Shown in pieces: positions 1 through 64,000 of a stretch of DNA of 64,000 nucleotides. Numbering within the stretch: the first letter of the stretch is position 1; the number at the start of each line of letters is the position of its first letter. Source of the stretch: a virus; IMG/VR virus record IMGVR_UViG_3300032286_000925, positions 1-64,000 of that record; one strand, given 5' to 3'. Below the pieces are notes generated by a model, which saw nothing but the letters and a program-made list of their open reading frames with translations, did not search any database and was not told the origin of the DNA. A program made the translations under genes and the position numbers.

Positions 1-180
1 GTGTCTGCCCTTGCCTAGCCCTTGCCTAGCCCTTGCCTAGTGTCTGCCCTTGCCTAGCCCTTGCCTAGTGTCTGCCCTTGCCTAGCCCTTGCCTAGCCCT
101 TGCCTAGTGTCTGCCCTTGCCTAGCCCTTGCCTAGTGTCTGCCCTTGCCTAGCCCTTGCCTAGCCCTTGCCTAGTGTCTG
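1..180. repeat. Higher-order tandem repeat: 13 copies of CCCTTGCCTAG in groups of 3,2,3,2,3 separated by TGTCTG; truncated by the window start
   Basis: Read directly from the sequence; 67-bp super-period. Confidence 0.95.
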
Positions 181-258
181 CCTTAGCTGCCCTCTAAATA
201 GTGTCTAATTTGATAACAAAAGCGTTATAAACTTTATGAGATAAATACCTAAATGAAC

Positions 259-286
259 TTGACTAATCCCCAAAAAGTAGTAATCT
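259..286 (+). promoter_or_regulatory. Sigma70/SigA-type promoter for ORF 333..602
   Basis: TTGACT-16 nt-TAATCT upstream of a GAAAGG RBS. Confidence 0.55.
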
Positions 287-332
287 ATAAGTAGTTAGAT
301 AAAAGTCTAACTAAACAAATGAAAGGTAAAAA

Positions 333-602
333 ATGAGCAACAGCAAAAAGTTTGTAGTCAAGGACTACATCACATACACAGCAACAGGTTGTAAGGGTTT
401 AGGTTTTGCTTGTGAGTATGAGAACTGCCAGAACCAAGCAACAAGCGAACTATTGAACGACTCCACTCACGCCTTTATCCTAGCCCTATGCGACACCTGC
501 CTAAACTCTGTCCTAGAACTAATCCCAACCAGTCAATACAGAGAACAGGCTTGTTTCGATTGCTGTGCAGGTGCAACACCTTGTGGAGCAACAGGCGAAT
601 AG
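333..602 (+). CDS. Small Cys-rich hypothetical protein
   Basis: RBS GAAAGG, own promoter and terminator, several CxxC motifs. Confidence 0.7.
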   Translation: MSNSKKFVVKDYITYTATGCKGLGFACEYENCQNQATSELLNDSTHAFILALCDTCLNSVLELIPTSQYREQACFDCCAGATPCGATGE

Positions 603-613
603 CCTAAAAAATA

Positions 614-648
614 AATAACTCCCCTAGCAATAGGGGAGTTATTTTTTT
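614..648. terminator. Bidirectional intrinsic terminator
   Basis: AATAACTCCCCTA-GCAA-TAGGGGAGTTATT with A/T tracts, between convergent genes. Confidence 0.8.
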
Positions 649-686
649 ATGCCAACGGCTAAGCCTAACGGCTAGGCAACGGCTTA

Positions 687-2096
687 CTACCTAACTCTAA
701 AGATACTACCCCCACGCTTGCCATCACCATTACGACCAATGTCTATCTTGCGATTACCTAATGAACGAGCAGTAATCTTACCCCCACTAAATCCCATTGG
801 CGGCTTGATGAGCAGAGCAGTCATCGCGTGAACAAGAGCATCGACTCTATCAGGGGACTTACCCTCACCTGGAATCCAAGAATACATTTGACTTTCTAAG
901 TCTGCCAAGAATCCAACATGATGAACACGACCCTGTTCATAAGCAAGGGTTACTGGCTCAGCGCGAAGCGCTTTACCATGTTTAGAGTGAACCTCTAATA
1001 CCTTGATGTTAGGGTCGATAGCATTGATAGCATTGCGAACTAATGCCCCACCCTGATTCACTTCAGCAACTACAGGACAGCCCCATTTGCGAGCCATCTC
1101 AACAACCTTGTTAGCCCATGTTTCAGGGGAACCTAAGACAGATGCATCTTCAAGTACCCAAGCCTGTCTCTTGTATAAGTCTCTGTCTGCAGTAGCAGCA
1201 CAAACAACAATGCCACACTCATCACGAGGGTTCTCGGCTACTGACGGGTCGACACCAATGATACGAAGTGGAGTGCCTAAAGGCATACCTGACTCACGGC
1301 TTCTATCGATAAGCTCTTGAGTCCAGAGAGCGCCCTCGACATCATCGAGCATCTCTCCATAGAGTTCTTGAGCGGCTAGCCTGGTACCAGCATACACACC
1401 GGTTATAGCATCTAGATATGCACTAGATAGGTTGCCTGAGTTATCTAAAGTAGATCCTCTAGTGATCACTACGCGACCAGTCTTAGCTTCTTCAATGAGT
1501 TTATATAATAGTGGGACACGTTTTGGTGTAGTAGTGACTAGGATCCTAGGGTTACGTCCTAAACGAGTACCAACACGAAGGTTATCAAATGCAGTCATAC
1601 CGGCTGCATCAGGAGTCTGCCTCCAAGCGGCTACCTCGTCACCCCAGGCATGAGTGAACTGAGGACCACGAAGTGAGTCAGGCTCATCAGCTGTAAAGCA
1701 TGTAGCAGTATTACCATTAGGCCAGGTAAGTCTTCTTTTAGAGGGTTCATACAAAGGTCTCTCACTAGGGGGAGTAACATTCATGATCCCAGATTCACCT
1801 TCAACGATAACGTCACGCACATCGGCTGCTGTTCTAGCAACAAGAGCAAAACGACGTTGACCTTCAGTTGTATGCCTAGCTTGCTCCCTTACCCACTCGG
1901 CTGCTGTCCTGGTTTTACCAGCACCACGACCTGCTATATATGCCCAGATGGCCCAATCGCCTTCAGGAGCCTGCTGTTCAGGTCTTCCCCAAACAGACCA
2001 GTCCCACAGCAGTGTGTCTGGATCCATTCCGGCTAGGGCCAGAGCCTGCTCTTCAGGACTAAGAAGAGACAGCTGCTCCATCAGACTCTTGGCCAT
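687..2096 (-). CDS. terL: Terminase large subunit
   Basis: Walker A AGRGAGKT, LRGPQ..AWGDE Walker B, TTTP motif III, nuclease motifs IGVDP and SPDRVDA. Confidence 0.95.
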   Translation of the reverse strand: MAKSLMEQLSLLSPEEQALALAGMDPDTLLWDWSVWGRPEQQAPEGDWAIWAYIAGRGAGKTRTAAEWVREQARHTTEGQRRFALVARTAADVRDVIVEGESGIMNVTPPSERPLYEPSKRRLTWPNGNTATCFTADEPDSLRGPQFTHAWGDEVAAWRQTPDAAGMTAFDNLRVGTRLGRNPRILVTTTPKRVPLLYKLIEEAKTGRVVITRGSTLDNSGNLSSAYLDAITGVYAGTRLAAQELYGEMLDDVEGALWTQELIDRSRESGMPLGTPLRIIGVDPSVAENPRDECGIVVCAATADRDLYKRQAWVLEDASVLGSPETWANKVVEMARKWGCPVVAEVNQGGALVRNAINAIDPNIKVLEVHSKHGKALRAEPVTLAYEQGRVHHVGFLADLESQMYSWIPGEGKSPDRVDALVHAMTALLIKPPMGFSGGKITARSLGNRKIDIGRNGDGKRGGSIFRVR

Positions 2097-2602
2097 TAGT
2101 CAACTAACTGAACGTTAGGATCACCATCAAAGATTGCCTCAGCGGTTATCCTATCCATGTGCCCACTAATGGTTAAACCACGATCTCTCTGAAACTTAGC
2201 AACGGCTACAGAAGTAAGGTCTCCATATGATCCAGGACGATCACGGGTTCCCTCTGAGTAACCAAGCTCTCCCAGCCTGCGCTGTAAGTGGTAGACACTA
2301 AGAGACTTAGTCTGATTGTTTTGCTTAAACACCAAAGCTGATATCAATACATCATCACGCTCTCCAAAACCAACGACGGCTGGGCCAGCAGGCTCAGGCA
2401 TAGCTTCTCGAACGGCTTCAATGTCTACTTTTTGTGGTATTCCTCTAATCACCTCAGAGGCTAATTTAGGTGTTATTGGAGGAACAGGTGTAGCTTCTAG
2501 TGTAGAGTCGTTGACGTTAGTAAGGTTAGAATCTACAACATCTTCAACGGCTTCAGGAGTGTTTAGTTCTTCTGGAGTTGGGGTTAGATCTTGATTGTCC
2601 AT
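2096..2602 (-). CDS. Peptidoglycan-binding domain protein
   Basis: C-terminal LQRRL..LGY..G.YG..T..AV.KFQ..RGL..SG motif (PG_binding_1-like). Confidence 0.75.
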   Translation of the reverse strand: MDNQDLTPTPEELNTPEAVEDVVDSNLTNVNDSTLEATPVPPITPKLASEVIRGIPQKVDIEAVREAMPEPAGPAVVGFGERDDVLISALVFKQNNQTKSLSVYHLQRRLGELGYSEGTRDRPGSYGDLTSVAVAKFQRDRGLTISGHMDRITAEAIFDGDPNVQLVD

Positions 2603-2792
2603 ATTAATATCCTATCGGTTAGGCTCGCTGAGCGAGGAGAGAAGAAACAACCGCGGACAATCCTAATGCTAGAATCAAACCGAGGTTAGCTGGGGAAACG
2701 ATAGCGACAATGATGTCAACTACCGCAAGGGCAACAGCAATAACAGCTGGCCAAACAATATCTTTTAATCTAAGGAACCAAAGGGGCATGTC

Positions 2793-3029
2793 TTACTTTC
2801 TTTTTGTAGGGGTTGGGATAGGGCCATAGCTGTCTTCAAGATTCTTAGGTGCAACTACGCCAAGTAACGGTTGGGGATCAGTATCATCCCCGCTGTCTAG
2901 ATGTTCGATATGACCATAATCATTTTGATGCAAGAGCAGGTATAGCCAGTATGCGAATAATAGCCCAAATACAGCTACCACGGCTAACACGGCTACCAAG
3001 CCAAGTATCCAAATTATAAAATCAAACAT
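2793..3029 (-). CDS. Small membrane protein
   Basis: N-terminal hydrophobic helix; GGAG RBS. Confidence 0.6.
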   Translation of the reverse strand: MFDFIIWILGLVAVLAVVAVFGLLFAYWLYLLLHQNDYGHIEHLDSGDDTDPQPLLGVVAPKNLEDSYGPIPTPTKRK

Positions 3030-3151
3030 ATAAGTCTCCGTACTTATGTAATTTAAATCCTACCATAATTAGCAGTAGATAATAAAAGAAACCCCCCGGT
3101 TTCCCGGGGGGCTCTTGTAAAGACATGTAAGCAGCTTACAGCTGTTCCACC

Positions 3152-3724
3152 TTAACTTGCCTGTCTAATAACACGAACGTAACGGATTTGACTATGCTTA
3201 TAGTTAGTCAACGGTTCAATAATAGTTGTTCCTGATCCGTAGTTAGCATTAATGATTTTACCATTGCCGATATATATTCCGGAATGGTAGAAGCTGGTAG
3301 ATCCATTGTATGCAAATACAACGATATCCCCAACGTTAGGGTTAGATACTCGGCTACCCAGATGGGCTTGTTTATTAGCAGAGTGTGGGAGGGTTATACC
3401 GAACTGTTTATAAGTCCAGCGAACCATCCCAGAACAGTCCCACCCCCTCGTTGACGAGCCAGAGAAAACATAAGATGTTCTTCCGACGCGTGTCTTGAGG
3501 TACTTGACTAGCAGAGTCATTCGTGCATAGTTTCTAATCTCTTTTGAGTTAGATGTTTTTTGCATGAACTTTAGTTCTGCTGTAGTTGACAGCTTTGGTT
3601 TTACAATAGCCGTAGATGTTTCTGCTGTTTTCGCTACTTGATTTTTAGATGCAATAGCTGCAGAAGCTGAGCATCCAGCAACGGTTAATACCATTGCTAC
3701 TAGTAATGTTGCGAACTTTTTCAT
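3152..3724 (-). CDS. Secreted NlpC/P60 cell-wall hydrolase
   Basis: Signal peptide; YVFSG..GWDCSG and HSGIYIG catalytic motifs. Confidence 0.92.
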   Translation of the reverse strand: MKKFATLLVAMVLTVAGCSASAAIASKNQVAKTAETSTAIVKPKLSTTAELKFMQKTSNSKEIRNYARMTLLVKYLKTRVGRTSYVFSGSSTRGWDCSGMVRWTYKQFGITLPHSANKQAHLGSRVSNPNVGDIVVFAYNGSTSFYHSGIYIGNGKIINANYGSGTTIIEPLTNYKHSQIRYVRVIRQAS

Positions 3725-3869
3725 TGGCGACCTACCTTTCCTGTTATGAATTGAGTTAGTACTCGGTCGTTATTGGTTGGGTTCTCCCATATACCTGCCG
3801 GTGCAGGTATCCCATAATTTTACACCATTACGGGTGCTTTTTGTCAAATCAAGAGCAGTTTTGTACGAA

Positions 3870-4100
3870 TTACATACCTAAGCCAATAGCAACAGCTTGC
3901 TTAAACCGCATAAAATCGGGCATGTCGGCTAGGCTAATCTTAGATCCTAAAGAGTTAATATCCATATTTAAGGTTATTAAGGTGTTTTGAGAATCGGTGG
4001 TTGGGTCATATTTACCTACCACATATAGGTCATATAGGTTCATTATGTTTGTATAAGCTTCAGTCTCATCGGTGGTTAGCCCACTTGGTATTTGGTGCAT
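3870..4100 (-). CDS. Hypothetical protein
   Basis: AAGGAG RBS; ORF track. Confidence 0.65.
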   Translation of the reverse strand: MHQIPSGLTTDETEAYTNIMNLYDLYVVGKYDPTTDSQNTLITLNMDINSLGSKISLADMPDFMRFKQAVAIGLGM

Positions 4101-4277
4101 GGTTCTCCTTAGTTATATTCTATTGTACCGCACTTTTCCTACAACTCTTAACATATAAGAAACCGCGTAGCGGCATTTAGCTGAGCGAAGCGAAGCAATT
4201 GTGCAAGACGGCGAAGCCGGCTTGCCAGCTGCGAAGCAGCGAATTCTGATTTTTATTAATTGTTTTACGCACCTAAA

Positions 4278-4297
4278 CCCTAGCCTTTCGGCTAGGG
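4278..4297 (-). terminator. Cassette terminator hairpin (representative; related hairpins lie beside most repeat copies)
   Basis: CCCTAGCC-GAAA-GGCTAGGG on the minus strand just after a stop codon; near-identical at 6419 and 10944; CCCTGCC-GAAA-GGCAGGG variants near 6847, 7910, 8444, 9183 and 9719. Confidence 0.8.
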
Positions 4298-4310
4298 CTA
4301 GGCTGACTAA

Positions 4311-4532
4311 CTAATCTCTAAGTGCTCTCAAAGCCCAGATGAAACTAGCAAGGATTAGGGTGATTAGGACACAAGTTACGCCATACCAAGCGGTGTATTG
4401 TTCTAGGGCATAGGTGTTCTCGTATACTTGCCACTCGTAGTCGTATCGCTTTACAAGCATTATAGAGATTATGGCAGACATTCCAAGAGATAAGAATAGT
4501 GCTACACGGGTGATGAATAGTGAAAGGTTCAT
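4311..4532 (-). CDS. Two-TM membrane protein, paralog of 6038..6259
   Basis: AGGAG RBS; clearly similar to 6038..6259. Confidence 0.85.
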   Translation of the reverse strand: MNLSLFITRVALFLSLGMSAIISIMLVKRYDYEWQVYENTYALEQYTAWYGVTCVLITLILASFIWALRALRD

Positions 4533-4585
4533 TGGAACTCCTGATAGTAGTTAGGTGATGCTAGGCAGAGGTTTCCACCTAAGAC

Positions 4586-4614
4586 AAGTATGGCAGTTGT
4601 TAGAAAGTAAGTCA
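4586..4614 (-). promoter_or_regulatory. Cassette promoter (representative)
   Basis: TTGACT-17 nt (ending TGC)-CATACT; an equivalent TTGAC lies about 20 bp from nearly every repeat copy. Confidence 0.8.
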
Positions 4615-4725
4615 AACTTAGAAATACGGCGGCGTTTTATTTTTTAATTGCGAACCTAATTCTGATCTATTAATTGTTTTACCGTGCCTAACCCCTAACC
4701 TTTCGGCTAGGGGCTAGGTTAGGGA

Positions 4726-4950
4726 TTACTTGCGTTTCCAAATAATCGGTGCTAAGGCAAAGAATAGGCTGGCAACTCCACCTATCCATAAGCCGTCTAG
4801 GGCAACGCCTAACGCTGTGTTTGTCGGCTCTGCTCCATTGGCAACCAATAGGGCATAGATTAGGACATAAACCGCGGCTATTGCTGGCGTAAGGATTATG
4901 CTGGCAAGTAGTCGGCGAGCAACTACAACTGATTTTCTTGGTTGGTTCAT
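4726..4950 (-). CDS. Two-TM membrane protein
   Basis: AAGGAG RBS; hydrophobic segments. Confidence 0.75.
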   Translation of the reverse strand: MNQPRKSVVVARRLLASIILTPAIAAVYVLIYALLVANGAEPTNTALGVALDGLWIGGVASLFFALAPIIWKRK

Positions 4951-5031
4951 TTTTGTTCTCCTTGTTATCGGTGTTGCTGGTTGGGGGTTGCCTAACCCTG
5001 CCTATTGCTAGACAGGGCTAGGCTGTAAAAC

Positions 5032-5253
5032 TTAGTTGCTCTTGTTCTCTGGTAGTTCTGTCCACCTAGTCCAAGTTTTAGGCAACTCTCCTAAGTTCAC
5101 TGCTGTTTCACCGTGTCCTAGACAAGTGAACATTTCAGGGTCGGTTAGTGAACTCCACAAGACGCTATCGGCTGACTTATCGCAAGACAAGACATCGCAA
5201 CGGTGTCTGGTTGTTGTGGTTAGTTTTGTTGTAAATAACTCCATAGTAATCAC
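5032..5253 (-). CDS. Small Cys/His-containing hypothetical protein
   Basis: Cassette position; AGGTG RBS; true start may be the internal Met. Confidence 0.65.
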   Translation of the reverse strand: MITMELFTTKLTTTTRHRCDVLSCDKSADSVLWSSLTDPEMFTCLGHGETAVNLGELPKTWTRWTELPENKSN

Positions 5254-5668
5254 CTACTTTCTACGGGCATACCCGTAGTTCTAGTTTGCCAGAGTATAAG
5301 ACATAAGTCAAACACCTAGCCGTGCGGCGTTTTATTTTTTAATTGCGAACCTAATTCTGATCTATTAATTGTTTTACGGCACTAACCCCTAACCTTTCGG
5401 CTAGGGGCTAGGGCTGCTTAGGGCTTAGTTCCAAACTTCCAAAACTTTTTTCTAATCCAAAAAGTCCCGTGTGTTCGGCAGAACACCTTGTGCTTACAAG
5501 GAACTAAAACTAAAGTTCCGTTGTCTTTTGGCTCTTTGACTAGTCCCCTTGCGAATAGTTCGGCTTGCTCGGCATCGCCTTTTTGCTCTATAAACATAGT
5601 TCTCCTTGTTATCGGTGTTGCTGGTTGGGGGTTGCCTAACCCTGCCTTTCGGCAGGGCTAGGCTGGGA

Positions 5669-5851
5669 TTAGTCCTCTATTGGTGTAGTTATACAAGGAC
5701 AGTTTACGCTAGTGCCTTTACAACAAGGGCAGTCTTTATTGTCCTTACGCCACATAAGGTCGTCCATACACTTCAAGCAAGGCCAGTCGGTAGTTGAGAT
5801 ACAACCTCCAAGTTTGGAACAAACAGTTTCGTCATACTTACAACAGGGCAT
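5669..5851 (-). CDS. Small Cys-rich protein
   Basis: AGGAG RBS; about 10 Cys in 60 aa. Confidence 0.65.
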   Translation of the reverse strand: MPCCKYDETVCSKLGGCISTTDWPCLKCMDDLMWRKDNKDCPCCKGTSVNCPCITTPIED

Positions 5852-6037
5852 AACAACTCCTAGTTAGTTTTGGTATCAGGATTTTCCCTGACGGGTTCAG
5901 TCTTTCACACTTCAGCGTAAGGGTCAAGTCTAGGTGGTGAGCAATGGTTATATATCCAATTGCGAACCTAATTCTGATCTATTAATTGTTTTACGCCACT
6001 AACCCCTAACCTTTCGGCTAGGGGCTAGGCTGACTAA

Positions 6038-6259
6038 CTAATCTCTAAACGCTGTCCAAATCCAAGCGAAACTGGCAATGGCTAGGGTGATTAGAACCCA
6101 AGAAACGGCAGTCCAAGTTGTGTAGTGGTCTAGGGCATAGGTGCTGTTATAGATGTCCCATTGGTATTCGTATTCCTTAGCAAGTTTTAGTGAGATTACG
6201 GCAGACAAGCAGATAGAGACGAATAGTGCTGAACGGGTGATGATAAGTGATAGGTTCAT
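6038..6259 (-). CDS. Two-TM membrane protein, paralog of 4311..4532
   Basis: Both begin MNLSL.ITR.ALF and end RD. Confidence 0.85.
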   Translation of the reverse strand: MNLSLIITRSALFVSICLSAVISLKLAKEYEYQWDIYNSTYALDHYTTWTAVSWVLITLAIASFAWIWTAFRD

Positions 6260-6449
6260 TAGAACTCCTACTAGTAGTTAGGTGGTGCTTGGATAGATAC
6301 GCTATCCAATACAATTATGGCATAGTCGTAAGTGATTAGTCAAATAGGAATGCCGAGCAGCTTTATATTTTTAATTGAGCTTCTAATTCTGATCTATTAA
6401 TTGTTTTACGCGCCTAAACCCTAGCCTTTCGGCTAGGGCTAGGCTGGGA

Positions 6450-6719
6450 TTAGAACGGAACTGATAGTCCTAACCTGCCTTGTAGTTTCTCCACTTCCTT
6501 TTTGAGTAAGTGTAGTTCTAGGCTGTTGTATGGTTGTAGGGCATAGTTGTTTATCAACTCGCCGCAGTCGTGGCAAGCAAACCCTTTCAACACAGGTTCG
6601 CCATTTGGGTATCTAATGCTAAGTCCGTAGGCATTGGCAGACAACTCTCCACTTGGGTTTCCACAGGAACAGAACACTAGGTTCATTTGGTATGGTGCTA
6701 GTTCAGTCATAGTAATCAC
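6450..6719 (-). CDS. Zn-finger-like hypothetical protein
   Basis: CSCG...CHDC; AAGGAG RBS. Confidence 0.7.
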   Translation of the reverse strand: MITMTELAPYQMNLVFCSCGNPSGELSANAYGLSIRYPNGEPVLKGFACHDCGELINNYALQPYNSLELHLLKKEVEKLQGRLGLSVPF

Positions 6720-6882
6720 TCTCCTTATTAGACTTCACAGGTCTATTCTTTCAGTTTATCGGTGCTAAGTCAAACACCTAGCGCGGCGCGTTTATTTTTT
6801 AATTGCGAACCTAATTCTGATTTTATTAATTGTTTTACGGCACTAACCCTGCCTTTCGGCAGGGCTAGGCTCTCGGTGGTGA

Positions 6883-7113
6883 TTACTTCCAAGCACCGAT
6901 AACTTTCATCAACTCGTTTGGAGTGGTCTTGAGTTCTCGGCAGAGTGTCGCCATCATTCCTGACGGGATTTGACGCTCTAGGTGGAAATAACGGCTAAGG
7001 CTGGACTTCTGTAAGCCTGTAGCGATAGCGAACTGATTTAGGGACTTGTAGCCTAGTTTGGTGTATCTTGCGACAAACCAATTCCAAGCCGTAGCGATTT
7101 GAGTTTTACTCAT
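6883..7113 (-). CDS. XRE/Cro-family helix-turn-helix regulator
   Basis: SLNQFAIATGLQKSSLSRYF..ERQIP...LCREL pattern. Confidence 0.85.
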   Translation of the reverse strand: MSKTQIATAWNWFVARYTKLGYKSLNQFAIATGLQKSSLSRYFHLERQIPSGMMATLCRELKTTPNELMKVIGAWK

Positions 7114-7348
7114 TTTGCTCCTTGATTAGTGGATAGGTTGGGGGCTGAGTGGTTAGGCAAGGCTTCGCAACTGAGCCTAACCACTCACGCTATTTAGTTG
7201 TGGGTCTAGTATTTCAGGTAATCGGTGATTAGTCAAATAGCAAGTAAGGCGGCGCGTTTATTTTTTAATTGCGAACCTAATTCTGCTTTTATTAATTGTT
7301 TTACGCCAAAAGCCTAACCCTTTCGGGCTAGGCTCTCGGCACTATGGG

Positions 7349-7696
7349 TTAGAACTCGTTAGCCATTTGAGCCATAAACTCTATGGCTCTAGCGTAGTTC
7401 TCATCAAGGGACAAGGTTTCTCCCCTTGCGTTTGAGCCACCTGTGAAGACGACAGTTCCAACGATAGGGCTAGACGCTCCTAGCATTTCGTAGAAACGAG
7501 TTGCTACCTTGTTGAGTGGTAGCCCCTTGTGTAGCCCTTCATCATCTACCCAGAAATCTAGGGCAGGCTGAATGGTTACGTGGTCAAACCAGTTACCGAT
7601 AGCTGATTTGATAGCGTCTGAAATCTCCACTTCTGGAACTTCAATTCGCTCGGTGGTGTTGTCTGGGCGGACAACTAAAGCGTGAATAGTGTTCAC
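7349..7696 (-). CDS. DUF3846-like protein
   Basis: FWVDDEGL.KGLPLN..AT...IVGTVVFTG; start moved to the GTG after the AAGGA RBS. Confidence 0.75.
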   Translation of the reverse strand: MNTIHALVVRPDNTTERIEVPEVEISDAIKSAIGNWFDHVTIQPALDFWVDDEGLHKGLPLNKVATRFYEMLGASSPIVGTVVFTGGSNARGETLSLDENYARAIEFMAQMANEF

Positions 7697-7939
7697 GGCA
7701 GTTTCCTTACTACTAGTAGTTTGGCGTTGCTCTGCGGCACTGGCACCCAGCACTCTTACCGAAACAAGACAGAGCAACGCATCAGGGTATTCCCTGACGG
7801 GTTCAGTCTTTCACATTATCGGTGCTAAGTCAAGCACCTAAGTATGCGTGGCGTTTTGTTTTTAATTGAGCTTCTAATTCTGATTTTATTAATTGTTTTA
7901 CGGCACTAACCCTGCCTTTCGGCAGGGCTAGGGCTAAGG

Positions 7940-8209
7940 TTAGAAGGCTTTGATAGCCTCGCCAAGAGTTCCAAACTCTAGGAACTCACTCAGTTCTTTA
8001 ATTCCGTCTGGTGTTGCTAGTCGGATTGTATAGCGTGAGCAACTTCGGTCAGCAACGTGTTCGCTGGTTATGAACTTCCAGCCGTTCTCGTGGGGGGTCA
8101 GAGTTTCCCAATAGACTTCAGAGTTCCAGAATTTCATCGTGGTTTCACTAAACCAATTTTGATTGTTCTTGATGATTTCCTGCCACTCTTGGCTTTCTTT
8201 GTTTGTCAT
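7940..8209 (-). CDS. Conserved phage hypothetical protein
   Basis: WFS..TMKFWNS and FITSE motifs; start moved to the ATG after AGGAG. Confidence 0.75.
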   Translation of the reverse strand: MTNKESQEWQEIIKNNQNWFSETTMKFWNSEVYWETLTPHENGWKFITSEHVADRSCSRYTIRLATPDGIKELSEFLEFGTLGEAIKAF

Positions 8210-8580
8210 TTTTCTCCTAGTCGGTAGTCGCAAAGTGAGCAGTAATCAACTGCTAGCAAGGTCTTTCCTGCTCACTTCGCTAAGGCTTATGTTTCTCGAA
8301 CCAGCAACCTTTGCTGGATTTCACCCTGCTCCAAGTATTTCATACTTACGGCACTTAGTCAAGCCGTAGGTGTGGCGGCGTGTTTTGTTTTTTAATTGAG
8401 CTCTTAATTCTGCTTTTATTAATTGTTTTACGCAAGGCAACAACCCTGCCTTTCGGCAGGGCTGTCGCTTTTACTACTCAACGGTGCAGATACAGTTTGA
8501 GCCAAGTCCGTCACAACAAATACAGACTAACTGGTCAAGTTCGGCAATCTCACCTATGCCATCACAGACTGTGCAGTTGC

Positions 8581-9030
8581 TCACAAGCGTTGCCAATCTT
8601 CAATTTCCTCTTCGGTGGCTTTCCTAAAGGTGAAGATGCCTGTGCCTGTAGGCTCATCGTGGCTCCATCGCTGTGCAGTCATAGTCTTGTCGCTATCGTA
8701 GGTGATTTTGAGTGTCCAGTCACCATCGAATGTAAGCGTCTTCAAGATACTCTTGAAGTCCGCCTTGCTAAGTGTGTAGCCATCGACATTTCGCCAAGAT
8801 ACTCTGTTTGCATTTATTACAATGTAGTCCTGGTCGGCAATGTCATTAGCAATTTGCCAAGGGTGGATAATGTCATACTCGGTGTTGCTCTGGTCATCTT
8901 GCCAGCAACCATCGCAATACTCAGATGGGACTGGATTACCATTATCGTCTAACACTTCACTGTCTGTTTCACTGTCATAGACAGTGCAACGGCAGTTGCT
9001 AGACAACTCATAAACAATGTCTTCAGACAT
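8581..9030 (-). CDS. Hypothetical protein (SHDEPTG motif)
   Basis: AGGAG RBS; cassette position. Confidence 0.8.
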   Translation of the reverse strand: MSEDIVYELSSNCRCTVYDSETDSEVLDDNGNPVPSEYCDGCWQDDQSNTEYDIIHPWQIANDIADQDYIVINANRVSWRNVDGYTLSKADFKSILKTLTFDGDWTLKITYDSDKTMTAQRWSHDEPTGTGIFTFRKATEEEIEDWQRL

Positions 9031-9217
9031 AATTTACTCCTAGTTTAGGGTTTAGTGTAGAGGGTTCTCTACACTCTCAGTCTGCCATAGATAGCCGTAG
9101 TAGTCAAACTATCGGAGCTGCGGCGCGTTTACTTTTTAATTGAGCTTCTAATTCTGATCTATTAATTGTTTTAGGGCACTAACCCTGCCTTTCGGCAGGG
9201 CTAGGCTGGTGGAGATA

Positions 9218-9523
9218 CTAACTCTCTCTACCGCTGCCACCACAGGACACACAACGCTGTTCGTATCTGTCCTCGCCAACTCCATTACAACTTGAGCAGT
9301 GGTCGGGGTCTTCGTTTCCGTCTGGCTGGTCTGGGGCTGGCAACTCAACTTCGTCAAACTCGGCGTGCCAAAGTTCGTCTGGTATTGACCAAATAGTTGT
9401 CAATTCCATTAGTCTTGTCCGTAGTAGCGATAAGACTTGTTCTTTTGCGTCTTCAAGCCAAGTATCGTCATCGGTGATGTCTTCAATTACAGTCTTGTAG
9501 GACTTGATTACTTCTTCTAGCAT
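9218..9523 (-). CDS. Hypothetical protein with C-terminal CxxCxGxG zinc finger
   Basis: CSSCNGVG...CVSCGGSG; start corrected to the ATG after AGGAG. Confidence 0.75.
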   Translation of the reverse strand: MLEEVIKSYKTVIEDITDDDTWLEDAKEQVLSLLRTRLMELTTIWSIPDELWHAEFDEVELPAPDQPDGNEDPDHCSSCNGVGEDRYEQRCVSCGGSGRES

Positions 9524-9746
9524 TTCTCTCCTAGTAGTTAGTGGGTGAGGTGAGAGGGTAAGCAGGACAACTAAGGTATGAAACACAATTATTTCGCTTA
9601 CCCTCTCGGGTCTAGTCTTTCATACTTCACCGTAGTAGTCAAATACCTAAGGTGTCGCGGCGTTTTATTTTTTAATTGAGCTTCTAATTCTGCTTTATTA
9701 ATTGTTTTACACCACCAACCCTGCCTTTCGGCAGGGCTGGCAGTGC

Positions 9747-10220
9747 TTACCAAGCAGAACTGAATACTGCGACTACTAACCAAGTTGAGAGCAGTAGCCA
9801 AGGACCAAGTGGCACACTTGTTCCTATCGGTGCTTTCCGCATAATCACATAAACAACTGCGAGTAGTGAGAATAGAACTGATAGTGGAATGATTAGCAGA
9901 GCAATAAGCGGTGAATACACGCCAACTGCGAGCAGTAGGGCAGTAATGAACTTCACATCACCCATTCCAACTACATCAAAGTAGTTTAGGACAAGTCCAA
10001 TAATGAACCAAGCGAACGGCAAGCCAACTGCGAGCAGTAGGTTTATCCAACTTTGAGTAGCGACATTCACAGTGATAGCGGTAATGAACGCTAGGGCGGC
10101 GAATGGTAGAACAATTTTGTTCGGTAAGCGGTGTAACTTGTAGTCAATGACTATAAGCGGTATTGTAGCAACCGCAAGATAAACAAGCGGTAGAGCAGAA
10201 ATAATGTCTAAGATAGGCAT
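9747..10220 (-). CDS. Prepilin peptidase (A24 family, Flp/TadV-like)
   Basis: Multi-TM protein with D....LPN and GMGDVK catalytic Asp motifs and a C-terminal PLGPWL. Confidence 0.88.
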   Translation of the reverse strand: MPILDIISALPLVYLAVATIPLIVIDYKLHRLPNKIVLPFAALAFITAITVNVATQSWINLLLAVGLPFAWFIIGLVLNYFDVVGMGDVKFITALLLAVGVYSPLIALLIIPLSVLFSLLAVVYVIMRKAPIGTSVPLGPWLLLSTWLVVAVFSSAW

Positions 10221-10403
10221 TATGTTCCTTTCGGGTTATTTGGGTGTAGGCGGTTGCCTACGCTATAAGTCTTTCACACTTCATACTGTAAGTCAAACCG
10301 CAGGTGTGTTCCGGGGGTTTTATTTTTTAATTGAGCTTCTAATTCTGATCTATTAATTGTTTTACGCCACTAACCCCCTTTCGGGGGCTAGGGCTAGCAG
10401 TGG

Positions 10404-10637
10404 TTAGGATGGCATCCAAGGTAGTTTCAGGTCAGCAAGAGAGCAACCGCACTCTGGAGTCAACTCTCTAGCGATACCTACTGGGTCGTTGTAGCAAGTG
10501 TCGTCTACCTGCTCTTGAATACATCTCAACAGATAGTCGCTGGTCTTACCGCAGACACCGCATAGATACTCAACAACTTCCATCTTGTGTCCAATGTGGT
10601 TACTTAGAAGGTCGTTGAAGTATGGCTCACTCATCAT
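10404..10637 (-). CDS. Cys-rich hypothetical protein
   Basis: Translationally coupled to the upstream short ORF. Confidence 0.6.
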   Translation of the reverse strand: MMSEPYFNDLLSNHIGHKMEVVEYLCGVCGKTSDYLLRCIQEQVDDTCYNDPVGIARELTPECGCSLADLKLPWMPS

Positions 10638-10755
10638 CTTCTCCGTTGATGATTAACTCCAACTCGTTTAGTGCTTCATCAGCGGTGATGTTTCCAGACC
10701 AGTAGCGGTTATAGATACTTTTGATTTTTTGTGCTGTTCTGTCGTCTATTTCCAT
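10627..10755 (-). CDS. 42-aa hypothetical protein (absent from the ORF track)
   Basis: AGGAG RBS; MEIDDRTAQKIKSIYNRYWSG... Confidence 0.6.
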   Translation of the reverse strand: MEIDDRTAQKIKSIYNRYWSGNITADEALNELELIINGEDDE

Positions 10756-10976
10756 TTTTACTCCTAGGTTTTGGGGATAAATAAGTTGGGAGAGCAAGCG
10801 AACCTGTCCCCACAGACTTGCTCTCCCGTGTTTAGTCTTTCATAGTTCGGTAGATAAGTCAATCCGTAAGTGTGTCGGCGTAGTTTACTTTTTTAATTGA
10901 GCTCTTAATTCTGCTTTTATTAATTGTTTTTAGAAACACCGAACCCTAGCCTTTCGGCTAGGGCTGGTGTATGGGA

Positions 10977-11237
10977 CTACTTATTCAACTCTCGGTTGCG
11001 TTCGTAGTCGCGACCTTCCCATCTTTCATCAAGAATTTCTTCTGTGATGTCGAATGCGATACCGCGCTGGCGAAGTTCTACTAGGAAGTCGTTGGCTTCA
11101 ACATCTTCTTCCAAGTAAATAAAGTCGCCATTTTTGAAGCCGAACCCTGTCGCTGAACGCTGGGCGAACGGAAACTCCTTGAGATTTACTTCCAGCCAGC
11201 CGTGCGATGGGTCGCTAATGAACTTGAACATTTTCAC
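10977..11237 (-). CDS. Conserved phage/plasmid hypothetical protein (DPSHGWL...YLEED)
   Basis: Motif pattern; GAGGAG RBS. Confidence 0.8.
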   Translation of the reverse strand: MKMFKFISDPSHGWLEVNLKEFPFAQRSATGFGFKNGDFIYLEEDVEANDFLVELRQRGIAFDITEEILDERWEGRDYERNRELNK

Positions 11238-11449
11238 TTTGTCCTCCTCTCGGTTGAACTAGGTGGCAGTTTAGCAAGTCTGCGTCTTGTTGTAGAGGGC
11301 TTTCTACGCTATCAGTCTTTCATACTTCGACAGATAAGTCAAACTAGGGTGTGCCGAGCAGCTTTATATTTTTAATTGAGCTTCTAATTCTGATCTATTA
11401 ATTGTTTTACACCGAAACCCCAACCTTTCGGCTGGGGCTCGGTAGCAAA

Positions 11450-11653
11450 CTAATCTACGCTAACCCACTTGATAGCGGTGCGTAGCAAATTGTCGTAGTC
11501 TCCCGACTGACTTTCGGTTAGGTATTCAGATACTTCGTCCTCTGAAACTCCTGCCTTTTTTAGTGCTGATGAAACTCTTGCCATAATAGACCAAGCGTTT
11601 CCGTCAAGTCCTACTAACTGAACTTTGACTTCTGGGTATTTCGGGTTTTCCAT
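11450..11653 (-). CDS. Conserved phage hypothetical protein (LVGxDGNA...SGDYD)
   Basis: AGGAG RBS; recognisable small helical phage family. Confidence 0.85.
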   Translation of the reverse strand: MENPKYPEVKVQLVGLDGNAWSIMARVSSALKKAGVSEDEVSEYLTESQSGDYDNLLRTAIKWVSVD

Positions 11654-12170
11654 TTTTATCTCCTAGTTGTTTGAGTGAGCCTTTTAATTCCCCACTTGCT
11701 CAGGTGGAGTGGTGCTATATGTGAGTGGGTGGGTTGTCTATTACCACCAAGGAGAAGTCTAAGAGTTCTTAGGAACCGCCTTAGTCCTACCAACGCTTTC
11801 AGCCGCTAAACTGGGGTCGCTAAACCCACGCTGTGCCTTTCTTACCCCTCCTAGACAGAGGGCTTCGTTCAGCCACACTCCAAGTCAGCCGTCGCTTCCT
11901 TGTTGATACAAGTATGGCAGATAGCCTTCCGTAAGTCAAATCGTATGTCGGGTCGGCGGTTTTGTTTTTAATTGAGCTTCTAATTCTGATCTATTAATTG
12001 TTTTACGCCACCAACCTACCCTTTCGGGTAGGCTGGCAGACTTTATTGGTTGTGGTCGCAGAACGCTTTGGCACACTCGGGACACGCTTGCTTTTCGCAG
12101 TTGTAGCATTTTTCCCATTTGTCTAATGAGGCTTGCGTTGTTTCCTCATCACACTCGGGACACCAGACAC

Positions 12171-12458
12171 TCATAGTTCCACTTCCATTACCATCTCTGG
12201 AAGTTTGGCACTAAGGGTGTTGAAAGCGATTAGGTATGCTTTGAACTTTGTATCTGCGATTTCCCACTCAGCGTGATTTCTTGCTGCGTGTTCTTCAGTT
12301 CCGTCAGTTGCCCAAACTGCGATTTCGGCTTTTTTACTTGCCCAGATAGACATTTTTGTTGCTGTGTAGCCAATGGCAGTTCCTAAGTTGTAGATGTTTT
12401 CTACTTTATAGACTTGCCTAATTACTGCGTCTGCGTATTGCTGTGGTGTGTATTTCAC
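12171..12458 (-). CDS. Hypothetical protein
   Basis: AGGAG RBS; cassette position. Confidence 0.75.
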   Translation of the reverse strand: MKYTPQQYADAVIRQVYKVENIYNLGTAIGYTATKMSIWASKKAEIAVWATDGTEEHAARNHAEWEIADTKFKAYLIAFNTLSAKLPEMVMEVEL

Positions 12459-12687
12459 TTTATCTCCTAGTTGATTAGTGGAAAGGTGAGAGGGTAGGTT
12501 AGCAGTGAAAGGTATGAACGGACCTTGTTCTTCCTACCCCCTCGGGTCTAGTCTTTCATACTATCCGTAGATAGTCAAATACCTAGTGGGTCGCCCGGTT
12601 TATTTTTTAATTGAGCTTTTAATTCTGATTTTATTAATTGTTTTAGGAGCACCAGACCTGACCCTTTCGGGTCAGGCTGGCAAGTTG

Positions 12688-12987
12688 CTACTCGTGAAGA
12701 AGAGTTGCCAAGTCCTTTGGTGTCCAATGTAAATCTCTCTCAATTTTGAGACCCATTGGACCATTAGCATTTTCTAACTCGCTTAGTGAGAAGTAGCCAA
12801 GTTCTTTCTCAAATCCATCAACAAGACCGAAGAAAGTGTCTGTGCCATCAAACTCGGCAGCATACCAAGTCCAGTTAGCCCAAGGGGTGAAGAATTTTAC
12901 AGTTGCCATAACTTCGCTGAGGTTCTTGCCCTCAGTTTCGTTCCACTTTGCGAGTTTTGCTTTCTCGCTTTCTGGTAGTAGTTCCAT
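12688..12987 (-). CDS. DUF2958-like protein
   Basis: VKFFTPW..WTWY..E.DG...FGLV.G.E.ELGYFSL.EL....IERDLHW. Confidence 0.88.
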   Translation of the reverse strand: MELLPESEKAKLAKWNETEGKNLSEVMATVKFFTPWANWTWYAAEFDGTDTFFGLVDGFEKELGYFSLSELENANGPMGLKIERDLHWTPKDLATLLHE

Positions 12988-13176
12988 TTTTACTCCTAGT
13001 TAGGTGTTGCTTTGTGGATACTTTCCACGCTCTAAGTCTTTCACGCTATCCGTAAATAGTCAAATACCTAGTGGGTCTCGCCCGGTTTGTTTTCAATTGA
13101 GCTTCTAATTCTGCTTTATTAATTGTTTTACGCGAAACAACCTACCCTTTCGGGTAGGCTGTCGCTATTTAGGAGA

Positions 13177-13671
13177 TTACCAACTTGCTTGGTAGGTGAT
13201 AGAACAATCTTGATTTTCCTCAAGGTCAATAGCCCTGTTGAGAATATCTAAGGTGTGCTGTAAGTCGCCCCAGTAGTATTCATCTATTTCGGTATTCCCG
13301 AAGAAGAAACCTGCTGTTGGTGGTAGCAACTTTTCAATTTGCTCTTTGGCACTTGGTAAGTCTTTGATGTCTATCAAGAACTCAATGATTACTTTTAGTT
13401 CTCGCAACTTTCCATTTCTTACTGGAATAGGCTGGCACTCATCTATTCCGTTAGCACACTCTTGGACAAACCAGTTGTGAACTGCGTTAGCCTTACGCCA
13501 ATAGCCAACGGTTATTTCTAGTGTAGCCCCTGCGTGTGAGCCAAGTTCGTCTGAACCTGCTGGAAAGAACTTTGTTAGTTCTTTGTAGTCTGGCAGTAAA
13601 TCATCGCTGTCTGACTTGTAATCAAACTTAGAGAAATACTTGCGAGCCTCTAAATACATATCTAATCCCAT
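13177..13671 (-). CDS. Conserved phage protein (MGLDMYL...YWRKAN..H.WF...YQASW)
   Basis: Motif pattern; start corrected to the ATG after AGGAG. Confidence 0.85.
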   Translation of the reverse strand: MGLDMYLEARKYFSKFDYKSDSDDLLPDYKELTKFFPAGSDELGSHAGATLEITVGYWRKANAVHNWFVQECANGIDECQPIPVRNGKLRELKVIIEFLIDIKDLPSAKEQIEKLLPPTAGFFFGNTEIDEYYWGDLQHTLDILNRAIDLEENQDCSITYQASW

Positions 13672-13856
13672 TTTTACTCCTAGTCTTTGGGTTAGGTGAG
13701 AGGAGTTTCCTCTCGGTGTTAGTCTTTCATACTTATTGCCAGAAGTCAAACTTGGGTATGTCGGGCGGCTTTATTTTTTTAATTGAGTTTCTAATTCTGA
13801 TTTTATTAATTGTTTTATGCCACCGACCCGACCCTTTTGGGTCAGGTCGGCAGAGG

Positions 13857-14168
13857 TTAGTCCTGAGTTTCTAAGACAAAGTAGCGTTCTACAAAGTCCC
13901 AGACATCGTTAGGTCGTTCTGAGTATTCCCGTAAAGCGTCAGCAATATAAGACATTTCAAGGAAACCAGTGCGAGAGATTTCTACTTTCTCAACACCAAT
14001 AACGGTATCAAAGTAGCCAATCAAAGCAAGGAACGGAATGATTGGGCTAGAAGTATCTCCAGCGTTCCAGTTGTGCGACCAACTAATCAAGCCAGCCGTA
14101 TGTTCAGCGAACTCTGGGGCATTTTCTAGCAGTTCCCATTTGTCCGTAATTGTTTTCCAGTTTTCCAT
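13857..14168 (-). CDS. Hypothetical protein
   Basis: AGGAG RBS; start corrected. Confidence 0.75.
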   Translation of the reverse strand: MENWKTITDKWELLENAPEFAEHTAGLISWSHNWNAGDTSSPIIPFLALIGYFDTVIGVEKVEISRTGFLEMSYIADALREYSERPNDVWDFVERYFVLETQD

Positions 14169-14340
14169 TTTTCTCCTAGGTTGGAAGTGTGGTCTTTCCA
14201 CATTACCAGCATTTCACATATCAATCCGTAAGTCAAATGTTTGGGGGTGTCGCCAGGTTTGTTTTTAATTGATCTTTTAATTCTGATTTTATTAATTGTT
14301 TTATGCTGAGAACTTGCCCTTTCGGGCAAGCCTCTTGCGA

Positions 14341-14691
14341 TTAGTAGATATGGGCTGGCGATAATGCCTCTGCTACTATTGACCTAGAATTTGAGGTTGC
14401 GTGTTCAAAGGCTACTTTTAGTAAAGTAGGCACTACTTCTGGATTTTCTCTTATTAGTTCCATTAGTCGTTTCCTAGCAGTTTTACTCTCTTTTAGGTTT
14501 TGTTTTGTGTATGCTCTTACAGGTGCGTCAAGTGGAATACCTGACTTTCTACGCCTAGCGTTTCGTTGATAAGTTTGATAACAAACTCGGCAACGCCTAT
14601 AACTATTTCCATCTTTTTTGGTGGTGGTATAGACTGCGTTTGGTGTTGTAAGGTTGTGTCCTGCTGGACACATAGTTCCTAAGTTTCCCAT
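14341..14691 (-). CDS. Zn-binding protein (CPxGH...RxCRxC module seen in actinophage HNH-associated proteins)
   Basis: Motif; GAGGAG RBS. Confidence 0.7.
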   Translation of the reverse strand: MGNLGTMCPAGHNLTTPNAVYTTTKKDGNSYRRCRVCYQTYQRNARRRKSGIPLDAPVRAYTKQNLKESKTARKRLMELIRENPEVVPTLLKVAFEHATSNSRSIVAEALSPAHIY

Positions 14692-14745
14692 TTTTCTCCT
14701 CGGTTGTTGGTGTAAGCCTTTTAGACACTTGCTTAGGTGTTGGAA

Positions 14746-15132
14746 CTAGATATCTCCGTAGTGGTCTCCGTCTGCGGAACAATCAGCGTGGAAACCCTGA
14801 ACAATATCGTCCTCGTTGTCCTCGTCTGTAAAGTTTTCCTTACAGATTGAGCAAGGGCTATCCATTAGCATTTCCCATTGTAGTTCTCGTTCCTCATCAC
14901 GCTCTCGAATAGCCTCGTAATCAGGTGCTTCGTTGTTGTCGTTGCGATAGTAGTCCTTGTCGCAGGAACAACAAGGTCTATCCTCGCATTGACAGACATT
15001 AGATACAGGCTCAAACTCCTCCTCAAACCTGTTTAGCACTGCCTCCCACCTAGACCTCATTGACGGACTAGCGTTCCTTCTAGCGTGCCATAGTGCTTGC
15101 TTTATCTGGCTGATATCAAATTCAGATAACAT
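14746..15132 (-). CDS. Acidic Cys-rich hypothetical protein
   Basis: AGGAG RBS; CEDRPCC motif; start corrected. Confidence 0.75.
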   Translation of the reverse strand: MLSEFDISQIKQALWHARRNASPSMRSRWEAVLNRFEEEFEPVSNVCQCEDRPCCSCDKDYYRNDNNEAPDYEAIRERDEERELQWEMLMDSPCSICKENFTDEDNEDDIVQGFHADCSADGDHYGDI

Positions 15133-15310
15133 ATTTACTCCTAGTTGTAAATTGTGGATACTTTCCACAAGACAAGTCTTTCATAGATATATCCGTAAGT
15201 CAAACTTTTGATAGGAGCTGCGGTTTACTTTTTTAATTGAGCTTTTAATTCTGCTCTTATTAATTGTTTTACGAAGAAACCTCCCACCCTTTCGGGTGAG
15301 AGGCTTTGGT

Positions 15311-15625
15311 CTAATACATACCGTCTTCGTCAATCTCGTCAAACTGACTAATCAAATCCTCAAATCCAAGATTAGGATTTGTAAGAACTGTTCTGACTGA
15401 CTGAACAAACCGTAGTTGGCAACTATCGGCATACCACTCTTTTACCAAGTCCAACATATCTTCGGGAGAGAAACCATCACTGTAAGTTTTGATTTTCTCA
15501 TACTCATACTTACGCATAAGTTCTACCTGATAGTTATCCATTAGGACATAAATCTTGTGGCAAGTGTCCCAAGCGATACCTTCTGCTGTTTCAAGGGCTT
15601 TTGCTACTTTACTGAAATCGGTCAT
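15311..15625 (-). CDS. Hypothetical phage protein (IAWDTCHKIY motif)
   Basis: GAGGA RBS; start corrected. Confidence 0.8.
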   Translation of the reverse strand: MTDFSKVAKALETAEGIAWDTCHKIYVLMDNYQVELMRKYEYEKIKTYSDGFSPEDMLDLVKEWYADSCQLRFVQSVRTVLTNPNLGFEDLISQFDEIDEDGMY

Positions 15626-15899
15626 TTTTCCTCTGTTTCTGTGGATACTTTCCACACTTGTAGTTTTTCACACTTACGCTAATAAGTCAAACTACTTTGA
15701 TATTGACGAGCTTTATTTTTTAATTGAGATCTTAATTCTGCTTTATTAATTGTTTTACGCAAGAACCCCCGACCTTTTGGTCAGGGGCTTTGCTTACTTG
15801 GACTTACTGATTAGGAACGCTTGTAGCGTGGAAAGTCTAATGATTACTCGGCTAAGTAGTCGTATAGCCTTTTGGTTGAGGTCAGGATTATATTTATGC

Positions 15900-16130
15900 C
15901 TACTCATCATCATCTCTTTTTACTTCGTCAATGAACTCTTGGATTTCTGCGAGGTCATCTGAGGTTAGTTGGTAGAGAGGGATATCATCTGAGTTTGTTG
16001 TTTCAGGAACTACAAACCCTAGTCTGCGAAGTTCCTCCATAACTGCGTGGATTTTTCCGATTTCCTCTGGGGTAGGGTAGTGGAGGGGTTCTGACCCCTC
16101 CACGCCCTCTGGGTGATTAGGCTTATTCAT
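15900..16130 (-). CDS. Acidic hypothetical protein
   Basis: Overlaps the stop of the upstream gene; GGAG RBS. Confidence 0.6.
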   Translation of the reverse strand: MNKPNHPEGVEGSEPLHYPTPEEIGKIHAVMEELRRLGFVVPETTNSDDIPLYQLTSDDLAEIQEFIDEVKRDDDE

Positions 16131-16389
16131 CTCCGTAATACCCGTAGTCCTCGTCTGTTCCGTGTCCAGCACTAGCGAGAGCATCTCCGTCAAACCAACT
16201 TTCGTCTGGCTCGTTGTCCTCGTCCTCGTCCTTGTCCTCGGTTTCTTCCTCTGTCCAGATTTCTACAATCTGAACATCTACACCAAGTTTGGCATAGTTG
16301 TCCCAAGCGATTTTTTCGGCTTGCTCTTGTGTTTCTGCTTCCACATCAAAGTTGTAATCTACTCTGACGGTGATATTCCAATTAGACAT
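16123..16389 (-). CDS. Acidic hypothetical protein ending ALASAGHGTDEDYG
   Basis: GAGGA RBS; start corrected. Confidence 0.75.
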   Translation of the reverse strand: MSNWNITVRVDYNFDVEAETQEQAEKIAWDNYAKLGVDVQIVEIWTEEETEDKDEDEDNEPDESWFDGDALASAGHGTDEDYGYYGDE

Positions 16390-16570
16390 TTTTCCTCGGT
16401 TTCTGTGGATACTTTCCACATCTAAATCCTCTCACATTATCTTTACATAATCAAGTATTCGGTGCTGCGAGTTGGTTTTGTTTTTTAATTGAGCTTCTAA
16501 TTCTGCTTTATTAATTGTTTTACAAAACCAAACCCTCCACCATTTCTGGTAGAGGGCTGGTTGGTAGTCG

Positions 16571-16972
16571 TTAGACTATTGCTGGTTCTTTCGGTTCAGC
16601 AAGACTTTCTTCATACTGCTTTTGGAAGCGTTCGGCTTCTCTGGCGAGAACTTTTTTGGTCCAAGTTCCAAGTGGCTCATTGGAAACATTAGTTCCGTAG
16701 CCCACTACACTTTTTACAAAGTTAAAGGTGTAGGCAGACTTGTTAGACCAACTGCCGTCTTCTAACTGCTTGTTCTCGTAGTGTAGAGGTCCGTGTAGGC
16801 TTTCCCAAGTTTTGATGCGAGCATAAACCTCACCAACATTTTTCTTTGACACCGAACCGATACCGATAGCCATAAGTGCGAAAGCGAAGTATGCGATAGC
16901 GTTAGCGTCAGCCTCGTCTTCCAATCTAGCGTCAATGTTTGCTACGCTTTGAGCGTCCCAATTTAGCGACAT
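16571..16972 (-). CDS. Hypothetical protein
   Basis: GAGGAG RBS; cassette position. Confidence 0.8.
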   Translation of the reverse strand: MSLNWDAQSVANIDARLEDEADANAIAYFAFALMAIGIGSVSKKNVGEVYARIKTWESLHGPLHYENKQLEDGSWSNKSAYTFNFVKSVVGYGTNVSNEPLGTWTKKVLAREAERFQKQYEESLAEPKEPAIV

Positions 16973-17168
16973 TTGTTTCTCCTCGATTTGTGTAAGCGTT
17001 GTTGCTTACATATTTATTCTTACACGCTTACAACTTTTAGTCAAACTACCTGTGCTGCTAGCGGTTTTATTTTCAATTGAGTTTTTAATTCTGCTTTTAT
17101 TAATTGTTTTTAGCCAAAACCCTACCTACTAAGAGAGGCTAGTAGGCAGGGCTGGCTTTGGTCAGGTG

Positions 17169-17600
17169 TTAGTAGTCCTGAACATTTGTGTCATTGACAT
17201 CTAGGTCATAACTCTCGATAGAGAAGCCGTTAGACCAGTGGGTATCAATGCTGACCTCAAACGAGGTGTATGAAAGGTCGTCCCAGTCGAAACTGCGAGG
17301 TGCTTTGATAGTCATAGTTCCAGAAATACTAACTTCTACTTCCTTCTCTACTTCGGTGTCAATGTCAAAGATTTTAGCAATCTCTTCTGCGTGGTCGTCA
17401 AGGCTGTCCCAGTTCTCGTCTAGGTATTCCTCTAACCTGTCCTTTTTGCGTTCTAGGTCTGTCCACCAACGAATAACTTTTTCGTTTTCTGACTTTGCGA
17501 ACTCTAACTCTTTGGTTAGTTGTGCGACTTCGGCAGTAAGTTCCTCAACGGACTTTACTACTACTTCTTGTGTTTCTTGTGGTTCATTTGTTTCAGACAT
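17169..17600 (-). CDS. Acidic coiled-coil protein, distant paralog of 18760..19221
   Basis: GAGGAG RBS; shared A.IF..E..KEV.V.I C-terminal domain. Confidence 0.8.
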   Translation of the reverse strand: MSETNEPQETQEVVVKSVEELTAEVAQLTKELEFAKSENEKVIRWWTDLERKKDRLEEYLDENWDSLDDHAEEIAKIFDIDTEVEKEVEVSISGTMTIKAPRSFDWDDLSYTSFEVSIDTHWSNGFSIESYDLDVNDTNVQDY

Positions 17601-17943
17601 TTTGTCTCCTCGGTTTATTTGGGTTGTAGAGGCAAGTCGGCACTAGGAGATACTTTCTTGCCTCTACACTTTTAGTTTAAGCCCTAGACCTGACTTCTGT
17701 CAAACTTAGATGTATAGGTCGGCGTTTATATTTTCAATTGAGCTTTTAATTCTGCTTTTATTAATTGTTTTACAAACCAAAACCCCTCGCTTTTCAGCAA
17801 GGGGCTCGGTCGGTTAGTTCAGGTAAGTTGCCTTACAGTAATCACAAACCCAACTTGGTTCGTTTGGATACAGTGGGAACTTATGTGGGTTGAGTTCATC
17901 TACCTCAAATCCGTCAGCACCACAGAAATTACAAGCGTCAGGT

Positions 17944-18276
17944 TCAGACATCTTCTTCCTCTCTCGGTGAGCAGGTCAGACATACTTCGGTGTCGTCAAA
18001 CTCGTCTCGGACTTCCTCTGGAATGAACGCCTTACAGTATGAGCAGAGGTAGAGTTCATCTTCGGTGAAGTAAGAGGCAGTGAAGAAATCTTTTGCCCCG
18101 TTTGGATAATCCTCTTTACACTCTCGGCAGAGCCAGAAGTAAGTAAGTTCGGTCATCTTTGCTGGGTCGTGAATACCCTCTGGGACTTTTGTAGTGGCAC
18201 TTAGCACACTAATCGGGTCGCCATCATTGTAGTTTCCACAACTGTCGCAAGTTATGTCGTGGTGGTTATCTATCAT
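17944..18276 (-). CDS. Multi-CxxC zinc-finger protein
   Basis: Four CxxC motifs; GAGGAG RBS; start corrected. Confidence 0.75.
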   Translation of the reverse strand: MIDNHHDITCDSCGNYNDGDPISVLSATTKVPEGIHDPAKMTELTYFWLCRECKEDYPNGAKDFFTASYFTEDELYLCSYCKAFIPEEVRDEFDDTEVCLTCSPREEEDV

Positions 18277-18497
18277 TTTATCTCCTCGGTTTATTTGGGT
18301 TGGGGGCAAGTAGAAACAGATATAACACCTTGCCCCCGAGTTCAGTTTGCCAGAAATACTTGGCTAAGTCAAATAGCAGTTGAGTTTCGCGATTTATATT
18401 TTCAATTGAGTTTTTAATTCTGCTTTTATTAATTGTTTTTAGCGAAATTGAGCAGTTTAGACACTTGCTCGGGTGTTTCCTTTGGGTAAAGGGGGGC

Positions 18498-18698
18498 TTA
18501 TTCGTCTCCGAAACTTACTACATTGTTTTTGCCACAGAACTCGCACTCAACATCAGCGTCGCCAGACCTGCCACCAACTACAATATCGGTTTCGTTTTCT
18601 TCTTCGCACTCGCCACACTCAAAGGAAACTCCGATTTCTCTTTCGTCGTCCCAAGGTGTAGCAGTTTTCCAGCCGTCATATCCCGGAATATGTTCCAT
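18498..18698 (-). CDS. Small zinc-ribbon protein
   Basis: GGAGG RBS; YDGWKT motif and two CxxC. Confidence 0.75.
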   Translation of the reverse strand: MEHIPGYDGWKTATPWDDEREIGVSFECGECEEENETDIVVGGRSGDADVECEFCGKNNVVSFGDE

Positions 18699-18759
18699 TT
18701 TTTACCTCCGTTAGTTGTGGTTAGGCAGTTTATACACTTGCCTAGGTGTCCGAGGTGGT

Positions 18760-19221
18760 CTAGTTTTCTGAGAGGTTGATTTTATCAACGCTGACATCAA
18801 GAACAAACTCGCTTGAGTAGCCGATACTGATATCAACTTCAATATCACTTTCAGCGTCCTCAACGCTTTGTCCCATTGGAACGCTTATTGTTCCGTAGGC
18901 AGTGATTTCAATAGCAACATCAACTTCCTTGGTAGTTTCCCAACCGAAGATTTCGGCTAGTTCTACCAACTCGTCTGCGTCAGCGCAAGCACTTTCAATT
19001 CTTTCCTGAAACCAATCCTCAGCAGAACCGATGTTCATAATAAGTTCTGAACGCTTGGTGTCAGCAAACTTCTTTTGGTCGTTTAGGCTGGCGTGTGCTT
19101 TGTAGGTGTATTCCAACAACTCTGCCCAAGCAAGAGCGTCGTTGCCAATAATCTCAACTACATTGTTCGGTGTAAGAGTTCCTTTTAGAAACTCGTCTTT
19201 CTGTTCGTTTGTAAGATACAT
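18760..19221 (-). CDS. Acidic protein, distant paralog of 17169..17600
   Basis: GAGGA RBS. Confidence 0.8.
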   Translation of the reverse strand: MYLTNEQKDEFLKGTLTPNNVVEIIGNDALAWAELLEYTYKAHASLNDQKKFADTKRSELIMNIGSAEDWFQERIESACADADELVELAEIFGWETTKEVDVAIEITAYGTISVPMGQSVEDAESDIEVDISIGYSSEFVLDVSVDKINLSEN

Positions 19222-19546
19222 ATTTTCCTCGTTTGATTTGGAGAGCGTTTTTGCTCTCGGTTATAGTTTGACAGATTTGTTGTTTGTAGTCAAATACATT
19301 TAGCAGGGTCGCGCTTATATTTTTAATTGCTGCCTTTAATTCTGCTTTTATTAATTGTTTTAGCAGAACAAGCCCTACCTTTTGGTAGGACTTGCTTTGC
19401 TAGGAAATTAGAGAGGAGTTCCACAATCGCTACATTGTATATGCTCTTTACAATCTTGGTCGCACTCCCAACCGAAATCGTCTGGGGTTTCTACTTCCCA
19501 AGTATCTTCGCCAGACTTTCCACATACTCCACAGAAATCGCTTTTA

Positions 19547-19816
19547 TCACTCATTTTTTACCTCTGCTCCAAGTTCTTTTAGTTGCTCGGTAAGTTCCTC
19601 TACAACATCATAGATAAACTCTCGGTGTTCTAGCACCCAATCTAAATCGCCTTGGACACTACTGATGATTTTGCTCCACGCCTCCGTTAGTTGCTCGGGG
19701 GTCATATCACCTGTGATGAAACTTGCTGTATGGTCTTTATCAAACCAAGTTATAGCAAGTTCATCATCAGGTTTATATTCTTTGAGCAACATAGAGACAA
19801 TCTCTACAACTTTCAC
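19547..19816 (-). CDS. Hypothetical protein related to 24322..24651 and 23973..24329
   Basis: Similar N-terminus (M.V.E....L....P...i...W..KD). Confidence 0.7.
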   Translation of the reverse strand: MKVVEIVSMLLKEYKPDDELAITWFDKDHTASFITGDMTPEQLTEAWSKIISSVQGDLDWVLEHREFIYDVVEELTEQLKELGAEVKNE

Positions 19817-20052
19817 AAAGTCTCCAACTCGATTTCAGCAATAGCGACATTTAGTAGTGCTACAAGTTCCTTAGCGTCTGCTAGCGATAGGTGCTGACTT
19901 ACACTAGAAATGATGCCACCGATTTCCAACCCACCGACATCTCGTAGGTGTGTGCTGATATCTAGGTCAATAATAGTTCCGTCTCCCATATAGGTAGAAC
20001 CTACCCTTGTTCCAGCATTGATACTTAGTGATGTCATTTTTCTTTCAAACAT
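19813..20052 (-). CDS. Hypothetical protein
   Basis: GAGGAG RBS; start corrected. Confidence 0.7.
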   Translation of the reverse strand: MFERKMTSLSINAGTRVGSTYMGDGTIIDLDISTHLRDVGGLEIGGIISSVSQHLSLADAKELVALLNVAIAEIELETL

Positions 20053-20228
20053 TTTTACTCCTCGTTTGTTTTTGTGGTCTTTCCACATTACTATTCTGAC
20101 ACGAACCCCTGACATTAGTCAAACTTTATTTTGGGGTCTGCGTTTTATTTTTAATTGCGTTTTTAATTCTGCTTTTATTAATTGTTTTTACGGAAAAGCA
20201 GTAGCCATTTCTGACTACTGCCTTTTTG

Positions 20229-20600
20229 TTATCCGTAGATTACATCACCGAAGAAAGCAATTTGTAGCAATCCGTCTGACACGCAAGCGTCAGGGTCTTC
20301 TAAGTCCCACGCACCCCCACAATGAGTAAGTCCTTTTGTAAGAACGGTGCTGTAAGCCTTAGCCAAATCCTCAATGGTTAGAGTTTTGGTTGTTGTTGGC
20401 TCGTCTGGGTCGTCAGGGTCGCAAGCAGTTATGGTGAATTCGCCTGTGCCGATTTTGTCCCAATCGCCTCCGTTAGAGTATTTTAGGCTTACCCACCACT
20501 CCATATACTCCCAGCCTCCACCGAAAGTTGCCTCCCAAAGTAGTTGCTTGTCTATTGGGACATTGATGTTGATGTTGTTTTCCATTATCGGTTCTCCCAA
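20229..20600 (-). CDS. Conserved phage protein ending DAC..D.LLQ.A.FGDVIYG
   Basis: Motif pattern; likely starts at the second Met. Confidence 0.8.
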   Translation of the reverse strand: MGEPIMENNININVPIDKQLLWEATFGGGWEYMEWWVSLKYSNGGDWDKIGTGEFTITACDPDDPDEPTTTKTLTIEDLAKAYSTVLTKGLTHCGGAWDLEDPDACVSDGLLQIAFFGDVIYG

Positions 20601-20755
20601 TACTTATCAATGGCAATCATACTTTCTAGGTCGCTAATCCTACCCTCTATAAGTATGAGAGTTTGTGGAGTAAGTATTCCCTTATCCACTAAGAGTTCTA
20701 TTTCTTTTTTATCTACGCTAAGATTAGCGAACTCGTTTAGGTGTTCTTCTAGCAT
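20585..20755 (-). CDS. Hypothetical protein
   Basis: GAGGAG RBS; start corrected. Confidence 0.65.
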   Translation of the reverse strand: MLEEHLNEFANLSVDKKEIELLVDKGILTPQTLILIEGRISDLESMIAIDKYWENR

Positions 20756-20950
20756 TTTGCTCCTCGTTTGTTTTTGTGGTCTTTCCACATTTCCAACTTT
20801 ACACGAACTTTACACGAAGTCAAGTCTGCTGCTGCGAAATGTTTATTTTTAATTGAGATTTTAATTCTGGTTTATTAATTGTTTTAGATAGCAGAAACCC
20901 ACCAACCTAAACTCTCGGTTTAGTTTATTGGTGGGCTTTGCTAGGAATAA

Positions 20951-21274
20951 CTACGCAGTTCTGATGTAGTCGTATTCGGTGGTTCGTAGAGTTTCTGCGT
21001 AAGCGTCTGGGAACTTCTCTTGTAGCAACTCTCGGTCAAACGAGGTGTTCTTACTGAATACTAGGCTGAAAGCCTTGATTTTGCCAAAGAACCCGATTGT
21101 CTTACCTGCTGGGAGAGAGGCTCGTAGGATTGCCTCGGCTTGTGCCTTGCGTTCCTTTGCGTCTTTCTCGTCAGCCTTAGCCTGAATAAAGTCAGCGTGG
21201 GCTTTCTTTACCTTGGCACTTGTGATGATAACTGCGTTCTCTGGCAGTTCTGGTGCGTTGTCGTTGTTAGACAT
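20951..21274 (-). CDS. Hypothetical phage protein
   Basis: AAGGA RBS; cassette position. Confidence 0.8.
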   Translation of the reverse strand: MSNNDNAPELPENAVIITSAKVKKAHADFIQAKADEKDAKERKAQAEAILRASLPAGKTIGFFGKIKAFSLVFSKNTSFDRELLQEKFPDAYAETLRTTEYDYIRTA

Positions 21275-21391
21275 TTGTTTTCCTTTTCGTGAGATTGTTT
21301 AGTTGCCTCACATCTATAAACTTACTTGGTTATGTGTTTCTTGTCAAGTCTTTCGTTTGATGTTTAGACATTTATTTTTTTAATTGAGGTT

Positions 21392-21628
21392 TTAATTCTT
21401 TTTGCTTGTGTAAAAGATATTGACTACTGTAAACCACTCTAGAGTTTTTTTGAATTGCCAATCAGGGTTTAGATGATAACACTCGTTATACCAATCAAGG
21501 TAGATTTGATTACCCGAACTTCTATCGGGGAACGCCTCTTGAACCCATAGATACATAAAGTTTAGGTTTTTTTGCCCATATTCTAGGTCAATAACTATTT
21601 CTGGGTATTTTGGAATCGGTAGTTCCAT
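21392..21628 (-). CDS. Diverged relative of 11450..11653
   Basis: Shared PKYPE(I/V) start and W(F/V).V end. Confidence 0.6.
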   Translation of the reverse strand: MELPIPKYPEIVIDLEYGQKNLNFMYLWVQEAFPDRSSGNQIYLDWYNECYHLNPDWQFKKTLEWFTVVNIFYTSKKN

Positions 21629-21715
21629 ATGCGTCTTTCGTCTTTTGTGGATTTTGTAGTGAGCCTTTTATAGACAAATAAGGTAAATGCTCAGGTCTAT
21701 ATCTTTATTCTAACA

Positions 21716-22024
21716 CTAATCGTCTTCGTCTAGTGTTTCGCAGTATGCTCCACAGGAGTAGCAGAGGTAAGTTCCCCATAAAGACCAATAGCCAGCGTGT
21801 TCCCCTGCGATTTCTAGGCTACCAATTTTGTAGGTTTTTTCATCCTCGTCATACCAGACAAGTTCTTTTGAGCAGTTTTCACAGATTTCCCAAGTAAAGA
21901 TTTCGTGGCAACCATTCCAGCCATTATACTTTTCATCTGTTTTAGCACAGGTGTCAGAGCAGTAATAGTTTCTATCTACTACTTGTCCGTCTTTGTCGTC
22001 AATATCTATTAGGTGTGCTGACAT
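21716..22024 (-). CDS. Cys-rich hypothetical protein
   Basis: GAGGA RBS. Confidence 0.75.
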   Translation of the reverse strand: MSAHLIDIDDKDGQVVDRNYYCSDTCAKTDEKYNGWNGCHEIFTWEICENCSKELVWYDEDEKTYKIGSLEIAGEHAGYWSLWGTYLCYSCGAYCETLDEDD

Positions 22025-22341
22025 TTTTTCCTCGTTTCCGTAAGTCTTTCTTACAAGATAAGTTTATAGTTTTGAGGCTAGAAGTCAAGTTTTTTGCGCG
22101 AGGCTGGGCTTTTATTTTTAATTGAAAGCTTTAATTCTGCTTTTATTAATTGTTGATCTTAATTCTGCTTTTTATTAATTGTTTTTAATTCTGCTTTTTA
22201 TTAATTGTTTTAGCTGCCAAGCCAGAAATGCGAAATCCCTCATAGCGTTAGGAACTATGAGGGACTTCGTGCCGAGGTAAATGAGGGGGCAAAGCCTCGG
22301 CAAGTGGGGCAGAGGAAACGAGAGAAACTCTGCCACCAAGA

Positions 22342-22764
22342 CTAAACTATTGTTGGTTCCTCGGTTGGAACTATTACAGGTCTGATTACAGGCTTAGGCT
22401 CTACTAGCGTAGTTCTGGTGAAAGTAGATTGACCATACACTAAGTCGTGTCCAAGTGTGTCAGCCTCAATCTCAACCGAAGTGCCAGACTTTTCGCCATT
22501 ATCCCAATCACGAACTCGTAGCGTTCCTGAAACTATAATCCTGTCGCCTTTGCTGATTGAAGAAACAGCGTTTATCGCAAGAGTGCCGAAAGATGTAATT
22601 GTGAACCAATTTGTATAAGCGTCAATCCACTCCATTTCCTTTGGGTCAAACTTTTTGCTGGAACTTGCCAGACGGAAACTTGTGATATCTACTCCGTCTG
22701 CTGTTTTTAGGTGGCGTGGTGTTGTAGCCACTAAGCCTGTTGTTGTGTATTTGCTGTTATCCAT
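22342..22764 (-). CDS. ssb: Single-stranded DNA-binding protein (actinobacterial type)
   Basis: OB-fold: SFRLAS...W.D..TNWFT...LA.N...S.SKGDR..V.G.L. Confidence 0.92.
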   Translation of the reverse strand: MDNSKYTTTGLVATTPRHLKTADGVDITSFRLASSSKKFDPKEMEWIDAYTNWFTITSFGTLAINAVSSISKGDRIIVSGTLRVRDWDNGEKSGTSVEIEADTLGHDLVYGQSTFTRTTLVEPKPVIRPVIVPTEEPTIV

Positions 22765-22975
22765 TTAATTTTGCCTTTCGGGTTGTTTCGGTTTCTATTG
22801 CTTGGTCGTATGTCATAGACATAACTTCTTCTAACGAGGTGTGCCAAAAGATTATGTAGTGGAGTGGTAGTTCCGTTCCAAATAGTTCATAAGCCTTTTC
22901 TTGTGTTTTGTGGATTGTAAGTTCTCGTCTTTCGCCAAGATAAACTGCGATTGTTGGTGTGATTTCGTTTTCCAT
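22757..22975 (-). CDS. Hypothetical protein
   Basis: Position within the operon. Confidence 0.6.
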   Translation of the reverse strand: MENEITPTIAVYLGERRELTIHKTQEKAYELFGTELPLHYIIFWHTSLEEVMSMTYDQAIETETTRKAKLNG

Positions 22976-22984
22976 ACTACGAGT

Positions 22985-23266
22985 TTAGTGTCTGACTAAT
23001 CCTGTGTCAAATCTAAGTTCGTCAGAAACAAGCCCACTCTGAACTTTCATTTTCCAACTGCTTAATTCTATTAATTGATAGGTAGGTAGTCCGAGAGCCT
23101 CGGCAATACAATCCAAGATTTCAGAGGAAACTTCTTTATGCCCTCGTTCTACTTCGGATAAATAGCCAAGAGCCACCGAGCCACGCTCGGAAACATCTCG
23201 CAAGTTTAGCCCGAGTTCGTGTCTGGTCTCTCTAATGACTTCGCCTAGTGCGTGTCTGAACTTCAT
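22985..23266 (-). CDS. ClgR-like XRE-family transcription regulator
   Basis: LG.VIR..R......LRDVS....VALGYLSEVERG.KE.SSE.L..I..AL matches the actinobacterial ClgR pattern. Confidence 0.85.
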   Translation of the reverse strand: MKFRHALGEVIRETRHELGLNLRDVSERGSVALGYLSEVERGHKEVSSEILDCIAEALGLPTYQLIELSSWKMKVQSGLVSDELRFDTGLVRH

Positions 23267-23532
23267 TATGCCTCGTTTCCGTAGAGCAGGTCTGGTTCTT
23301 GACCCACCGGTGTAAGTTTTGGTGTTGGCAGTTTATCTACTGCCATTTTGAGAATACCATAGAGTTTTCCGTCTAGGTCTTGTTCGCCTGCGACTACTTC
23401 ATCATCAGCCCAACGCCACTCGTCTAGGTCTGTGTCCCAGATGTCTCCGTCTCCTACTTCGTAGGTCTCAACATACCACTCATTAGTTTCCTCTTTGTAG
23501 GCGAGGACATAGTGAAAGTGTCTTCTAGCCAT
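23266..23532 (-). CDS. Hypothetical protein
   Basis: Translationally coupled; tail EPDLLYGNEA. Confidence 0.75.
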   Translation of the reverse strand: MARRHFHYVLAYKEETNEWYVETYEVGDGDIWDTDLDEWRWADDEVVAGEQDLDGKLYGILKMAVDKLPTPKLTPVGQEPDLLYGNEA

Positions 23533-23924
23533 TATGCCTCACCACCATACACGACATCTTGTTCTGGCTTGTCTGCCTTAGGTGGTTCAGGGTTAGGTGG
23601 CGAGTAATCCACTCCGTCGCAAGTGTAGTCGCCTGTATCAGCATTGAGCCACACACTAGGGCTATCAATCCAGCCCTCGTCAAATGTGTCAAGCCTGTCA
23701 GCCCACATACCAAACGAGCCTGAACCTATGCCAGAGTAGCCACCAAGAACTACCGAGAACTCGTGGAATAGTTCGGCAATGATATAGTTGTCGCCAATCC
23801 TGCCTGTTTTTTCTATGACATTATGGACAGCCTGTAAGTTGTCGCTACCTGACCAATGCCCATACATCACTATTAGATTTTCGTCTGTGTTGTTAGAAAC
23901 AACGATTAAAGACCTGTCGCCCAT
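23532..23924 (-). CDS. Conserved phage protein (MGDRS...YGHWSG)
   Basis: AAGGA RBS; tail EQDVVYGGEA. Confidence 0.8.
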   Translation of the reverse strand: MGDRSLIVVSNNTDENLIVMYGHWSGSDNLQAVHNVIEKTGRIGDNYIIAELFHEFSVVLGGYSGIGSGSFGMWADRLDTFDEGWIDSPSVWLNADTGDYTCDGVDYSPPNPEPPKADKPEQDVVYGGEA

Positions 23925-23972
23925 TTTTGATTTCCTTTCGCTAGGGTTATTAGAAGTTTAGTCCTGTTTTGC

Positions 23973-24329
23973 CTATTGGTCAAGTAGGTCTTGTTCCTCA
24001 CCACAGCCAGCACACTTTCTTTCGTAGTCCTCGCCTTTGACCTGATAGTCGTATTCGTAGCAATCATCACAACGCAGGTGTCCTAGTTCAGAGCTGATAG
24101 CGTCAGAGAACGCCTCCCATACAGGTTCTAAGGCACTACCACTACATAGTCCGTCAAACTCCTCAATAATCTTGTCCCACTCTGCCTTAGTGATGTTTCC
24201 GTATGGTTCTGTGCTGTTATGAACCTCAACTTCATCTATGGTGTAGCAGTAAGCCCAAACTTTTTGGTCAGGGTCTTTATCAGCAATCTTGGCGAACACT
24301 TCTGCCCACTCTTTCGCAGTTCTAATCAT
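23973..24329 (-). CDS. Zn-ribbon-tailed protein, paralog of 24322..24651
   Basis: Shared CDxC..YDY...CxxCGEE.DLL tail. Confidence 0.8.
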   Translation of the reverse strand: MIRTAKEWAEVFAKIADKDPDQKVWAYCYTIDEVEVHNSTEPYGNITKAEWDKIIEEFDGLCSGSALEPVWEAFSDAISSELGHLRCDDCYEYDYQVKGEDYERKCAGCGEEQDLLDQ

Positions 24330-24651
24330 TTAGTAAGTCCTCCTCCTCGCCACAATGACGACAGGTAGTTTCCTGTTCTTTTTCATCAGTAATACACTCG
24401 TAGTCATAGAGAGAACAGGTATCGCAATAGACATTTTTCTTGTTGTTGTCTGCCATTAGGTCGTGTAGATACTCTGAAACATAGTCCCAATCGCCAGAGA
24501 AGTCAGAGCAGAAGTCCTCCCAATCTTTATCGTTGATTTCACAGCCCTCAACGAAATAGTCTGCTAGTTCATCTTTTTCTGCCCAATGAACCCAGACCCG
24601 ACTTGTAGGGTCTAGTTTTTGTAATACCTCAATAAAGTCTTTGACTAACAT
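24322..24651 (-). CDS. Zn-ribbon-tailed protein, paralog of 23973..24329
   Basis: Shared CDxC..YDY...CxxCGEE.DLL tail. Confidence 0.8.
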   Translation of the reverse strand: MLVKDFIEVLQKLDPTSRVWVHWAEKDELADYFVEGCEINDKDWEDFCSDFSGDWDYVSEYLHDLMADNNKKNVYCDTCSLYDYECITDEKEQETTCRHCGEEEDLLND

Positions 24652-25281
24652 CTAATACACCACATCAGGTTCAGGCTGGTCGTTTTCCCGAGGGCAATCG
24701 TCATAGAGGTCGTCAGGGTCGCCACTATTACAGCCCCAGCACTCTTTATCTTGTGCCTCGTAGTCAGCGTGAGAGTTCGGGATATCCCACTCTTTCGTGA
24801 TAGTGAGTTCGCCTTTGTAGCCCGAGAGTTCAGCACCGAACCCTTGTTCCTCTTCCCAGTAGATATCAAAGTTCAGGTCGGGGAACTGCTCCACCATAGC
24901 CTCAAACACAGGCGAGGCTGGCGACCACGCTGTATCAAACCTATAAGTGAGTTCAGTATCAGTTTCACTATCTAGTGAGGGATTACAAGCGTCCCATTTG
25001 GTATCCCAGTTATCGTTGTTCCAGTTATACCAGTTGGTAGGAGTGTCGCCTTTCTGAACTCCATTTTCCCAACCATTAGTGCCGAAGTATTCGCCACTCT
25101 CAACTGCCTCTTCTGGTGGTGCTATGAAGTTCCAGAACGAGATGTCCTCTTTCTCATACTCAACGGAGTTAGTGTCAGAGTTCCAACTTTGTGGGTGCGG
25201 CTTTCCAGCCTGTTCTTTAAATCGTGCTATCTCTTCTTTTGAGCCAGAGATGTTGATTGAGGTATAAACCCAATTTGGCAT
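24652..25281 (-). CDS. YubB/DUF1281-like ferredoxin-fold protein
   Basis: MPNW start; WYNW...NW.TKW and FDTAWSP motifs. Confidence 0.85.
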   Translation of the reverse strand: MPNWVYTSINISGSKEEIARFKEQAGKPHPQSWNSDTNSVEYEKEDISFWNFIAPPEEAVESGEYFGTNGWENGVQKGDTPTNWYNWNNDNWDTKWDACNPSLDSETDTELTYRFDTAWSPASPVFEAMVEQFPDLNFDIYWEEEQGFGAELSGYKGELTITKEWDIPNSHADYEAQDKECWGCNSGDPDDLYDDCPRENDQPEPDVVY

Positions 25282-25393
25282 TTGATTTCCTTTCGTAGCC
25301 TATGTATCAAGTTTAGTGATTTGTGGATTGGTGTCAAGTAGCCCGAGCCGAGAACAAGAAAGGTGAAATCAAGGCTCGGGGCTACTTAGGTTG

Positions 25394-27187
25394 TTAGGCG
25401 TTTCGCCTACCAATCGTGCCAATGATATCAGCACAAGTTTTTCCAATCAGGATTGCTGATTGCTCTGGCGTAGAGCCAGCCAGAGATACAGCCTGACCAG
25501 AAGTTCCAGCAAGGTAAGTGTCTGGTGTTGTGGTGTTCTTATCAAAGGTCAGCCAGAGAACAGCCACACCTCGTTTGTCGCACTCTCTAATCCACTCTTT
25601 CGCCTTAGCAGGTTGAGTTCCCGAATAATGTCCGTCAGAAACGATTACCAGCAACTTCGCACCTCGGCTGTCCAGCAAGTTCATATGTCCGTCAAGAGCC
25701 ATAAACGCCTCATTAAACTTTTCAGTTCCGTCTGGTGCTGAATAGATATTGACATCATCTAATCTCTGACCAACTCGTAGGGTCGGGAACACTCCCTCGC
25801 CATAATAGACCATAGCAGTTCTCGCCTGAACCCTGCGACCTGCCTCTGCCAGAACCCACGCTGTCGTAGCCATAGGGTTCATAGCCTCACCCATAGAGCC
25901 AGAGATATCAACCATAACTCCGATTGAGAGTGTAGGCTCGTCAGTTTGTTTGCGAGTTTTATGTTCCCACATCTCAACAGGCACTCTAACGCCAACTGCC
26001 TCATACGCCTTTTTCTGAACCATTGACCGAGTTCTTAGACGACCTTGTGGCAGAGCCGAAGTTGTGAGTGAAACATCTCTCTCACGATACTTAGCCTTTT
26101 CTAACATCTGACCGACCTTGACCGAGGCAACTCGTTCTGACGAAGTAGGCTTACGAGTTTCTATCAACTTGGAACTTGATTTGCCATATGGCATTTCAGA
26201 CGAGGCTTTTGAGAACACTTTGGCACTAGCCTCTTTATTGCCCTCTCGTCTCTTGCCCTCTTCTTTTCTTTCTTTGACTTCTTCTTGGCGTTTCTCTTCT
26301 AACTCTTGGTCGCCTAAGTTGATAGTTGCTGTCCAAGCACTCTCGCCAGCAGAACTTTCCAAAGCCTCTTTGATTTTTTCTAACAACTCACTCGGGATTG
26401 AGAAACCACAATCGCCATTTTCAGTTTCCTCACCTTTTTCTTTTGCCTTTTCAGACACTAGGCGTTCCCACTCAATAGCCAATGGATAGAGGTCGTCAGC
26501 GTTAGCGTGTTTGTTGTGGTATTGAGCCTTACGCCATAGGTCTCTAAGTTGGTCATAGAGGTCTTGACCAAGACCAGCAACAACAATGTCTAGGATAGGT
26601 TTGACATCAGCGTAGTCAAGAACGCCACAATCAACACGACCACCGACCAGACCTGCCATTTGTGCGAAAGCCCTAGTGCCAGACATCTTTGCCAACTTCT
26701 CGTCAGTAAGGTCGCCAATCACGATTTCCATAGCCGAGGCTTTTAGGAAGTCAGCGTTCTCGGGGAAGTGAATAATGCCTAAGCCCTCAATGCGACTTTC
26801 CTCTAACAAGTGAAGTGCCTCGTTCTCATTTCGTTTCAGGTCTTTACTTGACTTGACTAAATCCCAGCGTGTAAATCTGGCGTGTAGAGCCTCGTGGAGT
26901 ATCGCACCTGTCGCCTTTGGAAACTCATACATCATTGACCTATCGTTTAGGTCGCCAACGATTTCAGGGTCAGCAATACCAAAAGCGTCTTTGGCATTGA
27001 CCTCAATCTCGGCAGTAGCAGGGTCAAATAGAGCAGATACAGGAGCAGACATATCAGCACCTACATAAACGACTAGGTCGTTTCTCTCTGCCCACTTATT
27101 TACAAGTCTGCCAATTTCAGAGCCGACTTTGAGCCACTCTTTCGGGGTTTCTTTTACTCCCGAGGTGTTTGTTCCGAAGTGTGTCAT
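25394..27187 (-). CDS. vWA-domain protein with N-terminal HExxH domain (CobT/MoxR-partner type)
   Basis: HEALH, LEESRIE, MIDAS DISGSM, IVSDG. Confidence 0.9.
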   Translation of the reverse strand: MTHFGTNTSGVKETPKEWLKVGSEIGRLVNKWAERNDLVVYVGADMSAPVSALFDPATAEIEVNAKDAFGIADPEIVGDLNDRSMMYEFPKATGAILHEALHARFTRWDLVKSSKDLKRNENEALHLLEESRIEGLGIIHFPENADFLKASAMEIVIGDLTDEKLAKMSGTRAFAQMAGLVGGRVDCGVLDYADVKPILDIVVAGLGQDLYDQLRDLWRKAQYHNKHANADDLYPLAIEWERLVSEKAKEKGEETENGDCGFSIPSELLEKIKEALESSAGESAWTATINLGDQELEEKRQEEVKERKEEGKRREGNKEASAKVFSKASSEMPYGKSSSKLIETRKPTSSERVASVKVGQMLEKAKYRERDVSLTTSALPQGRLRTRSMVQKKAYEAVGVRVPVEMWEHKTRKQTDEPTLSIGVMVDISGSMGEAMNPMATTAWVLAEAGRRVQARTAMVYYGEGVFPTLRVGQRLDDVNIYSAPDGTEKFNEAFMALDGHMNLLDSRGAKLLVIVSDGHYSGTQPAKAKEWIRECDKRGVAVLWLTFDKNTTTPDTYLAGTSGQAVSLAGSTPEQSAILIGKTCADIIGTIGRRNA

Positions 27188-27304
27188 TTTCTACCTTTCT
27201 TGTAGTTAGGACAATTATCGTGGATTTAGGGTTTGGTGTCAAGTCGGGGAAGTAGGAAATCCACATAACCTACTTCCCCGAGCCAAATCTAGATGAAAGG
27301 AAAT

Positions 27305-28339
27305 CTAGATTTTGGCAGGTCGGCACTCTTCGCCAAATACCCTAGTCAAGACCTCAACAACCACAGGTCTATCATTTTCAGGCGAACAAGCAATCAAGTT
27401 CTCAATGGCGAACTTAGTGCCGAAGATGTCATTAGCCTTTTGGAACGCTAGAAGTTCTCGCATTTGAGGCGACCAAGAAACTTCACCAGAGGCTCGTTTC
27501 TTTGCTAGGTTTTGTGAGGCAGTAATGATTAGTGGAGTGATACCCATTTTGGTCTTAGCCATACCAAAGTCAGTAGTCATTTCCACTTGGATAGTGAAAC
27601 GAGAGAGCAGAGCCTCTGATAGACGAACACCAACAGCGTTAGGGTTGGTAGCACCGACCACATAGAAACCCTCTGCTGACTTCACAGGTTCTCTCTCGGG
27701 GTTTTGAGTGATAATCAACTCGTCTCTGCCGTCCATTACGCCATAAAGAGCCGAGAGAACTTTCGGGTCAATCAGACCAATCTCGTCAATCAACAAAACC
27801 TTACCCTCGGACATAGCCTTTACCAGAACTCCGTCAATCCACTCAAAGTCGCCACTAGGGGTCTGAACATAACCACCAATGAAGTCAGAGAGTTCAGTAT
27901 CACCAGAGCCGAGCAAGGTGTAAAGTTCATCAGGGAAACTAGCCTCAACGAGAGCAGTTTTGCCACAGCCAGCCTCACCATAGAGCAGGACATATTGTTT
28001 GTTGGTGCGACAGGTTTTCATAACCTCAACATCATCATTTTCAGTAGAACCCCACTTGCGAGTGAAGTAAGCCGAGCCATTTGGTCGCAGGTAAGAACCA
28101 GCACCGACCAAAGCGTCTTTCTCAACAATGCTAGGTGTAGAGCCACTCTCGCCAGCCGAGGCACGATTGGTGAGTTTGCTCGCAGGCGTGGAGTGAGTAT
28201 CTAGGTAAGCGTGATTTGCTAGGTCAGGGTGTAGGTGCTGACCAGCAGTAGCCATTAGCAATTCGCCCAAGCCCGAGTAGAGCCTGTCAGCGAGTTCTAT
28301 TGCCTGTAAAGGTGTAGTGATTTCAGTAATCGTTGTCAT
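27305..28339 (-). CDS. MoxR/CbbQ/NorQ-type AAA+ ATPase
   Basis: GEAGCGKT, LLIDEI, ATNP, ALLSRF; adjacent to the vWA gene. Confidence 0.92.
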   Translation of the reverse strand: MTTITEITTPLQAIELADRLYSGLGELLMATAGQHLHPDLANHAYLDTHSTPASKLTNRASAGESGSTPSIVEKDALVGAGSYLRPNGSAYFTRKWGSTENDDVEVMKTCRTNKQYVLLYGEAGCGKTALVEASFPDELYTLLGSGDTELSDFIGGYVQTPSGDFEWIDGVLVKAMSEGKVLLIDEIGLIDPKVLSALYGVMDGRDELIITQNPEREPVKSAEGFYVVGATNPNAVGVRLSEALLSRFTIQVEMTTDFGMAKTKMGITPLIITASQNLAKKRASGEVSWSPQMRELLAFQKANDIFGTKFAIENLIACSPENDRPVVVEVLTRVFGEECRPAKI

Positions 28340-28356
28340 TGTGGATTTTTCCTTTT

Positions 28357-28842
28357 CTATTCTGCTAGTTGGTCAAGGATTTCATCAGGAAATCCAAGTT
28401 CTTTTCTTGCTCTAAGTATTCTACGAATAAGAGCAGAGGGAGTTTGTTGATTTTTGGTATCGTCTAAATCCTCTTGTGAGAACTCTAACACGATAGGTGT
28501 CTGAAACAACTTCCACTCGTTATCGTGAAGTTGGTCTAGCACCTTAGCCAAGTCGTTCAGCATTTCTGCTGAAACTTCTTTTGCCATTTCTAGTGTTGCC
28601 GACATTTCTAGTGCCTTAGTTTCCATAGCGTTTGTCTTACGAGTAGCCCAATCGCCACTTTGATATACACGCCAAGGTTTCTTAGGCGACCAAGCCGAGA
28701 TTTGCCTACGCCAAGATGAACTAGGAACGAACTCTCCCTCGGCAGTAAAGCCCTCGGGAGTGATGATGATTTGAGCAGTATTTACTGCCTTGCGAAACTC
28801 CATATAAAGAGCCTTGCCTACTAATGTTGCTGATTTTGTCAT
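28357..28842 (-). CDS. Hypothetical protein
   Basis: AAGGA RBS; leads the AAA operon. Confidence 0.8.
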   Translation of the reverse strand: MTKSATLVGKALYMEFRKAVNTAQIIITPEGFTAEGEFVPSSSWRRQISAWSPKKPWRVYQSGDWATRKTNAMETKALEMSATLEMAKEVSAEMLNDLAKVLDQLHDNEWKLFQTPIVLEFSQEDLDDTKNQQTPSALIRRILRARKELGFPDEILDQLAE

Positions 28843-29107
28843 TTTGGATTTTTCCTTTCAGTTATGACTATCTCTATTCTTAGGGTTCATTAGAAGTTTG
28901 TCAAGTCCTAAATCTAAGAAAGTTTTTATTTTTTTAGTGCTTCTGAAAGATTACACGAAAGGTTCGTTAAAAGTCAAACCGGCAACTGAGCTGACGGCAG
29001 CTTCTCAGGATTAAACGAAGTTGGTTAGAAGTTGTAGCCGGATACTCGGGGAGTATCTCTAATTAATAGGTATAATAAAACTACGAGGCTAAATAGCCTC
29101 TATGGCA

Positions 29108-29341
29108 CTAATCCTCTGTTGGATTAGTGGTTGGTAGATAGCAGGGCTCACAGAGTAGCCACTCTTCGTCAGAATCACTCAGCACGATAGCAAACGGGTA
29201 GAACTGACCTCCAACGCGACCCACTGACTCGTTGCAGTGCTCACAATACATTTCATCTGGGGCAGCTGTAAGAAGACCTAGTGTGTGCGCAATCTCGGCA
29301 TCGACTGGCTCAGAGATTACGTGAAGTTCATAATTTTCCAT
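29108..29341 (-). CDS. Small zinc-finger protein
   Basis: CEHC...CEPC. Confidence 0.6.
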   Translation of the reverse strand: MENYELHVISEPVDAEIAHTLGLLTAAPDEMYCEHCNESVGRVGGQFYPFAIVLSDSDEEWLLCEPCYLPTTNPTED

Positions 29342-29742
29342 AGCACTATTCTAAAACATCACAAAAATGGTGATTTTTTAAAAAATTGACGCGGTTAAAG
29401 TTGAGTCCAGGCAAAGCAGCTTCCAAACTTTAAACGAGGCTCGGTTTGATGTTTGGGCTCGATCCGGATGCTACACTGCGACTTCTCATCGGTTCACTCG
29501 TTAAAAGTTTCCCTGGATGGTATGTCTCCACCCCCTCCGGATTCGCGGGCCGTCATCTCATCAGGCCTTCGTTAAAAGTTTGCTGCCTGGATGAGCTGAA
29601 GGAGCTTCTGAGCTTTGAACGAAGGCTTCGTTAAAAGTTTTTATTGGGAACTAACAATATTAAAATTATTCCCGTTTTTTAAAAAATAAATAAAAAAAAT
29701 CCCTATCGGTTAAGATAGGGATTCCATATGGCGGGCCGACGT

Positions 29743-30087
29743 TTAGACGAGCGGTTTGTCTTCCGCTACGCGGGCTACACGCCTGATTGTTTCTGCTAGA
29801 GGCTTGAGCGGTTTGTAGTCGTCAATGAATGTGGCAAACCTGCCGGCCGAAAAAATCTTTGGCATATCTTTGTTTGGATATACCACGGAGTCTACCGCGC
29901 CTCTTTCATACTCGGTGAACTCGTGGAAGTAGTACATTTTTGAGTGCCACGGGCCTCCGTGAATATACTGCAGGCCTTTCTTTTTTATTACCTGCAGACA
30001 AAAAGCCTCGCGGTCTTTGTCCCAGTAGACTGCAACATTCCAGTTGTGCGGAAGTTCATCGGTATATGGTTGGTGGTGTACTCTCAT
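29743..30087 (-). CDS. Hypothetical protein
   Basis: Coupled ORF chain. Confidence 0.6.
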   Translation of the reverse strand: MRVHHQPYTDELPHNWNVAVYWDKDREAFCLQVIKKKGLQYIHGGPWHSKMYYFHEFTEYERGAVDSVVYPNKDMPKIFSAGRFATFIDDYKPLKPLAETIRRVARVAEDKPLV

Positions 30088-30269
30088 TCACTTGCCTTTA
30101 CTTTTTCTATTTTCCAGTCAACTTCATCCCAGCGGATGTCGCTCTTTGCTGTGAACTCTGCAAGCATATCCGTGAGAACGTTTGCAAACTTTTCTGCCTG
30201 TTTGGCAGTGTCGAACTCTGGTTGCCAGAATCCTTTGATGGTGTAATCAACAACTACGTATTTTGCCAT
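30084..30269 (-). CDS. Hypothetical protein
   Basis: Coupled ORF chain. Confidence 0.6.
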   Translation of the reverse strand: MAKYVVVDYTIKGFWQPEFDTAKQAEKFANVLTDMLAEFTAKSDIRWDEVDWKIEKVKASE

Positions 30270-30484
30270 TAGTTTGCCTCAATCCAGGTGTCTGCCTCTA
30301 CAAAGTCTACACAATCGCAGGCATCTTGGCTACAGGAGCACTCACTTCCGTCATTCATTGCATTGAACTTCTTCAGGGCCTCTCCCTCATTTTTAGCTAG
30401 CACTACGTATTTTAGTCCGGTAAGGATACTAAATAATCTCATCAGCTGTACTCCTTTCAAGAGTCTCAGCAGCGACACTAACAC
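30269..30484 (-). CDS. Hypothetical protein; start probably at the internal Met
   Basis: AAGGAG precedes the internal ATG. Confidence 0.55.
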   Translation of the reverse strand: MLVSLLRLLKGVQLMRLFSILTGLKYVVLAKNEGEALKKFNAMNDGSECSCSQDACDCVDFVEADTWIEAN

Positions 30485-30508
30485 AACCGGAAGCTTAATG
30501 CAAGTTTA

Positions 30509-31306
30509 TTATTCAACAACCTCAAAGAGGTTTGTTATTTCTCCAAGCCGACGTAAGGAGTTGCCATCTGGCGTGCCGGAAGCTGCCGTTCCGATGTATC
30601 CAATTGTTCGTTGAAAGTTGGCGAAGGAAGCGATCGTCTTGTGATCCCACTCGCCCCTGTTATGACTTTTAAGTCCATTCACCTGGGTAAGCGCTAGTTG
30701 AATGATTGGGATTGATTTGTGCTTGACGCCTGGTCTGAGGATGGAACTTTTAACAACGGGCTTCGTTGAAAGTTTACCTGGATCCGGATGAGATGCAGCT
30801 TCAGCTAGCTCGTTAATAGCTCGTTTAAAGTTTGGGCGCGCGAAGGCGATCACCTCGTACTTGTAACGGTTTCGTTTAAAAACGCCATTACGCAGCTGAG
30901 TCCCCTTTGGCATTCCACTAGCGGTTTGACCTTCGATACATTGAAACATTCCGTGGGTATCCCAGGCAGAGACGTCGGTTACTATACCAACGTGTGGTTG
31001 GTTGAAAGGCATCTGGGATGGATCGGTTGAAGTTTCAATGAAGACTACGTCACCTGGACGCGGGCGTAAGTGCACTCGGTTAAATCTAATAGCTTCAGCT
31101 AGAGCGACGTTCGTTAAAAGATAACTACAGCTGCTGAGGATCCCAGTCTTCAGAAAGATATAATCAACGAACGCACCGTTCCACAGTACACCAGGCCGGC
31201 CGATGGCAACAGAGAACATATCCGGTTGACCTGCCGGTGCGGTATAACCAACGTAATTTTCGGCTTCTTGGAGGAAGCGATCCCGTGCCGGACTTTTAAT
31301 CAGCAT
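30509..31306 (-). CDS. CHAP-like domain plus peptidoglycan-binding domain; catalytic Cys apparently replaced
   Basis: A..YVGY, W(N)GAFV, PGDVVF, HVGIV and IEG(Q)T motifs; C-terminal IQ.AL...G.WD..T...FQ. Confidence 0.8.
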   Translation of the reverse strand: MLIKSPARDRFLQEAENYVGYTAPAGQPDMFSVAIGRPGVLWNGAFVDYIFLKTGILSSCSYLLTNVALAEAIRFNRVHLRPRPGDVVFIETSTDPSQMPFNQPHVGIVTDVSAWDTHGMFQCIEGQTASGMPKGTQLRNGVFKRNRYKYEVIAFARPNFKRAINELAEAASHPDPGKLSTKPVVKSSILRPGVKHKSIPIIQLALTQVNGLKSHNRGEWDHKTIASFANFQRTIGYIGTAASGTPDGNSLRRLGEITNLFEVVE

Positions 31307-31457
31307 TCGTTAAAAGTTTCTGAAGGAGCTCTACGATTTTCCAGGCCTCGTTTGCACGAGCCGTCATCCGGATATGGTCGACGCGGTTAGCGGCTTGTGA
31401 AATGTCGGACTCTAGCTGCTGAGCTAGATGAGTTGCGTTCGTTAAAAGTTCGTTCAT
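31296..31457 (-). CDS. 53-aa hypothetical protein (absent from the ORF track)
   Basis: MNELLTNATHLAQQLE...; overlaps both neighbours and fills the gap. Confidence 0.6.
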   Translation of the reverse strand: MNELLTNATHLAQQLESDISQAANRVDHIRMTARANEAWKIVELLQKLLTNAD

Positions 31458-32476
31458 TCTTTGCCTGGATCTTTCTCTAGCTTCTCATCAACGTCCGTTA
31501 CAACTTCGGCATCTATTATATCTTTTTCGGCTTCGACTCGAACGCCCATCTCGGCCAGCTTTGCTGCTGCATCTGTTGCGTTGATGGCAAGTCTGTTCAA
31601 TCTTTCAGCGATGACGCTGGCGGCAGGACGTACATCGATGTTGACGTTCGTGTCAAGTTCAACACCTCCACGGATCCCGGCCCTGTCCAAAATCTCCGTT
31701 GCAGCTTTTAGTTTCACTTGCTCGGATTCTGCTTCGGTCATCATCTCTTCGAGAACGTCGACGGCGTAAGGAGCTGCCTGGGTTAACTTTGCACGAGCTC
31801 GTTCGATGTCATCACCAGGCCGATGCTTCAGACTCCTGAGGTGAATGCGGCACAAGCCGTCATCTTGGATTCGACCACTCGTCCAAAGTTGACAACGGAT
31901 CCCGTCATCCTTGACGGCTGCGCAGCGGGCCGGCAAAGAAGCTGGCTTCCGCTTCGAACTTTTAACGGGGTCCGTTTGTTCTTTGATCCAGGCCCTAGTA
32001 GCTCCGATGACCCAAGGTGGAACGAGGTAGTCCGTTGCTTCTTCAGCGATGAGATCGTATCCAGTTATATAATCAGAGTTTCGATTGGTCGGTTCGACCA
32101 GGAGTGGCTTCTTCTCTGAGAGAGACATGATTCTCTTCTCGGTTGCCATCTCTGGACTGATAGCCATGATAAGTCCAGTAGGGATACCGTTAGACGCATA
32201 GACGGGTAACCAGTTTAGTTTTGCTCGACGTAATACAGAACGGTTCTCGTATGTGTCTTCGCAAACACCCTTATCGGTTTCTTCAATACCAAGAAGTGAA
32301 AGGTCTGGACGTATGTCCAACGTAGCGTTGATTTCTATAATAGGTTTCTCTGCTTCAGGCTTTCCAAAAACGTCATCGGTTAATATACCTGGGGCACTAC
32401 TTACGGGCCGCTCTTCTTTTAACGAGCCTCCGTTAGAAGTTACTGAAGGTGAGGAAGAGGGATCTGAGCTAGTCAC
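31454..32476 (-). CDS. Candidate terminase small subunit / DNA-packaging protein
   Basis: RC.A.K..G.RC...C..H Zn motif followed by A..AV..L......E.VKL.AA..ILDRAG and a DAEVV tail, as in many TerS-like proteins. Confidence 0.55.
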   Translation of the reverse strand: MTSSDPSSSPSVTSNGGSLKEERPVSSAPGILTDDVFGKPEAEKPIIEINATLDIRPDLSLLGIEETDKGVCEDTYENRSVLRRAKLNWLPVYASNGIPTGLIMAISPEMATEKRIMSLSEKKPLLVEPTNRNSDYITGYDLIAEEATDYLVPPWVIGATRAWIKEQTDPVKSSKRKPASLPARCAAVKDDGIRCQLWTSGRIQDDGLCRIHLRSLKHRPGDDIERARAKLTQAAPYAVDVLEEMMTEAESEQVKLKAATEILDRAGIRGGVELDTNVNIDVRPAASVIAERLNRLAINATDAAAKLAEMGVRVEAEKDIIDAEVVTDVDEKLEKDPGKE

Positions 32477-32765
32477 TTTTAATCAACGTCCATTCAAACT
32501 TTAGAGGGCCGAGCCGACGAAACTGGGGAGAGACTGTCCGTCGACCCGACCCGTTTCGTTGCATTTATATAATGCAGTTAAGGGCGTCTCTTCCAGCAAA
32601 CTTCTTTATAGAAGTCTGATAGTCCTATGTTAAATCATGTACGAAAAAGTTTTTTTGCGAATTCGGTGAGAGACGACAGGTTTTCTATTTACAAACAAAG
32701 AAAAAACCCTGTAAAATCAAGGGATTTGATTTTAGCAGGGTAGTCTCTAAAAGTGCTTTGACTTT

Positions 32766-33215
32766 TTACGGTTTAACTGGTAAAAACCAGCCTCGCCTAT
32801 CTTTCTTTCGGTTGAGTGCAAGTTCTCTTAAGCGAGGTTTTCTGCTCTCAATTCTTTGGTCAATGAGTTTCGGTTGAGCCAAAACTTCATCTTTATCCAC
32901 AAGATAGTGGTGGCTATTTCCAAGAACATAATATCTCTTAATGTAGCCTTTACTCGCATAGTACGAGATTTCTTGTTCGGAAACCCAAAGCAAGTCTGCG
33001 GCTTCCTGACGAGTAATCAGGTTTTTTGGCTGACTATCTATCAGGCCTGCACGACCTTTAGAGGCAAAAATAACTTCATCTAAATCAACTAGATAGTTAT
33101 ATTTGTTTCCTTGGGTGTAGTGCTTTTTCACCAAGCCTCTGTTAATCCAATACACAATCATTGCACGACTAACAAAGACGGAGCTGGCAGCTTGCTTTGG
33201 AGTTACGAGAGTCAT
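32766..33215 (-). CDS. Tandem MerR/excisionase-like HTH DNA-binding protein
   Basis: Two repeats of L.T.QEAA....VS...I.Y....G..K.YY. Confidence 0.75.
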   Translation of the reverse strand: MTLVTPKQAASSVFVSRAMIVYWINRGLVKKHYTQGNKYNYLVDLDEVIFASKGRAGLIDSQPKNLITRQEAADLLWVSEQEISYYASKGYIKRYYVLGNSHHYLVDKDEVLAQPKLIDQRIESRKPRLRELALNRKKDRRGWFLPVKP

Positions 33216-33502
33216 TACTTCTTCTTAGGTGCTGACTTTTTTGTTGCAGTTGTCTTTTTTGCTGTTGGCTTCTTTTCTGTCGGCTCTACTGTCTTAACAA
33301 CCACTTTTTTAACAGTTACTACGCTTGAAGAACTTGGCTTTTTTGTTCCAGTAGGGTTGACTTTTTTGTTAGGTGCGTGTGGTGACTCTTCGATTCGCTC
33401 CTTAAAGGACTCGATAATCTTACGGAACTCTTGTTCAGCTACGACATCAATTTCCTGTTTCTTTTTCTTCTTGCTCTTGAATAGGTTCGTTAACCACTTC
33501 AT
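33215..33502 (-). CDS. Basic, Lys-rich low-complexity protein
   Basis: Histone-like KK/TAKK tail; start at MKWL after GGAG. Confidence 0.65.
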   Translation of the reverse strand: MKWLTNLFKSKKKKKQEIDVVAEQEFRKIIESFKERIEESPHAPNKKVNPTGTKKPSSSSVVTVKKVVVKTVEPTEKKPTAKKTTATKKSAPKKK

Positions 33503-33629
33503 TTGTCTTTTCTTCTTTCTCTTGCGTCTTGCAAGTTTCACAGTAGCAGTACCACACTTTGTCGTACCACCTTATTTCTGGTCTACATTTGTCATGTGTG
33601 CCAGTTACACAGAATCCACAGATTCTCAT
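33447..33629 (-). CDS. Small Cys-rich protein
   Basis: CGFC..G.H..C...C.C..C. Confidence 0.65.
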   Translation of the reverse strand: MRICGFCVTGTHDKCRPEIRWYDKVWYCYCETCKTQEKEEKTNEVVNEPIQEQEEKETGN

Positions 33630-34291
33630 GCAGGTCTCATTCTATACACGATTCCTTTGTGATGGGCTACCCTGACACTCGGGTGTACAAAAACTTTAAA
33701 TCCACTCTCTCTGGCATTTAGGCACCATGAGTAATCTTCCCCAATATCTATTCCGACTGGGTATTGCTCCCATTTTAAGTTTCTAATCTTAAACCACGGT
33801 CTAGACATATTTTCAAAAACTCCGGACTTTATGGCAACAAAGCCGAACCCTACTCCAAGCATTTCGGTTGGTCCTTTGGTTGTAAAGTCTTTATCGTAAA
33901 CAGGTCTTGGTAGTCCGTTTTTTCCAAAATCAGCGCAGGCTACTTTCCCGGAGAGGTCCACTATATACAAGCCACTTACTATATCTAGTTCAGATTGATA
34001 GAGTTTCCTAAAATCTTCGACAGTCCATTCGATATCTGAATCTATCCAAAATATTTTGTCGTAGGTGTATTGACCTCCGCCAACCTCCTGATTTGACCAG
34101 TCTTCGGTTTCCATATCCAAGGCAACCTGCTCTCTTAGGGTAGGAATAAAAGACGATGCTCGATTAAGAAACTTGTAAGTAAGGTTTTGTTCGGTTAGCC
34201 ATTTGATTGTCTCTATCAAACTGGAAACGTAAGCTCCGTGAAGTAATCCACCGGGGGTAGCAATTAAAACATTGTAATGCGGTTTAGTCAT
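33626..34291 (-). CDS. Glycosyltransferase-like protein (GT-A fold)
   Basis: IATP, FWIDSDI, GFGFVAIKSGVFE, GEDYSWC. Confidence 0.85.
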   Translation of the reverse strand: MTKPHYNVLIATPGGLLHGAYVSSLIETIKWLTEQNLTYKFLNRASSFIPTLREQVALDMETEDWSNQEVGGGQYTYDKIFWIDSDIEWTVEDFRKLYQSELDIVSGLYIVDLSGKVACADFGKNGLPRPVYDKDFTTKGPTEMLGVGFGFVAIKSGVFENMSRPWFKIRNLKWEQYPVGIDIGEDYSWCLNARESGFKVFVHPSVRVAHHKGIVYRMRPA

Positions 34292-34751
34292 TTAACATGC
34301 TTTCATAAGTAATAATTTTTTCGCCCTTGCAAAGTTTGCAATCGTCTTTAGTTGCGGTTGTGCAGTTTTTACACCAAATTCCGTCGGGGTACTCTAAATC
34401 AATTTCACCGAAGGCGTAGGTAAACTTGTTTCTAAAAGTTTCATTTAGTTGTCTTTCTATAAACTTGATGTTTTTCATACTCCAAGTTTTATCTGAATCT
34501 GGGACAAACATGGTGACGGTATATCTGGTTAGTGGTCTGCGATCGGTTGTGAAGTTTGTCAAGTCAGAATCTCCTGAAGACCATTCAACATAAAAATCTG
34601 CACTTGGGTAGTTTTCAGCAATAACATCTGAAAGGGCCTCGGTTGCATCACTCCATAGGTCTTTACCTACTGAGATGTTCCATCCGTTATCTGTCTTTTC
34701 GTATCTGTCGCTGTGTAACCCGAATACTAGGGTTGCTTTAATCATCTCCAC
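34284..34751 (-). CDS. Hypothetical protein with C-terminal Zn finger
   Basis: Coupled ORF; CKNC..CKLC. Confidence 0.7.
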   Translation of the reverse strand: MEMIKATLVFGLHSDRYEKTDNGWNISVGKDLWSDATEALSDVIAENYPSADFYVEWSSGDSDLTNFTTDRRPLTRYTVTMFVPDSDKTWSMKNIKFIERQLNETFRNKFTYAFGEIDLEYPDGIWCKNCTTATKDDCKLCKGEKIITYESMLND

Positions 34752-34929
34752 CTATCTCAAACCAACCATCTCCACCGCATGTTTTGCAGATGAAGAAGTC
34801 TTGAGAGTCTTTGCATTCGCAGTCATACCCATCACTACATAAGTGGTCTGGGTCGTATGTCAGGTTTTTGGTTTGACCGGCACCTTCACACTCTTCGCAT
34901 TGTGCCCATGATTGATCGAACTCTTCCAC
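34738..34929 (-). CDS. DnaJ-type CxxCxGxG zinc-finger mini-protein
   Basis: CEECEGAG, CKTCGGDG. Confidence 0.7.
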   Translation of the reverse strand: MEEFDQSWAQCEECEGAGQTKNLTYDPDHLCSDGYDCECKDSQDFFICKTCGGDGWFEIGGDD

Positions 34930-34938
34930 GATAATCTC

Positions 34939-35250
34939 CTAATTTTCATCCATTGGGCCACCACTTAAAGATAGCCACTGATGTATCATAGCATTCAAAT
35001 GTTTCACTGGTAGTGTATTAATTTTATCCCACTGCTTTGGGTCCACTAGACAAGTCTCCATAAGTGCCATCACCGAACTTAGTTTTTCTTCAACCGGGGC
35101 TTTCATAAAAGATGCCATTTTGCTGTGAGGTAACTCTTCCATAGATATAAGCTCGATTGGCCCGAAGGGGGTTTGTATCTTTACTATATCAATGGCCTGT
35201 AGGCTTTCTTCAATAAACTTTTTGCCTTTGTTTTCTTCGCGCTTTCCCAT
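34939..35250 (-). CDS. Hypothetical protein
   Basis: Coupled ORF. Confidence 0.7.
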   Translation of the reverse strand: MGKREENKGKKFIEESLQAIDIVKIQTPFGPIELISMEELPHSKMASFMKAPVEEKLSSVMALMETCLVDPKQWDKINTLPVKHLNAMIHQWLSLSGGPMDEN

Positions 35251-35474
35251 TAGTTTTCCTCTACATCAAAAATATCTTCGGGGTCATTCTCCCAGCATAC
35301 TCCTTCGCCACCACAGGTGTCAACATCAAGATAACATTCTCCACAGATATCCCCCTGTCCAACACACACTTTGCACTCGATAACGTAGTCACTTAAGATT
35401 GGGTCCCATACTAGTCCTTTGATGTCGCATTCTGGGCACTTGATTAGTCTTTCATATTTTCCAGGCTTAGACAT
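35250..35474 (-). CDS. Cys-rich zinc-finger protein
   Basis: Several CxxC motifs. Confidence 0.7.
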   Translation of the reverse strand: MSKPGKYERLIKCPECDIKGLVWDPILSDYVIECKVCVGQGDICGECYLDVDTCGGEGVCWENDPEDIFDVEEN

Positions 35475-35938
35475 TAAATCTCGTCTCTACATTTACGACA
35501 CAAAAGTGCATCGTGTCCTGTTGCCTCTTCGGACTCTGAACCGTATTGGGTTACGGGGACTGGGGATATCTGACCGGGGGTGTTGCATCTATCACAAACC
35601 ATTTCGACCATCCACTTAATCCAATGTCCTTTTTCAGTTGAGGCTAGGATACCACGACCAAGAGCATGCAGTGGTCCCGCACCAATGGTTTTTCTCAAGA
35701 AATCTCTGACATCTTCTGCCTCTAAAACTGCTCTGGAACTTTTACAGAGACAGTCCATTTTCGATGGCTTACAATAGACCATTCCCGAATATGTTGAGTG
35801 TCTAGACATAGGATGTCCACAAGCGCAGATTCGACCGTCTCGATCTAATCTTCTTCCAGCTCCTGCTAGTTGCTCTTCAGCTGCCTTAGATTCCTCAACA
35901 CCAAAATCCAAAAACTCGTACGGATTTTCCATACTCAT
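35474..35938 (-). CDS. Cys-rich hypothetical protein
   Basis: CACGH, CDRC, CRKC. Confidence 0.75.
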   Translation of the reverse strand: MSMENPYEFLDFGVEESKAAEEQLAGAGRRLDRDGRICACGHPMSRHSTYSGMVYCKPSKMDCLCKSSRAVLEAEDVRDFLRKTIGAGPLHALGRGILASTEKGHWIKWMVEMVCDRCNTPGQISPVPVTQYGSESEEATGHDALLCRKCRDEI

Positions 35939-35985
35939 ACCTTACCAACTTTCTTTTTTTATTTTAAGGTCATAAACATCTTAGC

Positions 35986-36116
35986 ATGAATGTCAACCTT
36001 TTTTTATGAATGTAAATGAATATTTGAATGTCAACTATATTTTCAGCCCCCCCTAACGCTCACACATACGCGTATAGAAATATTAGTTGACATTCGTATA
36101 TTAGTTGACATTCATA
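35986..36116. promoter_or_regulatory. Inverted iteron-like boxes (GAATGTCAAC / GTTGACATTC); candidate origin or operator
   Basis: Boxes at 35988 and 36026, inverted copies at 36086 and 36104, central palindrome ATACGCGTAT, AT-rich intergenic gap. Confidence 0.55.
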
Positions 36117-36254
36117 AGACATACTATACGATTTTAGGTAAATATTTTTCCTATTTTGTGTTGGTATCTGGAAAGTTCAAATTTGGACATTTTTACCCAT
36201 TTCTGTATAGTATGTAACATAACTTCAAAAAATAGTACATTAAGGAGTATCACC

Positions 36255-36461
36255 ATGGCATTTGCTTTTTTTCTTTTTGCCCCATTTTACCTGTGGCCAG
36301 CGTTCATTTTCTTCGGTCTAAAGTCCAAAACTGGAGCAGCTTTTCCTATTCTTTTACTCCTAATTTTACTCCCGATAGCCTACTTTTTCGATTGCTACGA
36401 GACGATTGGAATATATGTAGGGATACTTTGCCTACTAGCTTTTATCTTTGTTGGGATGTAA
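36255..36461 (+). CDS. Small membrane protein
   Basis: AAGGAG RBS before MAFAFF; hydrophobic. Confidence 0.65.
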   Translation: MAFAFFLFAPFYLWPAFIFFGLKSKTGAAFPILLLLILLPIAYFFDCYETIGIYVGILCLLAFIFVGM

Positions 36462-36470
36462 CCAAAACAA

Positions 36471-37040
36471 CTAGACCTTATTGATTTGTATCAAAATGTC
36501 GTCAGACCTGTCCTTAAAACTTCGTAAATCATAGACAACTGCTTCACAACCAGTAATACTGAATATGTCGCTTACAAGAGTCTGAGCCACCTCAATATCA
36601 ACTACATCTTCAATGAAATACTTACCACCAACATTTAGATACCCCCACAAGTTACGCAAACCAGCAACCTGCTCCTCATATCTATGGGAACCATCGTCAA
36701 TAATATAATCAAAACTACTGCCACCAAGTACACCATCAATTTGAACAGCATCAGTAGCATCACACAAAAATACCTGAGATTTTAGCGATTCCCACCCCAA
36801 TCTTGACAAATCTATATCAAGTCCAACGACCCTAGATTCAGGTAGATACTCATTCCACATATTTATCGAGTGACCCTCGTAAACACCCACTTCAAGCAGA
36901 CTTTTTCCAGTTTCAGCCGGTATCTGCTCACCATATATGTCAATGTAGCTGTGCGCAGTGCCTTTGTCGCCCCTACCATCAGAAAAACTGTGATTTTCAT
37001 ACACTTCTTGTAAAGATTTCACATTAGCCTTTCGGTCCAT
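36471..37040 (-). CDS. Class I SAM-dependent methyltransferase
   Basis: DKGT.HSY, LEVGV..G.S, GLDID, IIDDGSH, YFIED. Confidence 0.9.
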   Translation of the reverse strand: MDRKANVKSLQEVYENHSFSDGRGDKGTAHSYIDIYGEQIPAETGKSLLEVGVYEGHSINMWNEYLPESRVVGLDIDLSRLGWESLKSQVFLCDATDAVQIDGVLGGSSFDYIIDDGSHRYEEQVAGLRNLWGYLNVGGKYFIEDVVDIEVAQTLVSDIFSITGCEAVVYDLRSFKDRSDDILIQINKV

Positions 37041-38029
37041 GTTTTTGGGGTCAAATTTGATTTAATTTCAACTGGTAAATGATACTCAAAGTCCTTCACC
37101 CGAGGTCTAACCCAATCAACCAAATCATAAAGTCCTTTTTCTAATGAAACAGTAGTTTTGTAGTCCAAAAGTTCACGACTCTTGTTGCTAGAACACAAGG
37201 CTACATGGACTTCTTGAGGTCTTCCCGGCATGTAGATAGGGTCAAGTTCAAATCCAATAATTGACGCTAACAACTCAGCTAAATGTTTAATAGTTATTGG
37301 AGATTCATCAGGTCCGATGTTTATAACCTGACCCACAGCCTCTGGCAGATAACTAGCCCTATAGATTGGCTCAACTACATCTTCAATAAAACTAAAACAA
37401 CGTTGCTGAGAACCGTCACCATAAATAATTGGCTGTTTACCCTGCAACATACGATTAGTCATAATGCTCGCAACATTCCTAAACGGATCATCAAACTTCT
37501 GTCTAGCCCCAACAATGTTATGAGGAACAAGAATCACCAAATCAACACTATGAACATCAGCAAGATTCTTCAATACCCGCTCAGCAGCTAGTTTACTTAT
37601 CCCATATGGGTCTTGAGGCTTACAAACTAAAGACTCATCAAATAGGTTGCCACCATTATCCCCATACCTAGCCATACTTGACATATAAATAAACTTAGGA
37701 ACGTTTGCTTGAATACTTGCAGTCATAGCATTCACACTAATCTGCATAGTATTACGAACAACTAATGCTGGACTAAAGACACTCAAACCTTCATACGCTG
37801 TACACGCAGCATGGATAACCAAATCTGCACCAACAAAAACAGGGGTAATGCTGTCTAAGTCATCTAAATCAAGATTATAAAACTCCACACCCTCAGGAAT
37901 ATTGTCTAAACTACCTCCAATAAGGTTATCTATGCCACGCACCTTCCAACCCTCAGACATGTACTTATCAGCAAGATGAGACCCAAGGAACCCAGCTACA
38001 CCAGTAATAACAACTATCTTCATAAACAC
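37019..38029 (-). CDS. NAD-dependent epimerase/dehydratase
   Basis: TGVAGFLG, YGISK, GDGSQQRCF. Confidence 0.93.
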   Translation of the reverse strand: MFMKIVVITGVAGFLGSHLADKYMSEGWKVRGIDNLIGGSLDNIPEGVEFYNLDLDDLDSITPVFVGADLVIHAACTAYEGLSVFSPALVVRNTMQISVNAMTASIQANVPKFIYMSSMARYGDNGGNLFDESLVCKPQDPYGISKLAAERVLKNLADVHSVDLVILVPHNIVGARQKFDDPFRNVASIMTNRMLQGKQPIIYGDGSQQRCFSFIEDVVEPIYRASYLPEAVGQVINIGPDESPITIKHLAELLASIIGFELDPIYMPGRPQEVHVALCSSNKSRELLDYKTTVSLEKGLYDLVDWVRPRVKDFEYHLPVEIKSNLTPKTWTERLM

Positions 38030-38036
38030 ATCATCC

Positions 38037-38687
38037 TTAAAAATTCTCTCCTAGGACTTCTAAAATCCCATGATAGTTTGTTTCCCCATCTGGAAGATAG
38101 GCACACATAGAAGTGTAAATATACCCATCTGAGTCATACCTCTTGTCTTTCCAGAATCCATACTCTTTCCACACATCCCTGTGAGCAACCACTTGTAACG
38201 CATCTGTTTTGTGGAATACAGGTCTATGACCACTAACGACCGCCCCAATGACATGATGAATAATTGAAAAGAGAAAAATGTTTTTAGTTGTTTTATCTAT
38301 TTCATCGTTTAAATACTCTAAAGCGTTTTTATAAAGTAAGTTATCAATATTAAACTGAATGTAATACTCTCCAAGATTATTTTCATATGCGTATTTCATA
38401 GCTAAATCTCTGGAAGAATGCCCCCAATCATTCATTCTTTTTTCAGTATTGATTAAGATTGGCTCTATACCCAGAGCTTTAAAATCAATACCTTCTTCTT
38501 CATATGTTTTTTCTTTTGGTCCGTCGTGGCAAATAACAATATTAAAATCTCTGAATGTCTGATTTGCAATGGACTGTAGTCCGGTTTGAATAGACGGAGT
38601 TTTACCAGTTCTAGGAACATGATGCTCATAATCAACTGCAACAATACAAAACTTTTTCATGCTAAAAAATAAACCTTTCGTTGTCAT
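38037..38687 (-). CDS. Glycosyltransferase family 2-like protein
   Basis: SIANQT..DF.I.ICHDG and WGH..R motifs. Confidence 0.8.
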   Translation of the reverse strand: MTTKGLFFSMKKFCIVAVDYEHHVPRTGKTPSIQTGLQSIANQTFRDFNIVICHDGPKEKTYEEEGIDFKALGIEPILINTEKRMNDWGHSSRDLAMKYAYENNLGEYYIQFNIDNLLYKNALEYLNDEIDKTTKNIFLFSIIHHVIGAVVSGHRPVFHKTDALQVVAHRDVWKEYGFWKDKRYDSDGYIYTSMCAYLPDGETNYHGILEVLGENF

Positions 38688-39507
38688 CTAGGTTTAAATA
38701 AACCTGAGACACCACCAACGGTTCCTTTGTTACAACTTTTCTATACATTAGATTTAGCACATCTGCCATTTTGTTCGGGTCAATACCGATATGCTCCGCA
38801 TATCCTAAAGATTTCTGAGTGATCATTCTCATCTCAACCATTGCTTTACCGTGGTCATAGTCAGTAGCAGAAGTATGTCCTACAACACAACCCCAGTCCC
38901 TATAGACTTTTTTATTTAAACATATTGCTAAAGCGCAATACACAGAGTCAATACCCCAACCTAGATTTACTTTTTCAAACCCTCTATCAAAATCCCCGGT
39001 TTCAAACATCCACTCGTAGAAGTCAAAAATAACCTCAGCTAACTTTCTGGACGTCGCTACCCATATACCATTGGTGTGTGTAGACAAAACTAATCCAGGA
39101 TGTTGCGTCGACCTTTCAATGGATGACCCATCCCAAGACCAAACATCTGCATCTGAAAAACAAGGAGCGTAAGCCCAGCAATCTGGATCCGATTCAAATA
39201 ACGTTTCTACTTTTCTAGTTAGCCCCGCGTAATCTTTAAAAACGCCATCTCCGGCATTGAAAATAAAAACCGAATGATCTGTAGTTAAGAAATCTTTTAT
39301 AGCATTATAAAAATGCCCTAGATACCAGACTCTATTAGCACGAATCCACCTCTCGTTTACATCCGAGTAACTCGAGTCGTTATACATTAAATAGTCAAGA
39401 CCAGCGTTCGAGAGTTGTGTATCTATATCTAAAGAGTTTTGATATACCCTATTCCAAGATACACAGTAAGTTTTTGATGTCATAGTACCAATTCTATCTA
39501 AAGTCAA
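38662..39507 (-). CDS. Putative glycosyltransferase-related protein
   Basis: Operon context; GWGID motif. Confidence 0.55.
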   Translation of the reverse strand: MTLDRIGTMTSKTYCVSWNRVYQNSLDIDTQLSNAGLDYLMYNDSSYSDVNERWIRANRVWYLGHFYNAIKDFLTTDHSVFIFNAGDGVFKDYAGLTRKVETLFESDPDCWAYAPCFSDADVWSWDGSSIERSTQHPGLVLSTHTNGIWVATSRKLAEVIFDFYEWMFETGDFDRGFEKVNLGWGIDSVYCALAICLNKKVYRDWGCVVGHTSATDYDHGKAMVEMRMITQKSLGYAEHIGIDPNKMADVLNLMYRKVVTKEPLVVSQVYLNLDDNERFIF

Positions 39508-39567
39508 AAAGACCTATTTACTGTAAAATAGAGGTACATACCAACTTTTATAGAAGGAATTAAGTAA

Positions 39568-42498
39568 GTGTCACGCCCTAAAAAGGGTGTGGGAGAGCAC
39601 TCAAAACATAGACTTAGTAAAAAAGGACCGCTGTTACTCACAACGGCCTTTCTTGTTTTTTACCCAGTTTGCTTAACGCAAGCAGCTACTTCTTCTTTTC
39701 ATCAAAAGAGTCAAGCAACTTCTTTGTCTTACGAGCAGCAGCTAGGTTTGCAAAAATACCCAGCACAAACAGCGCTAGGACTCCAGCACCAAAGCCTACC
39801 CAAAAACTATCAAGGTTTACAGTTATTAGCACAGTCATCTCCTTCAGTTGATGATTTCAATACTCTTAATACTACACTATCTAAGTACCAAACTCAACTT
39901 CAAACACTTATATCTAAAAAAGATACAAATCCGTCTTCGGAGCTTGATAAAGCCATTACTGACGTCGAAGCTAAGATATCTGACCTAGAAGAGAAGATAG
40001 CCAAGTTCACCCAAACCATCAATAGCGTCAAAAATGCCCAAACTACCCTTGCTAAAGCCTTACAAACCCTCTTAGAGAATCAAAACAGCTTAAAAACGGC
40101 TCAAAACACCTTAGACAACGCTAAATCTAGTCTTTCAATAGCCACCAACGCTAAAAATACTCAAGACGCCATCACGACGGCATCAAAAGCAACTTTAGAC
40201 TCTGCACAAGCAATCTATCAAGAGTCTTTAACTGAAAAAGAACTATCTGACGCATCTCTGACGCACCAGCAGACTATAACAGCACAAGCACAACAAGGCG
40301 TCAATCAGGCACAAGCATCAGTTGACAATGCAACGGCAAACACCTTGGCGGCCCAAGCAACTTTAAACGAAGCGTCATCAAAAGTTGCAGCAGCCTCTGG
40401 AAATCTCATCAAAGCATCTATAAAGAAATCACAAGCACAGCAAGATCTAGAAGTTGCCTCATCCAAACTTCAAACGAAGCAGTCAGAAGTATCTGCTGCC
40501 AGGGAAACTTACAACCAAGTCACTATACAATACAACGAAACTTTAGACACATACACAACGGTCTATAACGAGTACCTGGATGCGCAAGAGACTGTAAACA
40601 TTACACGAATCAACCTCCAAGAAGCGACTAACCAGCTCAACCAAGCACAGTCAGACTATGACAATCTACTTATTCCTGACCCAACGTGGACTCCACTTAC
40701 TTACGAACAAGAGCACGAACGCTTAGTTCCAACCACCACCATTGTTCCAGTTACAACCACAACCCTTACAGGCGGCCTAACCGCTGACGTATTCAACCGA
40801 AATGGTTACAATAACGCTCCACCACTACCTACCTCAAACGAACGACCTATCTACACAACCATAGTTCCAGACATCAACTTCAACTGGGGTTCAGGACAGG
40901 TCTTCAACTCAGGTAGAAGCGAAGATGTCATTGTACGTTTCACGGGAAACATTTCATTCCCGACCTCTGGCAACTACCAGTTCTACTCACCAGCAGATGA
41001 CGGAACTATTCTCCAAATCGACGGAGTTCAGATTATCAGCGACTGGCGAGACAAAGGTGGAGGCGGTTCTACCTCTGCACCAGTTTATTTTGAAGGCGGT
41101 TCTACCCACAGCATCACCCTTTACTACTACGAGAATGGTGGCGGAGCTAACGTCTGGCTTTATTACTACACCCCACAGACAGGTTATGTTCTAGTTCCGC
41201 CATCTTACCTAGGTACAACATCTACCACTACAACTACCTACGTTGAACAAACTGTTTGGGACTACGAAACCTACTACACCACAGAGGTAGTCCCTGGACA
41301 AGTCCACCCACTAATCCACGACCCTGCTCTACTGCCTAACCTACGGAACGCACAAATCTATTACGACGCAACCGTTCTTGCTAACCAGCAAGCAGAAGAA
41401 GACTGGCAGATAGCACAAGACAATCAACAGCAAGCAGCCCAAGATTCCCTAGCAGCCTATTACCTACTTATAGATACTGCCACCACTCTTAACGCCCTTT
41501 CTTCAGAACTGGACGTCGACCAAAACGCATTCAATCAAGCTCAGTCAGCTTATAACCAAGCAGACTCTGAGAATGAGGTGGCTCAAACTAACTTAGATAG
41601 CGCTGTAAATGTGAAATCAGTAGCTCAGCAAACTTTTAACGAAGCCGATTCAAACTTAAACACAGCAAACTCCCAGCTTCAGGCAGCTCAAAGTACTTAT
41701 AGCACAGAAAGCAGGAAAAGTCAAGAGAATCAAACTTCAAACGAACAAGTTTCATTAAAAGTTATATCTAATAAGACTATTTTAGATAACCAACAAGAAG
41801 AATATAATAAAAACACTATAGCTTTGGAGTTAGCAACTTCTAACGAAGCTTCAGCGCAAGGTGTAGTTCAGAGCTCTCAAGATGCAGTCAACCAAGCTCA
41901 GATTCTTGTAGACACAAGCGTCCAAGAAAAAGCAACGGCAGAAACGGATCTACAGGCAGCTGAAACTTCTAACGAAACCTCATTCAACAATGCCCAAGAG
42001 GTAGCCTCAGGACTCCCAACTTTGCTTGACACAGCCGATACCATACTAAACACACCTAGAGGTTCTCAGGAGATTCCTACTGACCTTACAGCAGATAACC
42101 TTATAGACGTCGACCTAACGCAAGTTGACCCTACAGAGCTAACAGAAGCACAAGCAGAGCAACTTGTAGAAGCTGCCCTTGTTGTCTTTGAAACAGCCAC
42201 AGAAGGCTCAGCAGAGTACGAACAAGCTCTTGACGCACTTGCACTTGCAGCTCAACAGGACGACATTGTTGTTGACGAAGCTCTAGCATCCATCCCAGGT
42301 GTTGGACAAGCAGCACAAGCAGCAGTAGCAGTATTGAACGCTATTGGAAACTTAGGTGCTGACATCTCACCAAAGAAGCGTAAGCAGGCTCAGAACCTAG
42401 TTGTAACCACCCTTGTTGTTGGACAAATTGCCCAGACAGCAGCCCTAGCTACCGCCAGTGCAGGCGGTTCATCTAATAGAACTACAAGGAGAAAATAA
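39568..42498 (+). CDS. Large coiled-coil protein with central PA14 domain, N-terminal hydrophobic segment and hydrophobic C-terminus
   Basis: INFNWGSG, ADDG..L.IDG and YYENGGGA (PA14) flanked by Q/A-rich heptads. Confidence 0.88.
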   Translation: MSRPKKGVGEHSKHRLSKKGPLLLTTAFLVFYPVCLTQAATSSFHQKSQATSLSYEQQLGLQKYPAQTALGLQHQSLPKNYQGLQLLAQSSPSVDDFNTLNTTLSKYQTQLQTLISKKDTNPSSELDKAITDVEAKISDLEEKIAKFTQTINSVKNAQTTLAKALQTLLENQNSLKTAQNTLDNAKSSLSIATNAKNTQDAITTASKATLDSAQAIYQESLTEKELSDASLTHQQTITAQAQQGVNQAQASVDNATANTLAAQATLNEASSKVAAASGNLIKASIKKSQAQQDLEVASSKLQTKQSEVSAARETYNQVTIQYNETLDTYTTVYNEYLDAQETVNITRINLQEATNQLNQAQSDYDNLLIPDPTWTPLTYEQEHERLVPTTTIVPVTTTTLTGGLTADVFNRNGYNNAPPLPTSNERPIYTTIVPDINFNWGSGQVFNSGRSEDVIVRFTGNISFPTSGNYQFYSPADDGTILQIDGVQIISDWRDKGGGGSTSAPVYFEGGSTHSITLYYYENGGGANVWLYYYTPQTGYVLVPPSYLGTTSTTTTTYVEQTVWDYETYYTTEVVPGQVHPLIHDPALLPNLRNAQIYYDATVLANQQAEEDWQIAQDNQQQAAQDSLAAYYLLIDTATTLNALSSELDVDQNAFNQAQSAYNQADSENEVAQTNLDSAVNVKSVAQQTFNEADSNLNTANSQLQAAQSTYSTESRKSQENQTSNEQVSLKVISNKTILDNQQEEYNKNTIALELATSNEASAQGVVQSSQDAVNQAQILVDTSVQEKATAETDLQAAETSNETSFNNAQEVASGLPTLLDTADTILNTPRGSQEIPTDLTADNLIDVDLTQVDPTELTEAQAEQLVEAALVVFETATEGSAEYEQALDALALAAQQDDIVVDEALASIPGVGQAAQAAVAVLNAIGNLGADISPKKRKQAQNLVVTTLVVGQIAQTAALATASAGGSSNRTTRRK

Positions 42499-42794
42499 TG
42501 AAATTATTCGCAAACGTAATACTACGAGTAGTAGCCACATTCGTAGCGTCTGCACTAGGCGTTATCGGTGCTGGCTCTGTTGCTGGCTCTGTAAGCGGTG
42601 TTGATATCCCAATCTGGTTTAGCGCAATCATGGGAGGAATCATGGCGGTTGCTAAGGTTGTCGAGCTTCTCTCTCTAGCGTTCCTAGAAGATGGAAAACT
42701 CAGCCGAGAAGAAATCAACGCTGCTTTTCGCCAGACCACCAAAATCAAAGACATTGACGAAACCACTTCAACAAGCAAGAAAGAGAAAGAATAA
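42498..42794 (+). CDS. Membrane protein (holin-like), paralog of 53283..53552
   Basis: Two TM segments; shared DGKL..EIN.AF. Confidence 0.75.
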   Translation: MKLFANVILRVVATFVASALGVIGAGSVAGSVSGVDIPIWFSAIMGGIMAVAKVVELLSLAFLEDGKLSREEINAAFRQTTKIKDIDETTSTSKKEKE

Positions 42795-42988
42795 TGAAGA
42801 AAATAACAAAGTTCCTAGGGGAACTTTTCAAAGACCTACTTGACCAAGCGTGGACCCTACTAGGTCTAGCGTTGGGTTGGGTGCTTCTAGAAGGTTCTGC
42901 CAGAGATATCGTAGGTAAGTTGATTGGAATTACCCTACTTATTTGGGTTCTGACCTTCCCTATCCGTCGTGGCAAAGACGACGAATAA
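42794..42988 (+). CDS. Small two-TM membrane protein
   Basis: Translationally coupled; hydrophobic. Confidence 0.75.
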   Translation: MKKITKFLGELFKDLLDQAWTLLGLALGWVLLEGSARDIVGKLIGITLLIWVLTFPIRRGKDDE

Positions 42989-43021
42989 ATCAGCAAATTC
43001 TAATGGTCTTACAATAGAACT

Positions 43022-44092
43022 ATGCCTAATTTGAATCCAGAAGAGCGCGACCTCGCTAATGCGTTGATTCTACTCGCTGACAAGTACGGGAAGTTTAATG
43101 AAGACGAGACTGGCATCTGGGCTGGCTACGAGTCAGCCGAAGCAAACGAAGTTGCAGGTATTGGCGTAAAGTGCTCCAACTGCGTTCTTTACAGAGGTGG
43201 CTCTGAATGCGCTATTATCTCAGCAGAAGTAGAGCCAGACGGTAAGTGTCGATTTGCTGTTATCCCTGATGGCGTAGTTGTTGTTGCAACAGCAGGCTCA
43301 AAGCCATCACCTAAAAAAGATCAAATAAAAGGTTCTGACAAGAACAAAGAAGGCTCTGCCGATACAGGCAAAGGAGTTACTTTTACTCCAGAGATTACTA
43401 AGGCTCTTGAGAAGAAAGTTGCTGACCACAACGCCAAGGCAAAGAATGGCCGCAAGGTTACGCTTGCAAAACTAAAAGCAGTTTACCGTCGTGGAGCAGG
43501 TGCATTCTCTTCAAGCCACCGCCCAGACCAGAACCGCAACTCATGGGCTATGGCTCGCGTCAATGCTTTCTTAAAGCTTGTTCGCTCAGGTAAACCTAAC
43601 AACCCTAAGTATGTTCAGGACAACGACTTACTACCTAAACTTCATCCTCGTAGCACCGAAACTGCCACAATGAATCCATTACTGGCGTCTATGGTATTCG
43701 CTCTAGACGATGACTCTTGTCCACCAGCTACCCAAGACATTGCTGTAAACCTTGCTAATAGAGAAAAGGCAATAGAAACTGCTGGCTATGGGCCACTAAA
43801 TCCTAATGAACCAAATGAAGAGTTTTGGCAAGATAAGGCTGATCGCTGGTCAATCCCTGTCACCGAAGCAAAGAAAAGTGTGTGCGGCAACTGCGTAATG
43901 TTTATTCGCACACCAAAGATGTTGGACTGTATTGAAGGCGGAATCTCTGCCGGCGACTCTGGTCAGCAAAACGCATGGGACGCTATCGATCAAGCAGAGC
44001 TTGGCTATTGTGAAGCATTTGATTTTAAATGTGCTTCATCAAGAACTTGTAATGCATGGGTTGTTGGTGGTCCAATCACCGAAGAAAACTAA
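43022..44092 (+). CDS. Multi-domain phage protein with two Cys-rich (HiPIP-like) modules around a VYRRG.GA...WAMARVN domain
   Basis: CSNC..C..C and CGNC..C..C..C patterns. Confidence 0.7.
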   Translation: MPNLNPEERDLANALILLADKYGKFNEDETGIWAGYESAEANEVAGIGVKCSNCVLYRGGSECAIISAEVEPDGKCRFAVIPDGVVVVATAGSKPSPKKDQIKGSDKNKEGSADTGKGVTFTPEITKALEKKVADHNAKAKNGRKVTLAKLKAVYRRGAGAFSSSHRPDQNRNSWAMARVNAFLKLVRSGKPNNPKYVQDNDLLPKLHPRSTETATMNPLLASMVFALDDDSCPPATQDIAVNLANREKAIETAGYGPLNPNEPNEEFWQDKADRWSIPVTEAKKSVCGNCVMFIRTPKMLDCIEGGISAGDSGQQNAWDAIDQAELGYCEAFDFKCASSRTCNAWVVGGPITEEN

Positions 44093-44116
44093 TCAACTAA
44101 CTAAGGAAAAACATTT

Positions 44117-44614
44117 ATGTCAGAAAAAACTGTAGTTTACATTGAGCCATTCCCAAAGAACAAGCGTGGAGATGGATTCAAGAACTTTGCTTCATACCGT
44201 ACTAACCCACACCGTGGCGTTGACTGGTCAGTTGCTGGCGGTCTTAAGATTAAGGCTATTACAAGCGGAACAGTTATGGAAGTTGGCGAGACTAAGGTTT
44301 TGGGTAACTACCTAATCCAGTCTACATACGATGGTCACTTCATCCTTTACGCACACTTCCAGGTTCCATCAACTCTAAAGCAGGGTGAAAAGGTCGAGGC
44401 TGGAAAGACCATTGTTGGTCTAGTAGGAACAACCGGAACCGCAAGTACCGGAAACCACCTTCACGTCACCTATGGTGTTAAGAAGAACCTTATCACTGCT
44501 GGTATCGAAGACCTACGCGACTTGTTCGCAGTACTTGACGCAGCACCTAAGAAGTCTGTTGTATCTAAGGTTGCGTCAGCAGTAAAGAAGGTAGTGCCTA
44601 CCAAGAAGGCATAA
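44117..44614 (+). CDS. M23 family peptidase (candidate endolysin)
   Basis: HRGVD, YAH, STGNHLH. Confidence 0.92.
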   Translation: MSEKTVVYIEPFPKNKRGDGFKNFASYRTNPHRGVDWSVAGGLKIKAITSGTVMEVGETKVLGNYLIQSTYDGHFILYAHFQVPSTLKQGEKVEAGKTIVGLVGTTGTASTGNHLHVTYGVKKNLITAGIEDLRDLFAVLDAAPKKSVVSKVASAVKKVVPTKKA

Positions 44615-44672
44615 TAAGCTAGCCCGGAGATAAAGGTGTATTTGAACACGTAATAAACCTGACCGGTAGAAA

Positions 44673-44709
44673 GAAACCCCCATCTGACGAGGTTGGGGGT
44701 TTTCTTTAT
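44673..44709. terminator. Bidirectional terminator
   Basis: AGAAACCCC...GGGGTTTTCT between convergent genes. Confidence 0.65.
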
Positions 44710-45393
44710 TTATTGATATTTAAAAGCAGACTTTGCTTGTAGGTATGCTTCTTTTATACGTTCATCTAGCATCCCCTTGGGGCATGAGTAAACCCAATTA
44801 GAAGAAGAGTGGTATTCATAAGCACTTCCACCATTAGTCCCAATATTAGACATTACTCTGTAGTTATCAAAAGTAAACCTATTCCAAACTTCTGTCACAT
44901 TTACGGTATTGTTGAGTACAGGCTTATCATTCACCATTTGAAACTCAGAGATTTCAACAACTGGATTTCGGTAGCCATACTTTTTTTGATAGAGTATGTG
45001 ACTTAAATTCATATACCCATCATGGTGTCCAAAATTTGGTAGATTTCCCAAGAATAATAATCCACTAGAGTTAGGTTCAATATTATAAGATTGAGTTTTT
45101 ACTGGCAACAGATTAGAAGCAAAAATCTTACGGATAAGCTCATGTTCTTCTTCAGAATACTCATGCTTGACTTCTACCCAAGTATCAAAATCTTTAAGAT
45201 AAAAATCAGGCAAATAAGATAGTTCTTCTTCTTCAAATATAGTGGAGAATCTTTCATACTCGTATTCCCATCTGATGTCTAAAGCATCAAAGAATACCGC
45301 CCATCTAGCTTCTAATCTAGACCTAAATAATACTCCAGAATATTCAGTAGGTTTAACATTCAAAGAATACTTAGCCATTCTTAGGTCCCCCAA
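44710..45393 (-). CDS. PD-(D/E)XK-family nuclease-like protein
   Basis: FRSRLEARWA.FFD...WEYE...YLPDF...WVEVK. Confidence 0.85.
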   Translation of the reverse strand: MGDLRMAKYSLNVKPTEYSGVLFRSRLEARWAVFFDALDIRWEYEYERFSTIFEEEELSYLPDFYLKDFDTWVEVKHEYSEEEHELIRKIFASNLLPVKTQSYNIEPNSSGLLFLGNLPNFGHHDGYMNLSHILYQKKYGYRNPVVEISEFQMVNDKPVLNNTVNVTEVWNRFTFDNYRVMSNIGTNGGSAYEYHSSSNWVYSCPKGMLDERIKEAYLQAKSAFKYQ

Positions 45394-45700
45394 TCATACT
45401 GCTAACGCTACTACTAAATGGCTTATATATGTTATGCATCATAGCATCATAAGTCCCATCGTCAGGTATAGGTTGTATAGCTAAAATAGCCGAGTACGGA
45501 ATAAACACAAAACCATCTTCCCACTCCTCAACTATGTTATTAGTTTCTGTTTCAATCTCCATACCATTTGACGTAGACACACCAACTAAGTCAAGAAAGT
45601 CTACAGTTGCAACGTAATAAGTTTTACGCCCAGGTAAGAGAATAGTTATTTTACTGCCTTCAGGAAATAGGTCCTGAACCTTTTTGTTTTGAATCACCAT
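45371..45700 (-). CDS. Hypothetical protein (possibly Sm-like)
   Basis: AAGGA RBS; FIPYSAI motif. Confidence 0.7.
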   Translation of the reverse strand: MVIQNKKVQDLFPEGSKITILLPGRKTYYVATVDFLDLVGVSTSNGMEIETETNNIVEEWEDGFVFIPYSAILAIQPIPDDGTYDAMMHNIYKPFSSSVSSMIGGPKNG

Positions 45701-45712
45701 GATTCCTTTCTA

Positions 45713-46117
45713 TTAGTCTTCCGACCCATTTTCTAGGGCCCATCTTATATCTTGCCAATCAAAGTATATCGAATTAGCATCCGGAAATACTAAACTATGC
45801 ATCGTTTGGAAGTAGTGGAGGTTGCCCTCGGTATCAATAATTCCTAGCGGACTTACATCTCGAATCTCAACTAAAGTACATAACTCTTCATCGTAGTCGT
45901 CAGACACTCCATCAAGCTCATCTTCATCAGGAAGATTAAACTGGTTAACATATACCGACTTATTAACTTCAAAGTACGGAGATAGTATCTTGCTAAAGAC
46001 ATTAAACTTTAGTGGCCTCCAACTGTCATAGAACTCGTCCTTGCGTGTCTTATCGAAATCTTCCCAATCATCAGGGTTGATTACCACAATGTCTCTGTGT
46101 AATGGTTTAAATGTCAT
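45713..46117 (-). CDS. Hypothetical protein
   Basis: Position within the operon. Confidence 0.7.
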   Translation of the reverse strand: MTFKPLHRDIVVINPDDWEDFDKTRKDEFYDSWRPLKFNVFSKILSPYFEVNKSVYVNQFNLPDEDELDGVSDDYDEELCTLVEIRDVSPLGIIDTEGNLHYFQTMHSLVFPDANSIYFDWQDIRWALENGSED

Positions 46118-46125
46118 TATGTCTC

Positions 46126-46602
46126 TTAACTAACGTGCGTTACCCAATAGTAGTTACACTTCTCACAACAAGGTTCATTGTCCGGGTCTTCCAATGAATC
46201 GAAGAACTGGAAGTAGTAAACTGGATCTTTTTTGTAAAGGTTTGCTTTGTGTGTAGCCATAACTCTAAAACTCTTTTCGTGGTCATGGAACCAGTTAGGT
46301 AACCCATCACCCCACGACTCAGTGTTAGCGAGGAATAGTTTTGTGATGTTGGCAACATTATTCTCTGTCTTTATGCCACGTTTATTTGCTTCATCAACGC
46401 AAGCCATTACGTAAGACAGCAACGCCTTCTCGTGACCTCTCCACATCTTTACTGCAGGGTGATTGCGCCATCCGGCTTTAGGGTCGTCATTACTAAGGAC
46501 GTTGAGGATTTGATATCCCTCAAGGATTTGCTTGTTGAGGCGTTTGTTATCTAGCACCTCTGCGGACTTGTTGAAGTCCTTGTACGGTAGAAATGTTTGC
46601 AT
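46126..46602 (-). CDS. MSMEG_6728-family / pyrimidine-dimer DNA glycosylase-like protein
   Basis: MQTFLPY...LD.KRL.KQ.LE..QIL...GW.NHPAV.MWRG. Confidence 0.9.
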   Translation of the reverse strand: MQTFLPYKDFNKSAEVLDNKRLNKQILEGYQILNVLSNDDPKAGWRNHPAVKMWRGHEKALLSYVMACVDEANKRGIKTENNVANITKLFLANTESWGDGLPNWFHDHEKSFRVMATHKANLYKKDPVYYFQFFDSLEDPDNEPCCEKCNYYWVTHVS

Positions 46603-46764
46603 ACTTATACCTTACTGACGTCGACGATTCTTGTCAAGTCCAAAATCGGAAAAACCCCCGAACCGAAGTCCGAGGGTTTCTCCTAGAAAGGAATTACAAA
46701 TGTGAAACAACACACAGCACGGGAACCACTCCGTACATTTATATTCTACTACAAAAACACAAGA

Positions 46765-47082
46765 CTACAGGAAGTTTTGCACTTCTTTAACAAGTCCAGG
46801 CTTTGGTTTTGCACCAATGATTGTATTGACAATCTCACCATTTTTGTATATAAGAATAGTTGGAATAGAAGAGATGCCAAATCTTTCCAAAAGAAGAGGC
46901 TCTTCATCAGCATTAACTTTTACAATCTTTAGCTGCCCAGCATACTCTTCAGCAAGTTCATTAAGGATTGGAGCAACCATCCGACAAGGACCACACCAAG
47001 TAGCCCAGAAATCGACAAGTACCAACCCAGAAGCATTAACCACTTCTTCAGTGTATTCATCAGTTTTTATGTCCTTAATCAT
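46765..47082 (-). CDS. trxA: Thioredoxin
   Basis: VDFWATWCGPC, SIPT; start at the internal Met. Confidence 0.93.
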   Translation of the reverse strand: MIKDIKTDEYTEEVVNASGLVLVDFWATWCGPCRMVAPILNELAEEYAGQLKIVKVNADEEPLLLERFGISSIPTILIYKNGEIVNTIIGAKPKPGLVKEVQNFL

Positions 47083-47278
47083 TTTCGTGCCAATCTCTAT
47101 CCATTTTTGTCTGGCTACCAAATGTCAAAGCAACCATAAGCATAGATACAAGTATAACAAACGGTTGAAAATACCACCAGTTCACCCCGGTACCAGACGA
47201 CACAATACTTGCGATTGTCTCGTGATACCCAAACCAAAACAAAAAGGCAAACAAAGCATCTTTATTTATTTTTCCCAT
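47075..47278 (-). CDS. Small membrane protein
   Basis: Hydrophobic; coupled ORF chain. Confidence 0.55.
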   Translation of the reverse strand: MGKINKDALFAFLFWFGYHETIASIVSSGTGVNWWYFQPFVILVSMLMVALTFGSQTKMDRDWHEND

Positions 47279-47413
47279 GCGCACACGCTTTCTGAGTGAC
47301 TTCCACTCAAATCTTGATAAGTAACAACACCACACTTGTAGTGCTGAATTGCATACATTAATCCAATAAGACTAATGAATATTACCATAGTAGTGATTAC
47401 CATCTTAGCCTCA

Positions 47414-47623
47414 CTACTCACCTTCACCCACACCCTCACACATCTGAATAGCAGTCTCTTCCCCAGCGTCTTTATATTGTTCCCAACAGGAGACAGGGGT
47501 AGGAGTAGGTGCCGGATTCTGCTTTCCCTTAAGCAAGAAGAATCCATAAGCTAAGCACCCAAGCATTGCAACAACAATTAGCGCAAATGCAGCAATCTCT
47601 TTTTTAGTTATCTCTTCATTCAT
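47414..47623 (-). CDS. Small membrane protein
   Basis: AAGGAG before MNEE; one TM segment. Confidence 0.65.
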   Translation of the reverse strand: MNEEITKKEIAAFALIVVAMLGCLAYGFFLLKGKQNPAPTPTPVSCWEQYKDAGEETAIQMCEGVGEGE

Positions 47624-47843
47624 TAGATTCTCCTTTAATAAGTTCAACAGCCTCGCAAAAACAATAGCCAAGTTGATTATGCCCACCATCCAAAGTGCAT
47701 TTGCTATTCTCTGCTAGCAGTTTGATGATGCGATTACGTTCTTCTGTTTTAATAAAGCTTTCATATGAAGCTTGCTGTTGACGAACAATTCCTCGTCTAA
47801 TATCAATAGCTTCTTGCTCCGGGTCATGCGGGTAGTCATTCAT
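47616..47843 (-). CDS. Hypothetical protein (ER.RII.L family)
   Basis: Paralogous motif shared with 47836, 48027 and 50671. Confidence 0.7.
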   Translation of the reverse strand: MNDYPHDPEQEAIDIRRGIVRQQQASYESFIKTEERNRIIKLLAENSKCTLDGGHNQLGYCFCEAVELIKGESNE

Positions 47844-48027
47844 TCGTCTCTCCTTTGATAAGGTCAATAGCAGTCTCAAGACCGTCTAGGTACTCACGGT
47901 CAACAAGCATTGGATTGCTTACTCTTTCAATCTCTGCCTTTAGCAGTTCAATAATGCGTTCACGCTCACGCTCAACAGCACGAGCTCTACCCTTTAGGGA
48001 ATCCTCTACTGTAATCCATTTACTCAT
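47836..48027 (-). CDS. Hypothetical protein (ERERIIELL...AIDLIKGE)
   Basis: Translationally coupled; paralog of its neighbours. Confidence 0.75.
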   Translation of the reverse strand: MSKWITVEDSLKGRARAVERERERIIELLKAEIERVSNPMLVDREYLDGLETAIDLIKGETNE

Positions 48028-48224
48028 TACGTCATTCTTTCTATTAGTTCGATATGCTCACGAACAGCTCTACAACGAGCATGGGTCCGCATTATTTTTG
48101 CATTTCTGCAGTATTCATAGTCACACGCAAGGTTATTAAGTGCCTCAATGATTCGAGTACGTTCCTCACGTCGACCAACTTCTTCTCCAGCCATCCAGAT
48201 GATTCTAGCCTCTTCATCATCCAT
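48027..48224 (-). CDS. Hypothetical protein (ER.RIIE family)
   Basis: Translationally coupled. Confidence 0.7.
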   Translation of the reverse strand: MDDEEARIIWMAGEEVGRREERTRIIEALNNLACDYEYCRNAKIMRTHARCRAVREHIELIERMT

Positions 48225-48225
48225 A

Positions 48226-48834
48226 CTACTCCGCTACCTCCAATGAGTCAATAGCATCTTGCAGAATAGCAAGACCAGTCTCTGGGTGTACGCAGTTACG
48301 CAAAATCTGTCTTTTGTTGGAGAGTTTGTACTTACTTAGGTCTATACCATGAAGTTTTTGTAGCCCTGGAATCTGTAAATCTCTCAGGTTCTCTACAACC
48401 TTAGGTAACTCATTAATAGTAAAACTTGCCCAGTAAAGGTGCCTGTTTATCTTCTGAGGGTCCATCATTGCAGGATAGTAAGGAACAACATTCTCTACAA
48501 CCCATAAAGCTTTTGAGTGATACTTCAAGAACACAATCTCTTCATAAAGAGTCATGTCTGGATACTTAGGCTCAGTGCCACGGAATCTTACACCAATGTT
48601 GTATCTAAAAGACGAGTGGCTTTGACAGGGAGGAGAAGACCAAATAAAGTCAAACTCTTCATGGTGCTCCAATAAGAACTGATGCGCATCCCCCACAACT
48701 ACGGTGTCATTTGGGTACAAGTCTGCATAGACAGCAGCTATATCGGGGTTGTACTCAACAGCAGTGACTTCATGCTCGTCACCCCAAAGTCTTCGGTTGC
48801 CACCAATACCAGCGTATAAGTTTAAAATCTTCAT
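48226..48834 (-). CDS. C5-cytosine DNA methyltransferase
   Basis: LYAGIGG, SPPCQ, ENV. Confidence 0.92.
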   Translation of the reverse strand: MKILNLYAGIGGNRRLWGDEHEVTAVEYNPDIAAVYADLYPNDTVVVGDAHQFLLEHHEEFDFIWSSPPCQSHSSFRYNIGVRFRGTEPKYPDMTLYEEIVFLKYHSKALWVVENVVPYYPAMMDPQKINRHLYWASFTINELPKVVENLRDLQIPGLQKLHGIDLSKYKLSNKRQILRNCVHPETGLAILQDAIDSLEVAE

Positions 48835-48841
48835 AAGTTCC

Positions 48842-49045
48842 TTAATAAACTATGTTCGGTTCTTCGAGCACACCGTGACGTTTTCTAGCAGCCATACACC
48901 CAGCCTCCCAAAGATGTCTAGCGTATTGGCCGTTAACCCCACCACTCCAAAGCTCAATGTTTTTAGTTCCATCTGCATTTCTTGCAAGGTTTTTCTTAGG
49001 AACCTCAAGATTACAGTTTGCACAGATGTAGTTATCAGTAGACAA
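48842..49045 (-). CDS. Hypothetical protein; C-terminus EEPNIVY
   Basis: Coupled ORF chain. Confidence 0.7.
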   Translation of the reverse strand: MSTDNYICANCNLEVPKKNLARNADGTKNIELWSGGVNGQYARHLWEAGCMAARKRHGVLEEPNIVY

Positions 49046-49322
49046 TGTCTGGCTCTTCTCTAGGTGCTAATCCAGATTCTTTAATCCAACGCTCAGCAAG
49101 GTCTACCTGAACCCCTTGGGTCAAAGTCAGGAAGTCAGTACTACCATCAAGAACGTTGTTATTAAAAAGGTGAATAAGTATTCTAGCATTTGAATAAGGG
49201 TCTCCAGGACCATCCTTCTTACTCTCCCATAGGTTCCTGTCATAGCTAGGAATACTGTAGTAGTTAGTGAGTCTGTACTTAAAGACTCCAGAATGCGAGA
49301 CTTCTACTTCATTAATAGACAA
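49035..49322 (-). CDS. Hypothetical protein; C-terminus EEPDIVY
   Basis: Coupled ORF chain. Confidence 0.7.
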   Translation of the reverse strand: MSINEVEVSHSGVFKYRLTNYYSIPSYDRNLWESKKDGPGDPYSNARILIHLFNNNVLDGSTDFLTLTQGVQVDLAERWIKESGLAPREEPDIVY

Positions 49323-49605
49323 TGTTCCCCTCTTCCTTGTTCAACACTATCAGTTCCGATTGCTTATACCAAGCACTGGATAAATATAACTTTTCGGGCC
49401 CAGTAAGGGCATCAAATGCCATCTGATCCATACCAAACAAAGCAGACCTAAACATATGCACTAAGAGTATCTTTTTATCCTCTTCTAGAGCATTTTGATA
49501 CCTATCTTGATTAGTAGTGCTAAGGCTAAAGAAGTTAGTGCAATCAAGAGTTTTACCTTTATACTTCATTCTCACTCTAGTAAACAACATCTGGCTCCTC
49601 ACCAT
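49312..49605 (-). CDS. Hypothetical protein; C-terminus EEGNIVY (start probably at the internal Met)
   Basis: Coupled ORF chain. Confidence 0.7.
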   Translation of the reverse strand: MVRSQMLFTRVRMKYKGKTLDCTNFFSLSTTNQDRYQNALEEDKKILLVHMFRSALFGMDQMAFDALTGPEKLYLSSAWYKQSELIVLNKEEGNIVY

Positions 49606-49759
49606 CCCAAAGACTCGGTCTTATCCCAGCCTTCTTAACTTCATCCAAAAACGTATTCAAATGCTCTAAGCTACAAAAATCTCCCCAATGCGTAGTTGGG
49701 TACTTAGGCATATTACTGGCAATAGTTTCGCCACATTCGTTGCAAATAGGTTCTTTCAT
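49577..49759 (-). CDS. Zn-finger-like protein; C-terminus EEPDVVY
   Basis: CNEC...FCS..H. Confidence 0.7.
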   Translation of the reverse strand: MKEPICNECGETIASNMPKYPTTHWGDFCSLEHLNTFLDEVKKAGIRPSLWDGEEPDVVY

Positions 49760-49798
49760 ACTCTAACCTTACCGACGTCGACGACATTTGTCAACTTC

Positions 49799-49993
49799 TT
49801 AATAGACAATATCTTCTTCTTCTGCATTATCAAAAGCTAGCTCACACTGCCCGGAACAGACAGCCACAGTGTCCTCTGGAAAAGTGTCCCAATCGTACTC
49901 AGACAACCACCTAGCACAGAACCCACAGCGAATCCGCTTAATGTCCCAACTAAGGTCTTTGCTAACAAAACTCTTTCTAGTTCTACGAAACAT
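49799..49993 (-). CDS. Zn-finger-like protein; C-terminus EEEDIVY
   Basis: CGFC...CS..C. Confidence 0.7.
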   Translation of the reverse strand: MFRRTRKSFVSKDLSWDIKRIRCGFCARWLSEYDWDTFPEDTVAVCSGQCELAFDNAEEEDIVY

Positions 49994-50125
49994 TTTTAAT
50001 CTTTCTTTGAGCTCTTTTAGCCTGTTCGTACAGACGCTTCTTTTGCATCTGGCGATTGAAGCGAATCTCTTTCATGAGTTTTTCATATTCTTCATTTGTC
50101 ATTTGTCATTCTTTCTTTATGGACG

Positions 50126-50199
50126 TCGAGGATGTCGGACTTGAACCGACGACCGAACGATTATGAGTCGTTTGCTCTAACCTGCTGAGCTAATCCTCG
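50126..50199 (-). tRNA. tRNA with CAT anticodon (elongator Met or Ile2)
   Basis: Full cloverleaf: acceptor CGAGGAT/ATCCTCG, D stem GCTC/GAGC, AACGA-CTCATAA-TCGTT, T loop TTCAAGT; no encoded CCA. Confidence 0.92.
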
Positions 50200-50537
50200 C
50201 TTATAAGCCACTCTATCAGTTCTGGATTATCTCGCATAACCATAATCAACGAGTTCTCCCATACACCAATAAAATAATGCTCCCAAGCTTCAAAATCATC
50301 CGATTTCTTTGGCTTGACAGAGTTATCAAAAATCATCCTAGCTGCGTGGAGGACTTCGTGCATAACAGTCACTTTCTTCTTGCTTACATGCATCTGAGAG
50401 TCTATCACGATGATATTCTGTGTGTCAATAGTATAACCATAACTACCGTCATTTAACATACCATCTTGCTTTTGGGTACGCTCGATGATCTCGAAGACTT
50501 GCACTCCGATTTTAACGCTTTTAGGGAACTCAGCCAT
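50190..50537 (-). CDS. Phage HExxH metallopeptidase-like protein
   Basis: TVMHEVLHA; GGAGG RBS. Confidence 0.8.
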   Translation of the reverse strand: MAEFPKSVKIGVQVFEIIERTQKQDGMLNDGSYGYTIDTQNIIVIDSQMHVSKKKVTVMHEVLHAARMIFDNSVKPKKSDDFEAWEHYFIGVWENSLIMVMRDNPELIEWLISED

Positions 50538-50670
50538 TTCTCCTCCACCTACATTTTACTACAGGTAAACACAGGGCACAATGAAGGAGTTATATAATAA
50601 TGTATCACTTTTGTACACACATATTTTAGAGGGGGCGTATAACTTTAAAACTAAGTTTATACAAGATTTT

Positions 50671-50940
50671 TTAGAAAACCTGGTCTTTATCCAGTAGATT
50701 GATTAAATCAGTTGCTGTAAGAAAAACTTCATCAAATACTAGATTTCCCTCAGAATCTAAGTGCTGGAGACTATTCTCCAAGATTAGTTGCTTAATCCTG
50801 TCTCTCTCAAACCTGATGCCTATTTCAGCTCCAGCCATCATTCCATTATCAAAAGCTTCTTCAGTCGACCACCAAAAAAGCCAACCTATAAACTTTTTAA
50901 CTAAATAATTAGACTTCATTTCCCCAAACATCCCAGCCAC
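50671..50940 (-). CDS. Hypothetical protein (ER.RI family)
   Basis: Translationally coupled to the MT-A70 gene. Confidence 0.6.
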   Translation of the reverse strand: MAGMFGEMKSNYLVKKFIGWLFWWSTEEAFDNGMMAGAEIGIRFERDRIKQLILENSLQHLDSEGNLVFDEVFLTATDLINLLDKDQVF

Positions 50941-51463
50941 TCATCGGCCTACGAGCAAACATTTCAAGTTTTGATTGGTCTGGGTACAGACGCTCAATCC
51001 TTCGGTGGATTTCGTCTGGCTTCCTCGAGTGCTCCATCTTTGCAGCAAGAACCACATGGGGAACACCCTCGTCCGCAAGGGGTAGGGGTCGGCCCTTGGT
51101 AACGTTTGAAGCAACAATAACAAACTCCGTTGTCGGTTTTACGATGCTCGGGCGGACGCCTTGCGCGCCGATTGGAGTTAGGCCGTCCTTGCGAGTCTTC
51201 ACCCATGTAAATGCAACTCCTCTATATGTAAGTCCCCATGCTCGGAGAAGATCGATGGCAAAGTCCAGACGAGGTGAAGTTACCCACATGAATACAACGC
51301 CCGGCTTGTTTAAGACACTTTGTATATCCATCGCTATCAAATCTTCATCTGACATGGTTGGGTAGAACTTTGCAGCGGCACCCATTTTGTCCTGAGCACC
51401 ATAGTAAGACCATGGCGGATCCATCAGGATAACGTCATACTTCTTATCTGGAAGTGATGTCAT
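50909..51463 (-). CDS. MT-A70-family N6-adenine methyltransferase
   Basis: YDVILMDPPW, FMWVT, FTWVK, HSRKP, LEMFAR..GWDVWGNE. Confidence 0.93.
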   Translation of the reverse strand: MTSLPDKKYDVILMDPPWSYYGAQDKMGAAAKFYPTMSDEDLIAMDIQSVLNKPGVVFMWVTSPRLDFAIDLLRAWGLTYRGVAFTWVKTRKDGLTPIGAQGVRPSIVKPTTEFVIVASNVTKGRPLPLADEGVPHVVLAAKMEHSRKPDEIHRRIERLYPDQSKLEMFARRPMSGWDVWGNEV

Positions 51464-51667
51464 GTTGTATTTTTTGTCTCCGTAATAAGGGGGATTATAG
51501 AGACAGTCTACACCACATATTGATAATTAATTTGGAAGACCTAGTACTGACTTTCCCCAAGTTTGGACCTTGGTTCCAGAGGTTCCCACTTACATTTCTG
51601 TAAGTCGTCTCAAGCATTTCTGCTCTGCTGGTTGGTCTTGTGGACTCAGCAGTAAAGAGCCTATAGA

Positions 51668-51741
51668 GTGACCCTGTAGGAGTCGAACCTACGACCTGTG
51701 CGATCTAATTGCACCGCTCTTGCCAACTGAGCTAAGGGGCC
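51668..51741 (-). tRNA. Atypical tRNA or pseudo-tRNA; apparent anticodon TAG (Leu) on a short-variable-loop body
   Basis: Canonical D and T arms (GTAGG-TTCGACT-CCTAC); mismatches in the acceptor stem and at 31-39. Confidence 0.7.
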
Positions 51742-51761
51742 AACCAGATGCGCTCTGGCGG

Positions 51762-51903
51762 GCGGTCTACATTTTCTTGCGACGGCGAAACACACCAGTG
51801 GACTGTGTAGATTTGCACTACCGACTACTACTTCCGCGTCGACTCGTAGCACCTTGGCTACGCCAGTCCTTAGAGATTCCGTTGCCTAGGACGGGTAGAC
51901 CGC
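51762..51903 (-). ncRNA. Putative structured RNA closed by a 9-bp stem
   Basis: GCGGTCTAC/GTAGACCGC closing stem; internal hairpins GTCCT/AGGAC, CGTAGC/GCTACG and GTAG-TGCAAAT-CTAC. Confidence 0.55.
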
Positions 51904-51927
51904 TTTACGCTCTTTTGTCTACAAGCG

Positions 51928-52010
51928 TGGACTGCGAGGAATCGCACCTCGGAAACTCCTTACGAAGCACCTCTAGCTAATTTATCCATGGTAGTCAATT
52001 AGCACAGCCC
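51928..52010 (-). ncRNA. tRNA-like RNA with non-canonical core
   Basis: Acceptor-like GGGCTG/CAGTCC-A, T-like arm CGAGG-TGCGATT-CCTCG, GCTAATT/AATTAGC arm, CTTC-GTAA-GGAG arm. Confidence 0.6.
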
Positions 52011-52147
52011 TAATCAGTAAGTCCCGTAGGAAGGCTACTTCGCCCAGTAATCTGGGTATTCCCGGGTGCGGTTTACTGAGTTGCAACTACTCCCAAAGAC
52101 GAAACAGTGGGCGGAGTTATCTACGCCTAGTTGCCATAACGTAGCAG

Positions 52148-52490
52148 TGGAGATGCGGGGAATCGAACCCCGGTCCAGTTAAGGATCTATTGTTCTTCTA
52201 CAAGCTTAGGTAGTTTATGTTACGGCTTAGATGTGTGACCTACCAGACCATCTAGTCGTTACCACTCTTTAAAGTCTTGTGGGAGAGACTTTTGTTTTGT
52301 CCTACTTATTTAAAACCTGACTGCCCACCTAGAACTAGTGCTTTGTCAGGGGCCTAAGCGTTGCGATTAAATCACGCGGCTAGAGCGTATGCAGATGTAT
52401 TAGCATTTATTGTTTTGACAGATTCAAGAGATACTGTCATCTCTGCTTGCTTCACCAATTTCAGAATAACTGTCGAAACCAGTCATCCCC
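52148..52490 (-). ncRNA. ssrA: tmRNA with tag peptide (A)ANTSAYALAA
   Basis: 5' GGGGATGACTGGTTTCGAC; 3' GGTTCGATTCCCCGCATCTCCA; ATAAAT precedes gct-aat-aca-tct-gca-tac-gct-cta-gcc-gcg-tga. Confidence 0.95.
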
Positions 52491-52759
52491 TCAATATTTA
52501 GTTATAAGTAAATTATAAGGCTAATCTACCTTGTTTACAAGCTTACGCTTGATTTTATCAAAAATCTTAGGACGTTTTTTAGACGCCTTACCATTCTGTC
52601 TTCCAGAACTTTTTACTTCCGAGACTGGCTTTCCGCCAGGCTTACCTTTTGCCATTTAATCTCCTTTGTTGAATATAAATATATTAGCAGATAATTTTGT
52701 GTTGCGCAACTCAATATAATTCATTATAATGGAACTACGTCTAAACATAAGGAGACAAA

Positions 52760-53233
52760 ATGACAACTAATCTGGTAGAAGAATACTCAGAAAAAATAGA
52801 GCCACTATTAGAGCTGGCAAAGAAAGCCTACGGCTCTAGAAGCACTGCATCCCCACAACATGACGCATCTAGAAAGTACACCGATTTGCTGGTCGAGTAT
52901 TATGGCAAAGGCGGAAGCTTGTTAGATTTAGCTAGCAAACTAAAAGTAACTTATGCAGGCATGCGTAGAAGAATTATTACCTCTGAACTTCCATCTACAA
53001 AAAAGAGAACTAGAAGTAAAGCTACCGTAGTAGATGTTTCTACCGCTGCCGAGATGTTAAAAACACTCCAACAAACAGGACATACAGAAGAATATCACAA
53101 CGCTGTTTATAGAGTGTATGAAGAGCAAGGTATATCCTTAGGTAAGTTAGCAAAAGCAATGGGACTAAGTTCATCAAACCCTCTCTACTATGCAGTAGCT
53201 AAAGCTAGAATAGCAAAATCTGAACTAGTTTAA
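52760..53233 (+). CDS. Putative DNA-binding protein with two HTH-like segments
   Basis: SL.DLA..L.VTYAG.RRR and SL..LAKAMGL; AAGGAG RBS. Confidence 0.75.
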   Translation: MTTNLVEEYSEKIEPLLELAKKAYGSRSTASPQHDASRKYTDLLVEYYGKGGSLLDLASKLKVTYAGMRRRIITSELPSTKKRTRSKATVVDVSTAAEMLKTLQQTGHTEEYHNAVYRVYEEQGISLGKLAKAMGLSSSNPLYYAVAKARIAKSELV

Positions 53234-53240
53234 GGTTAAT

Positions 53241-53276
53241 AAAAAAGCCCCTGATTTCTCAGGGGCCTTTTTATTT
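53241..53276. terminator. Bidirectional terminator
   Basis: AAAAAAGCCCCTGA-TTTC-TCAGGGGCCTTTTT. Confidence 0.8.
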
Positions 53277-53282
53277 ATTCAG

Positions 53283-53552
53283 TTATTCGCCTTTAGATGT
53301 TTTTTTGGTTTCAGCCAAAGCTGCCTCAGCTGAACTAGCAAACGCAATGTTAATTTCATCAGAGTCTAGTTTGCCATCTACAACATAAGCACGAGCCAAA
53401 GACTCCGCAACTTCCATGATTCCAACAAAAGCAGCAATCAAAGCGGACTTCCATAGCTCGACGCCACCAATAGAACCAGCCGCTAAAACGGCACTGACTT
53501 TTAGAATTACAAGAGCAATTGTTCTTTTAAAGATTGTTAATACGAGTTTCAT
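53283..53552 (-). CDS. Membrane protein (holin-like), paralog of 42498..42794
   Basis: Shared AGS..GV....SA and DGKL..EIN.AF. Confidence 0.75.
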   Translation of the reverse strand: MKLVLTIFKRTIALVILKVSAVLAAGSIGGVELWKSALIAAFVGIMEVAESLARAYVVDGKLDSDEINIAFASSAEAALAETKKTSKGE

Positions 53553-53609
53553 AATTTCTTCCAGGAGTAGGTAGGTTAATGCTTCTCTCTCCCAAGAACT
53601 ACTTCAATT

Positions 53610-53936
53610 CTACCGCTTTATTCTAACTTCTATTTGACTAAGGGTAGTTCCCGATTTAATAGCTCTTCTAATGGATTTTCTCTCGGAGTCCGTGGTCCCA
53701 CCCCAAATACCCATCTCATTGTTCTCAACAGCATAAACTAGACAGCGCATCATATAAGGACACTCTCTACATACAGCTTTTGCACCGGCTTCATTATAAT
53801 ACTTGCTAGTCCCAGCTCCACCAGCAAAATCATTTAAATCCACTGGATAAAATGCATCAGGGTCAACTTCAGCGCAAGGCGCTACACCAAACTCACCAAA
53901 ATCGGGGTAGTTCTCTATATTTAAATTAAAAATCAT
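53610..53936 (-). CDS. whiB: WhiB-family Fe-S transcription factor
   Basis: C...DPDAFYP...AK.VC..CP....CL..A.....GIWGGT...ER. Confidence 0.93.
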   Translation of the reverse strand: MIFNLNIENYPDFGEFGVAPCAEVDPDAFYPVDLNDFAGGAGTSKYYNEAGAKAVCRECPYMMRCLVYAVENNEMGIWGGTTDSERKSIRRAIKSGTTLSQIEVRIKR

Positions 53937-53958
53937 TTGTCATTCCGTATCTATTTAA

Positions 53959-54156
53959 TTATCCTCTTTTAGCACTAAAACCTATACCATTAAAAATAAT
54001 AGGTGGAGCACCAAAGATCCTTAGTAGTTTACCACCACAGCCTTCAATTTTGCAAATTGGATCTTCCGGAGTGGGATCATTCATTAAACGAGTTTCCTCA
54101 TATTCATGATTTTTATCTTCAGGGTGGTCAGAGCATTTGTATTGGTATGTAGGCAT
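53959..54156 (-). CDS. FmdB-family zinc-ribbon protein
   Basis: MPTYQYKC...C..CGG.L.R.F....I.F.G.GF. Confidence 0.85.
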   Translation of the reverse strand: MPTYQYKCSDHPEDKNHEYEETRLMNDPTPEDPICKIEGCGGKLLRIFGAPPIIFNGIGFSAKRG

Positions 54157-54161
54157 TTAAA

Positions 54162-56201
54162 TTACTTATCTTTAAGATTTTCAGTAATTAGCTTAACCTC
54201 ACAGGCATCCGTAGTGCAGTAAGCGTCACCAATAGCCTCTAGACCCATACCTTGGTAAATTCCATCAAGAGAGATAGGGAATAGCTTTTCAGTTGCAGCT
54301 AAATACTCTTCCTCAGTGATTTGTGTGTACGGCATCTGAGGATAAGTCATGTTGCCTGAAGGCAAGAATGACACAGTCTTCAGCTGACCGTCGTACATAT
54401 GCAGAACTGACTCGATGTGCTTTGACTCAGTCTCAGGGTCAAACGAGATGGTTACAGATACAGAGTTATCTGACCAATAACGCTGGGCTGTCGCAGCAAG
54501 TGCCATCTTTTCAAAGATAGTTACGTCGCGTTCTGCACGTTCCGCAAGAGACTTGATTGGGAAGTAGACAACAGTCGTGTGATCCGGATTAGATACGTCC
54601 GGCTCAACTGTGTAGTTAGCCATCTTGAATAACGCTAACATAGGGTCATCATTTCCAAAACGAATTGCACGGTTGAAGAACTTACCTCCTGGGGTCCAGT
54701 GAACACCCGGGCTCTCACCGGCCAAGATAGATACAGTTCCTGATGGCTTTACAGTCGTGGTCTTGATTGACTCACGGATACCCAGCCACTCAGAATAAGT
54801 AACGTCATACTTCTTTACTACTGCGTATCCCTCGTCCATCCAAGTACGTAGCTCTGGTAGACCCTTACGGTCAGCAAAGTTAGCAATACCAGACATGGAG
54901 GTTCCGATACGACGGTTTCTCTGCATGATTGCGTTGGTCTCTTCCCAGTGTGTAGGAAGAAGAGTTACGGTCTTAGCATAAAGGTAGGCAAACTTTAAAG
55001 TACGAAGATAGTCTTCCTTGCTTTCGTGGCGGTTCAGGTAAGTCTCAACAAGAGTACACATTTCGTAGCTCTCCAAAGACTGCTCTGCACAAGGGTTGTA
55101 GCCCATGATTCGGTGGTCCTTGTTGTTGATTGGGTCACCTAGACGACCATATGCCTTCGAGACGTCTTCCCAGATAACGCCAGGTTCACCGTTAAGAATG
55201 ATTCCATCCACAATTTTTGAGAAATCAGTTCCAACGTTTACCATGACGGAGTTGTTTGACATCCAACCCCAACCAGGGTTCTCGGAGTCATAAGAGTTAC
55301 GCTCAGGGAACTTTTCAGCGTTCTTTAGGTTTAGGAAGTTGTCATCATCAATGCGACCAATCAACAACTCAGCAGAACGACGAACGTTACCAGATACAAC
55401 ACAACGGCCAATTAGGTTACCAATGTCAGCAATATCAATAGTAGTTAAAAGCTCACCAGCACGACCATTAAAAATATCACGAATTTTGTCGTGTAGTGCA
55501 ATCAATGGGTCTGGACCAGATGCAGTACCACCAAAGGTAGCAATAGGAGTGCCATAAGGACGAATTTCGCTGTAGTCAAACTCTAGGCTTGCTTGCTCTG
55601 GCTTCAGGTATGAGTTGATTAGAGCAACAGTGCTCTCCTGCCAACCTTCACGAGTATCTGGAATAGCGTAGGTCTGAGTAGCACCCGGAGCATAAATCTC
55701 AAAGCTCTTGTCTGCACCCTTGTCGTCAAACCCAACGCCCACACCGAGCATCGATGCTTCCATAAGGAATGCGAATGGCTTACCTGGGTTCTGCTTGGTC
55801 ATTTCCAAAGTAGATACAAAAGCACAGTTCTGTAAAGCAGCTGAGTTTTTCTGGACGTTTACGATGTTGGTTCCCATAACCCAAAGTCCACGCCCTGGAG
55901 GAGACCACTTTAGATTAAATAGAGAGTCAAAAAACTCTTTAGCCGAGGCGGCAGCCTTAGCGTCTGACCATGGCAAACGGTTCTGCTTAGCGTGGTCTTT
56001 TTGGATTGAGTATGTACCATTGGTAACACGCTCACAAACTTCAGCCCAAGTTTCCTTGGTGCCATCTTCTTTTTTGCGTGAGTACGTGCGCAAGAATGTA
56101 ATCTCGCCTACAGAGTTGCCAGCGGCATCTTTGTAACCAAAAGGGGATTCTTTTTGCTTGTACTCCGCTACGAACTCTTCATTTAGCTTAAATGAGAACA
56201 T
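54162..56201 (-). CDS. nrdJ: Class II (adenosylcobalamin-dependent) ribonucleotide reductase
   Basis: RTYSR, PPGRGLW, NCAF, NVRRSAE, NPCAE, TTVKPSGT; no small subunit nearby. Confidence 0.93.
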   Translation of the reverse strand: MFSFKLNEEFVAEYKQKESPFGYKDAAGNSVGEITFLRTYSRKKEDGTKETWAEVCERVTNGTYSIQKDHAKQNRLPWSDAKAAASAKEFFDSLFNLKWSPPGRGLWVMGTNIVNVQKNSAALQNCAFVSTLEMTKQNPGKPFAFLMEASMLGVGVGFDDKGADKSFEIYAPGATQTYAIPDTREGWQESTVALINSYLKPEQASLEFDYSEIRPYGTPIATFGGTASGPDPLIALHDKIRDIFNGRAGELLTTIDIADIGNLIGRCVVSGNVRRSAELLIGRIDDDNFLNLKNAEKFPERNSYDSENPGWGWMSNNSVMVNVGTDFSKIVDGIILNGEPGVIWEDVSKAYGRLGDPINNKDHRIMGYNPCAEQSLESYEMCTLVETYLNRHESKEDYLRTLKFAYLYAKTVTLLPTHWEETNAIMQRNRRIGTSMSGIANFADRKGLPELRTWMDEGYAVVKKYDVTYSEWLGIRESIKTTTVKPSGTVSILAGESPGVHWTPGGKFFNRAIRFGNDDPMLALFKMANYTVEPDVSNPDHTTVVYFPIKSLAERAERDVTIFEKMALAATAQRYWSDNSVSVTISFDPETESKHIESVLHMYDGQLKTVSFLPSGNMTYPQMPYTQITEEEYLAATEKLFPISLDGIYQGMGLEAIGDAYCTTDACEVKLITENLKDK

Positions 56202-56275
56202 ATTTAGTTATACCTTCTTCTTTGGGGGAGTATTTAATGTTTTACTAGTATACCCCATATAAAGAATTGGGAGTA

Positions 56276-56503
56276 TTAGTCGTGATTTAAATATAGTGCA
56301 TCAACAATAGATTTGCAAATTGGACAGATCCTTAGTTTTAAAGGGTCTCTATAAGGCACAAACTCTATCCCGCATAAGGCTATTACTGGAGTTCCCATAA
56401 CATATCCCTCAGTAACCTTCGCAGCTTCTGCGTAATGTGCAAAATCCTTTGAATCATCGGTATCAGAAGTTATTGGCAAATCTAGAACATTAACGTTGTT
56501 CAT
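56276..56503 (-). CDS. DUF3039-like protein
   Basis: FAHY......E..V.GTPV.ALCG..VP.RDP....CP.CK. Confidence 0.88.
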   Translation of the reverse strand: MNNVNVLDLPITSDTDDSKDFAHYAEAAKVTEGYVMGTPVIALCGIEFVPYRDPLKLRICPICKSIVDALYLNHD

Positions 56504-57458
56504 TAGGCATATCCTTTAGTATAGACAGAACTTTTTCTTTTGAAATTTTTGCAATATGCGACGAGGCATCTTGCTTTCCAAAACTTATTATTAACTGACC
56601 CCCATGTTCAACCATTCCGGCAGCAAACTCTACTCCCGGAGAAATAAATTGAAAAGGCTCCGTGTATTGAATAATTTCACCATACCAGTTATACCTGACA
56701 AAACAATGAGAGTAGTTTCTAATAACTCCTTGAAGCACCCCAAAAGACTCCGGTTGATACCAGCTATACGGAGCCATGTAGTTTCTGTGAACTACAGCCA
56801 AGTATGTACTATCTCCCAAATCAAGTAGGCAAGAACCGCCTCTAAACTTGTACTCAGGAGTTTTCTGGTCTACAACAATGATGTCATCCTTAGTTGCGAC
56901 CCCACACTCATATATAAAATCAAAGTTTGGGTTTTCTTTATAAGGTAGCATCCAATTTTTTTCAACAGCTTTTTCACCTTTAGGAGATCTATATATATGG
57001 ATAAATTTAGCTTCTTTTTTATCTTTATTATATTTAAACAGCCCTACTCTTGGATAACTCATGTAGCCAACCTCATAGACTACACCTAGCATCCACCAAG
57101 AGTTATCCCGCCAAAACAATCTAAAGTCTTCTATCCCTCTTTTTATTGGAAAAGGACAATTCACTATAGATATTTCTGAAAAATTTTTAAACGTTCTTAA
57201 ATCAGCATCTAATTCTGCAAAATAAACCCTATTTTTAACAAGATTGCCAGTAGTAATTTTTAGATGGTATTGAGGAAAATCTAAAATTAAGTTGCTAGAT
57301 CTAAAAACAACAGCGTACAATCCACTATCATCAACCCCAATAGATGGATTACATAGGGACCAAAGGGGGTCTTTTAGTTGATTTTTATCAGCTAAAAGGT
57401 AAGTTTCTCCCCCTAAATCTTTAAATAAAGGGTGCGGAGGGAAGGTGACATCAGACAT
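56490..57458 (-). CDS. Beta-propeller glycosidase-like protein
   Basis: NPSI, GIEDFRLF, EKNW, RGGS, VEFAAG. Confidence 0.7.
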   Translation of the reverse strand: MSDVTFPPHPLFKDLGGETYLLADKNQLKDPLWSLCNPSIGVDDSGLYAVVFRSSNLILDFPQYHLKITTGNLVKNRVYFAELDADLRTFKNFSEISIVNCPFPIKRGIEDFRLFWRDNSWWMLGVVYEVGYMSYPRVGLFKYNKDKKEAKFIHIYRSPKGEKAVEKNWMLPYKENPNFDFIYECGVATKDDIIVVDQKTPEYKFRGGSCLLDLGDSTYLAVVHRNYMAPYSWYQPESFGVLQGVIRNYSHCFVRYNWYGEIIQYTEPFQFISPGVEFAAGMVEHGGQLIISFGKQDASSHIAKISKEKVLSILKDMPNEQR

Positions 57459-57533
57459 ATATCTTATTCTATCTCAACTTTTAATAAATGCTGTAAAATT
57501 AAGGATGACTACCCTTCCCGAAATTAGGCTCTT

Positions 57534-57893
57534 ATGAGTAATAGTATAGCTGGAACTTACAATATAACGTGCGATCAAGGCGCGACATTTAAGCGTACCC
57601 TGACTTGGACCAATCAGGCTAGAGTTGCCTATAATCTCACCGGTTACACAGCTAGAATGCAGGTAAGAGAGACAGCAACAGCTAGTGGCATTATATTAGA
57701 ACTAACTACTGCAAACAGCAGGATAACCCTTGGTGGCACGGCAGGCACGGTTAATTTACTAGTTGCAGCAAACGTAACTGCCGCCCTTACCCCCGGACTT
57801 TATGTATACGATTTAGAACTAGTTTCTGGCGGCGGTGAGGTGACTCGCCTTATTGAAGGCAACTTTAAAGTCAAAGCAGAGGTAACTCGTTAA
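57534..57893 (+). CDS. Virion structural / baseplate-associated Ig-like protein
   Basis: I..DQGATF...[12 protein letters not shown]...YVYDLEL...RLIEG. Confidence 0.8.
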
Positions 57894-58333
57894 TGGCCTT
57901 AGAATTTGAAGATAAAGCGAATAAAGTTATTGTAAATCCACAAGACATAACCAAAGTTATAGTACAAGAAGAAGTAATCAAAGTTGACGTTAGTTTTGGT
58001 GGACCTCAAGGAATTCCAGGCCCAACAGGCCCAACCGGAGCAACCGGAAGCACAGGCCCAACCGGAGCAACCGGAAGCACAGGCCCAACCGGCCCAGCTG
58101 GACCAACTGGCCCCCAAGGTCCAGCAGGTGCAACCCAAGTAGTCGCTTATACCCATACCCAAAATGCGGTATCATTGAGTTGGGTAATTACGCATAATCT
58201 AGGCTTTTACCCAAACGTTGTAGTTACGGATTCAGCTGGAACTGTAGTCGAAGGAGACATCTCATTTCAGTCTGTTAATCAACTTACTATAACACTAACA
58301 CACGCTATAAGCGGATATGCTTATTTATCATAG
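57893..58333 (+). CDS. Collagen-like fibre protein
   Basis: GPT/GAT triplets; W.ITHNLG..P.V.V. Confidence 0.88.
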
Positions 58334-58344
58334 GAAAGTAAACA

Positions 58345-60867
58345 ATGGCACGTAAATTCTTAACACCAATCGACCTCAATAAAAATGAGTTGCAAAACGT
58401 TGCTATTCAAAACCTAGCAAGCGACCCAGCAAGCCCAGCCACAGGTCAAATATACTACAACACTGGTGGAAGTCTAAAATACTACAATGGTTCTGCCTGG
58501 AAGATAGTTACCACAGGAGTAATTACTGCACTTACCTTTAAGAATGACGGTACCGGAGCAGCAGCAAATTCAACCTTTGATGGATCAACTGCTGTATCTA
58601 TATCATATAACTCAATCGGCGCAGCCCCTACAGTTAACGCAACTTTCACCGGAACACTAACTACACCTCTAAATACAGCTGGACTAGTTGTAACAAATGC
58701 TACCGGCGTGCTCTCTAGCACAGCAACAATCGCTGACTCGTACCTAGCAAATATCACTACAGTGGGTAAGGTTCAAAACTCTGCAACTACCGCATCCTCC
58801 GCAAATGGTGCATCAACAATTGTTTCTCGCGATGGAAATGGTAACTTTGCTGCTAACACAATTACTGCTACTCTTTCAGGAAATATCAGCGGGTCTGCTG
58901 CATCTCTATCTGCTGCATCTGCACTACCTGATGGAACAACTGCAACTACCCAAGCGGCAGCAAACAACTCAACAAGAGTTGCAACTACCGCTTATGTAGA
59001 CACAGCTGTATTCAACGGTCAAGCTGGATTCAACGTACACGCTGCTGTTGCAGCAGCATCTACTACAAACATCTCTGGCACATACACTGCTGGTTCTGCC
59101 GACAACTCACAGGGTACGGGTGTCGGTGCGACATTCGTATTCACTACAGCCACTGTAGATGGTGTAACTCTATCTGCAGGCATGCGTGTTCTTCTAAAGA
59201 ACCAGACTACTGCAACTCAAAATGGTGTCTATACAGTAACTGGAACCCCTGGAGCAAACGTTACACTTACTCGTGCAACTGACTTTGATAACAGCGTTGC
59301 TGGTGAAGTCTTTAACGGTGACTTGATTTACATTGGTGGTACAGGCGGGCAAGCTGGAACCACATGGGTGATGAACTCTCCAGGAACTGCCACAACTCCA
59401 TCTGGTGCAGTTAGAATCGGCACTGACAACATCAACTGGGTACAGTTTGCTGGTGCTGGGACCTACACAGGCTCAAACGGTGTAAGCGTAACAGGAACCG
59501 CCATTGCTGGTGTAGACGCAACCACAGGAGCTAAGGGTGTTGCTTCATTCCCATCAGCTCAGTTTACAGTTGCTTCAGGTGCAGTAACCGTTGCAAACCT
59601 ATCTGCTGCAGTTATTTTAAGCGGTACATTATCTGCTGCTCGTGGTGGTACAGGTGTAGACAACGGTTCAAACACTCTAACACTTGCTGGAAACGTAAGT
59701 CACGCAGGTTCATTTACCCAGACATTTACAGCAACTGCCAATACTTCCCTTACTTTACCTACTACAGGTACGCTTGCTACTCTTGCTGGTTCAGAAGCAC
59801 TAACTAACAAAACCTACAATGCTCTGACTCTAACTGCAGCTTCTACAGGTTTTACAATTGCTGGTGGAACAACTAGCAAGACTCTTACTGTAAGCAACAC
59901 CATAGCTCTTGCGGGTACCGACTCAACAACGATGACGTTCCCAAGCACAAGCAGCACAGTTATGACCCTGGCTCAACCAGGAACGCTGACTGGAACTCTC
60001 ACACTTCGTGCAGGTACTGCAACTGCCGGAACTGCCCCTCTATATCTAACTTCTGGTACTAACCTAACTGCAGCCGCAGCTGGAGCAGTGGAGTTCGATG
60101 GTACTAACCTATTCTTCACTCCAAGCAGCACACGCAAGACTATCGCGTTTACTGACTCAGCAATGTCTGGAAACACAACCGGTTCTGCCGCAACTCTAAC
60201 CAATACTCGCTCACTTTGGGGCCAGAGCTTCAACGGTTCTGCCCTTGTCACTGGGATTATTAGTGGTGCAACTCAAGTTATTGGTACTGCTGGCACAAAC
60301 TTTGTCTTAAAAGGCAGTGATTTTAATGCGACCACTGGTACCGCACCCGGCACTTACATATATGGTAGCGAGGCCACAGCCGCTACTGGAAACGCTCAGG
60401 CTGGTAGCGTCTACATCTACTCTGGTGCAAGTGGAAGCGGTAGCGGTACAGCAGGTAGCATCAACATTGGTTCTGGTGAGGTTATAAACCTGGGTGGCGG
60501 CACTACAAACATTGCAGGAACCGTAAAACTTACCTCACTTGGTAATTCTGGTTTTGTAAAACTAAGCACTGGCGGAGCCTTAATTCAAGACACCAATACC
60601 TACCTCACTTCTACATCCGCTACATCCGCAGGATTTGCAAAGAAGTACGCAGAAAACAATGGAGCTCTTACTGCAACCTCAGGTGCAGTTACTTGGACAG
60701 TCACTCACAACTTGAATACCTCAAACGTTACAGTTCAGACATATCAAAACTCAACCAACGCTTCAGTTGAAGTTGATGTTGTAACCACAAACGCCAACGT
60801 CGTGACTCTTACTTTTAACTCAGCAACACTGACAGGTAGCGAATATCGCGTAGTTGTTATTGGTTAA
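58345..60867 (+). CDS. Tail fibre protein
   Basis: T/G/A-rich; [18 protein letters not shown] module; THNL tail. Confidence 0.85.
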
Positions 60868-60886
60868 TAAGTGGTAGTATAAGCTT

Positions 60887-62161
60887 ATGGCTAGATTATT
60901 TAAAACACCAGTAACTGTTGAAGGTGTAATCTCTACAAATAACGTCATAGCGTCCACCCAATCTTCCGGTGACGAAGGCGGTCAAATTGACCTTACTAAA
61001 GCAGCAACCAATACAACGCTTACTACTGGTGTAACACTGGACGTCTTCCAAAATAGACTTCGTATCTTTGAAACTGGCGGAACTAACCGCGGGTACTACC
61101 TTGATATTTCCGCAGGTGGAACCTCTGCAGCAACCAACATAATCGGCACTGCATCGGCAGTTTCTAATACAGTTACAGGAACTAACTCCGCAGACCTTGT
61201 TTACGGAAACATGGCTGACAACGACCAGTTCAGAATTCGTGTTGGTGGTACTGCCACAAACGCAGGTTTCGTAGAGATTGCAACCGCAGACGATGGCACC
61301 GAGCCAATCTATGTGAGACAGTATACTGGCGTATTCACCACACTGGCTAGAACTGCAACTATTCTTGATGGTTCTGGAAATACCTCTTTTCCTGGAACAG
61401 TAACTGGAACTACCTTTTCTGGTTCAGGTGCATCGCTTACTAGCATTCCAGCTGCAAACGTAACTGGAACTCTCACCTCAACAGTTCTTGGAAACTCATC
61501 TGTATTTATCGGTACAACTTCTGTTGCTCTAAACCGTACTAGTGCAAACCTAGCTCTTACTGGAATATCAAGCATAACACTTCCAGGTTCTACATCTGGA
61601 ACAGCTCAAATTATTCCTACTGCCGCAGCTGGAACTGGAACAGTAATTACACTTCCAGCAACAACTGGAACCGTAGCATTAACTGCAAATAAATTATCAG
61701 TATTTGCTGCAACAACATCTTCAGAACTTCTTGGAGTCATTTCTGATGAAACAGGCTCTGGTGCCTTAGTTTTTGGTACAACTCCAACTATCACTCCAGC
61801 AGATGCTGTCGCTGCTACTTCAGCAACTACTGCTGGATTTATGGGTATGCCACAGAATGCTAAAACTGCATCTTATACACTTGTAGCATCAGATGCTGGC
61901 AAGCATATTTATTTTTCTGGAAGCACCGCTTCTCAAACAATAACTATTCCTGCAAATGGTAGCGTTGGTTACCAAATTGGTACAGCAATTACGTTTATAA
62001 ATTTAGCAACCGTATCTGTTAGCATTGCAATTACGACTGACACTATGTATTTAGCAGGTCCCGGAACTACAGGAACTAGAACTTTAGCTGCTTACGGTAT
62101 GGCAACAGCTGTAAAAATCACTGCAACTTCATGGATTATTAGCGGTAACGGTCTTACATAA
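60887..62161 (+). CDS. Tail fibre protein
   Basis: DETGSGALVFGT.PT; C-terminal YTLV.SDAGK..IPAN..V...GT.I module. Confidence 0.85.
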   Translation: MARLFKTPVTVEGVISTNNVIASTQSSGDEGGQIDLTKAATNTTLTTGVTLDVFQNRLRIFETGGTNRGYYLDISAGGTSAATNIIGTASAVSNTVTGTNSADLVYGNMADNDQFRIRVGGTATNAGFVEIATADDGTEPIYVRQYTGVFTTLARTATILDGSGNTSFPGTVTGTTFSGSGASLTSIPAANVTGTLTSTVLGNSSVFIGTTSVALNRTSANLALTGISSITLPGSTSGTAQIIPTAAAGTGTVITLPATTGTVALTANKLSVFAATTSSELLGVISDETGSGALVFGTTPTITPADAVAATSATTAGFMGMPQNAKTASYTLVASDAGKHIYFSGSTASQTITIPANGSVGYQIGTAITFINLATVSVSIAITTDTMYLAGPGTTGTRTLAAYGMATAVKITATSWIISGNGLT

Positions 62162-63561
62162 TGACTGGCATTCTTGGAGGTCTAATTGGAAGTTTTAAGA
62201 CTGCTGTAGCGGGTGTAGTCACTAAATATTTTGCATCCGTACAGAGCAGCACCCCAAAACACGCGTTAGTTTCGGTGGCAACCGATTCTAATCAAAACAC
62301 TTATTATGCAACCAAGTCTGGGTCTACAAGTAGAGCAGGTTTTTTGCTAATAAAAAAGGCAAAAGACGGCTCCATAGTCTGGGTTAAAAACATATCCACT
62401 GGTTATACAACAACAAATGTTGGAGATTCTCCAAACGGCATAAGAGTTATTGGAAGCGACCTATGGGCATGGGGCGTAATGAGGCAAAATATAGGAGTTA
62501 CTTCAGGAAATAACTCTTGGCTGATTAAGTTTGATTTAAATGGAAATATAGTTTCACAGTGGTATCAAAATTGGTCTACAAGTTCACTTAATAGCGAGAT
62601 AATTAGGTTTAATATAGACTCTTCCGGATATTTTCACATGACCTTTTTTGATACCTATGATAAAAGCGTCAACTATTATGATTTAATATTTAATTCAAGT
62701 TTAGTTGCAGTTAAACAGAGGTATTACAGCTACGGTCAATCACTTGACATTAAATCTCGACCATCCGATGGCACTGTGTTTTACTTTGTTCAAAACGATG
62801 GATTTGGGTTCAATCTAGTAACACCAGGAACTGCCCCAACAACCGACACAAGGTATAAATACACAACTTCAGAGACTCCTATAAATTCTTTTAATTCTTC
62901 TGGTTTTACTTTTGATTCAAGCGGAAATATTTATGTTACAAGTTTCACAGTAGGAACTAACGGCTATACTTCTGCAATTCTTCTCAGCAAATTTAATACA
63001 AGTCTTACTCATCAATGGACAAGAAGAATTACTACAGGAACAACGGTTATTCGAGATACTTATCTTGCGTCGTTAACGATAGACAGCTCAGACAATCTTT
63101 ATCTATCACTCAGATACGCATTCTACTCTACAATTTTTAAGTATAACTCATCTGGCACTTTACAGTGGAAGTCTAGAATCGTATTCACCTCTGGCGCAAA
63201 TACAGCCACCGAAATGGCTCCGTATCTTTACATAGACTCAAACAATGATTTAGTTATGATTGCCTCTCAGTATCAATATTTTCCTGACGGAATAGCCTTA
63301 AAAATTAAATCAGACGGCTCTATGGCAGACAACTCGCTGAGAACAATACCAGGAACTTCCCCTGCCCTTGCAGTTAGGATAACCGCAGACACTACTTATA
63401 CCGATGCTGCTTATTCGTATGTAACAGCCTTTTCTGCCCCACCTTCTGGGTATATAACGTACCAAAACTATACAGCGGCTTTTACAACTACTATGCCATA
63501 CACAGTAACAAACACAGACATAACTGCAAGCTACACCGAAAATCAATACCTAACTACGTAA
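62161..63561 (+). CDS. Beta-propeller repeat protein (putative receptor binding)
   Basis: Repeated DSSGN.Y and K.NSSG.LQW. Confidence 0.8.
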   Translation: MTGILGGLIGSFKTAVAGVVTKYFASVQSSTPKHALVSVATDSNQNTYYATKSGSTSRAGFLLIKKAKDGSIVWVKNISTGYTTTNVGDSPNGIRVIGSDLWAWGVMRQNIGVTSGNNSWLIKFDLNGNIVSQWYQNWSTSSLNSEIIRFNIDSSGYFHMTFFDTYDKSVNYYDLIFNSSLVAVKQRYYSYGQSLDIKSRPSDGTVFYFVQNDGFGFNLVTPGTAPTTDTRYKYTTSETPINSFNSSGFTFDSSGNIYVTSFTVGTNGYTSAILLSKFNTSLTHQWTRRITTGTTVIRDTYLASLTIDSSDNLYLSLRYAFYSTIFKYNSSGTLQWKSRIVFTSGANTATEMAPYLYIDSNNDLVMIASQYQYFPDGIALKIKSDGSMADNSLRTIPGTSPALAVRITADTTYTDAAYSYVTAFSAPPSGYITYQNYTAAFTTTMPYTVTNTDITASYTENQYLTT

Positions 63562-63568
63562 GGAACAT

Positions 63569-64000
63569 ATGAGTAAAAAACTGTATATGCTACACATACC
63601 GAAGTGCGGAGGACTTTCAATAAGTCTTATAAAAAAAGTTTTACCAAGAAACATAAACGTTTATCCAAATGAAAGATTTGATGATTTTACAGATTTTAAT
63701 AACTACGATTATGTACATTGGCACTTTGGCTCGACTTTAATAGACGACCCAAACTGCGACACAGTTTGCATAGTTAGAGACCCAGTAGATAGGGCTATCA
63801 GCAATTTTCTTTGGCTAAAGCAGCAGAACAGCCTAATCGAATCGACTGTATACACTGACGATACTTCATTGCTAGACCAACTAAAATATTATCTTTTTGA
63901 AGACAAGAACTACTTCTCACATAGAAACCTACAAGCAAAATTTCTATCAAATGGAATTTCAAATGATATTTTAGAAGCAGTGTATAAAAAAATTCCAAAT
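63569..64000 (+). CDS. Sulfotransferase-family protein, truncated by the window end (absent from the ORF track)
   Basis: MSKKLYMLHIPKCGG (5'-PSB loop) and RDPVDRAIS (3'-PB motif); AAGGA RBS. Confidence 0.85.
   Translation, partial: MSKKLYMLHIPKCGGLSISLIKKVLPRNINVYPNERFDDFTDFNNYDYVHWHFGSTLIDDPNCDTVCIVRDPVDRAISNFLWLKQQNSLIESTVYTDDTSLLDQLKYYLFEDKNYFSHRNLQAKFLSNGISNDILEAVYKKIPN

Follow-up and report, generated by a model that had tools for sequence, protein, structure and literature searches.

The array and its surroundings

The 64,000-nt window analysed here belongs to a 95,385-bp contig (estimated completeness only 71%) of a large, uncultured freshwater actinobacterial phage (an actinophage), whose nearest named relative is DSL-LC01. 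Positions 4222-22213 are occupied by an array that lies on the minus strand throughout and comprises 28 full units between a triplicated head and a decayed last copy. The initial annotation had described about 30 gene cassettes delimited by a conserved 47-bp repeat found only at 4.2-22.2 kb, and this description is borne out. The 15-nt head of the repeat has 30 minus-strand matches at 4254-22213 with at most two mismatches, compared with a mean of 0.31 and a maximum of 3 in dinucleotide-preserving shuffles. Furthermore, a pattern composed of the A block, the B block (CAGAATTA) and the C block of the repeat yields 30 copies, which all lie at 4.6-22.2 kb on the minus strand, whereas the rest of the contig has none. 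A lone two-mismatch match to the 15-nt head at position 56231 is unrelated. The features are as follows (hairpin energies in kcal/mol).

687..3724 (-), genes directly downstream of the array, on the same strand: NlpC/P60 3152-3724, small membrane protein 2793-3029, PG_binding_1 protein 2096-2602, large terminase 687-2096
4222..22213 (-), whole array: 28 promoter-bearing units, decayed terminal copy, triplicated head
4222..4268 (-), last repeat copy, decayed: A block and part of B only, no promoter, hairpin just upstream (-24.0)
4587..4718 (-), junction unit: hairpin 4687-4718 (-27.3), repeat 4641-4682, -35 TTGACT 4610-4615, -10 CATACT 4587-4592
5283..5414 (-), junction unit: hairpin 5379-5414 (-26.7), repeat 5336-5377, -35 5306-5311, -10 CAAACT 5283-5288
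5899..6034 (-), junction unit: hairpin 5995-6034 (-25.9), repeat 5953-5994, -35 TTGACC 5922-5927, -10 AAGACT 5899-5904
6314..6444 (-), junction unit: hairpin 6412-6444 (-26.3), repeat 6368-6409, -35 6338-6343, -10 CATAAT 6314-6319
6745..6870 (-), junction unit: hairpin 6840-6870 (-24.6), repeat 6796-6838, -35 6768-6773, -10 AAGAAT 6745-6750
7208..7340 (-), junction unit: hairpin 7305-7340 (-29.9), repeat 7262-7304, -35 7231-7236, -10 AATACT 7208-7213
7805..7934 (-), junction unit: hairpin 7903-7934 (-24.5), repeat 7859-7901, -35 7828-7833, -10 AAGACT 7805-7810
8334..8474 (-), junction unit: hairpin 8432-8474 (-29.3), repeat 8389-8431, -35 8357-8362, -10 AATACT 8334-8339
9079..9206 (-), junction unit: hairpin 9176-9206 (-24.6), repeat 9133-9174, -35 9102-9107, -10 CAGACT 9079-9084
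9614..9755 (-), junction unit: hairpin 9711-9755 (-31.2), repeat 9669-9710, -35 9637-9642, -10 AAGACT 9614-9619
10268..10394 (-), junction unit: hairpin 10366-10394 (-22.8), repeat 10324-10365, -35 10291-10296, -10 AAGACT 10268-10273
10834..10970 (-), junction unit: hairpin 10936-10970 (-26.7), repeat 10890-10932, -35 10857-10862, -10 AAGACT 10834-10839
11314..11443 (-), junction unit: hairpin 11411-11443 (-24.4), repeat 11369-11410, -35 11337-11342, -10 AAGACT 11314-11319
11911..12039 (-), junction unit: hairpin 12008-12039 (-25.5), repeat 11965-12006, -35 11934-11939, -10 CATACT 11911-11916
12550..12689 (-), junction unit: hairpin 12648-12689 (-26.0), repeat 12604-12646, -35 12573-12578, -10 AAGACT 12550-12555
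13035..13165 (-), junction unit: hairpin 13132-13165 (-22.5), repeat 13090-13131, -35 13058-13063, -10 AAGACT 13035-13040
13721..13853 (-), junction unit: hairpin 13820-13853 (-29.0), repeat 13776-13818, -35 13744-13749, -10 AAGACT 13721-13726
14208..14334 (-), junction unit: hairpin 14308-14334 (-18.0), repeat 14262-14304, -35 14231-14236, -10 AATGCT 14208-14213
15175..15306 (-), junction unit: hairpin 15277-15306 (-23.2), repeat 15230-15272, -35 15198-15203, -10 AAGACT 15175-15180
15662..15793 (-), junction unit: hairpin 15759-15793 (-24.0), repeat 15717-15758, -35 15685-15690, -10 AAAACT 15662-15667
16426..16562 (-), junction unit: hairpin 16526-16562 (-25.3), repeat 16482-16523, -35 TTGATT 16449-16454, -10 GAGGAT 16426-16431
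17016..17156 (-), junction unit: hairpin 17113-17156 (-27.6), repeat 17070-17112, -35 17039-17044, -10 AAGAAT 17016-17021
17674..17811 (-), junction unit: hairpin 17775-17811 (-25.0), repeat 17731-17773, -35 TTGACA 17698-17703, -10 TAAACT 17674-17679
18344..18480 (-), junction unit: weak hairpin 18450-18480 (-8.9), repeat 18399-18441, -35 18367-18372, -10 CAAACT 18344-18349
19265..19399 (-), junction unit: hairpin 19364-19399 (-20.7), repeat 19320-19363, -35 19288-19293, -10 CAAACT 19265-19270
20093..20235 (-), junction unit: hairpin 20191-20235 (-21.0), repeat 20148-20190, -35 20117-20122, -10 CAGAAT 20093-20098
20795..20932 (-), junction unit: weak hairpin 20890-20932 (-9.6), repeat 20846-20887, -35 20818-20823, -10 AAAGTT 20795-20800
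22060..22246 (-), array head: three tandem partial repeats 22115-22213, first promoter with -35 22083-22088 and -10 22060-22065, weak hairpin 22216-22246
22342..23266 (-), genes directly upstream of the array: HTH_XRE protein 22985-23266, 72-aa ORF, SSB 22342-22764

The units are spaced at a median of 617 nt (range 415-1271), and each carries one to three small ORFan genes, where one or two mostly unrelated genes had first been noted. Most of the proteins have no family assignment, and the array contains duplicates from two gene families. The concept of a modular set of small ORFan genes, each unit with its own promoter, is supported.

Anatomy of the junction

In the direction of transcription, a unit reads hairpin, AT-rich repeat, GC-rich spacer, TTGACT-17-(TG)NANNNT, 5'UTR hairpin, ribosome-binding site and genes. 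The AT content of the repeat is 80%, compared with 42% for the spacer and 41% for the hairpin. Within the 47 nt of the repeat lie three invariant blocks (A, B and C), each with an AATTA core, separated by linkers that differ in sequence and length; this arrangement points to selection on the blocks, beyond what homogenisation alone would give.

A predicted promoter follows 28 copies of the repeat, with a -35 of TTGACT in 24 of the 28 (the remaining four include TTGACC, TTGATT, TTGACA and one mismatch-tolerant match), a spacing of 17 nt in 24 and NANNNT at -10 in all 28, in line with the promoter pattern given in the initial annotation. A strict version of this pattern (TTGACN, exactly 17 nt, TG at -15/-14; TTGACN-17-TGnNANNNT) occurs 24 times in the entire contig, and 23 of these matches are inside the array behind a repeat copy. 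Judged from these motifs, the promoter would be of the host's sigma-A type with an extended -10. Block C ends 22-27 nt before the -35, and the A block lies 61 nt (57-63) from it; thus, the spacer, whose sequence varies, has been kept for its length rather than its sequence. This tight register makes an action of the repeat in cis on the promoter most likely, and it fits the earlier suggestion of a shared regulatory site. In relatives, the A block lies 48 nt (47-49; G001) or 49 nt (G002) from the -35. However, between lineages block A is shifted relative to the -35 by 11-13 nt and block C by 6-8 nt, which is not compatible with any single helical-face rule.

The hairpins are real RNA structures. 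Their stems are 9-16 bp with a GNRA loop, 25 units have at least nine consecutive pairs and a GAAA or AAAA loop, and their mean energy is -24.1 kcal/mol, compared with -9.5 for shuffles. In addition, compensatory changes are seen among the stems, and their G-U pairs exist only in the RNA of the minus strand. They had been called terminators, and here the earlier reading stands only in part: there is no U tract, and only three hairpins pass a canonical terminator rule. Given the absence of U tracts, they may terminate transcription weakly or stabilise RNA ends.

Concerted evolution and cassette exchange

Close relatives share the architecture of the array, but the upstream element is private to each and is present in every copy, so that relatives at 87-92% terminase identity have at least nine different elements. 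Between orthologous units the hairpin and the promoter/5'UTR are preserved, but the intervening stretch of roughly 70 nt has been replaced in all copies, even in units whose genes differ by a dS of only 0.1-0.25. Hairpin identity tracks orthology (0.72 for orthologous versus 0.61 for non-orthologous units), as does that of the promoter and 5'UTR (0.75 versus 0.52). In contrast, the segment from the hairpin end to the -35 has an identity of 0.76-0.81 within a genome and, between genomes, of 0.63 for orthologous and 0.61 for non-orthologous units. Furthermore, the farther apart two copies lie in the array, the lower their identity (Mantel r = -0.51, p = 0.0005). All four combinations of linker variants are present, and the same repeat tail and spacer start are found in two units separated by 5 kb. 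Taken together, these comparisons of sequence show that the upstream element is lineage-specific and evolves in concert, which is the main result added here. One lineage (L026-L032) has a merely loosely A-rich region at the same place.

Cassette maps of relatives differ by whole units in both order and content, and array order is the same in independent assemblies from two and three samples. The 5'UTR moves with its gene, and the upstream hairpin moves with the preceding gene. The dS between orthologous cassettes ranges from 0.02 to >1, and the nearest relative varies by cassette. In a close pair with a common repeat type (L025/L029), cassette indels of 700-840 nt have crossover zones of 38 and 69 nt inside the element and spacer. 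In strain-level contigs from other samples, which mostly stop 26-45 nt past the joint, within the repeat, so that a converted repeat variant is possible instead of a changed neighbour, gene interiors account for 58% of the length but for only 3 of 44 joint endpoints, whereas the hairpin, repeat, spacer and promoter together account for 21% of the length and for 21 of the 44. The excess between genes is partly expected since chimeric genes seldom survive. The repeat had been proposed as a recombination joint, a shared regulatory site or both; junctions do fall in the inter-cassette region, repeat and spacer included, but the repeat is not privileged, the endpoints being distributed from the hairpin to the 5'UTR roughly in proportion to the length of each part. 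This pattern looks like general homologous exchange rather than site-specific recombination.

A proposed composite regulatory and recombination junction

In the PeSLs of T4-type phages, a stem-loop is combined with a sigma-70 promoter that has an AT-rich region upstream, and recombination takes place in those parts (PMC2839356, PMC4122927). The array junction has the same components and recombines in them; by this analogy, already drawn in the initial annotation and apt, it appears to be a variant of the T4-type PeSL cassettes, a PeSL-like regulatory and recombination junction.

These results have led to a model that, as a whole, we consider fairly probable, in which one composite junction, repeated 28 times, would serve as both a cis promoter module and a recombination site in an accessory gene region transcribed by host RNA polymerase. 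The region is probably expressed early, and its genes may act in host takeover or anti-defence. In this model, a very stable GNRA hairpin would close the preceding transcript, and the AT-rich element (about -57 to -103) would be a far-upstream promoter module, which may aid the promoter by bringing in RNA polymerase or a helper protein, through DNA shape or melting, or both; lying right after a U-less hairpin, it may also aid transcript ending. A classical UP element sits at -38 to -59, and the array element is too far upstream to be one. Because all junctions are alike, they could be recombined by the phage's own annealing-type system. Within a genome, such recombination would homogenise the element and spacer, giving concerted evolution with identity falling with distance, and would also delete, duplicate and transpose whole cassettes, while co-infecting relatives would swap cassettes through it.

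Possible, although rather unlikely, is that a DNA-binding protein encoded by the phage and private to its lineage uses the element as its operator. This protein, an early-promoter activator or a shut-off repressor, would co-evolve with its roughly 30 sites as variants spread by gene conversion, and junction recombination would be a by-product. Invariant blocks that differ between lineages would be equally expected from such a protein, and the variable linkers, the register to the -35, the private element beside nearly identical promoters and many nearly identical genes, and the extra partial copies stacked at the array head all accord with it. In addition, an HTH protein gene adjoins the array, and the phage also encodes two WhiB-type regulators. 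However, no candidate protein was found to change along with the element. Lineages with unrelated repeats have a near-identical HTH recognition helix, and the WhiB proteins have no AT-hook. Furthermore, a phage-made protein could not serve the first round of early transcription unless injected, and the loosely A-rich region of L026-L032 suggests that generic AT-richness can suffice.

It is more doubtful that the element is mainly the end of the preceding transcript, providing a weak RNA-DNA hybrid for termination or an insulator between very strong promoters, with the promoter register reflecting common descent of the whole junction. The stems adjoin the element (gap 0-4 nt) without a U tract, they covary as RNA on the transcribed strand, and insulation would be useful because lysis and terminase genes in the same orientation follow the array. 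However, termination depends only on the first 8-10 nt after a hairpin, whereas 47 nt are conserved here, and A-rich RNA is a much weaker release signal than U-rich RNA. The kept length of the spacer to the -35 also speaks against this explanation, as does the decayed last copy, in which the hairpin persists whereas blocks B and C have disappeared along with the promoter, which ties these blocks to the promoter.

An integron-like or other site-specific system, in which a dedicated recombinase recognises the repeat and moves cassettes as circles, is highly improbable. In its favour, all repeat copies are direct and bound cassettes, and the phage has a gene for a small serine recombinase (contig 66238-66678). 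However, this gene lies outside the window, 44 kb from the array and with no link to it found, and every cassette has its own promoter. The contig has no tyrosine integrase and the repeat no attC-like self-structure (-0.77 kcal/mol versus -1.17 for shuffles), in line with the initial annotation, which had noted no integrase in the window and no attC-like palindrome. Furthermore, the junctions are scattered over about 200 nt at equivalent positions of two units that share 11-69 nt, which argues for homologous exchange. For the composite junction, the enzymes would be those of the phage's annealing-type system: genes for a PD-(D/E)XK nuclease, an AAA_24 (Sak4-like) protein and a DUF669 protein are adjacent at contig 75.2-77.3 kb, a predicted Sak4-type annealing module, and the SSB gene adjoins the array.

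Layout of the array and its phage

The presence of about 30 gene units delimited by a repeat, reported in the initial annotation, is real and robust, and that first reading, right in outline, can now be refined to 28 units, a decayed repeat copy, and a three-copy head. When the 15-nt head of the repeat was used as a query with up to two mismatches, 30 matches were obtained on the minus strand (4254-22213), compared with a mean of 0.31 and a maximum of 3 in shuffled sequence. A stricter pattern specifying the three conserved blocks (A, B, and C) of the 47-nt element gives 30 copies, all on the minus strand and within the array, and 0 in the remainder of the contig (95,385 bp; an IMG/VR virus record with an estimated completeness of 71%); by this pattern, the absence of the repeat outside the array, previously stated for the window, holds for the whole contig. 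No comparable repeat family was found in the remainder of the window, an antisense promoter was looked for within the repeat and not found, and neither the repeat nor the junction hairpins matched a known RNA family. The ends of the array are:

4222-4268, minus strand: decayed last repeat copy, without a promoter
22115-22213, minus strand: array head, three partial repeat copies in tandem

On the minus strand, each of 28 repeat copies precedes a GC-rich spacer, a -35, a -10, a 5'UTR with a small hairpin, an AGGAG-type ribosome site, and ORFs. The units are spaced 415-1271 nt apart (median 617), and the array holds about 45 ORFs; the genes are small (40-164 aa), as had been noted, with one to three per unit rather than one or two. 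AT content is 80% in the repeat versus 42% in the spacer, which places the -35 hexamer 22-27 nt beyond the end of block C. This hexamer is TTGACT in nearly all of the 28 units and lies 17 nt from the -10 in 24 of them; the -10 has the form NANNNT, most commonly AAGACT, usually with a TG at -15/-14. Strict consensus promoters (TTGACN, exactly 17 nt, TG at -15/-14) number 24 in the whole contig, and the 23 that lie inside the array all carry the repeat. Given this concentration and the lack of a comparable repeat family in the rest of the window, the array appears to be the one region of the contig built for the host sigma-A polymerase and consequently is probably expressed early, a timing read from the promoters. 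Three other promoter-like units, at 35927-35976, 46597-46646, and 49754-49803 (minus-strand reading), have TTGACA, 17 nt, and TAAGGT, with an ATG about 6 nt past the -10 and no AT-rich element; they look like promoters of leaderless mRNAs.

The junction hairpins, originally called terminators, are stable, but they do not have the canonical terminator form. In 25 units, the 45 nt ahead of the repeat fold into a stem with at least 9 consecutive pairs, closed by a GAAA (n = 22) or AAAA (n = 3) loop, and the mean hairpin energy is -24.1 kcal/mol versus -9.5 for shuffles. Stem positions 3-9 contain several pair types yet are paired in every sequence, and many of the G-U pairs in the stems would be A-C mismatches if read from the opposite strand; together, these features indicate that selection acts on the structure in the minus-strand RNA. 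The gap between stem and repeat is 0-4 nt, there is no U tract, and a standard terminator rule is passed by only 3 hairpins. Their role may be that of non-canonical terminators, of 3'-end protectors, or of both.

The phage itself is actinobacterial and of siphovirus type. Its terminase is located at:

687-2096, minus strand: T4-type large terminase

The nearest named relative of this protein is that of the metagenome-assembled Actinomycetia phage DSL-LC01 (OQ999401; 78.6% amino-acid identity), followed by the terminases of large Microbacterium, Gordonia, and Arthrobacter phages. Among the contig genes are two WhiB regulators, a family A DNA polymerase, a primase-polymerase, and a siphovirus-type tail protein, and the public runs containing the window sequence are freshwater metagenomes, with no RNA run listed among them. 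The array is directly preceded by an HTH_XRE gene and an SSB gene and followed, on the same strand, by genes for NlpC/P60, a peptidoglycan-binding protein, and the terminase. The gene order is shared by DSL-LC01, in which genes for an AAA+ ATPase and a vWA protein are followed by about 35 small genes and the terminase. In the window, the conserved pair upstream of the small-gene region occupies 25394-28339 (minus strand) and consists of a MoxR-type AAA+ ATPase (AAA_5) and a protein of 597 aa that matches vWA weakly; the DSL-LC01 annotation calls their counterparts an AAA ATPase and a cobalamin biosynthesis protein. The WhiB-family genes lie at 53673-53882 of the window and 72667-72867 of the contig (both minus strand), and the product of the latter has an extra C-terminal Cys-rich, zinc-ribbon-like domain. 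A megablast of the array and another 20 kb against a phage collection gave no match.

Cassette shuffling and its likely route

It was originally proposed that the repeat serves as a recombination joint, and cassette content and order do differ in the relatives compared (the window, the contigs G001, G002, G003, and G005, and the pair of loci L025/L029). In maps of the window, G001, and G002, the first half of the array is largely syntenic with whole-unit indels and the second half is shuffled, the moved units being those of gene families F26, F30, F34-35, and F37/F38; in G003 and G005, the order is rearranged throughout. Nor are these orders assembly artefacts: the arrays recur, at 99.9-100% identity, in assemblies of two and of three separate samples. 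When a cassette has changed neighbour, its 5'UTR still tracks its gene (0.66 versus a background of 0.44), and the identity of the upstream hairpin falls toward background (0.67 versus 0.79 with the same neighbour).

Breakpoints could be placed at two scales. L025 and L029, which share one repeat type and are 90-95% identical, differ by three cassette indels of 700-840 nt; in two of these, the flanks have 38 and 69 nt in common, located within the AT-rich element and spacer, and the third has its boundary at the -10. At the strain level, contigs from four other samples were placed on the array, giving 22 listed joints with 44 endpoints. Among these, only 3 of 44 endpoints fall inside genes, the interiors of which make up 58% of the length, and 21 of 44 fall in the hairpin, repeat, spacer, or promoter, which make up 21%. 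Compared with the other junction parts, the repeat shows no greater enrichment. Several joints connect corresponding positions in two units; one of them, 12590/13078, with 11 bases in common, drops the F26 cassette and yields the F25-F27 adjacency seen in G001. These strain-level repeat-to-repeat joints are consistent with exchange or conversion and are not proof of deletions, as the strain contigs break at repeats, mostly 26-45 nt past the joint, and a converted repeat variant could look alike. The repeats are also the reason that assemblies of these phages break at the array.

Judged from sequence, the joints have the pattern of homologous exchange over the whole junction, not of a site-specific system. 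As first described, the repeat is no attC-like palindrome (self-folding -0.77 kcal/mol versus -1.17 for shuffles). The reported lack of an integrase extends, for tyrosine integrases, to the whole 95-kb contig (71% complete), in which there is no PF00589 match; a serine recombinase was found, but outside the window and far from the array. The relevant contig genes are:

66238-66678, plus strand: small serine recombinase, the only one, 44 kb from the array
75198-77288, minus strand, outside the window: adjoining genes for a PD-(D/E)XK nuclease, an AAA_24 (Sak4-like) ATPase, and a DUF669 protein

The latter trio looks like a phage single-strand-annealing recombination module, and annealing systems of this kind (nuclease, Sak4-like protein, and DUF669 protein plus SSB) act on homologies of tens of bases. 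The dS of orthologous cassettes runs from 0.02 up to saturation, and the nearest relative changes from cassette to cassette; this spread implies that exchange between lineages is frequent. The 89-aa gene at 19547-19816 (minus strand) encodes a protein 100% identical to its G001 orthologue, with a dS of 0.02, while the genes flanking it in the same cassette have dS values of 0.24 and 0.62. This is a very recent exchange of a single gene between lineages.

Concerted change and possible function of the element

A related terminase is present in 512 IMG/VR contigs. The repeats of relatives were surveyed by k-mers (a stricter, automatic promoter-anchored survey recovered only 5 loci), and the full arrays of four relatives were fetched and their orthologous units compared. 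Relatives with an 87-92% identical terminase have the same layout upstream of it (hairpin, AT-rich repeat, GC spacer, TTGACT promoter), but the AT-rich repeat is lineage-specific, with at least 9 types. Short cores, AATTAATA, CAATTA, and AGAATA, are common to the window element and some other types; two types hold an additional covarying GC hairpin, and one related lineage has merely a loosely A-rich tract at this position. In more distant, DSL-LC01-like relatives, an extended -10 promoter is repeated in place of the element. In DSL-LC01 itself, one intergenic motif occurs 33 times at 8600-29320: the inverted pair GATTCT/AGAATC encloses an extended -10 promoter, TGTTATAAT, and a conserved ribosome-site leader, ACGACGAAAGGACA, often comes next; this motif differs from the array's in having no -35 and no long AT-rich upstream element, and it is not mentioned in the DSL-LC01 genome paper. 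Eight loci of more distant relatives (L219, L232, L234, L240, L247, L250, L253, and L254) have 11-19 copies of another intergenic motif, GTATT(C/T)(A/G)TTTTTTC with a T-rich tract ahead, downstream of the HTH gene. A pattern scan of IMG/VR for the window repeat gave only two single matches, which are probably due to chance, and a loose-pattern scan of metagenomes gave, among the matches listed, single matches only and no strain with the same repeat type.

When orthologous units of the window are compared with those of G001, there is often hardly any difference in the upstream hairpin or between the -35 and the start codon, whereas the approximately 70 nt from hairpin to -35 are each genome's own version. 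This is borne out by mean identities for the three segments:

Mean sequence identity of junction segments within a genome, between orthologous units of two genomes, and between non-orthologous units of two genomes
Hairpin: 0.61-0.63; 0.72; 0.61
Hairpin end to -35: 0.76-0.81; 0.63; 0.61
Promoter plus 5'UTR: 0.50-0.54; 0.75; 0.52

The segment from the hairpin to the -35 thus evolves, by these comparisons, in concert within sharp limits, and the pattern persists in units in which gene dS is only 0.1-0.25. Within the window, the farther apart two copies lie in the array, the lower their identity (Mantel r = -0.51, p = 0.0005), all four combinations of two multi-base linker variants are present, and two units 5 kb apart have a common tail and spacer start; these observations point to exchange between copies. 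With about 70 nt replaced in about 30 copies and flanks that follow orthology, the array is a clear natural example of regulatory DNA evolving in concert. The sharp boundary permits testing how far gene conversion alone keeps dozens of promoter modules identical and whether a lineage-specific factor reads them.

The alternative first offered, a shared regulatory site, is supported as far as a cis link to the promoter is concerned. There is no variation within blocks A, B, and C, while the linkers between them differ in sequence and by 1-2 nt in length, and the spacer to the -35 is variable in sequence and nearly fixed in length. Block C starts 35-36 nt and block A 61 nt upstream of the -35 hexamer. 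Furthermore, in the decayed last copy, the hairpin is kept but blocks B and C and the promoter have been lost together. The invariant blocks, the kept spacing, and this joint loss speak for a function of the element in cis with the promoter, beyond being a patch of homology. It may do so through recruitment of polymerase or a helper, through DNA shape, or through easy melting.

The most interesting question is whether a lineage-private element is read by a lineage-private factor. In such a private code, a phage-made or injected protein would read the element at about 30 early promoters, and protein and sites would switch together by gene conversion, a scheme that we consider unlikely. If it were true, cassettes could swap freely between relatives, and a co-infecting relative, or a host factor trained on another lineage, could not hijack or silence early expression. 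The HTH_XRE protein encoded upstream of the array was rejected as the specific reader, its recognition helix being kept in 43 loci with unrelated repeats; a resemblance between the types of its C-terminal tail and the presence of an AGAATA-like block is weak and too thin for use. The WhiB proteins were rejected as AT-hook binders (no AT-hook is visible), and no Lsr2-like gene was found. The HTH_XRE gene (22985-23266, minus strand; homologues in L218-L261) is itself unusual in that, across 43 related contigs, its HTH half is strongly conserved and its C-terminal 30-40 residues are hypervariable; its dS versus G001 is 0.82, with 0.2-0.3 for its neighbours.

Comparable upstream DNA is known from UP elements, which lie at -38 to -59, abutting the -35, and from far-upstream activator sites of strong promoters, with rrnB P1 and its Fis sites and the A-rich tracts upstream of T4 early promoters as examples. 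The array element resembles these in being AT-rich DNA at a fixed register ahead of a near-consensus -35, at what are probably the genome's strongest promoters, but it is near-identical across copies and private to each lineage, and a classical UP element is rejected because -38 to -59 holds the GC-rich spacer and the AT-rich element sits farther out (about -57 to -103). Also rejected is helical phasing or A-tract curvature; the distances from block A to the -35 in three lineages (window 61 nt, range 57-63; G001 48, range 47-49; G002 49) fit no single rule.

Known analogues and cassette cargo

The closest analogues, named beside integrons in the initial annotation, are the PeSLs (promoter-early stem-loops) of the hyperplastic regions of the T4-type phages RB49/phi1, T4/PST, and KVP40/nt-1, in which a sigma-70 promoter, an AT-rich upstream region, and a stem-loop are repeated, and crossovers map to the AT-rich region, the loop, or the stretch from the -10 to the start codon (Arbiol et al. 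2010, PMC2839356; Comeau et al. 2014, PMC4122927). The array has every sequence-level feature of a PeSL. In each, a host-type -35/-10 promoter, an AT-rich upstream part, and a stable stem-loop are combined into an intergenic motif that recurs many times among small ORFan, non-core genes; in each, whole cassettes have been inserted, deleted, or replaced between close relatives, with crossovers in the motif; and neither has a dedicated recombinase, the phage's own recombination system being invoked instead. For PeSLs, mini-circles (by inverse PCR) and both promoter and terminator activity have been demonstrated (PMC2839356; PMC4122927); the promoters and terminators of the array are predicted from sequence. 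The array also differs in the unrelated phage group and host, in the packing of 28 units head to tail in a single orientation within one 18-kb block, and in an AT-rich part that is long, block-structured, near-identical, set 22-27 nt off the -35 across a GC-rich spacer, and alone replaced in concert, which is not reported in PMC2839356 or PMC4122927. Common descent with the T4-type PeSLs is rejected in light of the nearest terminases (actinophage), the WhiB genes, the siphovirus-type tail protein, and the unrelated motif sequences. The array would work like a PeSL but is an independent instance of one. The PeSL-type arrangement is known; what is new is the one-orientation packing, the long, spaced, block-structured element, and its concerted change between close relatives. 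No actinophage precedent for such an array was found in the literature searched, in the DSL-LC01 paper, or in a large survey of whiB-encoding freshwater phages. The principle that shared promoter-terminator junctions serve as shuffling seams thereby holds not just for T4-type phages with Gram-negative hosts but also for abundant, as yet uncultured phages of freshwater actinobacteria, and the units are compact, insulated, and probably strong expression modules for low-GC Actinobacteria.

Two other systems are less similar. The stoperators of mycobacteriophage L5 and cluster A are about 30 asymmetric 13-bp repressor sites, intergenic and in one orientation, at which the prophage repressor binds and stops elongation across the temperate phage genome. 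They share with the element an actinophage setting, about 30 oriented asymmetric copies in short intergenic spaces, and cluster-specific variants. The element differs in its length of 47 nt, its confinement to one region, and its fixed distance to promoters, and neither a repressor nor an integrase for such a system was found (tyrosine integrase search, 95-kb contig). Integrons, too, string together small genes, mostly unrelated, between copies of a repeated site, and their gene content and order vary between relatives, but an integron reading is rejected: there is no attC-like fold, no IntI-type tyrosine recombinase in the 95-kb contig, and no common promoter, since every array cassette has its own promoter and hairpin whereas integron cassettes are promoterless and served by one promoter; the array joints are, moreover, scattered and homology-based.

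Among the 20 array proteins scanned, two have a Pfam match above the curated cut-off. One is a DUF2958 protein encoded in the cassette at 12688-12987; the other, in the cassette at 9747-10220 (minus strand), is a membrane protein (157 aa) assigned to the type IV prepilin peptidases (Peptidase_A24, E = 5e-10), which are unusual among the genes that phage accessory cassettes carry. A long leader at 11718-11899 (minus strand), behind the promoter at 11911-11939 and just upstream of a 67-aa gene (11450-11653), gives a full-model match to the manA RNA motif (RF01745) with 45.8 bits and E = 4e-9, under the gathering score of 55.2. Finally, there are two pairs of paralogous cassettes, one encoding 73-aa membrane proteins (4311-4532 and 6038-6259, minus strand) and the other proteins of 143 and 153 aa (17169-17600 and 18760-19221, minus strand); both pairs are consistent with duplication via unequal exchange at the junctions.

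Follow-up and report, generated by a model that had tools for sequence, protein, structure and literature searches.

A few systems are known in which unrelated proteins dock on one partner through a common C-terminal tail. In phage T7, gp2.5 (SSB) and gp4 (helicase-primase) bind the gp5 DNA polymerase in this manner; in phage T4, the C-termini of gp43, gp33, and gp55 bind the gp45 clamp; and the bacterial SSB-Ct (e.g., DDDIPF) is a further example. Degrons, such as ssrA-type tags, are often located at the C-terminus as well, and the known C-terminal degrons are apolar. Short peptides also direct proteins into shells: in T4, the internal-protein loci form variable gene arrays whose small, mutually unrelated products have a short targeting peptide in common, and encapsulins, which have an HK97-fold shell, bind their cargo through a C-terminal peptide. 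Phage proteins tuned to SSB-Ct have been described for Sak4 and SSB of HK620 (PMC5928155), and RecT-SSB-Ct matching has been reported (PMC13490951). Besides, MIDAS sites of vWA proteins are described as binding extended, unstructured peptides, which MoxR releases (Kaur, Burroughs, Iyer, and Aravind 2020, PMC7159879).

We characterized a shared C-terminal tail in IMG/VR virus record IMGVR_UViG_3300032286_000925, a contig of 95,385 bp; the window, i.e., the whole stretch of DNA that was analyzed (64,000 nt), comprises its positions 1 to 64,000. Six ORFs of the contig, five of them consecutive and all on the minus strand, have E-E-x-[DN]-[IV]-V-Y-stop at the C-terminus. The five are g1 (49799..49993; 64 aa, zinc-ribbon-like with CxxC...CSxxC), which ends in EEEDIVY (49802..49822), g2 (49577..49759; 60 aa, zinc-ribbon-like with CxxC...FCSxxH) in EEPDVVY (49580..49600), g3 (49312..49605; 85 to 97 aa) in EEGNIVY (49315..49335), g4 (49035..49322; 95 aa) in EEPDIVY (49038..49058), and g5 (48842..49045; a CxxC protein of 67 aa) in EEPNIVY (48845..48865). 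The sixth, g6 (24652..25281; 209 aa, Api92/YubB-like), ends in PEPDVVY (24655..24675). When stop-to-stop ORFs of at least 40 aa were counted, [DN][IV]VY endings occurred 6 times in the whole contig and 0 times in each of 20 shuffles. The positions and endings of all six agreed with the sequence-only reading, an earlier note on this DNA that had also proposed the comparison with shuffled expectation; its list of tails turned out to be too short. Four minus-strand genes (23266..23532, 23532..23924, 23973..24329, and 24322..24651) carry the motif a few residues before the end, with the endings EPDLLYGNEA, EQDVVYGGEA, EEQDLLDQ, and EEEDLLND, and two more minus-strand products have tips lacking the Y: an SSB (22342..22764; PF00436, Pfam 1.5e-15), which ends in ...PTEEPTIV, and a 133-aa protein of an unknown family (16571..16972), which ends in ...EPKEPAIV. 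Upstream of g6, which directly follows the pair, are minus-strand genes for a MoxR-type AAA+ ATPase (27305..28339) and a 597-aa vWA protein (25394..27187) with the MIDAS residues D427, S429, and S431 and an HExxH motif at 98-102. A second HExxH protein, besides the vWA protein, is encoded at 50190..50537.

The tagged proteins had been called largely unrelated, and this was correct for all but one pair: after removal of the tails, g3 and g4 still matched over 74 aa (24% identity, E 1e-3) and are distant paralogues, whereas no other pair among the tagged window proteins showed detectable similarity. Paralogy was thus rejected as the origin of the common tail, with the exception of g3/g4. No family in Pfam or PHROGs was matched by g1 to g5. 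The g6 protein matched DUF1281_C (Api92/YubB-like; 1.1e-10), and its AF2 model consisted of a confident folded domain (residues 1-176), for which a fold search gave Api92 (2ijr) as the sole match, and a coil tail at pLDDT 56-73, so that the tail of g6 is modeled as a flexible, exposed C-terminal stretch.

Orthologues in related IMG/VR phages retained the tail through synonymous and conservative changes. In G006, the g1 orthologue kept EEEDIVY with GTC changed to GTT, g2 (92% identical) ended in EEPDIVY, g3 in EEDNIVY, g4 (78% identical) in EEPDVVY, and g5 in EEPNLVY, in which five of the seven tag codons differed and the residues were the same or changed from I to L. The g1 orthologue ended in EEPEIIY in G001/L003, and its counterpart in L204 carried EEEDIVY. 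Orthologues of the genes at 23266..24651 ended in GEEKEIVY in G007 and in GEEKEVV or GEEEEVV in G001, a phage in which several tags had one residue after the Y (IIYQ, IIYS, and IIYA) or lacked it. Among the 59 distinct tagged proteins that were gathered, synonymous codons were found at every tag position and all three stop codons occurred; in the window, ATT/ATA/GTT/GTG, GTC/GTT/GTG, and TAT/TAC were all in use, as the sequence-only reading had recorded. Indeed, in 21 tagged Api92-like cluster representatives, which span 49 to 93% identity and in which the next gene starts after the stop, the last seven positions counted from the C-terminus had an entropy of 0 to 1.5 bits, compared with 2.6 to 3.1 bits in the preceding 15. 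The tail is therefore real, enriched, and kept by selection at the protein level. The proposal that it is an encoded peptide label, and not merely an RBS or start-codon artefact, was borne out on the two points on which it depended, i.e., relatives keep the tail, and conservation is at the level of amino acids rather than nucleotides.

The collected material contained about ten tagged proteins per genome and about 22 BLAST families (22 in a clustering run on 62 tagged proteins). The tail is a true short linear motif at the extreme C-terminus, N-G-E-E-P-[D/N/E]-[I/V/L]-V-Y-COOH; Tyr was the final residue in 59 of 59 strict tags, and a quarter of the tags had N instead of D at position -4. The carriers were folded proteins of 50 to 250 aa, including an OB-fold SSB (with the tip lacking Y), an Api92-like fold, and several zinc-ribbon proteins. 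Related contigs had arrays of two to eight consecutive tagged genes, which varied between relatives as mosaics of families. The tag was absent from the cultured relative DSL-LC01 and from distant homologues; scanning bacterial and archaeal genomes (596 Gb) for its pattern yielded five single matches scattered over unrelated taxa, with no tagged host proteins or prophages. A DNA search of the INPHARED phage collection found no close relative, the tRNA alone being matched, and a scan of viral contigs with the g3 protein gave no match. Eighty loci reached via the neighboring C5 methyltransferase, the ATG of which is 7 nt past the g5 stop, were mostly without tags because the methyltransferase gene is widely shared. 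No relevant description of the tag peptides was found in the literature. The tag arose in a single clade of uncultured actinophages and is confined to it, and the hosts are probably freshwater actinobacteria.

The tag codons can be written as GAGGAG-N7-TTG, i.e., as a ribosome site and the TTG start of the next gene, and thus the same 24 bases are peptide tag, Shine-Dalgarno sequence, start, and stop inside arrays. The TTG sits inside RTT-GTN of the tag, and the next protein begins with M-S-T/I-D/E. In 14 of 27 tags, a TTG preceded by GAGGAG at a distance of seven bases opens the next ORF (minimum length 40 aa), and the hydrophobic pair is written RTT-GTN; another 11 had no overlapping start and used ATA, CTA, CTT, ATC, GTG, and ATG for this pair. 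In the tag codon counts, ATT-GTC-TAC was dominant. As had been noticed from the sequence, the window tails overlap the next start in three cases (g2 to g3, g3 to g4, and g4 to g5) and not in the other three (g1, g5, and g6); this role was underrated, since a Shine-Dalgarno sequence and TTG are supplied at about half of the junctions, and part of the nucleotide conservation must therefore have a non-peptide cause. The start of g4 is the TTG at 49322 in the ATT-GTC codons of the g3 tag, and that of g5 is the TTG at 49045 inside the g4 tag. The start of g3 is uncertain: the g2 tag codons provide GAGGAG, with candidates in the TTG at 49587 inside the tag and the ATG at 49569. After g1 come a 39-nt gap and a promoter-like TTGACA, which a simple promoter scan did not flag, and g2 may open a leaderless transcript. 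Such dual-coded junctions pack the small genes tightly, and the repeated junction may be a site of cassette exchange between phages, because the arrays are mosaics of families. We also considered a +1 frameshift site at TAC-TGA and dropped it, as neither its Shine-Dalgarno spacing nor its re-pairing would be expected of a prfB-type site.

The tip of the SSB connects the tag with a recognizable replication protein. In the tag clade, SSB tips were EEPTIV, EEPAIV, EPEPEIV, and PEPEMV, and those of more distant phages were EPE.ELV, whereas among the 150 best related SSB cluster representatives a PF ending was present in 62 and a tag-like ending in none. Judged from the residues, the SSB tip resembles a Y-less version of the tag in place of the PF of its relatives, a likeness of only five to six residues from which the invariant Y is absent. 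This lends support to the analogy with SSB acidic-hydrophobic tails that the sequence-only reading had drawn. Homologues of the 16571..16972 protein likewise ended in EPKEPAVV, GIEPVAV, and QAEPALV. The same phage encodes a second SSB-like protein ending in PADAPF, and since the two different tips coexist, the tag is a separate signal from SSB-Ct; the switch from PF to EPxIV, together with this second protein, suggests that this phage has two orthogonal pairs of tip and reader.

Compared with the described systems, the T7 tails are alike in that unrelated phage proteins, including an SSB, carry a flexible acidic C-terminal tail with a terminal aromatic residue for one partner, a presumed one in the case of the tag. 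However, T7 has two carriers, whereas the tag is on about ten proteins in each genome, from about 22 families overall, mostly small hypothetical proteins in variable arrays, and the T7 tails end in Phe after a long acidic run, unlike EEPDIVY. The tag combines a terminal Tyr with two or three acidic residues, and its sole recognizable replication carrier is the SSB, the tip of which lacks the aromatic residue that the T7 SSB has; a PolA-type polymerase is encoded in the contig. The resemblance to SSB-Ct lies in an acidic-hydrophobic tip with a free C-terminus after a disordered stretch and in the phage PF00436 SSB itself having a tag-like tip. Indeed, the tag closed the ORF in all of the 59 distinct proteins, and the tail was coil in the AF2 model of g6. 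However, the canonical P-F (x-P-F in the relatives of this SSB) is replaced by [IVM]-V in the SSB and [IV]-V-Y in the tags, and the tip is found on non-SSB proteins. We therefore rejected the tag as a canonical SSB-Ct, because no [IL]-P-F or x-P-F end was found (tags end in [IVL]-V-Y and the clade SSBs in [IM]-V), and as an SSB-bound tip, because only one carrier is an SSB and the others have no SSB domain. The T4 gp45 clamp peptides similarly place one short C-terminal motif on unrelated proteins for one hub, but the number and kind of carriers differ, and the tag has neither a Q nor an L-F pattern. A clamp-binding motif, for which the bacterial beta-clamp consensus is QL[SD]LF (review PMC11139829), was rejected because the logo lacks Q and L-x-L-F and a search of the contig (71% complete) found no beta-clamp domain.

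Several other motif classes were set aside. An ssrA-type degron was rejected because the apolar end (L-A-A) is absent from the logo E-E-P-D-I-V-Y; the phage's own tmRNA encodes ...YALAA. The HbYX motif of proteasome activators has a penultimate Tyr, whereas Tyr is last in all strict tags, the few G001 exceptions aside. A RiPP-type precursor with C-terminal Val-Tyr, as in mycofactocin MftA, did not fit, since a search found no Radical_SAM domain in the contig and the carriers are folded. A PDZ-binding motif with a phage-encoded reader was also rejected, as no PDZ domain was found in the contig; a host PDZ protein might still read the tag. The T4 capsid-targeting sequence is N-terminal, cleaved, and tied to head assembly, whereas the tag is C-terminal, has no visible link to capsid genes, and belongs to genes in early and DNA-metabolism operons. 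The T4 internal-protein loci are alike in being variable arrays of small unrelated proteins sharing a short peptide, in which a common coding stretch may aid cassette exchange.

We consider that there is about an even chance that the tail is a flexible docking peptide recognized by one candidate common partner. The exposed tail would dock all carriers into one pocket of this partner, with polar contacts contributed by the acidic residues and the C-terminal carboxylate and with the I/V-V-Y end occupying a hydrophobic pocket. Since the SSB has swapped a PF tip for EEP-x-I-V, the partner is most likely whatever reads the phage SSB tip, which may be a protein of replication or recombination, a host hub, or the MoxR-vWA pair of the same operon. 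The free Tyr carboxylate is not strictly required, because the motif lies two to four residues before the end of four proteins of this phage and varies in G001; these internal positions weaken a simple C-terminal-pocket model. Should the tag have a single reader, its seven residues would offer a direct handle on a hub that phages of freshwater actinobacteria, which are abundant and hard to culture, use during infection, and about ten "hypothetical" proteins of each genome would gain a function in one step. To the few cases of short linear motifs used by phages (T7 and T4 tails and SSB-Ct), the tag adds a clear one that is strongly backed by comparison of relatives. As a tentative and rather improbable extension, the tag may serve as an address label in a client system encoded by the phage, in which swappable small effectors or adaptors (about 22 families so far) are sent by the seven-residue handle to a single machine that also reads the re-targeted SSB tip (MoxR-vWA or a replication hub), and in which the dual-coded junction (tag, Shine-Dalgarno sequence, and TTG start) lets phages exchange tagged cassettes as ready-to-express units. 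Multi-layer coding in 24 bases may explain the compact, mosaic arrays.

Other explanations have to be weighed against docking. It is quite unlikely that the peptide is functionless and that what is conserved is the junction of 24 bases (Shine-Dalgarno sequence, spacer, TTG, and stop), maintained for translational coupling and spread among genes by recombination, the non-overlapping tags being leftovers. Such a view would account for the 14 tags that open the next ORF, the dominance of ATT-GTC-TAC codons, and the joining of family mosaics at junctions, but not for the non-overlapping tags, which use different codons and persist through synonymous or conservative changes (as in the g5 pair), nor for the 21 Api92-like clusters, which keep the tag before a later start while the preceding residues are free; besides, no start overlaps the SSB tip in the DNA, and none that is usable is near it. 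A role in cis, in which the nascent tail slows release at the stop to favor re-initiation on the next gene, is highly unlikely. The motif does occupy the last seven residues before the stop in tight operons, where the next start is 0 to 39 nt away or overlapping, yet it is also found one to four residues from the end and is kept at operon ends, e.g., in g1 with its gap and promoter-like sequence, and we know of no arrest peptide that resembles it. We see a poor chance that the tag is a C-terminal degron by which a host or phage protease clears a set of early proteins on one schedule. The very C-terminal position is typical of degrons, the carriers are small and in early-looking operons, and the phage encodes a tmRNA and two HExxH proteins (the vWA protein and that at 50190..50537); however, an acidic, Tyr-ended sequence is unlike the known apolar degrons, a related tip is on an SSB that is needed throughout replication, and a BLAST search of the contig with the HslV of DSL-LC01 gave no homologue and thus no gene for an ATP-dependent protease. 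By analogy with T4 internal proteins and encapsulin cargo, and with arrays that vary between relatives, the tag might be a virion-loading signal that binds the procapsid interior, so that the carriers are packaged and injected with the DNA. This is very unlikely, because the tagged genes share a strand with the replication genes and are surrounded by genes of DNA metabolism and of early type, far from the structural module, with no link of the tag to capsid genes, and the likeness to the SSB tip points elsewhere.

The docking reading has a more specific form, which we judge unlikely, in which the MoxR AAA+/vWA pair captures its clients by the tag and by the acidic SSB tip; an acidic residue of the extended peptide or its C-terminal carboxylate would be bound to the metal of the MIDAS, after which the ATPase would remodel the client. 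An acidic coil tail and a co-encoded MoxR-vWA pair with an intact MIDAS, as in the vWA/MoxR systems whose MIDAS sites are described as binding extended peptides (PMC7159879), were both found. A MoxR-vWA pair and a conserved third gene adjoin one tag cluster, and the MoxR-vWA-Api92-like triad was kept in about 60 of 80 related loci. MoxR-vWA is immediately upstream of one tag cluster in every tag-bearing contig long enough, with the SSB later in the same operon, and D427, S429, and S431, as well as the HExxH motif, were invariant in the vWA alignment. However, no common client tag is described for vWA/MoxR systems (PMC7159879), triads are common in tagless relatives, DSL-LC01 has MoxR-vWA without tags, the other tag array is 20 kb from the MoxR-vWA cluster, and a quarter of tags have N for D at -4. 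We also set aside a tag-clade signature at the vWA MIDAS, because the only three tag-clade-specific residues of the vWA protein are all in its N-terminal HExxH domain, far from the MIDAS.

All six endings of the shared C-terminal peptide (EE-x-[DN]-[IV]-V-Y-stop, here called the tag) were confirmed. Five are on small proteins encoded consecutively on the minus strand at 48842-49993, from g1 (49799..49993) to g5 (48842..49045), with the C-termini EEEDIVY, EEPDVVY, EEGNIVY, EEPDIVY, and EEPNIVY, and the distant sixth, g6 (24652..25281, minus strand), ends in PEPDVVY. The sequence belongs to one 95,385-bp virus contig, about 71% complete by estimate, of which the window covers the first 64 kb. 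Over the full length of this contig, [DN][IV]VY endings occur on six ORFs of 40 codons or more, versus none in 20 shuffles. The carriers had been described as largely unrelated, which held for most but not for g3 and g4; with the tails removed, only these two among the tagged proteins of the window were detectably related (E value of 1e-3). Both g1 and g2 look like CxxC...CSxx[CH] zinc ribbons and share no sequence similarity. Looser forms of the tag were also seen: four genes after g6 have the motif 2 to 4 residues before the C-terminus, and the related contig G001 has the endings IIYQ, IIYS, IIYA, and EEKEVV or EEEEVV. Just upstream of the array, here, in the related contig G006, and in G001 (57% identity), lies a gene for a 115-aa protein with a HEVLH motif (50190..50537, minus strand) and a weak Pfam match to the putative metallopeptidase DUF6782.

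The nearest relative, IMG/VR contig 3300042301_003072 (G006, locus L083), was found with the g4 protein (78% identity) and has the same tag array plus one extra 48-aa gene. In its g5 ortholog, which has no overlapping start, five of the seven tag codons differ (GAA>GAG, CCG>CCA, ATA>CTA, GTT>GTA, and TAT>TAC), and the peptide is EEPNLVY rather than EEPNIVY. Across 59 distinct tagged proteins, synonymous codons occur at every tag position (GAA 26 and GAG 25; CCA, CCT, and CCG; GAC 19 and GAT 17; TAC 35 and TAT 24), and all three stop codons are used. The strongest evidence for peptide-level conservation comes from the family of g6, an Api92/YubB-like protein (Pfam DUF1281_C). Among the best 120 clusters of its homologs, 21 end in [PEQ]-E-[PK]-[DN]-[IVLM]-[IVL]-Y and four in EE[PA]Q[IV]IYQ, all at 48 to 93% identity to g6; most homologs with about 55% identity or less have other endings. 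With positions numbered back from the C-terminus, the entropy of the tagged homologs is 0 to 1.5 bits at the last seven positions versus 2.6 to 3.1 bits at the preceding 15, and the next start in g6-type genes is located past the stop codon. Orthologs thus retain the tail, and conservation is at the amino-acid level; therefore, neither of the two findings that the sequence-only reading had named as fatal counts against the tag. We conclude that the tail is a true C-terminal short linear motif, confined to one clade and selected as a peptide.

At three junctions of the window (g2/g3, g3/g4, and g4/g5), the tag DNA is GAR-GAG-CCA-GAY-RTT-GTN-TAY-stop, in which the TTG within RTT-GTN is the start of the next ORF and GAGGAG lies seven bases upstream. 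The proteins starting at the embedded TTG (48842..49322, minus strand; L083:4284-4623) all begin with M-S-T/I-D/E, because the V-Y-stop of the preceding gene fixes their first codons. Nevertheless, that the tag is purely a by-product of such junctions, with no role as a peptide, is improbable: of 27 tags in six contigs, 14 have an embedded TTG that opens an ORF 40 or more codons long and 2 overlap by TAATG, but 11 have no overlapping start and encode the hydrophobic pair by other codons (ATA, CTA, CTT, ATC, GTG, and ATG), in agreement with the earlier argument against a mere RBS/start-codon artifact. The tag is both a peptide signal and a nucleotide signal, the peptide first, and its codons have been co-opted to give the following gene a ribosome site and a start codon. 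The extra gene of G006, a CxxC gene between g4 and g5, has a forced start and a VIVY end. At operon ends, the stop of the tag is directly followed by (AC)TTGACA (49760..49798, minus strand; in the related contig G007, after 25310 and 24142). After g1 come TTGACA, 17 nt, TAAGGT, 6 nt, and the ATG of g2, a promoter-like sequence that would give a leaderless g2 transcript; a simple promoter scan did not flag this TTGACA.

In IMG/VR, a degenerate DNA pattern of the overlapping form matched one clade only, plus a single isolated match. The related contigs G007 and G008, taken whole, have more tags than the window: about 13 tagged proteins each, grouped into two clusters. One cluster comprises eight consecutive small genes with the endings EEPDIVY (four times), EEPNIVY, EEPEIV, EEPDVVY, and EEEEVIY, and the other, after the MoxR-vWA pair, has the endings EEPDVVY, EEKEIVY (twice), YEPNLI, and EEPNLIY. 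The 141-aa protein ending in YEPNLI (L102:5847-6272, i.e., G007 24847..25272, minus strand) begins with MDRKIYEEPDLV; therefore, a tag-like motif also occurs near the N-terminus. Among 23 matching stretches in the JGI/ENA metagenome collection, 12 come from the clade and mostly show arrays of 2 to 7 tagged genes, and the remainder are lone matches without a tagged ORF. Only five scattered single matches, in unrelated taxa, were obtained from 596 Gb of bacterial and archaeal genomes, and no tag was found in DSL-LC01, a related cultured Actinomycetia phage. The 62 tagged proteins collected form 22 BLAST families, present in differing sets and orders in the arrays of different contigs, and the logo of the 59 distinct proteins is N-G-E-E-P-[D/N/E]-[I/V/L]-V-Y, in which E at -6 and Y at -1 never vary.

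The likeness to the acidic-hydrophobic tails of SSBs proposed in the sequence-only reading gains support from the phage's own SSB (22342..22764; PF00436, 1.5e-15), which ends in the tag-like EEPTIV with no overlapping start at the tail. Its orthologs have the tips EEPAIV, EPEPEIV, and PEPEMV, and EPE-x-ELV is the SSB tip in tagless, more distantly related phages. P-F is the ending of 62 among the best 150 cluster representatives of the SSB subfamily, and not one of the 150 has a tag-like ending; this lineage has thus swapped the usual SSB tip for a tag-like one. Another family (16571..16972) has an EP-x-[AIVL]-V ending in four of four genomes. Besides, a second SSB-like protein (L085:11030-11566, i.e., contig 75030..75566, outside the window, minus strand; PHROG 378, "single strand DNA binding protein") adjoins a RecA-like gene, combines a long Pro/Ala-rich linker with a PADAPF tip, and has a homolog in DSL-LC01. 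Therefore, one phage has two SSB-type proteins with different tips, and the tag resembles EEPTIV, the unusual one. This resemblance is the best clue to tag function, and the predicted reader, i.e., the protein partner that would bind the tag, is most likely whatever reads the re-targeted SSB tip.

In an AlphaFold2 model of g6 (30 homologs), residues 1 to 176 form a two-lobed domain (mean pLDDT of 90), for which a fold search matched only Api92 (2ijr), of unknown function, and the tail is a coil (pLDDT of 56 to 73), which makes the tag an exposed and flexible end, the form that a docking peptide should have. Our preferred reading, at about even chances, is a common docking handle, by which all carriers would dock onto a common partner; a degron, a signal for virion loading, and a nascent peptide acting in cis are each improbable readings. 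Shared docking tails are already known in principle (T7 tails, T4 tails, and SSB-Ct), and the interest of the tag rests on the unusually clean comparative evidence and on the SSB tip switch as a concrete lead.

As the reader of such a handle, a phage-encoded replication or recombination protein that reads the SSB tip is a tentative candidate, by analogy with T7 gp2.5/gp4-gp5 and with Sak4-SSB. A host hub is a rather doubtful one, and so is the MoxR-vWA pair, whose genes lie directly upstream of g6. The MoxR AAA+, vWA, and Api92-like genes (24652..28339, minus strand; loci L120-L199) form a triad that about 60 of the 80 related viral loci keep, in either order, often with an SSB 2 to 3 kb downstream. 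Two motifs of the vWA protein are invariant, the MIDAS and an HExxH at 98-102. MIDAS sites are reported to bind extended peptides, which MoxR then releases (PMC7159879). Two points count against the pair: many phages without tags also have the triad, and the vWA residues specific to the tag clade number only three, all far from the MIDAS. The contig, at its estimated completeness of 71%, has no gene for a PDZ, radical-SAM, or clamp domain.

The contig represents a siphovirus-type phage (terminase, tape measure, and minor tail proteins) encoding a PolA-type DNA polymerase, a primase-helicase, a helicase, nucleases, and a RecA-like protein, as well as a class II ribonucleotide reductase, two DNA methyltransferases, the MoxR AAA+/vWA pair, two tRNAs, and one tmRNA. 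Its polymerase shares 77% identity with the one encoded by DSL-LC01, from lake water, the next matches being Microbacterium and Arthrobacter phages, and WhiB-like genes are present, all of which points to a host that is very probably an actinobacterium. A 107-aa protein (20951..21274, minus strand), kept throughout the clade at 58 to 87% identity, aligns with a RecE-like exonuclease PHROG (6.5e-8) only in the C-terminal part of the latter. Near the tag array, all on the minus strand, lie the genes for tRNA-Met (50125..50199), tRNA-Leu (51668..51742), and the full-length tmRNA (52147..52490; Rfam, 134 bits), whose tag peptide is ANTSAYALAA.

Follow-up and report, generated by a model that had tools for sequence, protein, structure and literature searches.

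What is encoded in the kilobase between the gene for a 44-aa basic protein and that for an MT-A70 methyltransferase in a 95-kb IMG/VR phage record (71% complete), and do its parts belong together? The locus was analysed within a stretch of 64,000 nt of this phage, in the following called the window. A reading of the sequence alone (the sequence-only reading) had described a tmRNA followed by several unrecognised structured RNAs on the minus strand, and all stems, hairpins and elements that it listed were found again on this strand at the same positions. We suggest that, besides a tmRNA and a single odd tRNA, the cluster contains five or more further structured RNA modules (Table 1), a reading that we consider probable as a whole.

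Table 1. Predicted features of the RNA cluster and its surroundings; positions are those of the window
Feature	Position	Strand	Description
RNA cluster	51533-52490	minus	tmRNA, atypical tRNA and about 540 nt unassigned to Rfam
Promoter-like site	52512-52540	minus	TTGTAA-17 nt-TATAAT, 10/12 consensus matches
tmRNA	52147-52490	minus	One-piece; ARAGORN and Rfam RF00023
Module X1	52082-52146	minus	65-nt H-type pseudoknot, four distinct variants
Block X2	52011-52081	minus	7-bp stem UCAGUAA/UUACUGA enclosing two hairpins
Module A	51928-52010	minus	Anticodon-less tRNA-like element, six distinct variants
Module B-a	51870-51926	minus	57-nt nested pseudoknot, 13 distinct variants
Module B-b	51799-51869	minus	Second anticodon-less tRNA-like element, 10 distinct variants
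Spacer B2	51743-51797	minus	55 nt, absent from all fetched relatives (blastn)
Atypical tRNA	51668-51742	minus	RF00005 and ARAGORN, anticodon UAG
Module C	51533-51662	minus	130-nt RNA, covariance model R1

The alignments with relatives contain indels of 1, 2, 6, 8 and 14 nt. Thus, protein coding was ruled out for the region. No ORF longer than 86 aa overlaps it, and the two longest overlapping ORFs gave no Pfam match, which agrees with the earlier statement that no credible ORF is present. Two WhiB genes, the customary mark of actinobacterial phages, are carried by the phage record, and the DNA runs holding the stretch, whole or in part, mostly have freshwater or lake metagenome labels. As the best explanation, the stretch is regarded with moderate confidence as an RNA operon of an uncultured freshwater actinobacterial phage. 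Apart from the cluster, the part of the window from 2 to 24 kb was found to be ORF-poor.

Two members of the cluster belong to known families. For the tmRNA, already claimed by the sequence-only reading and called by ARAGORN, 134.5 bits were obtained with the Rfam model (gathering score 47, model positions 1-374), and the tag ANTSAYALAA was assigned by ARAGORN. Its acceptor stem has a G3.U70 pair and CCA is not encoded. Short contigs from four metatranscriptome runs cover positions 52168-52482 only, which is the tmRNA; these data are assembled contigs from four of the six runs with the stretch, and such contigs carry no transcript-end information. The atypical tRNA, likewise recognised before, reached 46.2 bits (gathering score 29). 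It has its UAG anticodon despite a short variable arm; an A.C mismatch closes the anticodon stem, and the acceptor stem is imperfect. In two relatives (L049 and L057) this tRNA is 95% conserved and there, too, it stands immediately before module C. All tRNA-type elements here, a bona fide tRNA-Met included, end with the acceptor strand, A and C, with no encoded CCA. Hence, mature ends need endonuclease or exonuclease cuts after the discriminator and subsequent CCA addition.

The remaining about 540 nt (X1, X2, A, B-a, B-b and C) gave no family match in a search against Rfam 15, even at E<=10, as expected for the several ncRNA classes beyond Rfam that had been proposed. The noise on the window and on the divergent variants L047 and L069 was at most 17 bits, with E values of at least 0.5. 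With blastn of the whole kilobase against the cultured-phage collection, the sole match was a 68-nt tRNA of a Vibrio phage. Motif scans for C and B-a in prokaryote genomes (about 185,000 species) returned 0 matches, with exact patterns that miss diverged copies. Nine matches of the C 5' motif in a metagenome scan and nine new loci from the last IMG/VR scan with the C 3' motif were all chance matches. Judged by these searches, the modules appear to be new with respect to Rfam, cultured phages and, at the pattern level, prokaryote genomes; the 8,495 candidates of a structured-RNA survey of IMG/VR (PMC10690425) lie outside this comparison.

Related IMG/VR loci were fetched via the flanking MT-A70 gene, a MarR-like gene and DNA motifs. 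The folding energy was no better than that of shuffled sequence (MFE z-scores -0.65 and -0.76). Hence, the case for structure rests on the comparison with these relatives. The covariation check suggested by the sequence-only reading gave a divided result: beyond-chance support by compensatory changes was obtained for C, B-a and X1, it was thin in A and B-b, and none was found in X2 and B2. The assignment to the minus strand follows from G.U pairs and GNRA loops.

Module C is 125 nt long in most relatives. With model R1, 25 copies were detected at 111-162 bits, one of them truncated, which yielded 22 distinct rows; in the phage record the module is single-copy. The predicted fold comprises P1 (6 bp, with a conserved 16-nt loop), the GNRA-capped hairpins P2 and P3 and a variable arm P4/P5, for which three relatives have a short GAAA hairpin instead. 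A pseudoknot is formed between GACC of the P1 loop and GGUC near the 3' end. In total, four or five helices and the pseudoknot are combined with long invariant single-stranded junctions. The GAAA-tetraloop hairpins noted before in 51540-51660 are present in this module. In the alignment 97.6% of the cells are paired, and 10 pairs change on both sides, compared with 3.4 in shuffles (0/500) and 0-2 when the structure was slid. The pseudoknot pair 26-141 covaries (GC 13, AU 5, GU 2, other 1), and in L069 the whole of P1 is rewritten as CCGUAG/CUACGG. These compensatory base changes strongly support the predicted fold. For the closing helix two mutually exclusive candidates exist: GGCU/RGUY is 100% paired with one-sided changes only, and a 3-bp P5 is paired in 78% of the cells. 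Conservation begins with AGGCUC, 3-5 nt past the ...CCAC of the preceding element, and ends with CCA, which is invariant in the 21 full-length rows. In four relatives (L043, L047, L049 and L054) a tRNA-Asn starts 1-2 nt past this CCA.

Module B-a is built from a 6-bp stem (GUAGAC/GUCUAC), the loop strand AGAG with its 3' partner CUCU, and two hairpins, a mini-hairpin and a variable one. All 13 variants retain the pseudoknot, as GGAG/CUCC, AGAG/CUCU or GGAG/CUUC, and the coordinated 5-bp forms GGGAG/CUCCC and GAGAG/CUCUC were found as well. Among the variants a U-A pair of stem 1 changes to C-G, and hairpin 2 changes from CCG/CGG to CCA/UGG or is swapped for CCU-GNAA-AGG. The fold predicted for B-a is strongly supported by such compensatory base changes. 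In every variant the module lies directly after a tRNA-type 3' end (discriminator and C), belonging to the tmRNA, to tRNA-Trp or to module A, and in four relatives (L006, L063, L069 and L041) it occurs without B-b.

In X1 the loop GCAACUA (52134-52128) of a 6-bp hairpin pairs with the 3'-terminal UAGUUGC (52089-52083), and a second hairpin lies between them. Stem 1 changes from CUACGU/GCGUAG to CCACGG/CCGUGG, and hairpin 2 is present as CCCA/UGGG, CCCG/CGGG or CCUG/CAGG; the 7-bp pseudoknot strands are invariant in the four variants. Compensatory changes in both hairpins thus support the predicted fold. In relatives X1 is flanked by a tRNA-like 3' end and tRNA-Trp.

Two designs are found among the modules. 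X1, B-a and C, which is larger, are pseudoknot modules that pair their 3'-terminal strand with a hairpin loop of their own, and A and B-b are cloverleaf-like mimics lacking an anticodon. Module A, which corresponds to the tRNA-like RNA seen by the sequence-only reading, has an acceptor stem of 7 bp and a D-type stem of 4 bp. A long GNRA-capped arm (GUAA) takes the position of the anticodon arm, and the T-type arm (GAGG-UGCGAUU-CCUC) is followed by discriminator A and C, with no CCA. B-b has the acceptor GGACUG/CAGUCC, a D-type hairpin, a variable arm, the T arm GUAG-UGCAAAU-CUAC and discriminator A; the arm in the anticodon position has a variable loop of 7-13 nt. The T-type loops of both elements share UGCRAWU. 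Neither element was called as a tRNA by ARAGORN or matched RF00005, even at E<=10. In module A 97% of the cells are paired, compared with 36-54% when slid, and one compensatory pair was found in the D-type stem, which is not significant (reached by 96/500 shuffles). In B-b 98.5% of the cells are paired (26-39% when slid), with two compensatory pairs; as many are reached by 10/500 shuffles. Both elements are conserved and appear compatible with their folds, and the covariation is thin.

Two segments are unique to this phage. For X2, the stem strands of which lie at 52079-52073 (UCAGUAA) and 52020-52014 (UUACUGA), no relatives were obtained by blastn of the fetched loci, and an IMG/VR pattern scan gave 0 matches. 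Spacer B2 contains a small hairpin (CCAGA-GCGCA-UCUGG), a repeat of UGUAGAC, the start of B-a, and GUAGACCGC, the 3' half of a 9-bp stem closing 51762-51903. In L007, where B2 is missing, the position equivalent to 51798 joins 51662 directly. The sequence-only reading had taken 51762-51903 as one multi-hairpin domain closed by this stem. The stem is present in the window; its 3' half uses B2 and is absent from the fetched relatives, so that it is not a conserved feature, and the supposed domain really consists of B-a, B-b and the unique spacer. In the alignments no comparative support was seen for X2, B2 and the 9-bp closing stem.

The arrangement of the modules was mapped from blastn and covariance searches of the fetched loci. 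The 44-aa basic-protein gene is conserved and precedes the tmRNA; the content of the slot varies among relatives. The orders tmRNA-C, tmRNA-B-C, tmRNA-B-a-C, tmRNA-B-a-tRNA-Asn-tRNA-Val, tmRNA-X1-...-A-B-C and tRNA-like-X1-tRNA-Trp were identified. This shows that the stretch is a chain of separate, conserved and reshuffled cassettes, not one large RNA. GOLLD and ROOL are phage-borne ncRNAs often located near tRNA genes, and the sequence-only reading had compared the cluster with them. This analogy did not hold, as both are single ornate RNAs of several hundred nt with Rfam models, whereas independent cassettes of 57-130 nt, none of them matching Rfam, are present here. Each module begins 1-5 nt past a tRNA-type acceptor end. 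Across phages the modules often surpass the adjoining tmRNA in conservation (85-98% compared with 70-85% identity), for example in L049 (C 90%, tmRNA 70%) and in L051 (B 88%, C 92%, tmRNA 78%).

Since the modules start a few bases past tRNA-type 3' ends, cleavage of a single precursor by the host enzymes RNase P and RNase Z is most likely. Transcription of the whole cluster would start at the promoter-like site before the tmRNA and yield this precursor. RNase P would then cut on the 5' side of each tRNA-shaped element, and RNase Z or exonucleases would cut after each discriminator base, by which the modules would be released as discrete small RNAs like the species 1 and 2 RNAs of T4. The promoter-like site precedes the tmRNA 5' end by about 21 nt and lies within the end of the 44-aa ORF; since such sites are no more numerous in the region than expected from shuffling, its position alone is suggestive. 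No terminator-like sites were found on the minus strand inside the cluster, in a scan that itself was not above chance for the region. Release from a single precursor at the tRNA-like elements had been proposed beforehand, and the anatomy, namely module spacing and promoter-like site, fits this proposal; the cleavage is what we infer from it.

The closest comparison is offered by T4. Its RNAs rnaC and rnaD (species 1 and 2), of 139 and 119 nt, are annotated as small stable RNAs to which the annotation assigns no function. In the order tRNA-Arg, rnaD, rnaC, with gaps of 1 and 6 nt, they lie in the phage tRNA cluster and, like the modules described here, stand directly behind a tRNA-type gene of the same strand and contain no ORF; rnaC has a tRNA-type T arm and rnaD a terminal CCA. 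No homology of sequence or structure was detected; the T4 tRNA region, searched with model R1 and filters off, scored no more than 7.2 bits. Unlike T4, the present cluster has more module types, pseudoknot designs and a leading tmRNA, and the host is an actinobacterium, that of T4 an enterobacterium. An RNA operon punctuated by tRNA-type elements with released modules is the reading that we favour as a whole, with some reservation.

Alternatively, the modules could be cis-acting parts of the operon with no life as mature RNAs: structured spacers and tRNA-like cutting marks, which might ensure separate folding of the neighbouring tRNA-type domains, fix or shield the 3' ends of tmRNA and tRNAs or serve as homology patches for cassette swaps. 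The mascRNA of MALAT1 is a tRNA-like processing signal. A further precedent is given by the t-elements of plant mitochondria, non-decoding tRNA shapes beside transcripts that are read as RNase P and RNase Z signals (PMC1920247). A and B-b resemble them in structure, and the results agree with a cutting role, which is putative here. Neither C nor the other pseudoknot modules have a cloverleaf shape, and the sequence conservation of the elements goes far beyond what a simple cutting mark requires. The cis-acting reading would agree with the position of B-a and X1, which always lie between two tRNA-type elements. Furthermore, several relatives contain small same-strand ORFs (63-223 aa) between modules, several of them with hydrophobic, membrane-like stretches, and in L004 module A is present in two full copies, one on each side of an 82-aa ORF. 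Such small protein genes, which also count against the favoured reading, imply that parts of the cluster are also mRNA and that some modules may have their own promoters. L007 holds a 27-nt partial copy of the start of module A, and L002 and L003 lack the entire cluster, so that the 44-aa basic-protein gene abuts the MT-A70 gene. However, C with its 125 nt, helices, pseudoknot, invariant junctions and CCA is far more elaborate than necessary for a spacer, it occurs in a 97%-complete relative with no tmRNA, and the conservation of the modules equals or exceeds that of the tmRNA. We therefore regard a purely cis-acting role as unlikely.

If the modules are released from the operon as proposed, a more speculative step would be that the mature RNAs, above all C, mimic the acceptor branch of tRNA and engage a tRNA-handling host factor. 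In TYMV-type tRNA-like structures (TLS) the 3'-terminal strand pairs with a hairpin loop, and the resulting pseudoknot forms the acceptor arm, which runs into CCA. C is similar in that its 3' strand pairs with a hairpin loop and CCA follows: a pseudoknot helix of 4-6 bp, 0-2 variable bases and the invariant CCA form its 3' part. Unlike the TYMV TLS, C would be a separate small RNA of a DNA phage and not a genome end, and there is no homology; any coaxial stacking of its helices is putative, the joining loops being long (8 and 3 nt). That C, perhaps with B-a and X1, is the DNA-phage counterpart of plant-virus TLS, decoying or occupying a factor for tRNA 3' ends, is a doubtful proposal. Candidate targets of such a mimic would be the CCA-adding enzyme, a synthetase, RNase P or RNase Z, or an anti-phage toxin acting on tRNA acceptor ends.

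The position of B-a exactly at the end of the upstream RNA also raises the question whether B-a, X1 or C could be self-cleaving ribozymes of an undescribed class, which free the upstream 3' end. With HDV-like ribozymes B-a shares the nested double-pseudoknot strand order, namely P1, the 5' strand of P2, the mini-hairpin P3, the 3' strand of P1, the variable P4, a joiner and the 3' strand of P2. Many ribozymes have invariant junctions, a pseudoknot and GNRA loops, all of which occur in C. However, no Rfam ribozyme family was matched, even at E<=10. The joiner of B-a (AAU, AAUU or AAA) has no catalytic cytosine, the candidate position being U in L053 and no C being present in L041 and L069. P1 opens with a G-C pair, where HDV-like ribozymes have G.U next to the cleavage site, and is preceded by four bases. 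B-a was therefore not filed as HDV-like, and self-cleavage by any of the three modules appears improbable.

Slightly less probable still is the explanation of the blocks as functionless, decaying relics of tRNAs and tmRNA together with recombination scars. It could draw on A and B-b, which resemble tRNAs that lost the anticodon loop, on the damaged acceptor and anticodon stems of the tRNA at 51668-51742, and on B2 and X2, which occur in this phage alone and of which B2 repeats the start of B-a. The compensatory changes, by which helices are preserved in C, B-a and X1, speak against decay, as does the module identity of 85-98% where that of the tmRNA is only 70-85%. X2 and B2 may be relics. A function of C as riboswitch or other cis-regulatory leader of the methyltransferase gene, suggested by a compact aptamer-like fold 69 nt upstream of the MT-A70 start in the window, was rejected as extremely improbable, since C in relatives precedes tRNA-Asn, a new promoter-like cassette start or unrelated sequence and MT-A70 relatives often have no C before the gene.

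Possible protein partners of the modules were searched in the 95-kb record (71% complete), and no Ro/TROVE protein, RtcB, CCA-adding enzyme or SmpB was detected. A bacterial Y RNA (YrlA) acting with Ro was rejected as a candidate on the TROVE and RtcB results within this record.

Small stable RNAs in phage tRNA clusters have been known since the work on T4. New here are the map of the cassettes and, for C, B-a and X1, folds backed by covariation. The locus provides a well-delimited and comparatively rich set of RNAs in abundant freshwater actinobacterial phages. The set includes two anticodon-less tRNA mimics and three pseudoknot modules, of which C rivals a small riboswitch or ribozyme in intricacy. 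If release by RNase P and RNase Z is true, the principle of tRNA punctuation would extend to phage operons of mixed RNAs and small proteins. If C is an acceptor-arm mimic or a ribozyme, it would represent a new functional RNA class with a clear link to translation or to defence systems attacking tRNA. The covariance models R1 and R2 could seed RNA family entries.

Finally, the relation of C to the tmRNA was considered. The 97%-complete relative with C and no tmRNA led to the rejection of C as an obligate partner of the tmRNA, and a converse relative carries tmRNA and B-a while C is absent. The tmRNA and the P1 loop of C have a 9-mer, CCACAAGAC, in common, which is of the same sense in both and about as likely as chance.

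In the related phage loci, small ORFs of 63-223 aa, several of them with hydrophobic helices, were found interspersed with the RNA modules on the same strand (table). The ORF of locus L004 has one copy of module A, an anticodon-less tRNA-like element, on either side, two in all. This arrangement suggests that the RNA cluster also serves as a site where gene cassettes are exchanged. A further module of 62 nt with three hairpins was identified in relatives, but none in the window. Its full copies in L056 and L066 differ by several compensatory changes (UGAGGU/ACCUCA versus UGCAGU/ACUGCA).

Features of the window, the genome and related IMG/VR phage loci (L handles)
Feature	Position	Strand	Remark
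Small ORF	L004:1258-1506		among modules, same strand as these
Small ORF	L044:3851-4042		as above
Small ORF	L041:3067-3441		as above
Small ORF	L040:5390-5797		as above
Small ORF	L051:4661-5332		as above
62-nt module, full	L056:9168-9229	-	between tmRNA and C
62-nt module, full	L066, about 9816-9877	-	between tmRNA and C
62-nt module, 3' part only	L047, upstream of 5517		
44-aa ORF, very basic	window 52521-52655	-	MAKGK...NGKA.KKRPK[IV][FW]D..KR[KR]LV
Odd tRNA(UAG)	window 51668-51742	-	ARAGORN register
WhiB-family gene 1	window 53610-53936	-	
WhiB-family gene 2	genome 72667-72867		

The 44-aa basic ORF, for which no Pfam family was found, is kept in nearly all relatives, where the tmRNA usually starts 15-50 nt past its end. 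In the loci L002 and L003 the ORF directly adjoins the MT-A70 gene, without an intervening RNA cluster. It could encode an RNA-binding partner of the RNA cluster. Alternatively, it could simply mark the left edge, itself conserved, of the variable slot.

CCA is unencoded in all tRNA-type genes of the window, namely tRNA-Met, tRNA(UAG), tmRNA, A and B-b (50125-50199, 51668-52490). In contrast, the pseudoknot RNA C has an invariant CCA at its end. The acceptor stem of tRNA(UAG) comprises the pairs U1-A72, G2-C71 and G3.U70 plus one C.A mismatch (ARAGORN register). G3.U70 is the alanine identity pair. A Leu-codon reader carrying Ala is conceivable. In L049 and L057 a 95% identical tRNA(UAG) again lies directly ahead of C.

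Metatranscriptome contigs of three studies contain a tmRNA variant with window positions 52211-52295 (85 nt) swapped for about 38 other letters. The shortening affects the same tmRNA part as in the roughly 297-nt tmRNA of the relatives L036 and L037.

With scores of 56-63 bits, both WhiB-family genes speak for an actinobacterial host. Together with the G+C content of about 43% and the labels of the runs containing the stretch, mostly freshwater or lake, they make a low-GC freshwater actinobacterium likely. No ORF of at least 200 aa was detected across 22 kb (window 2100-24650), and the AT skew of this region is strong.
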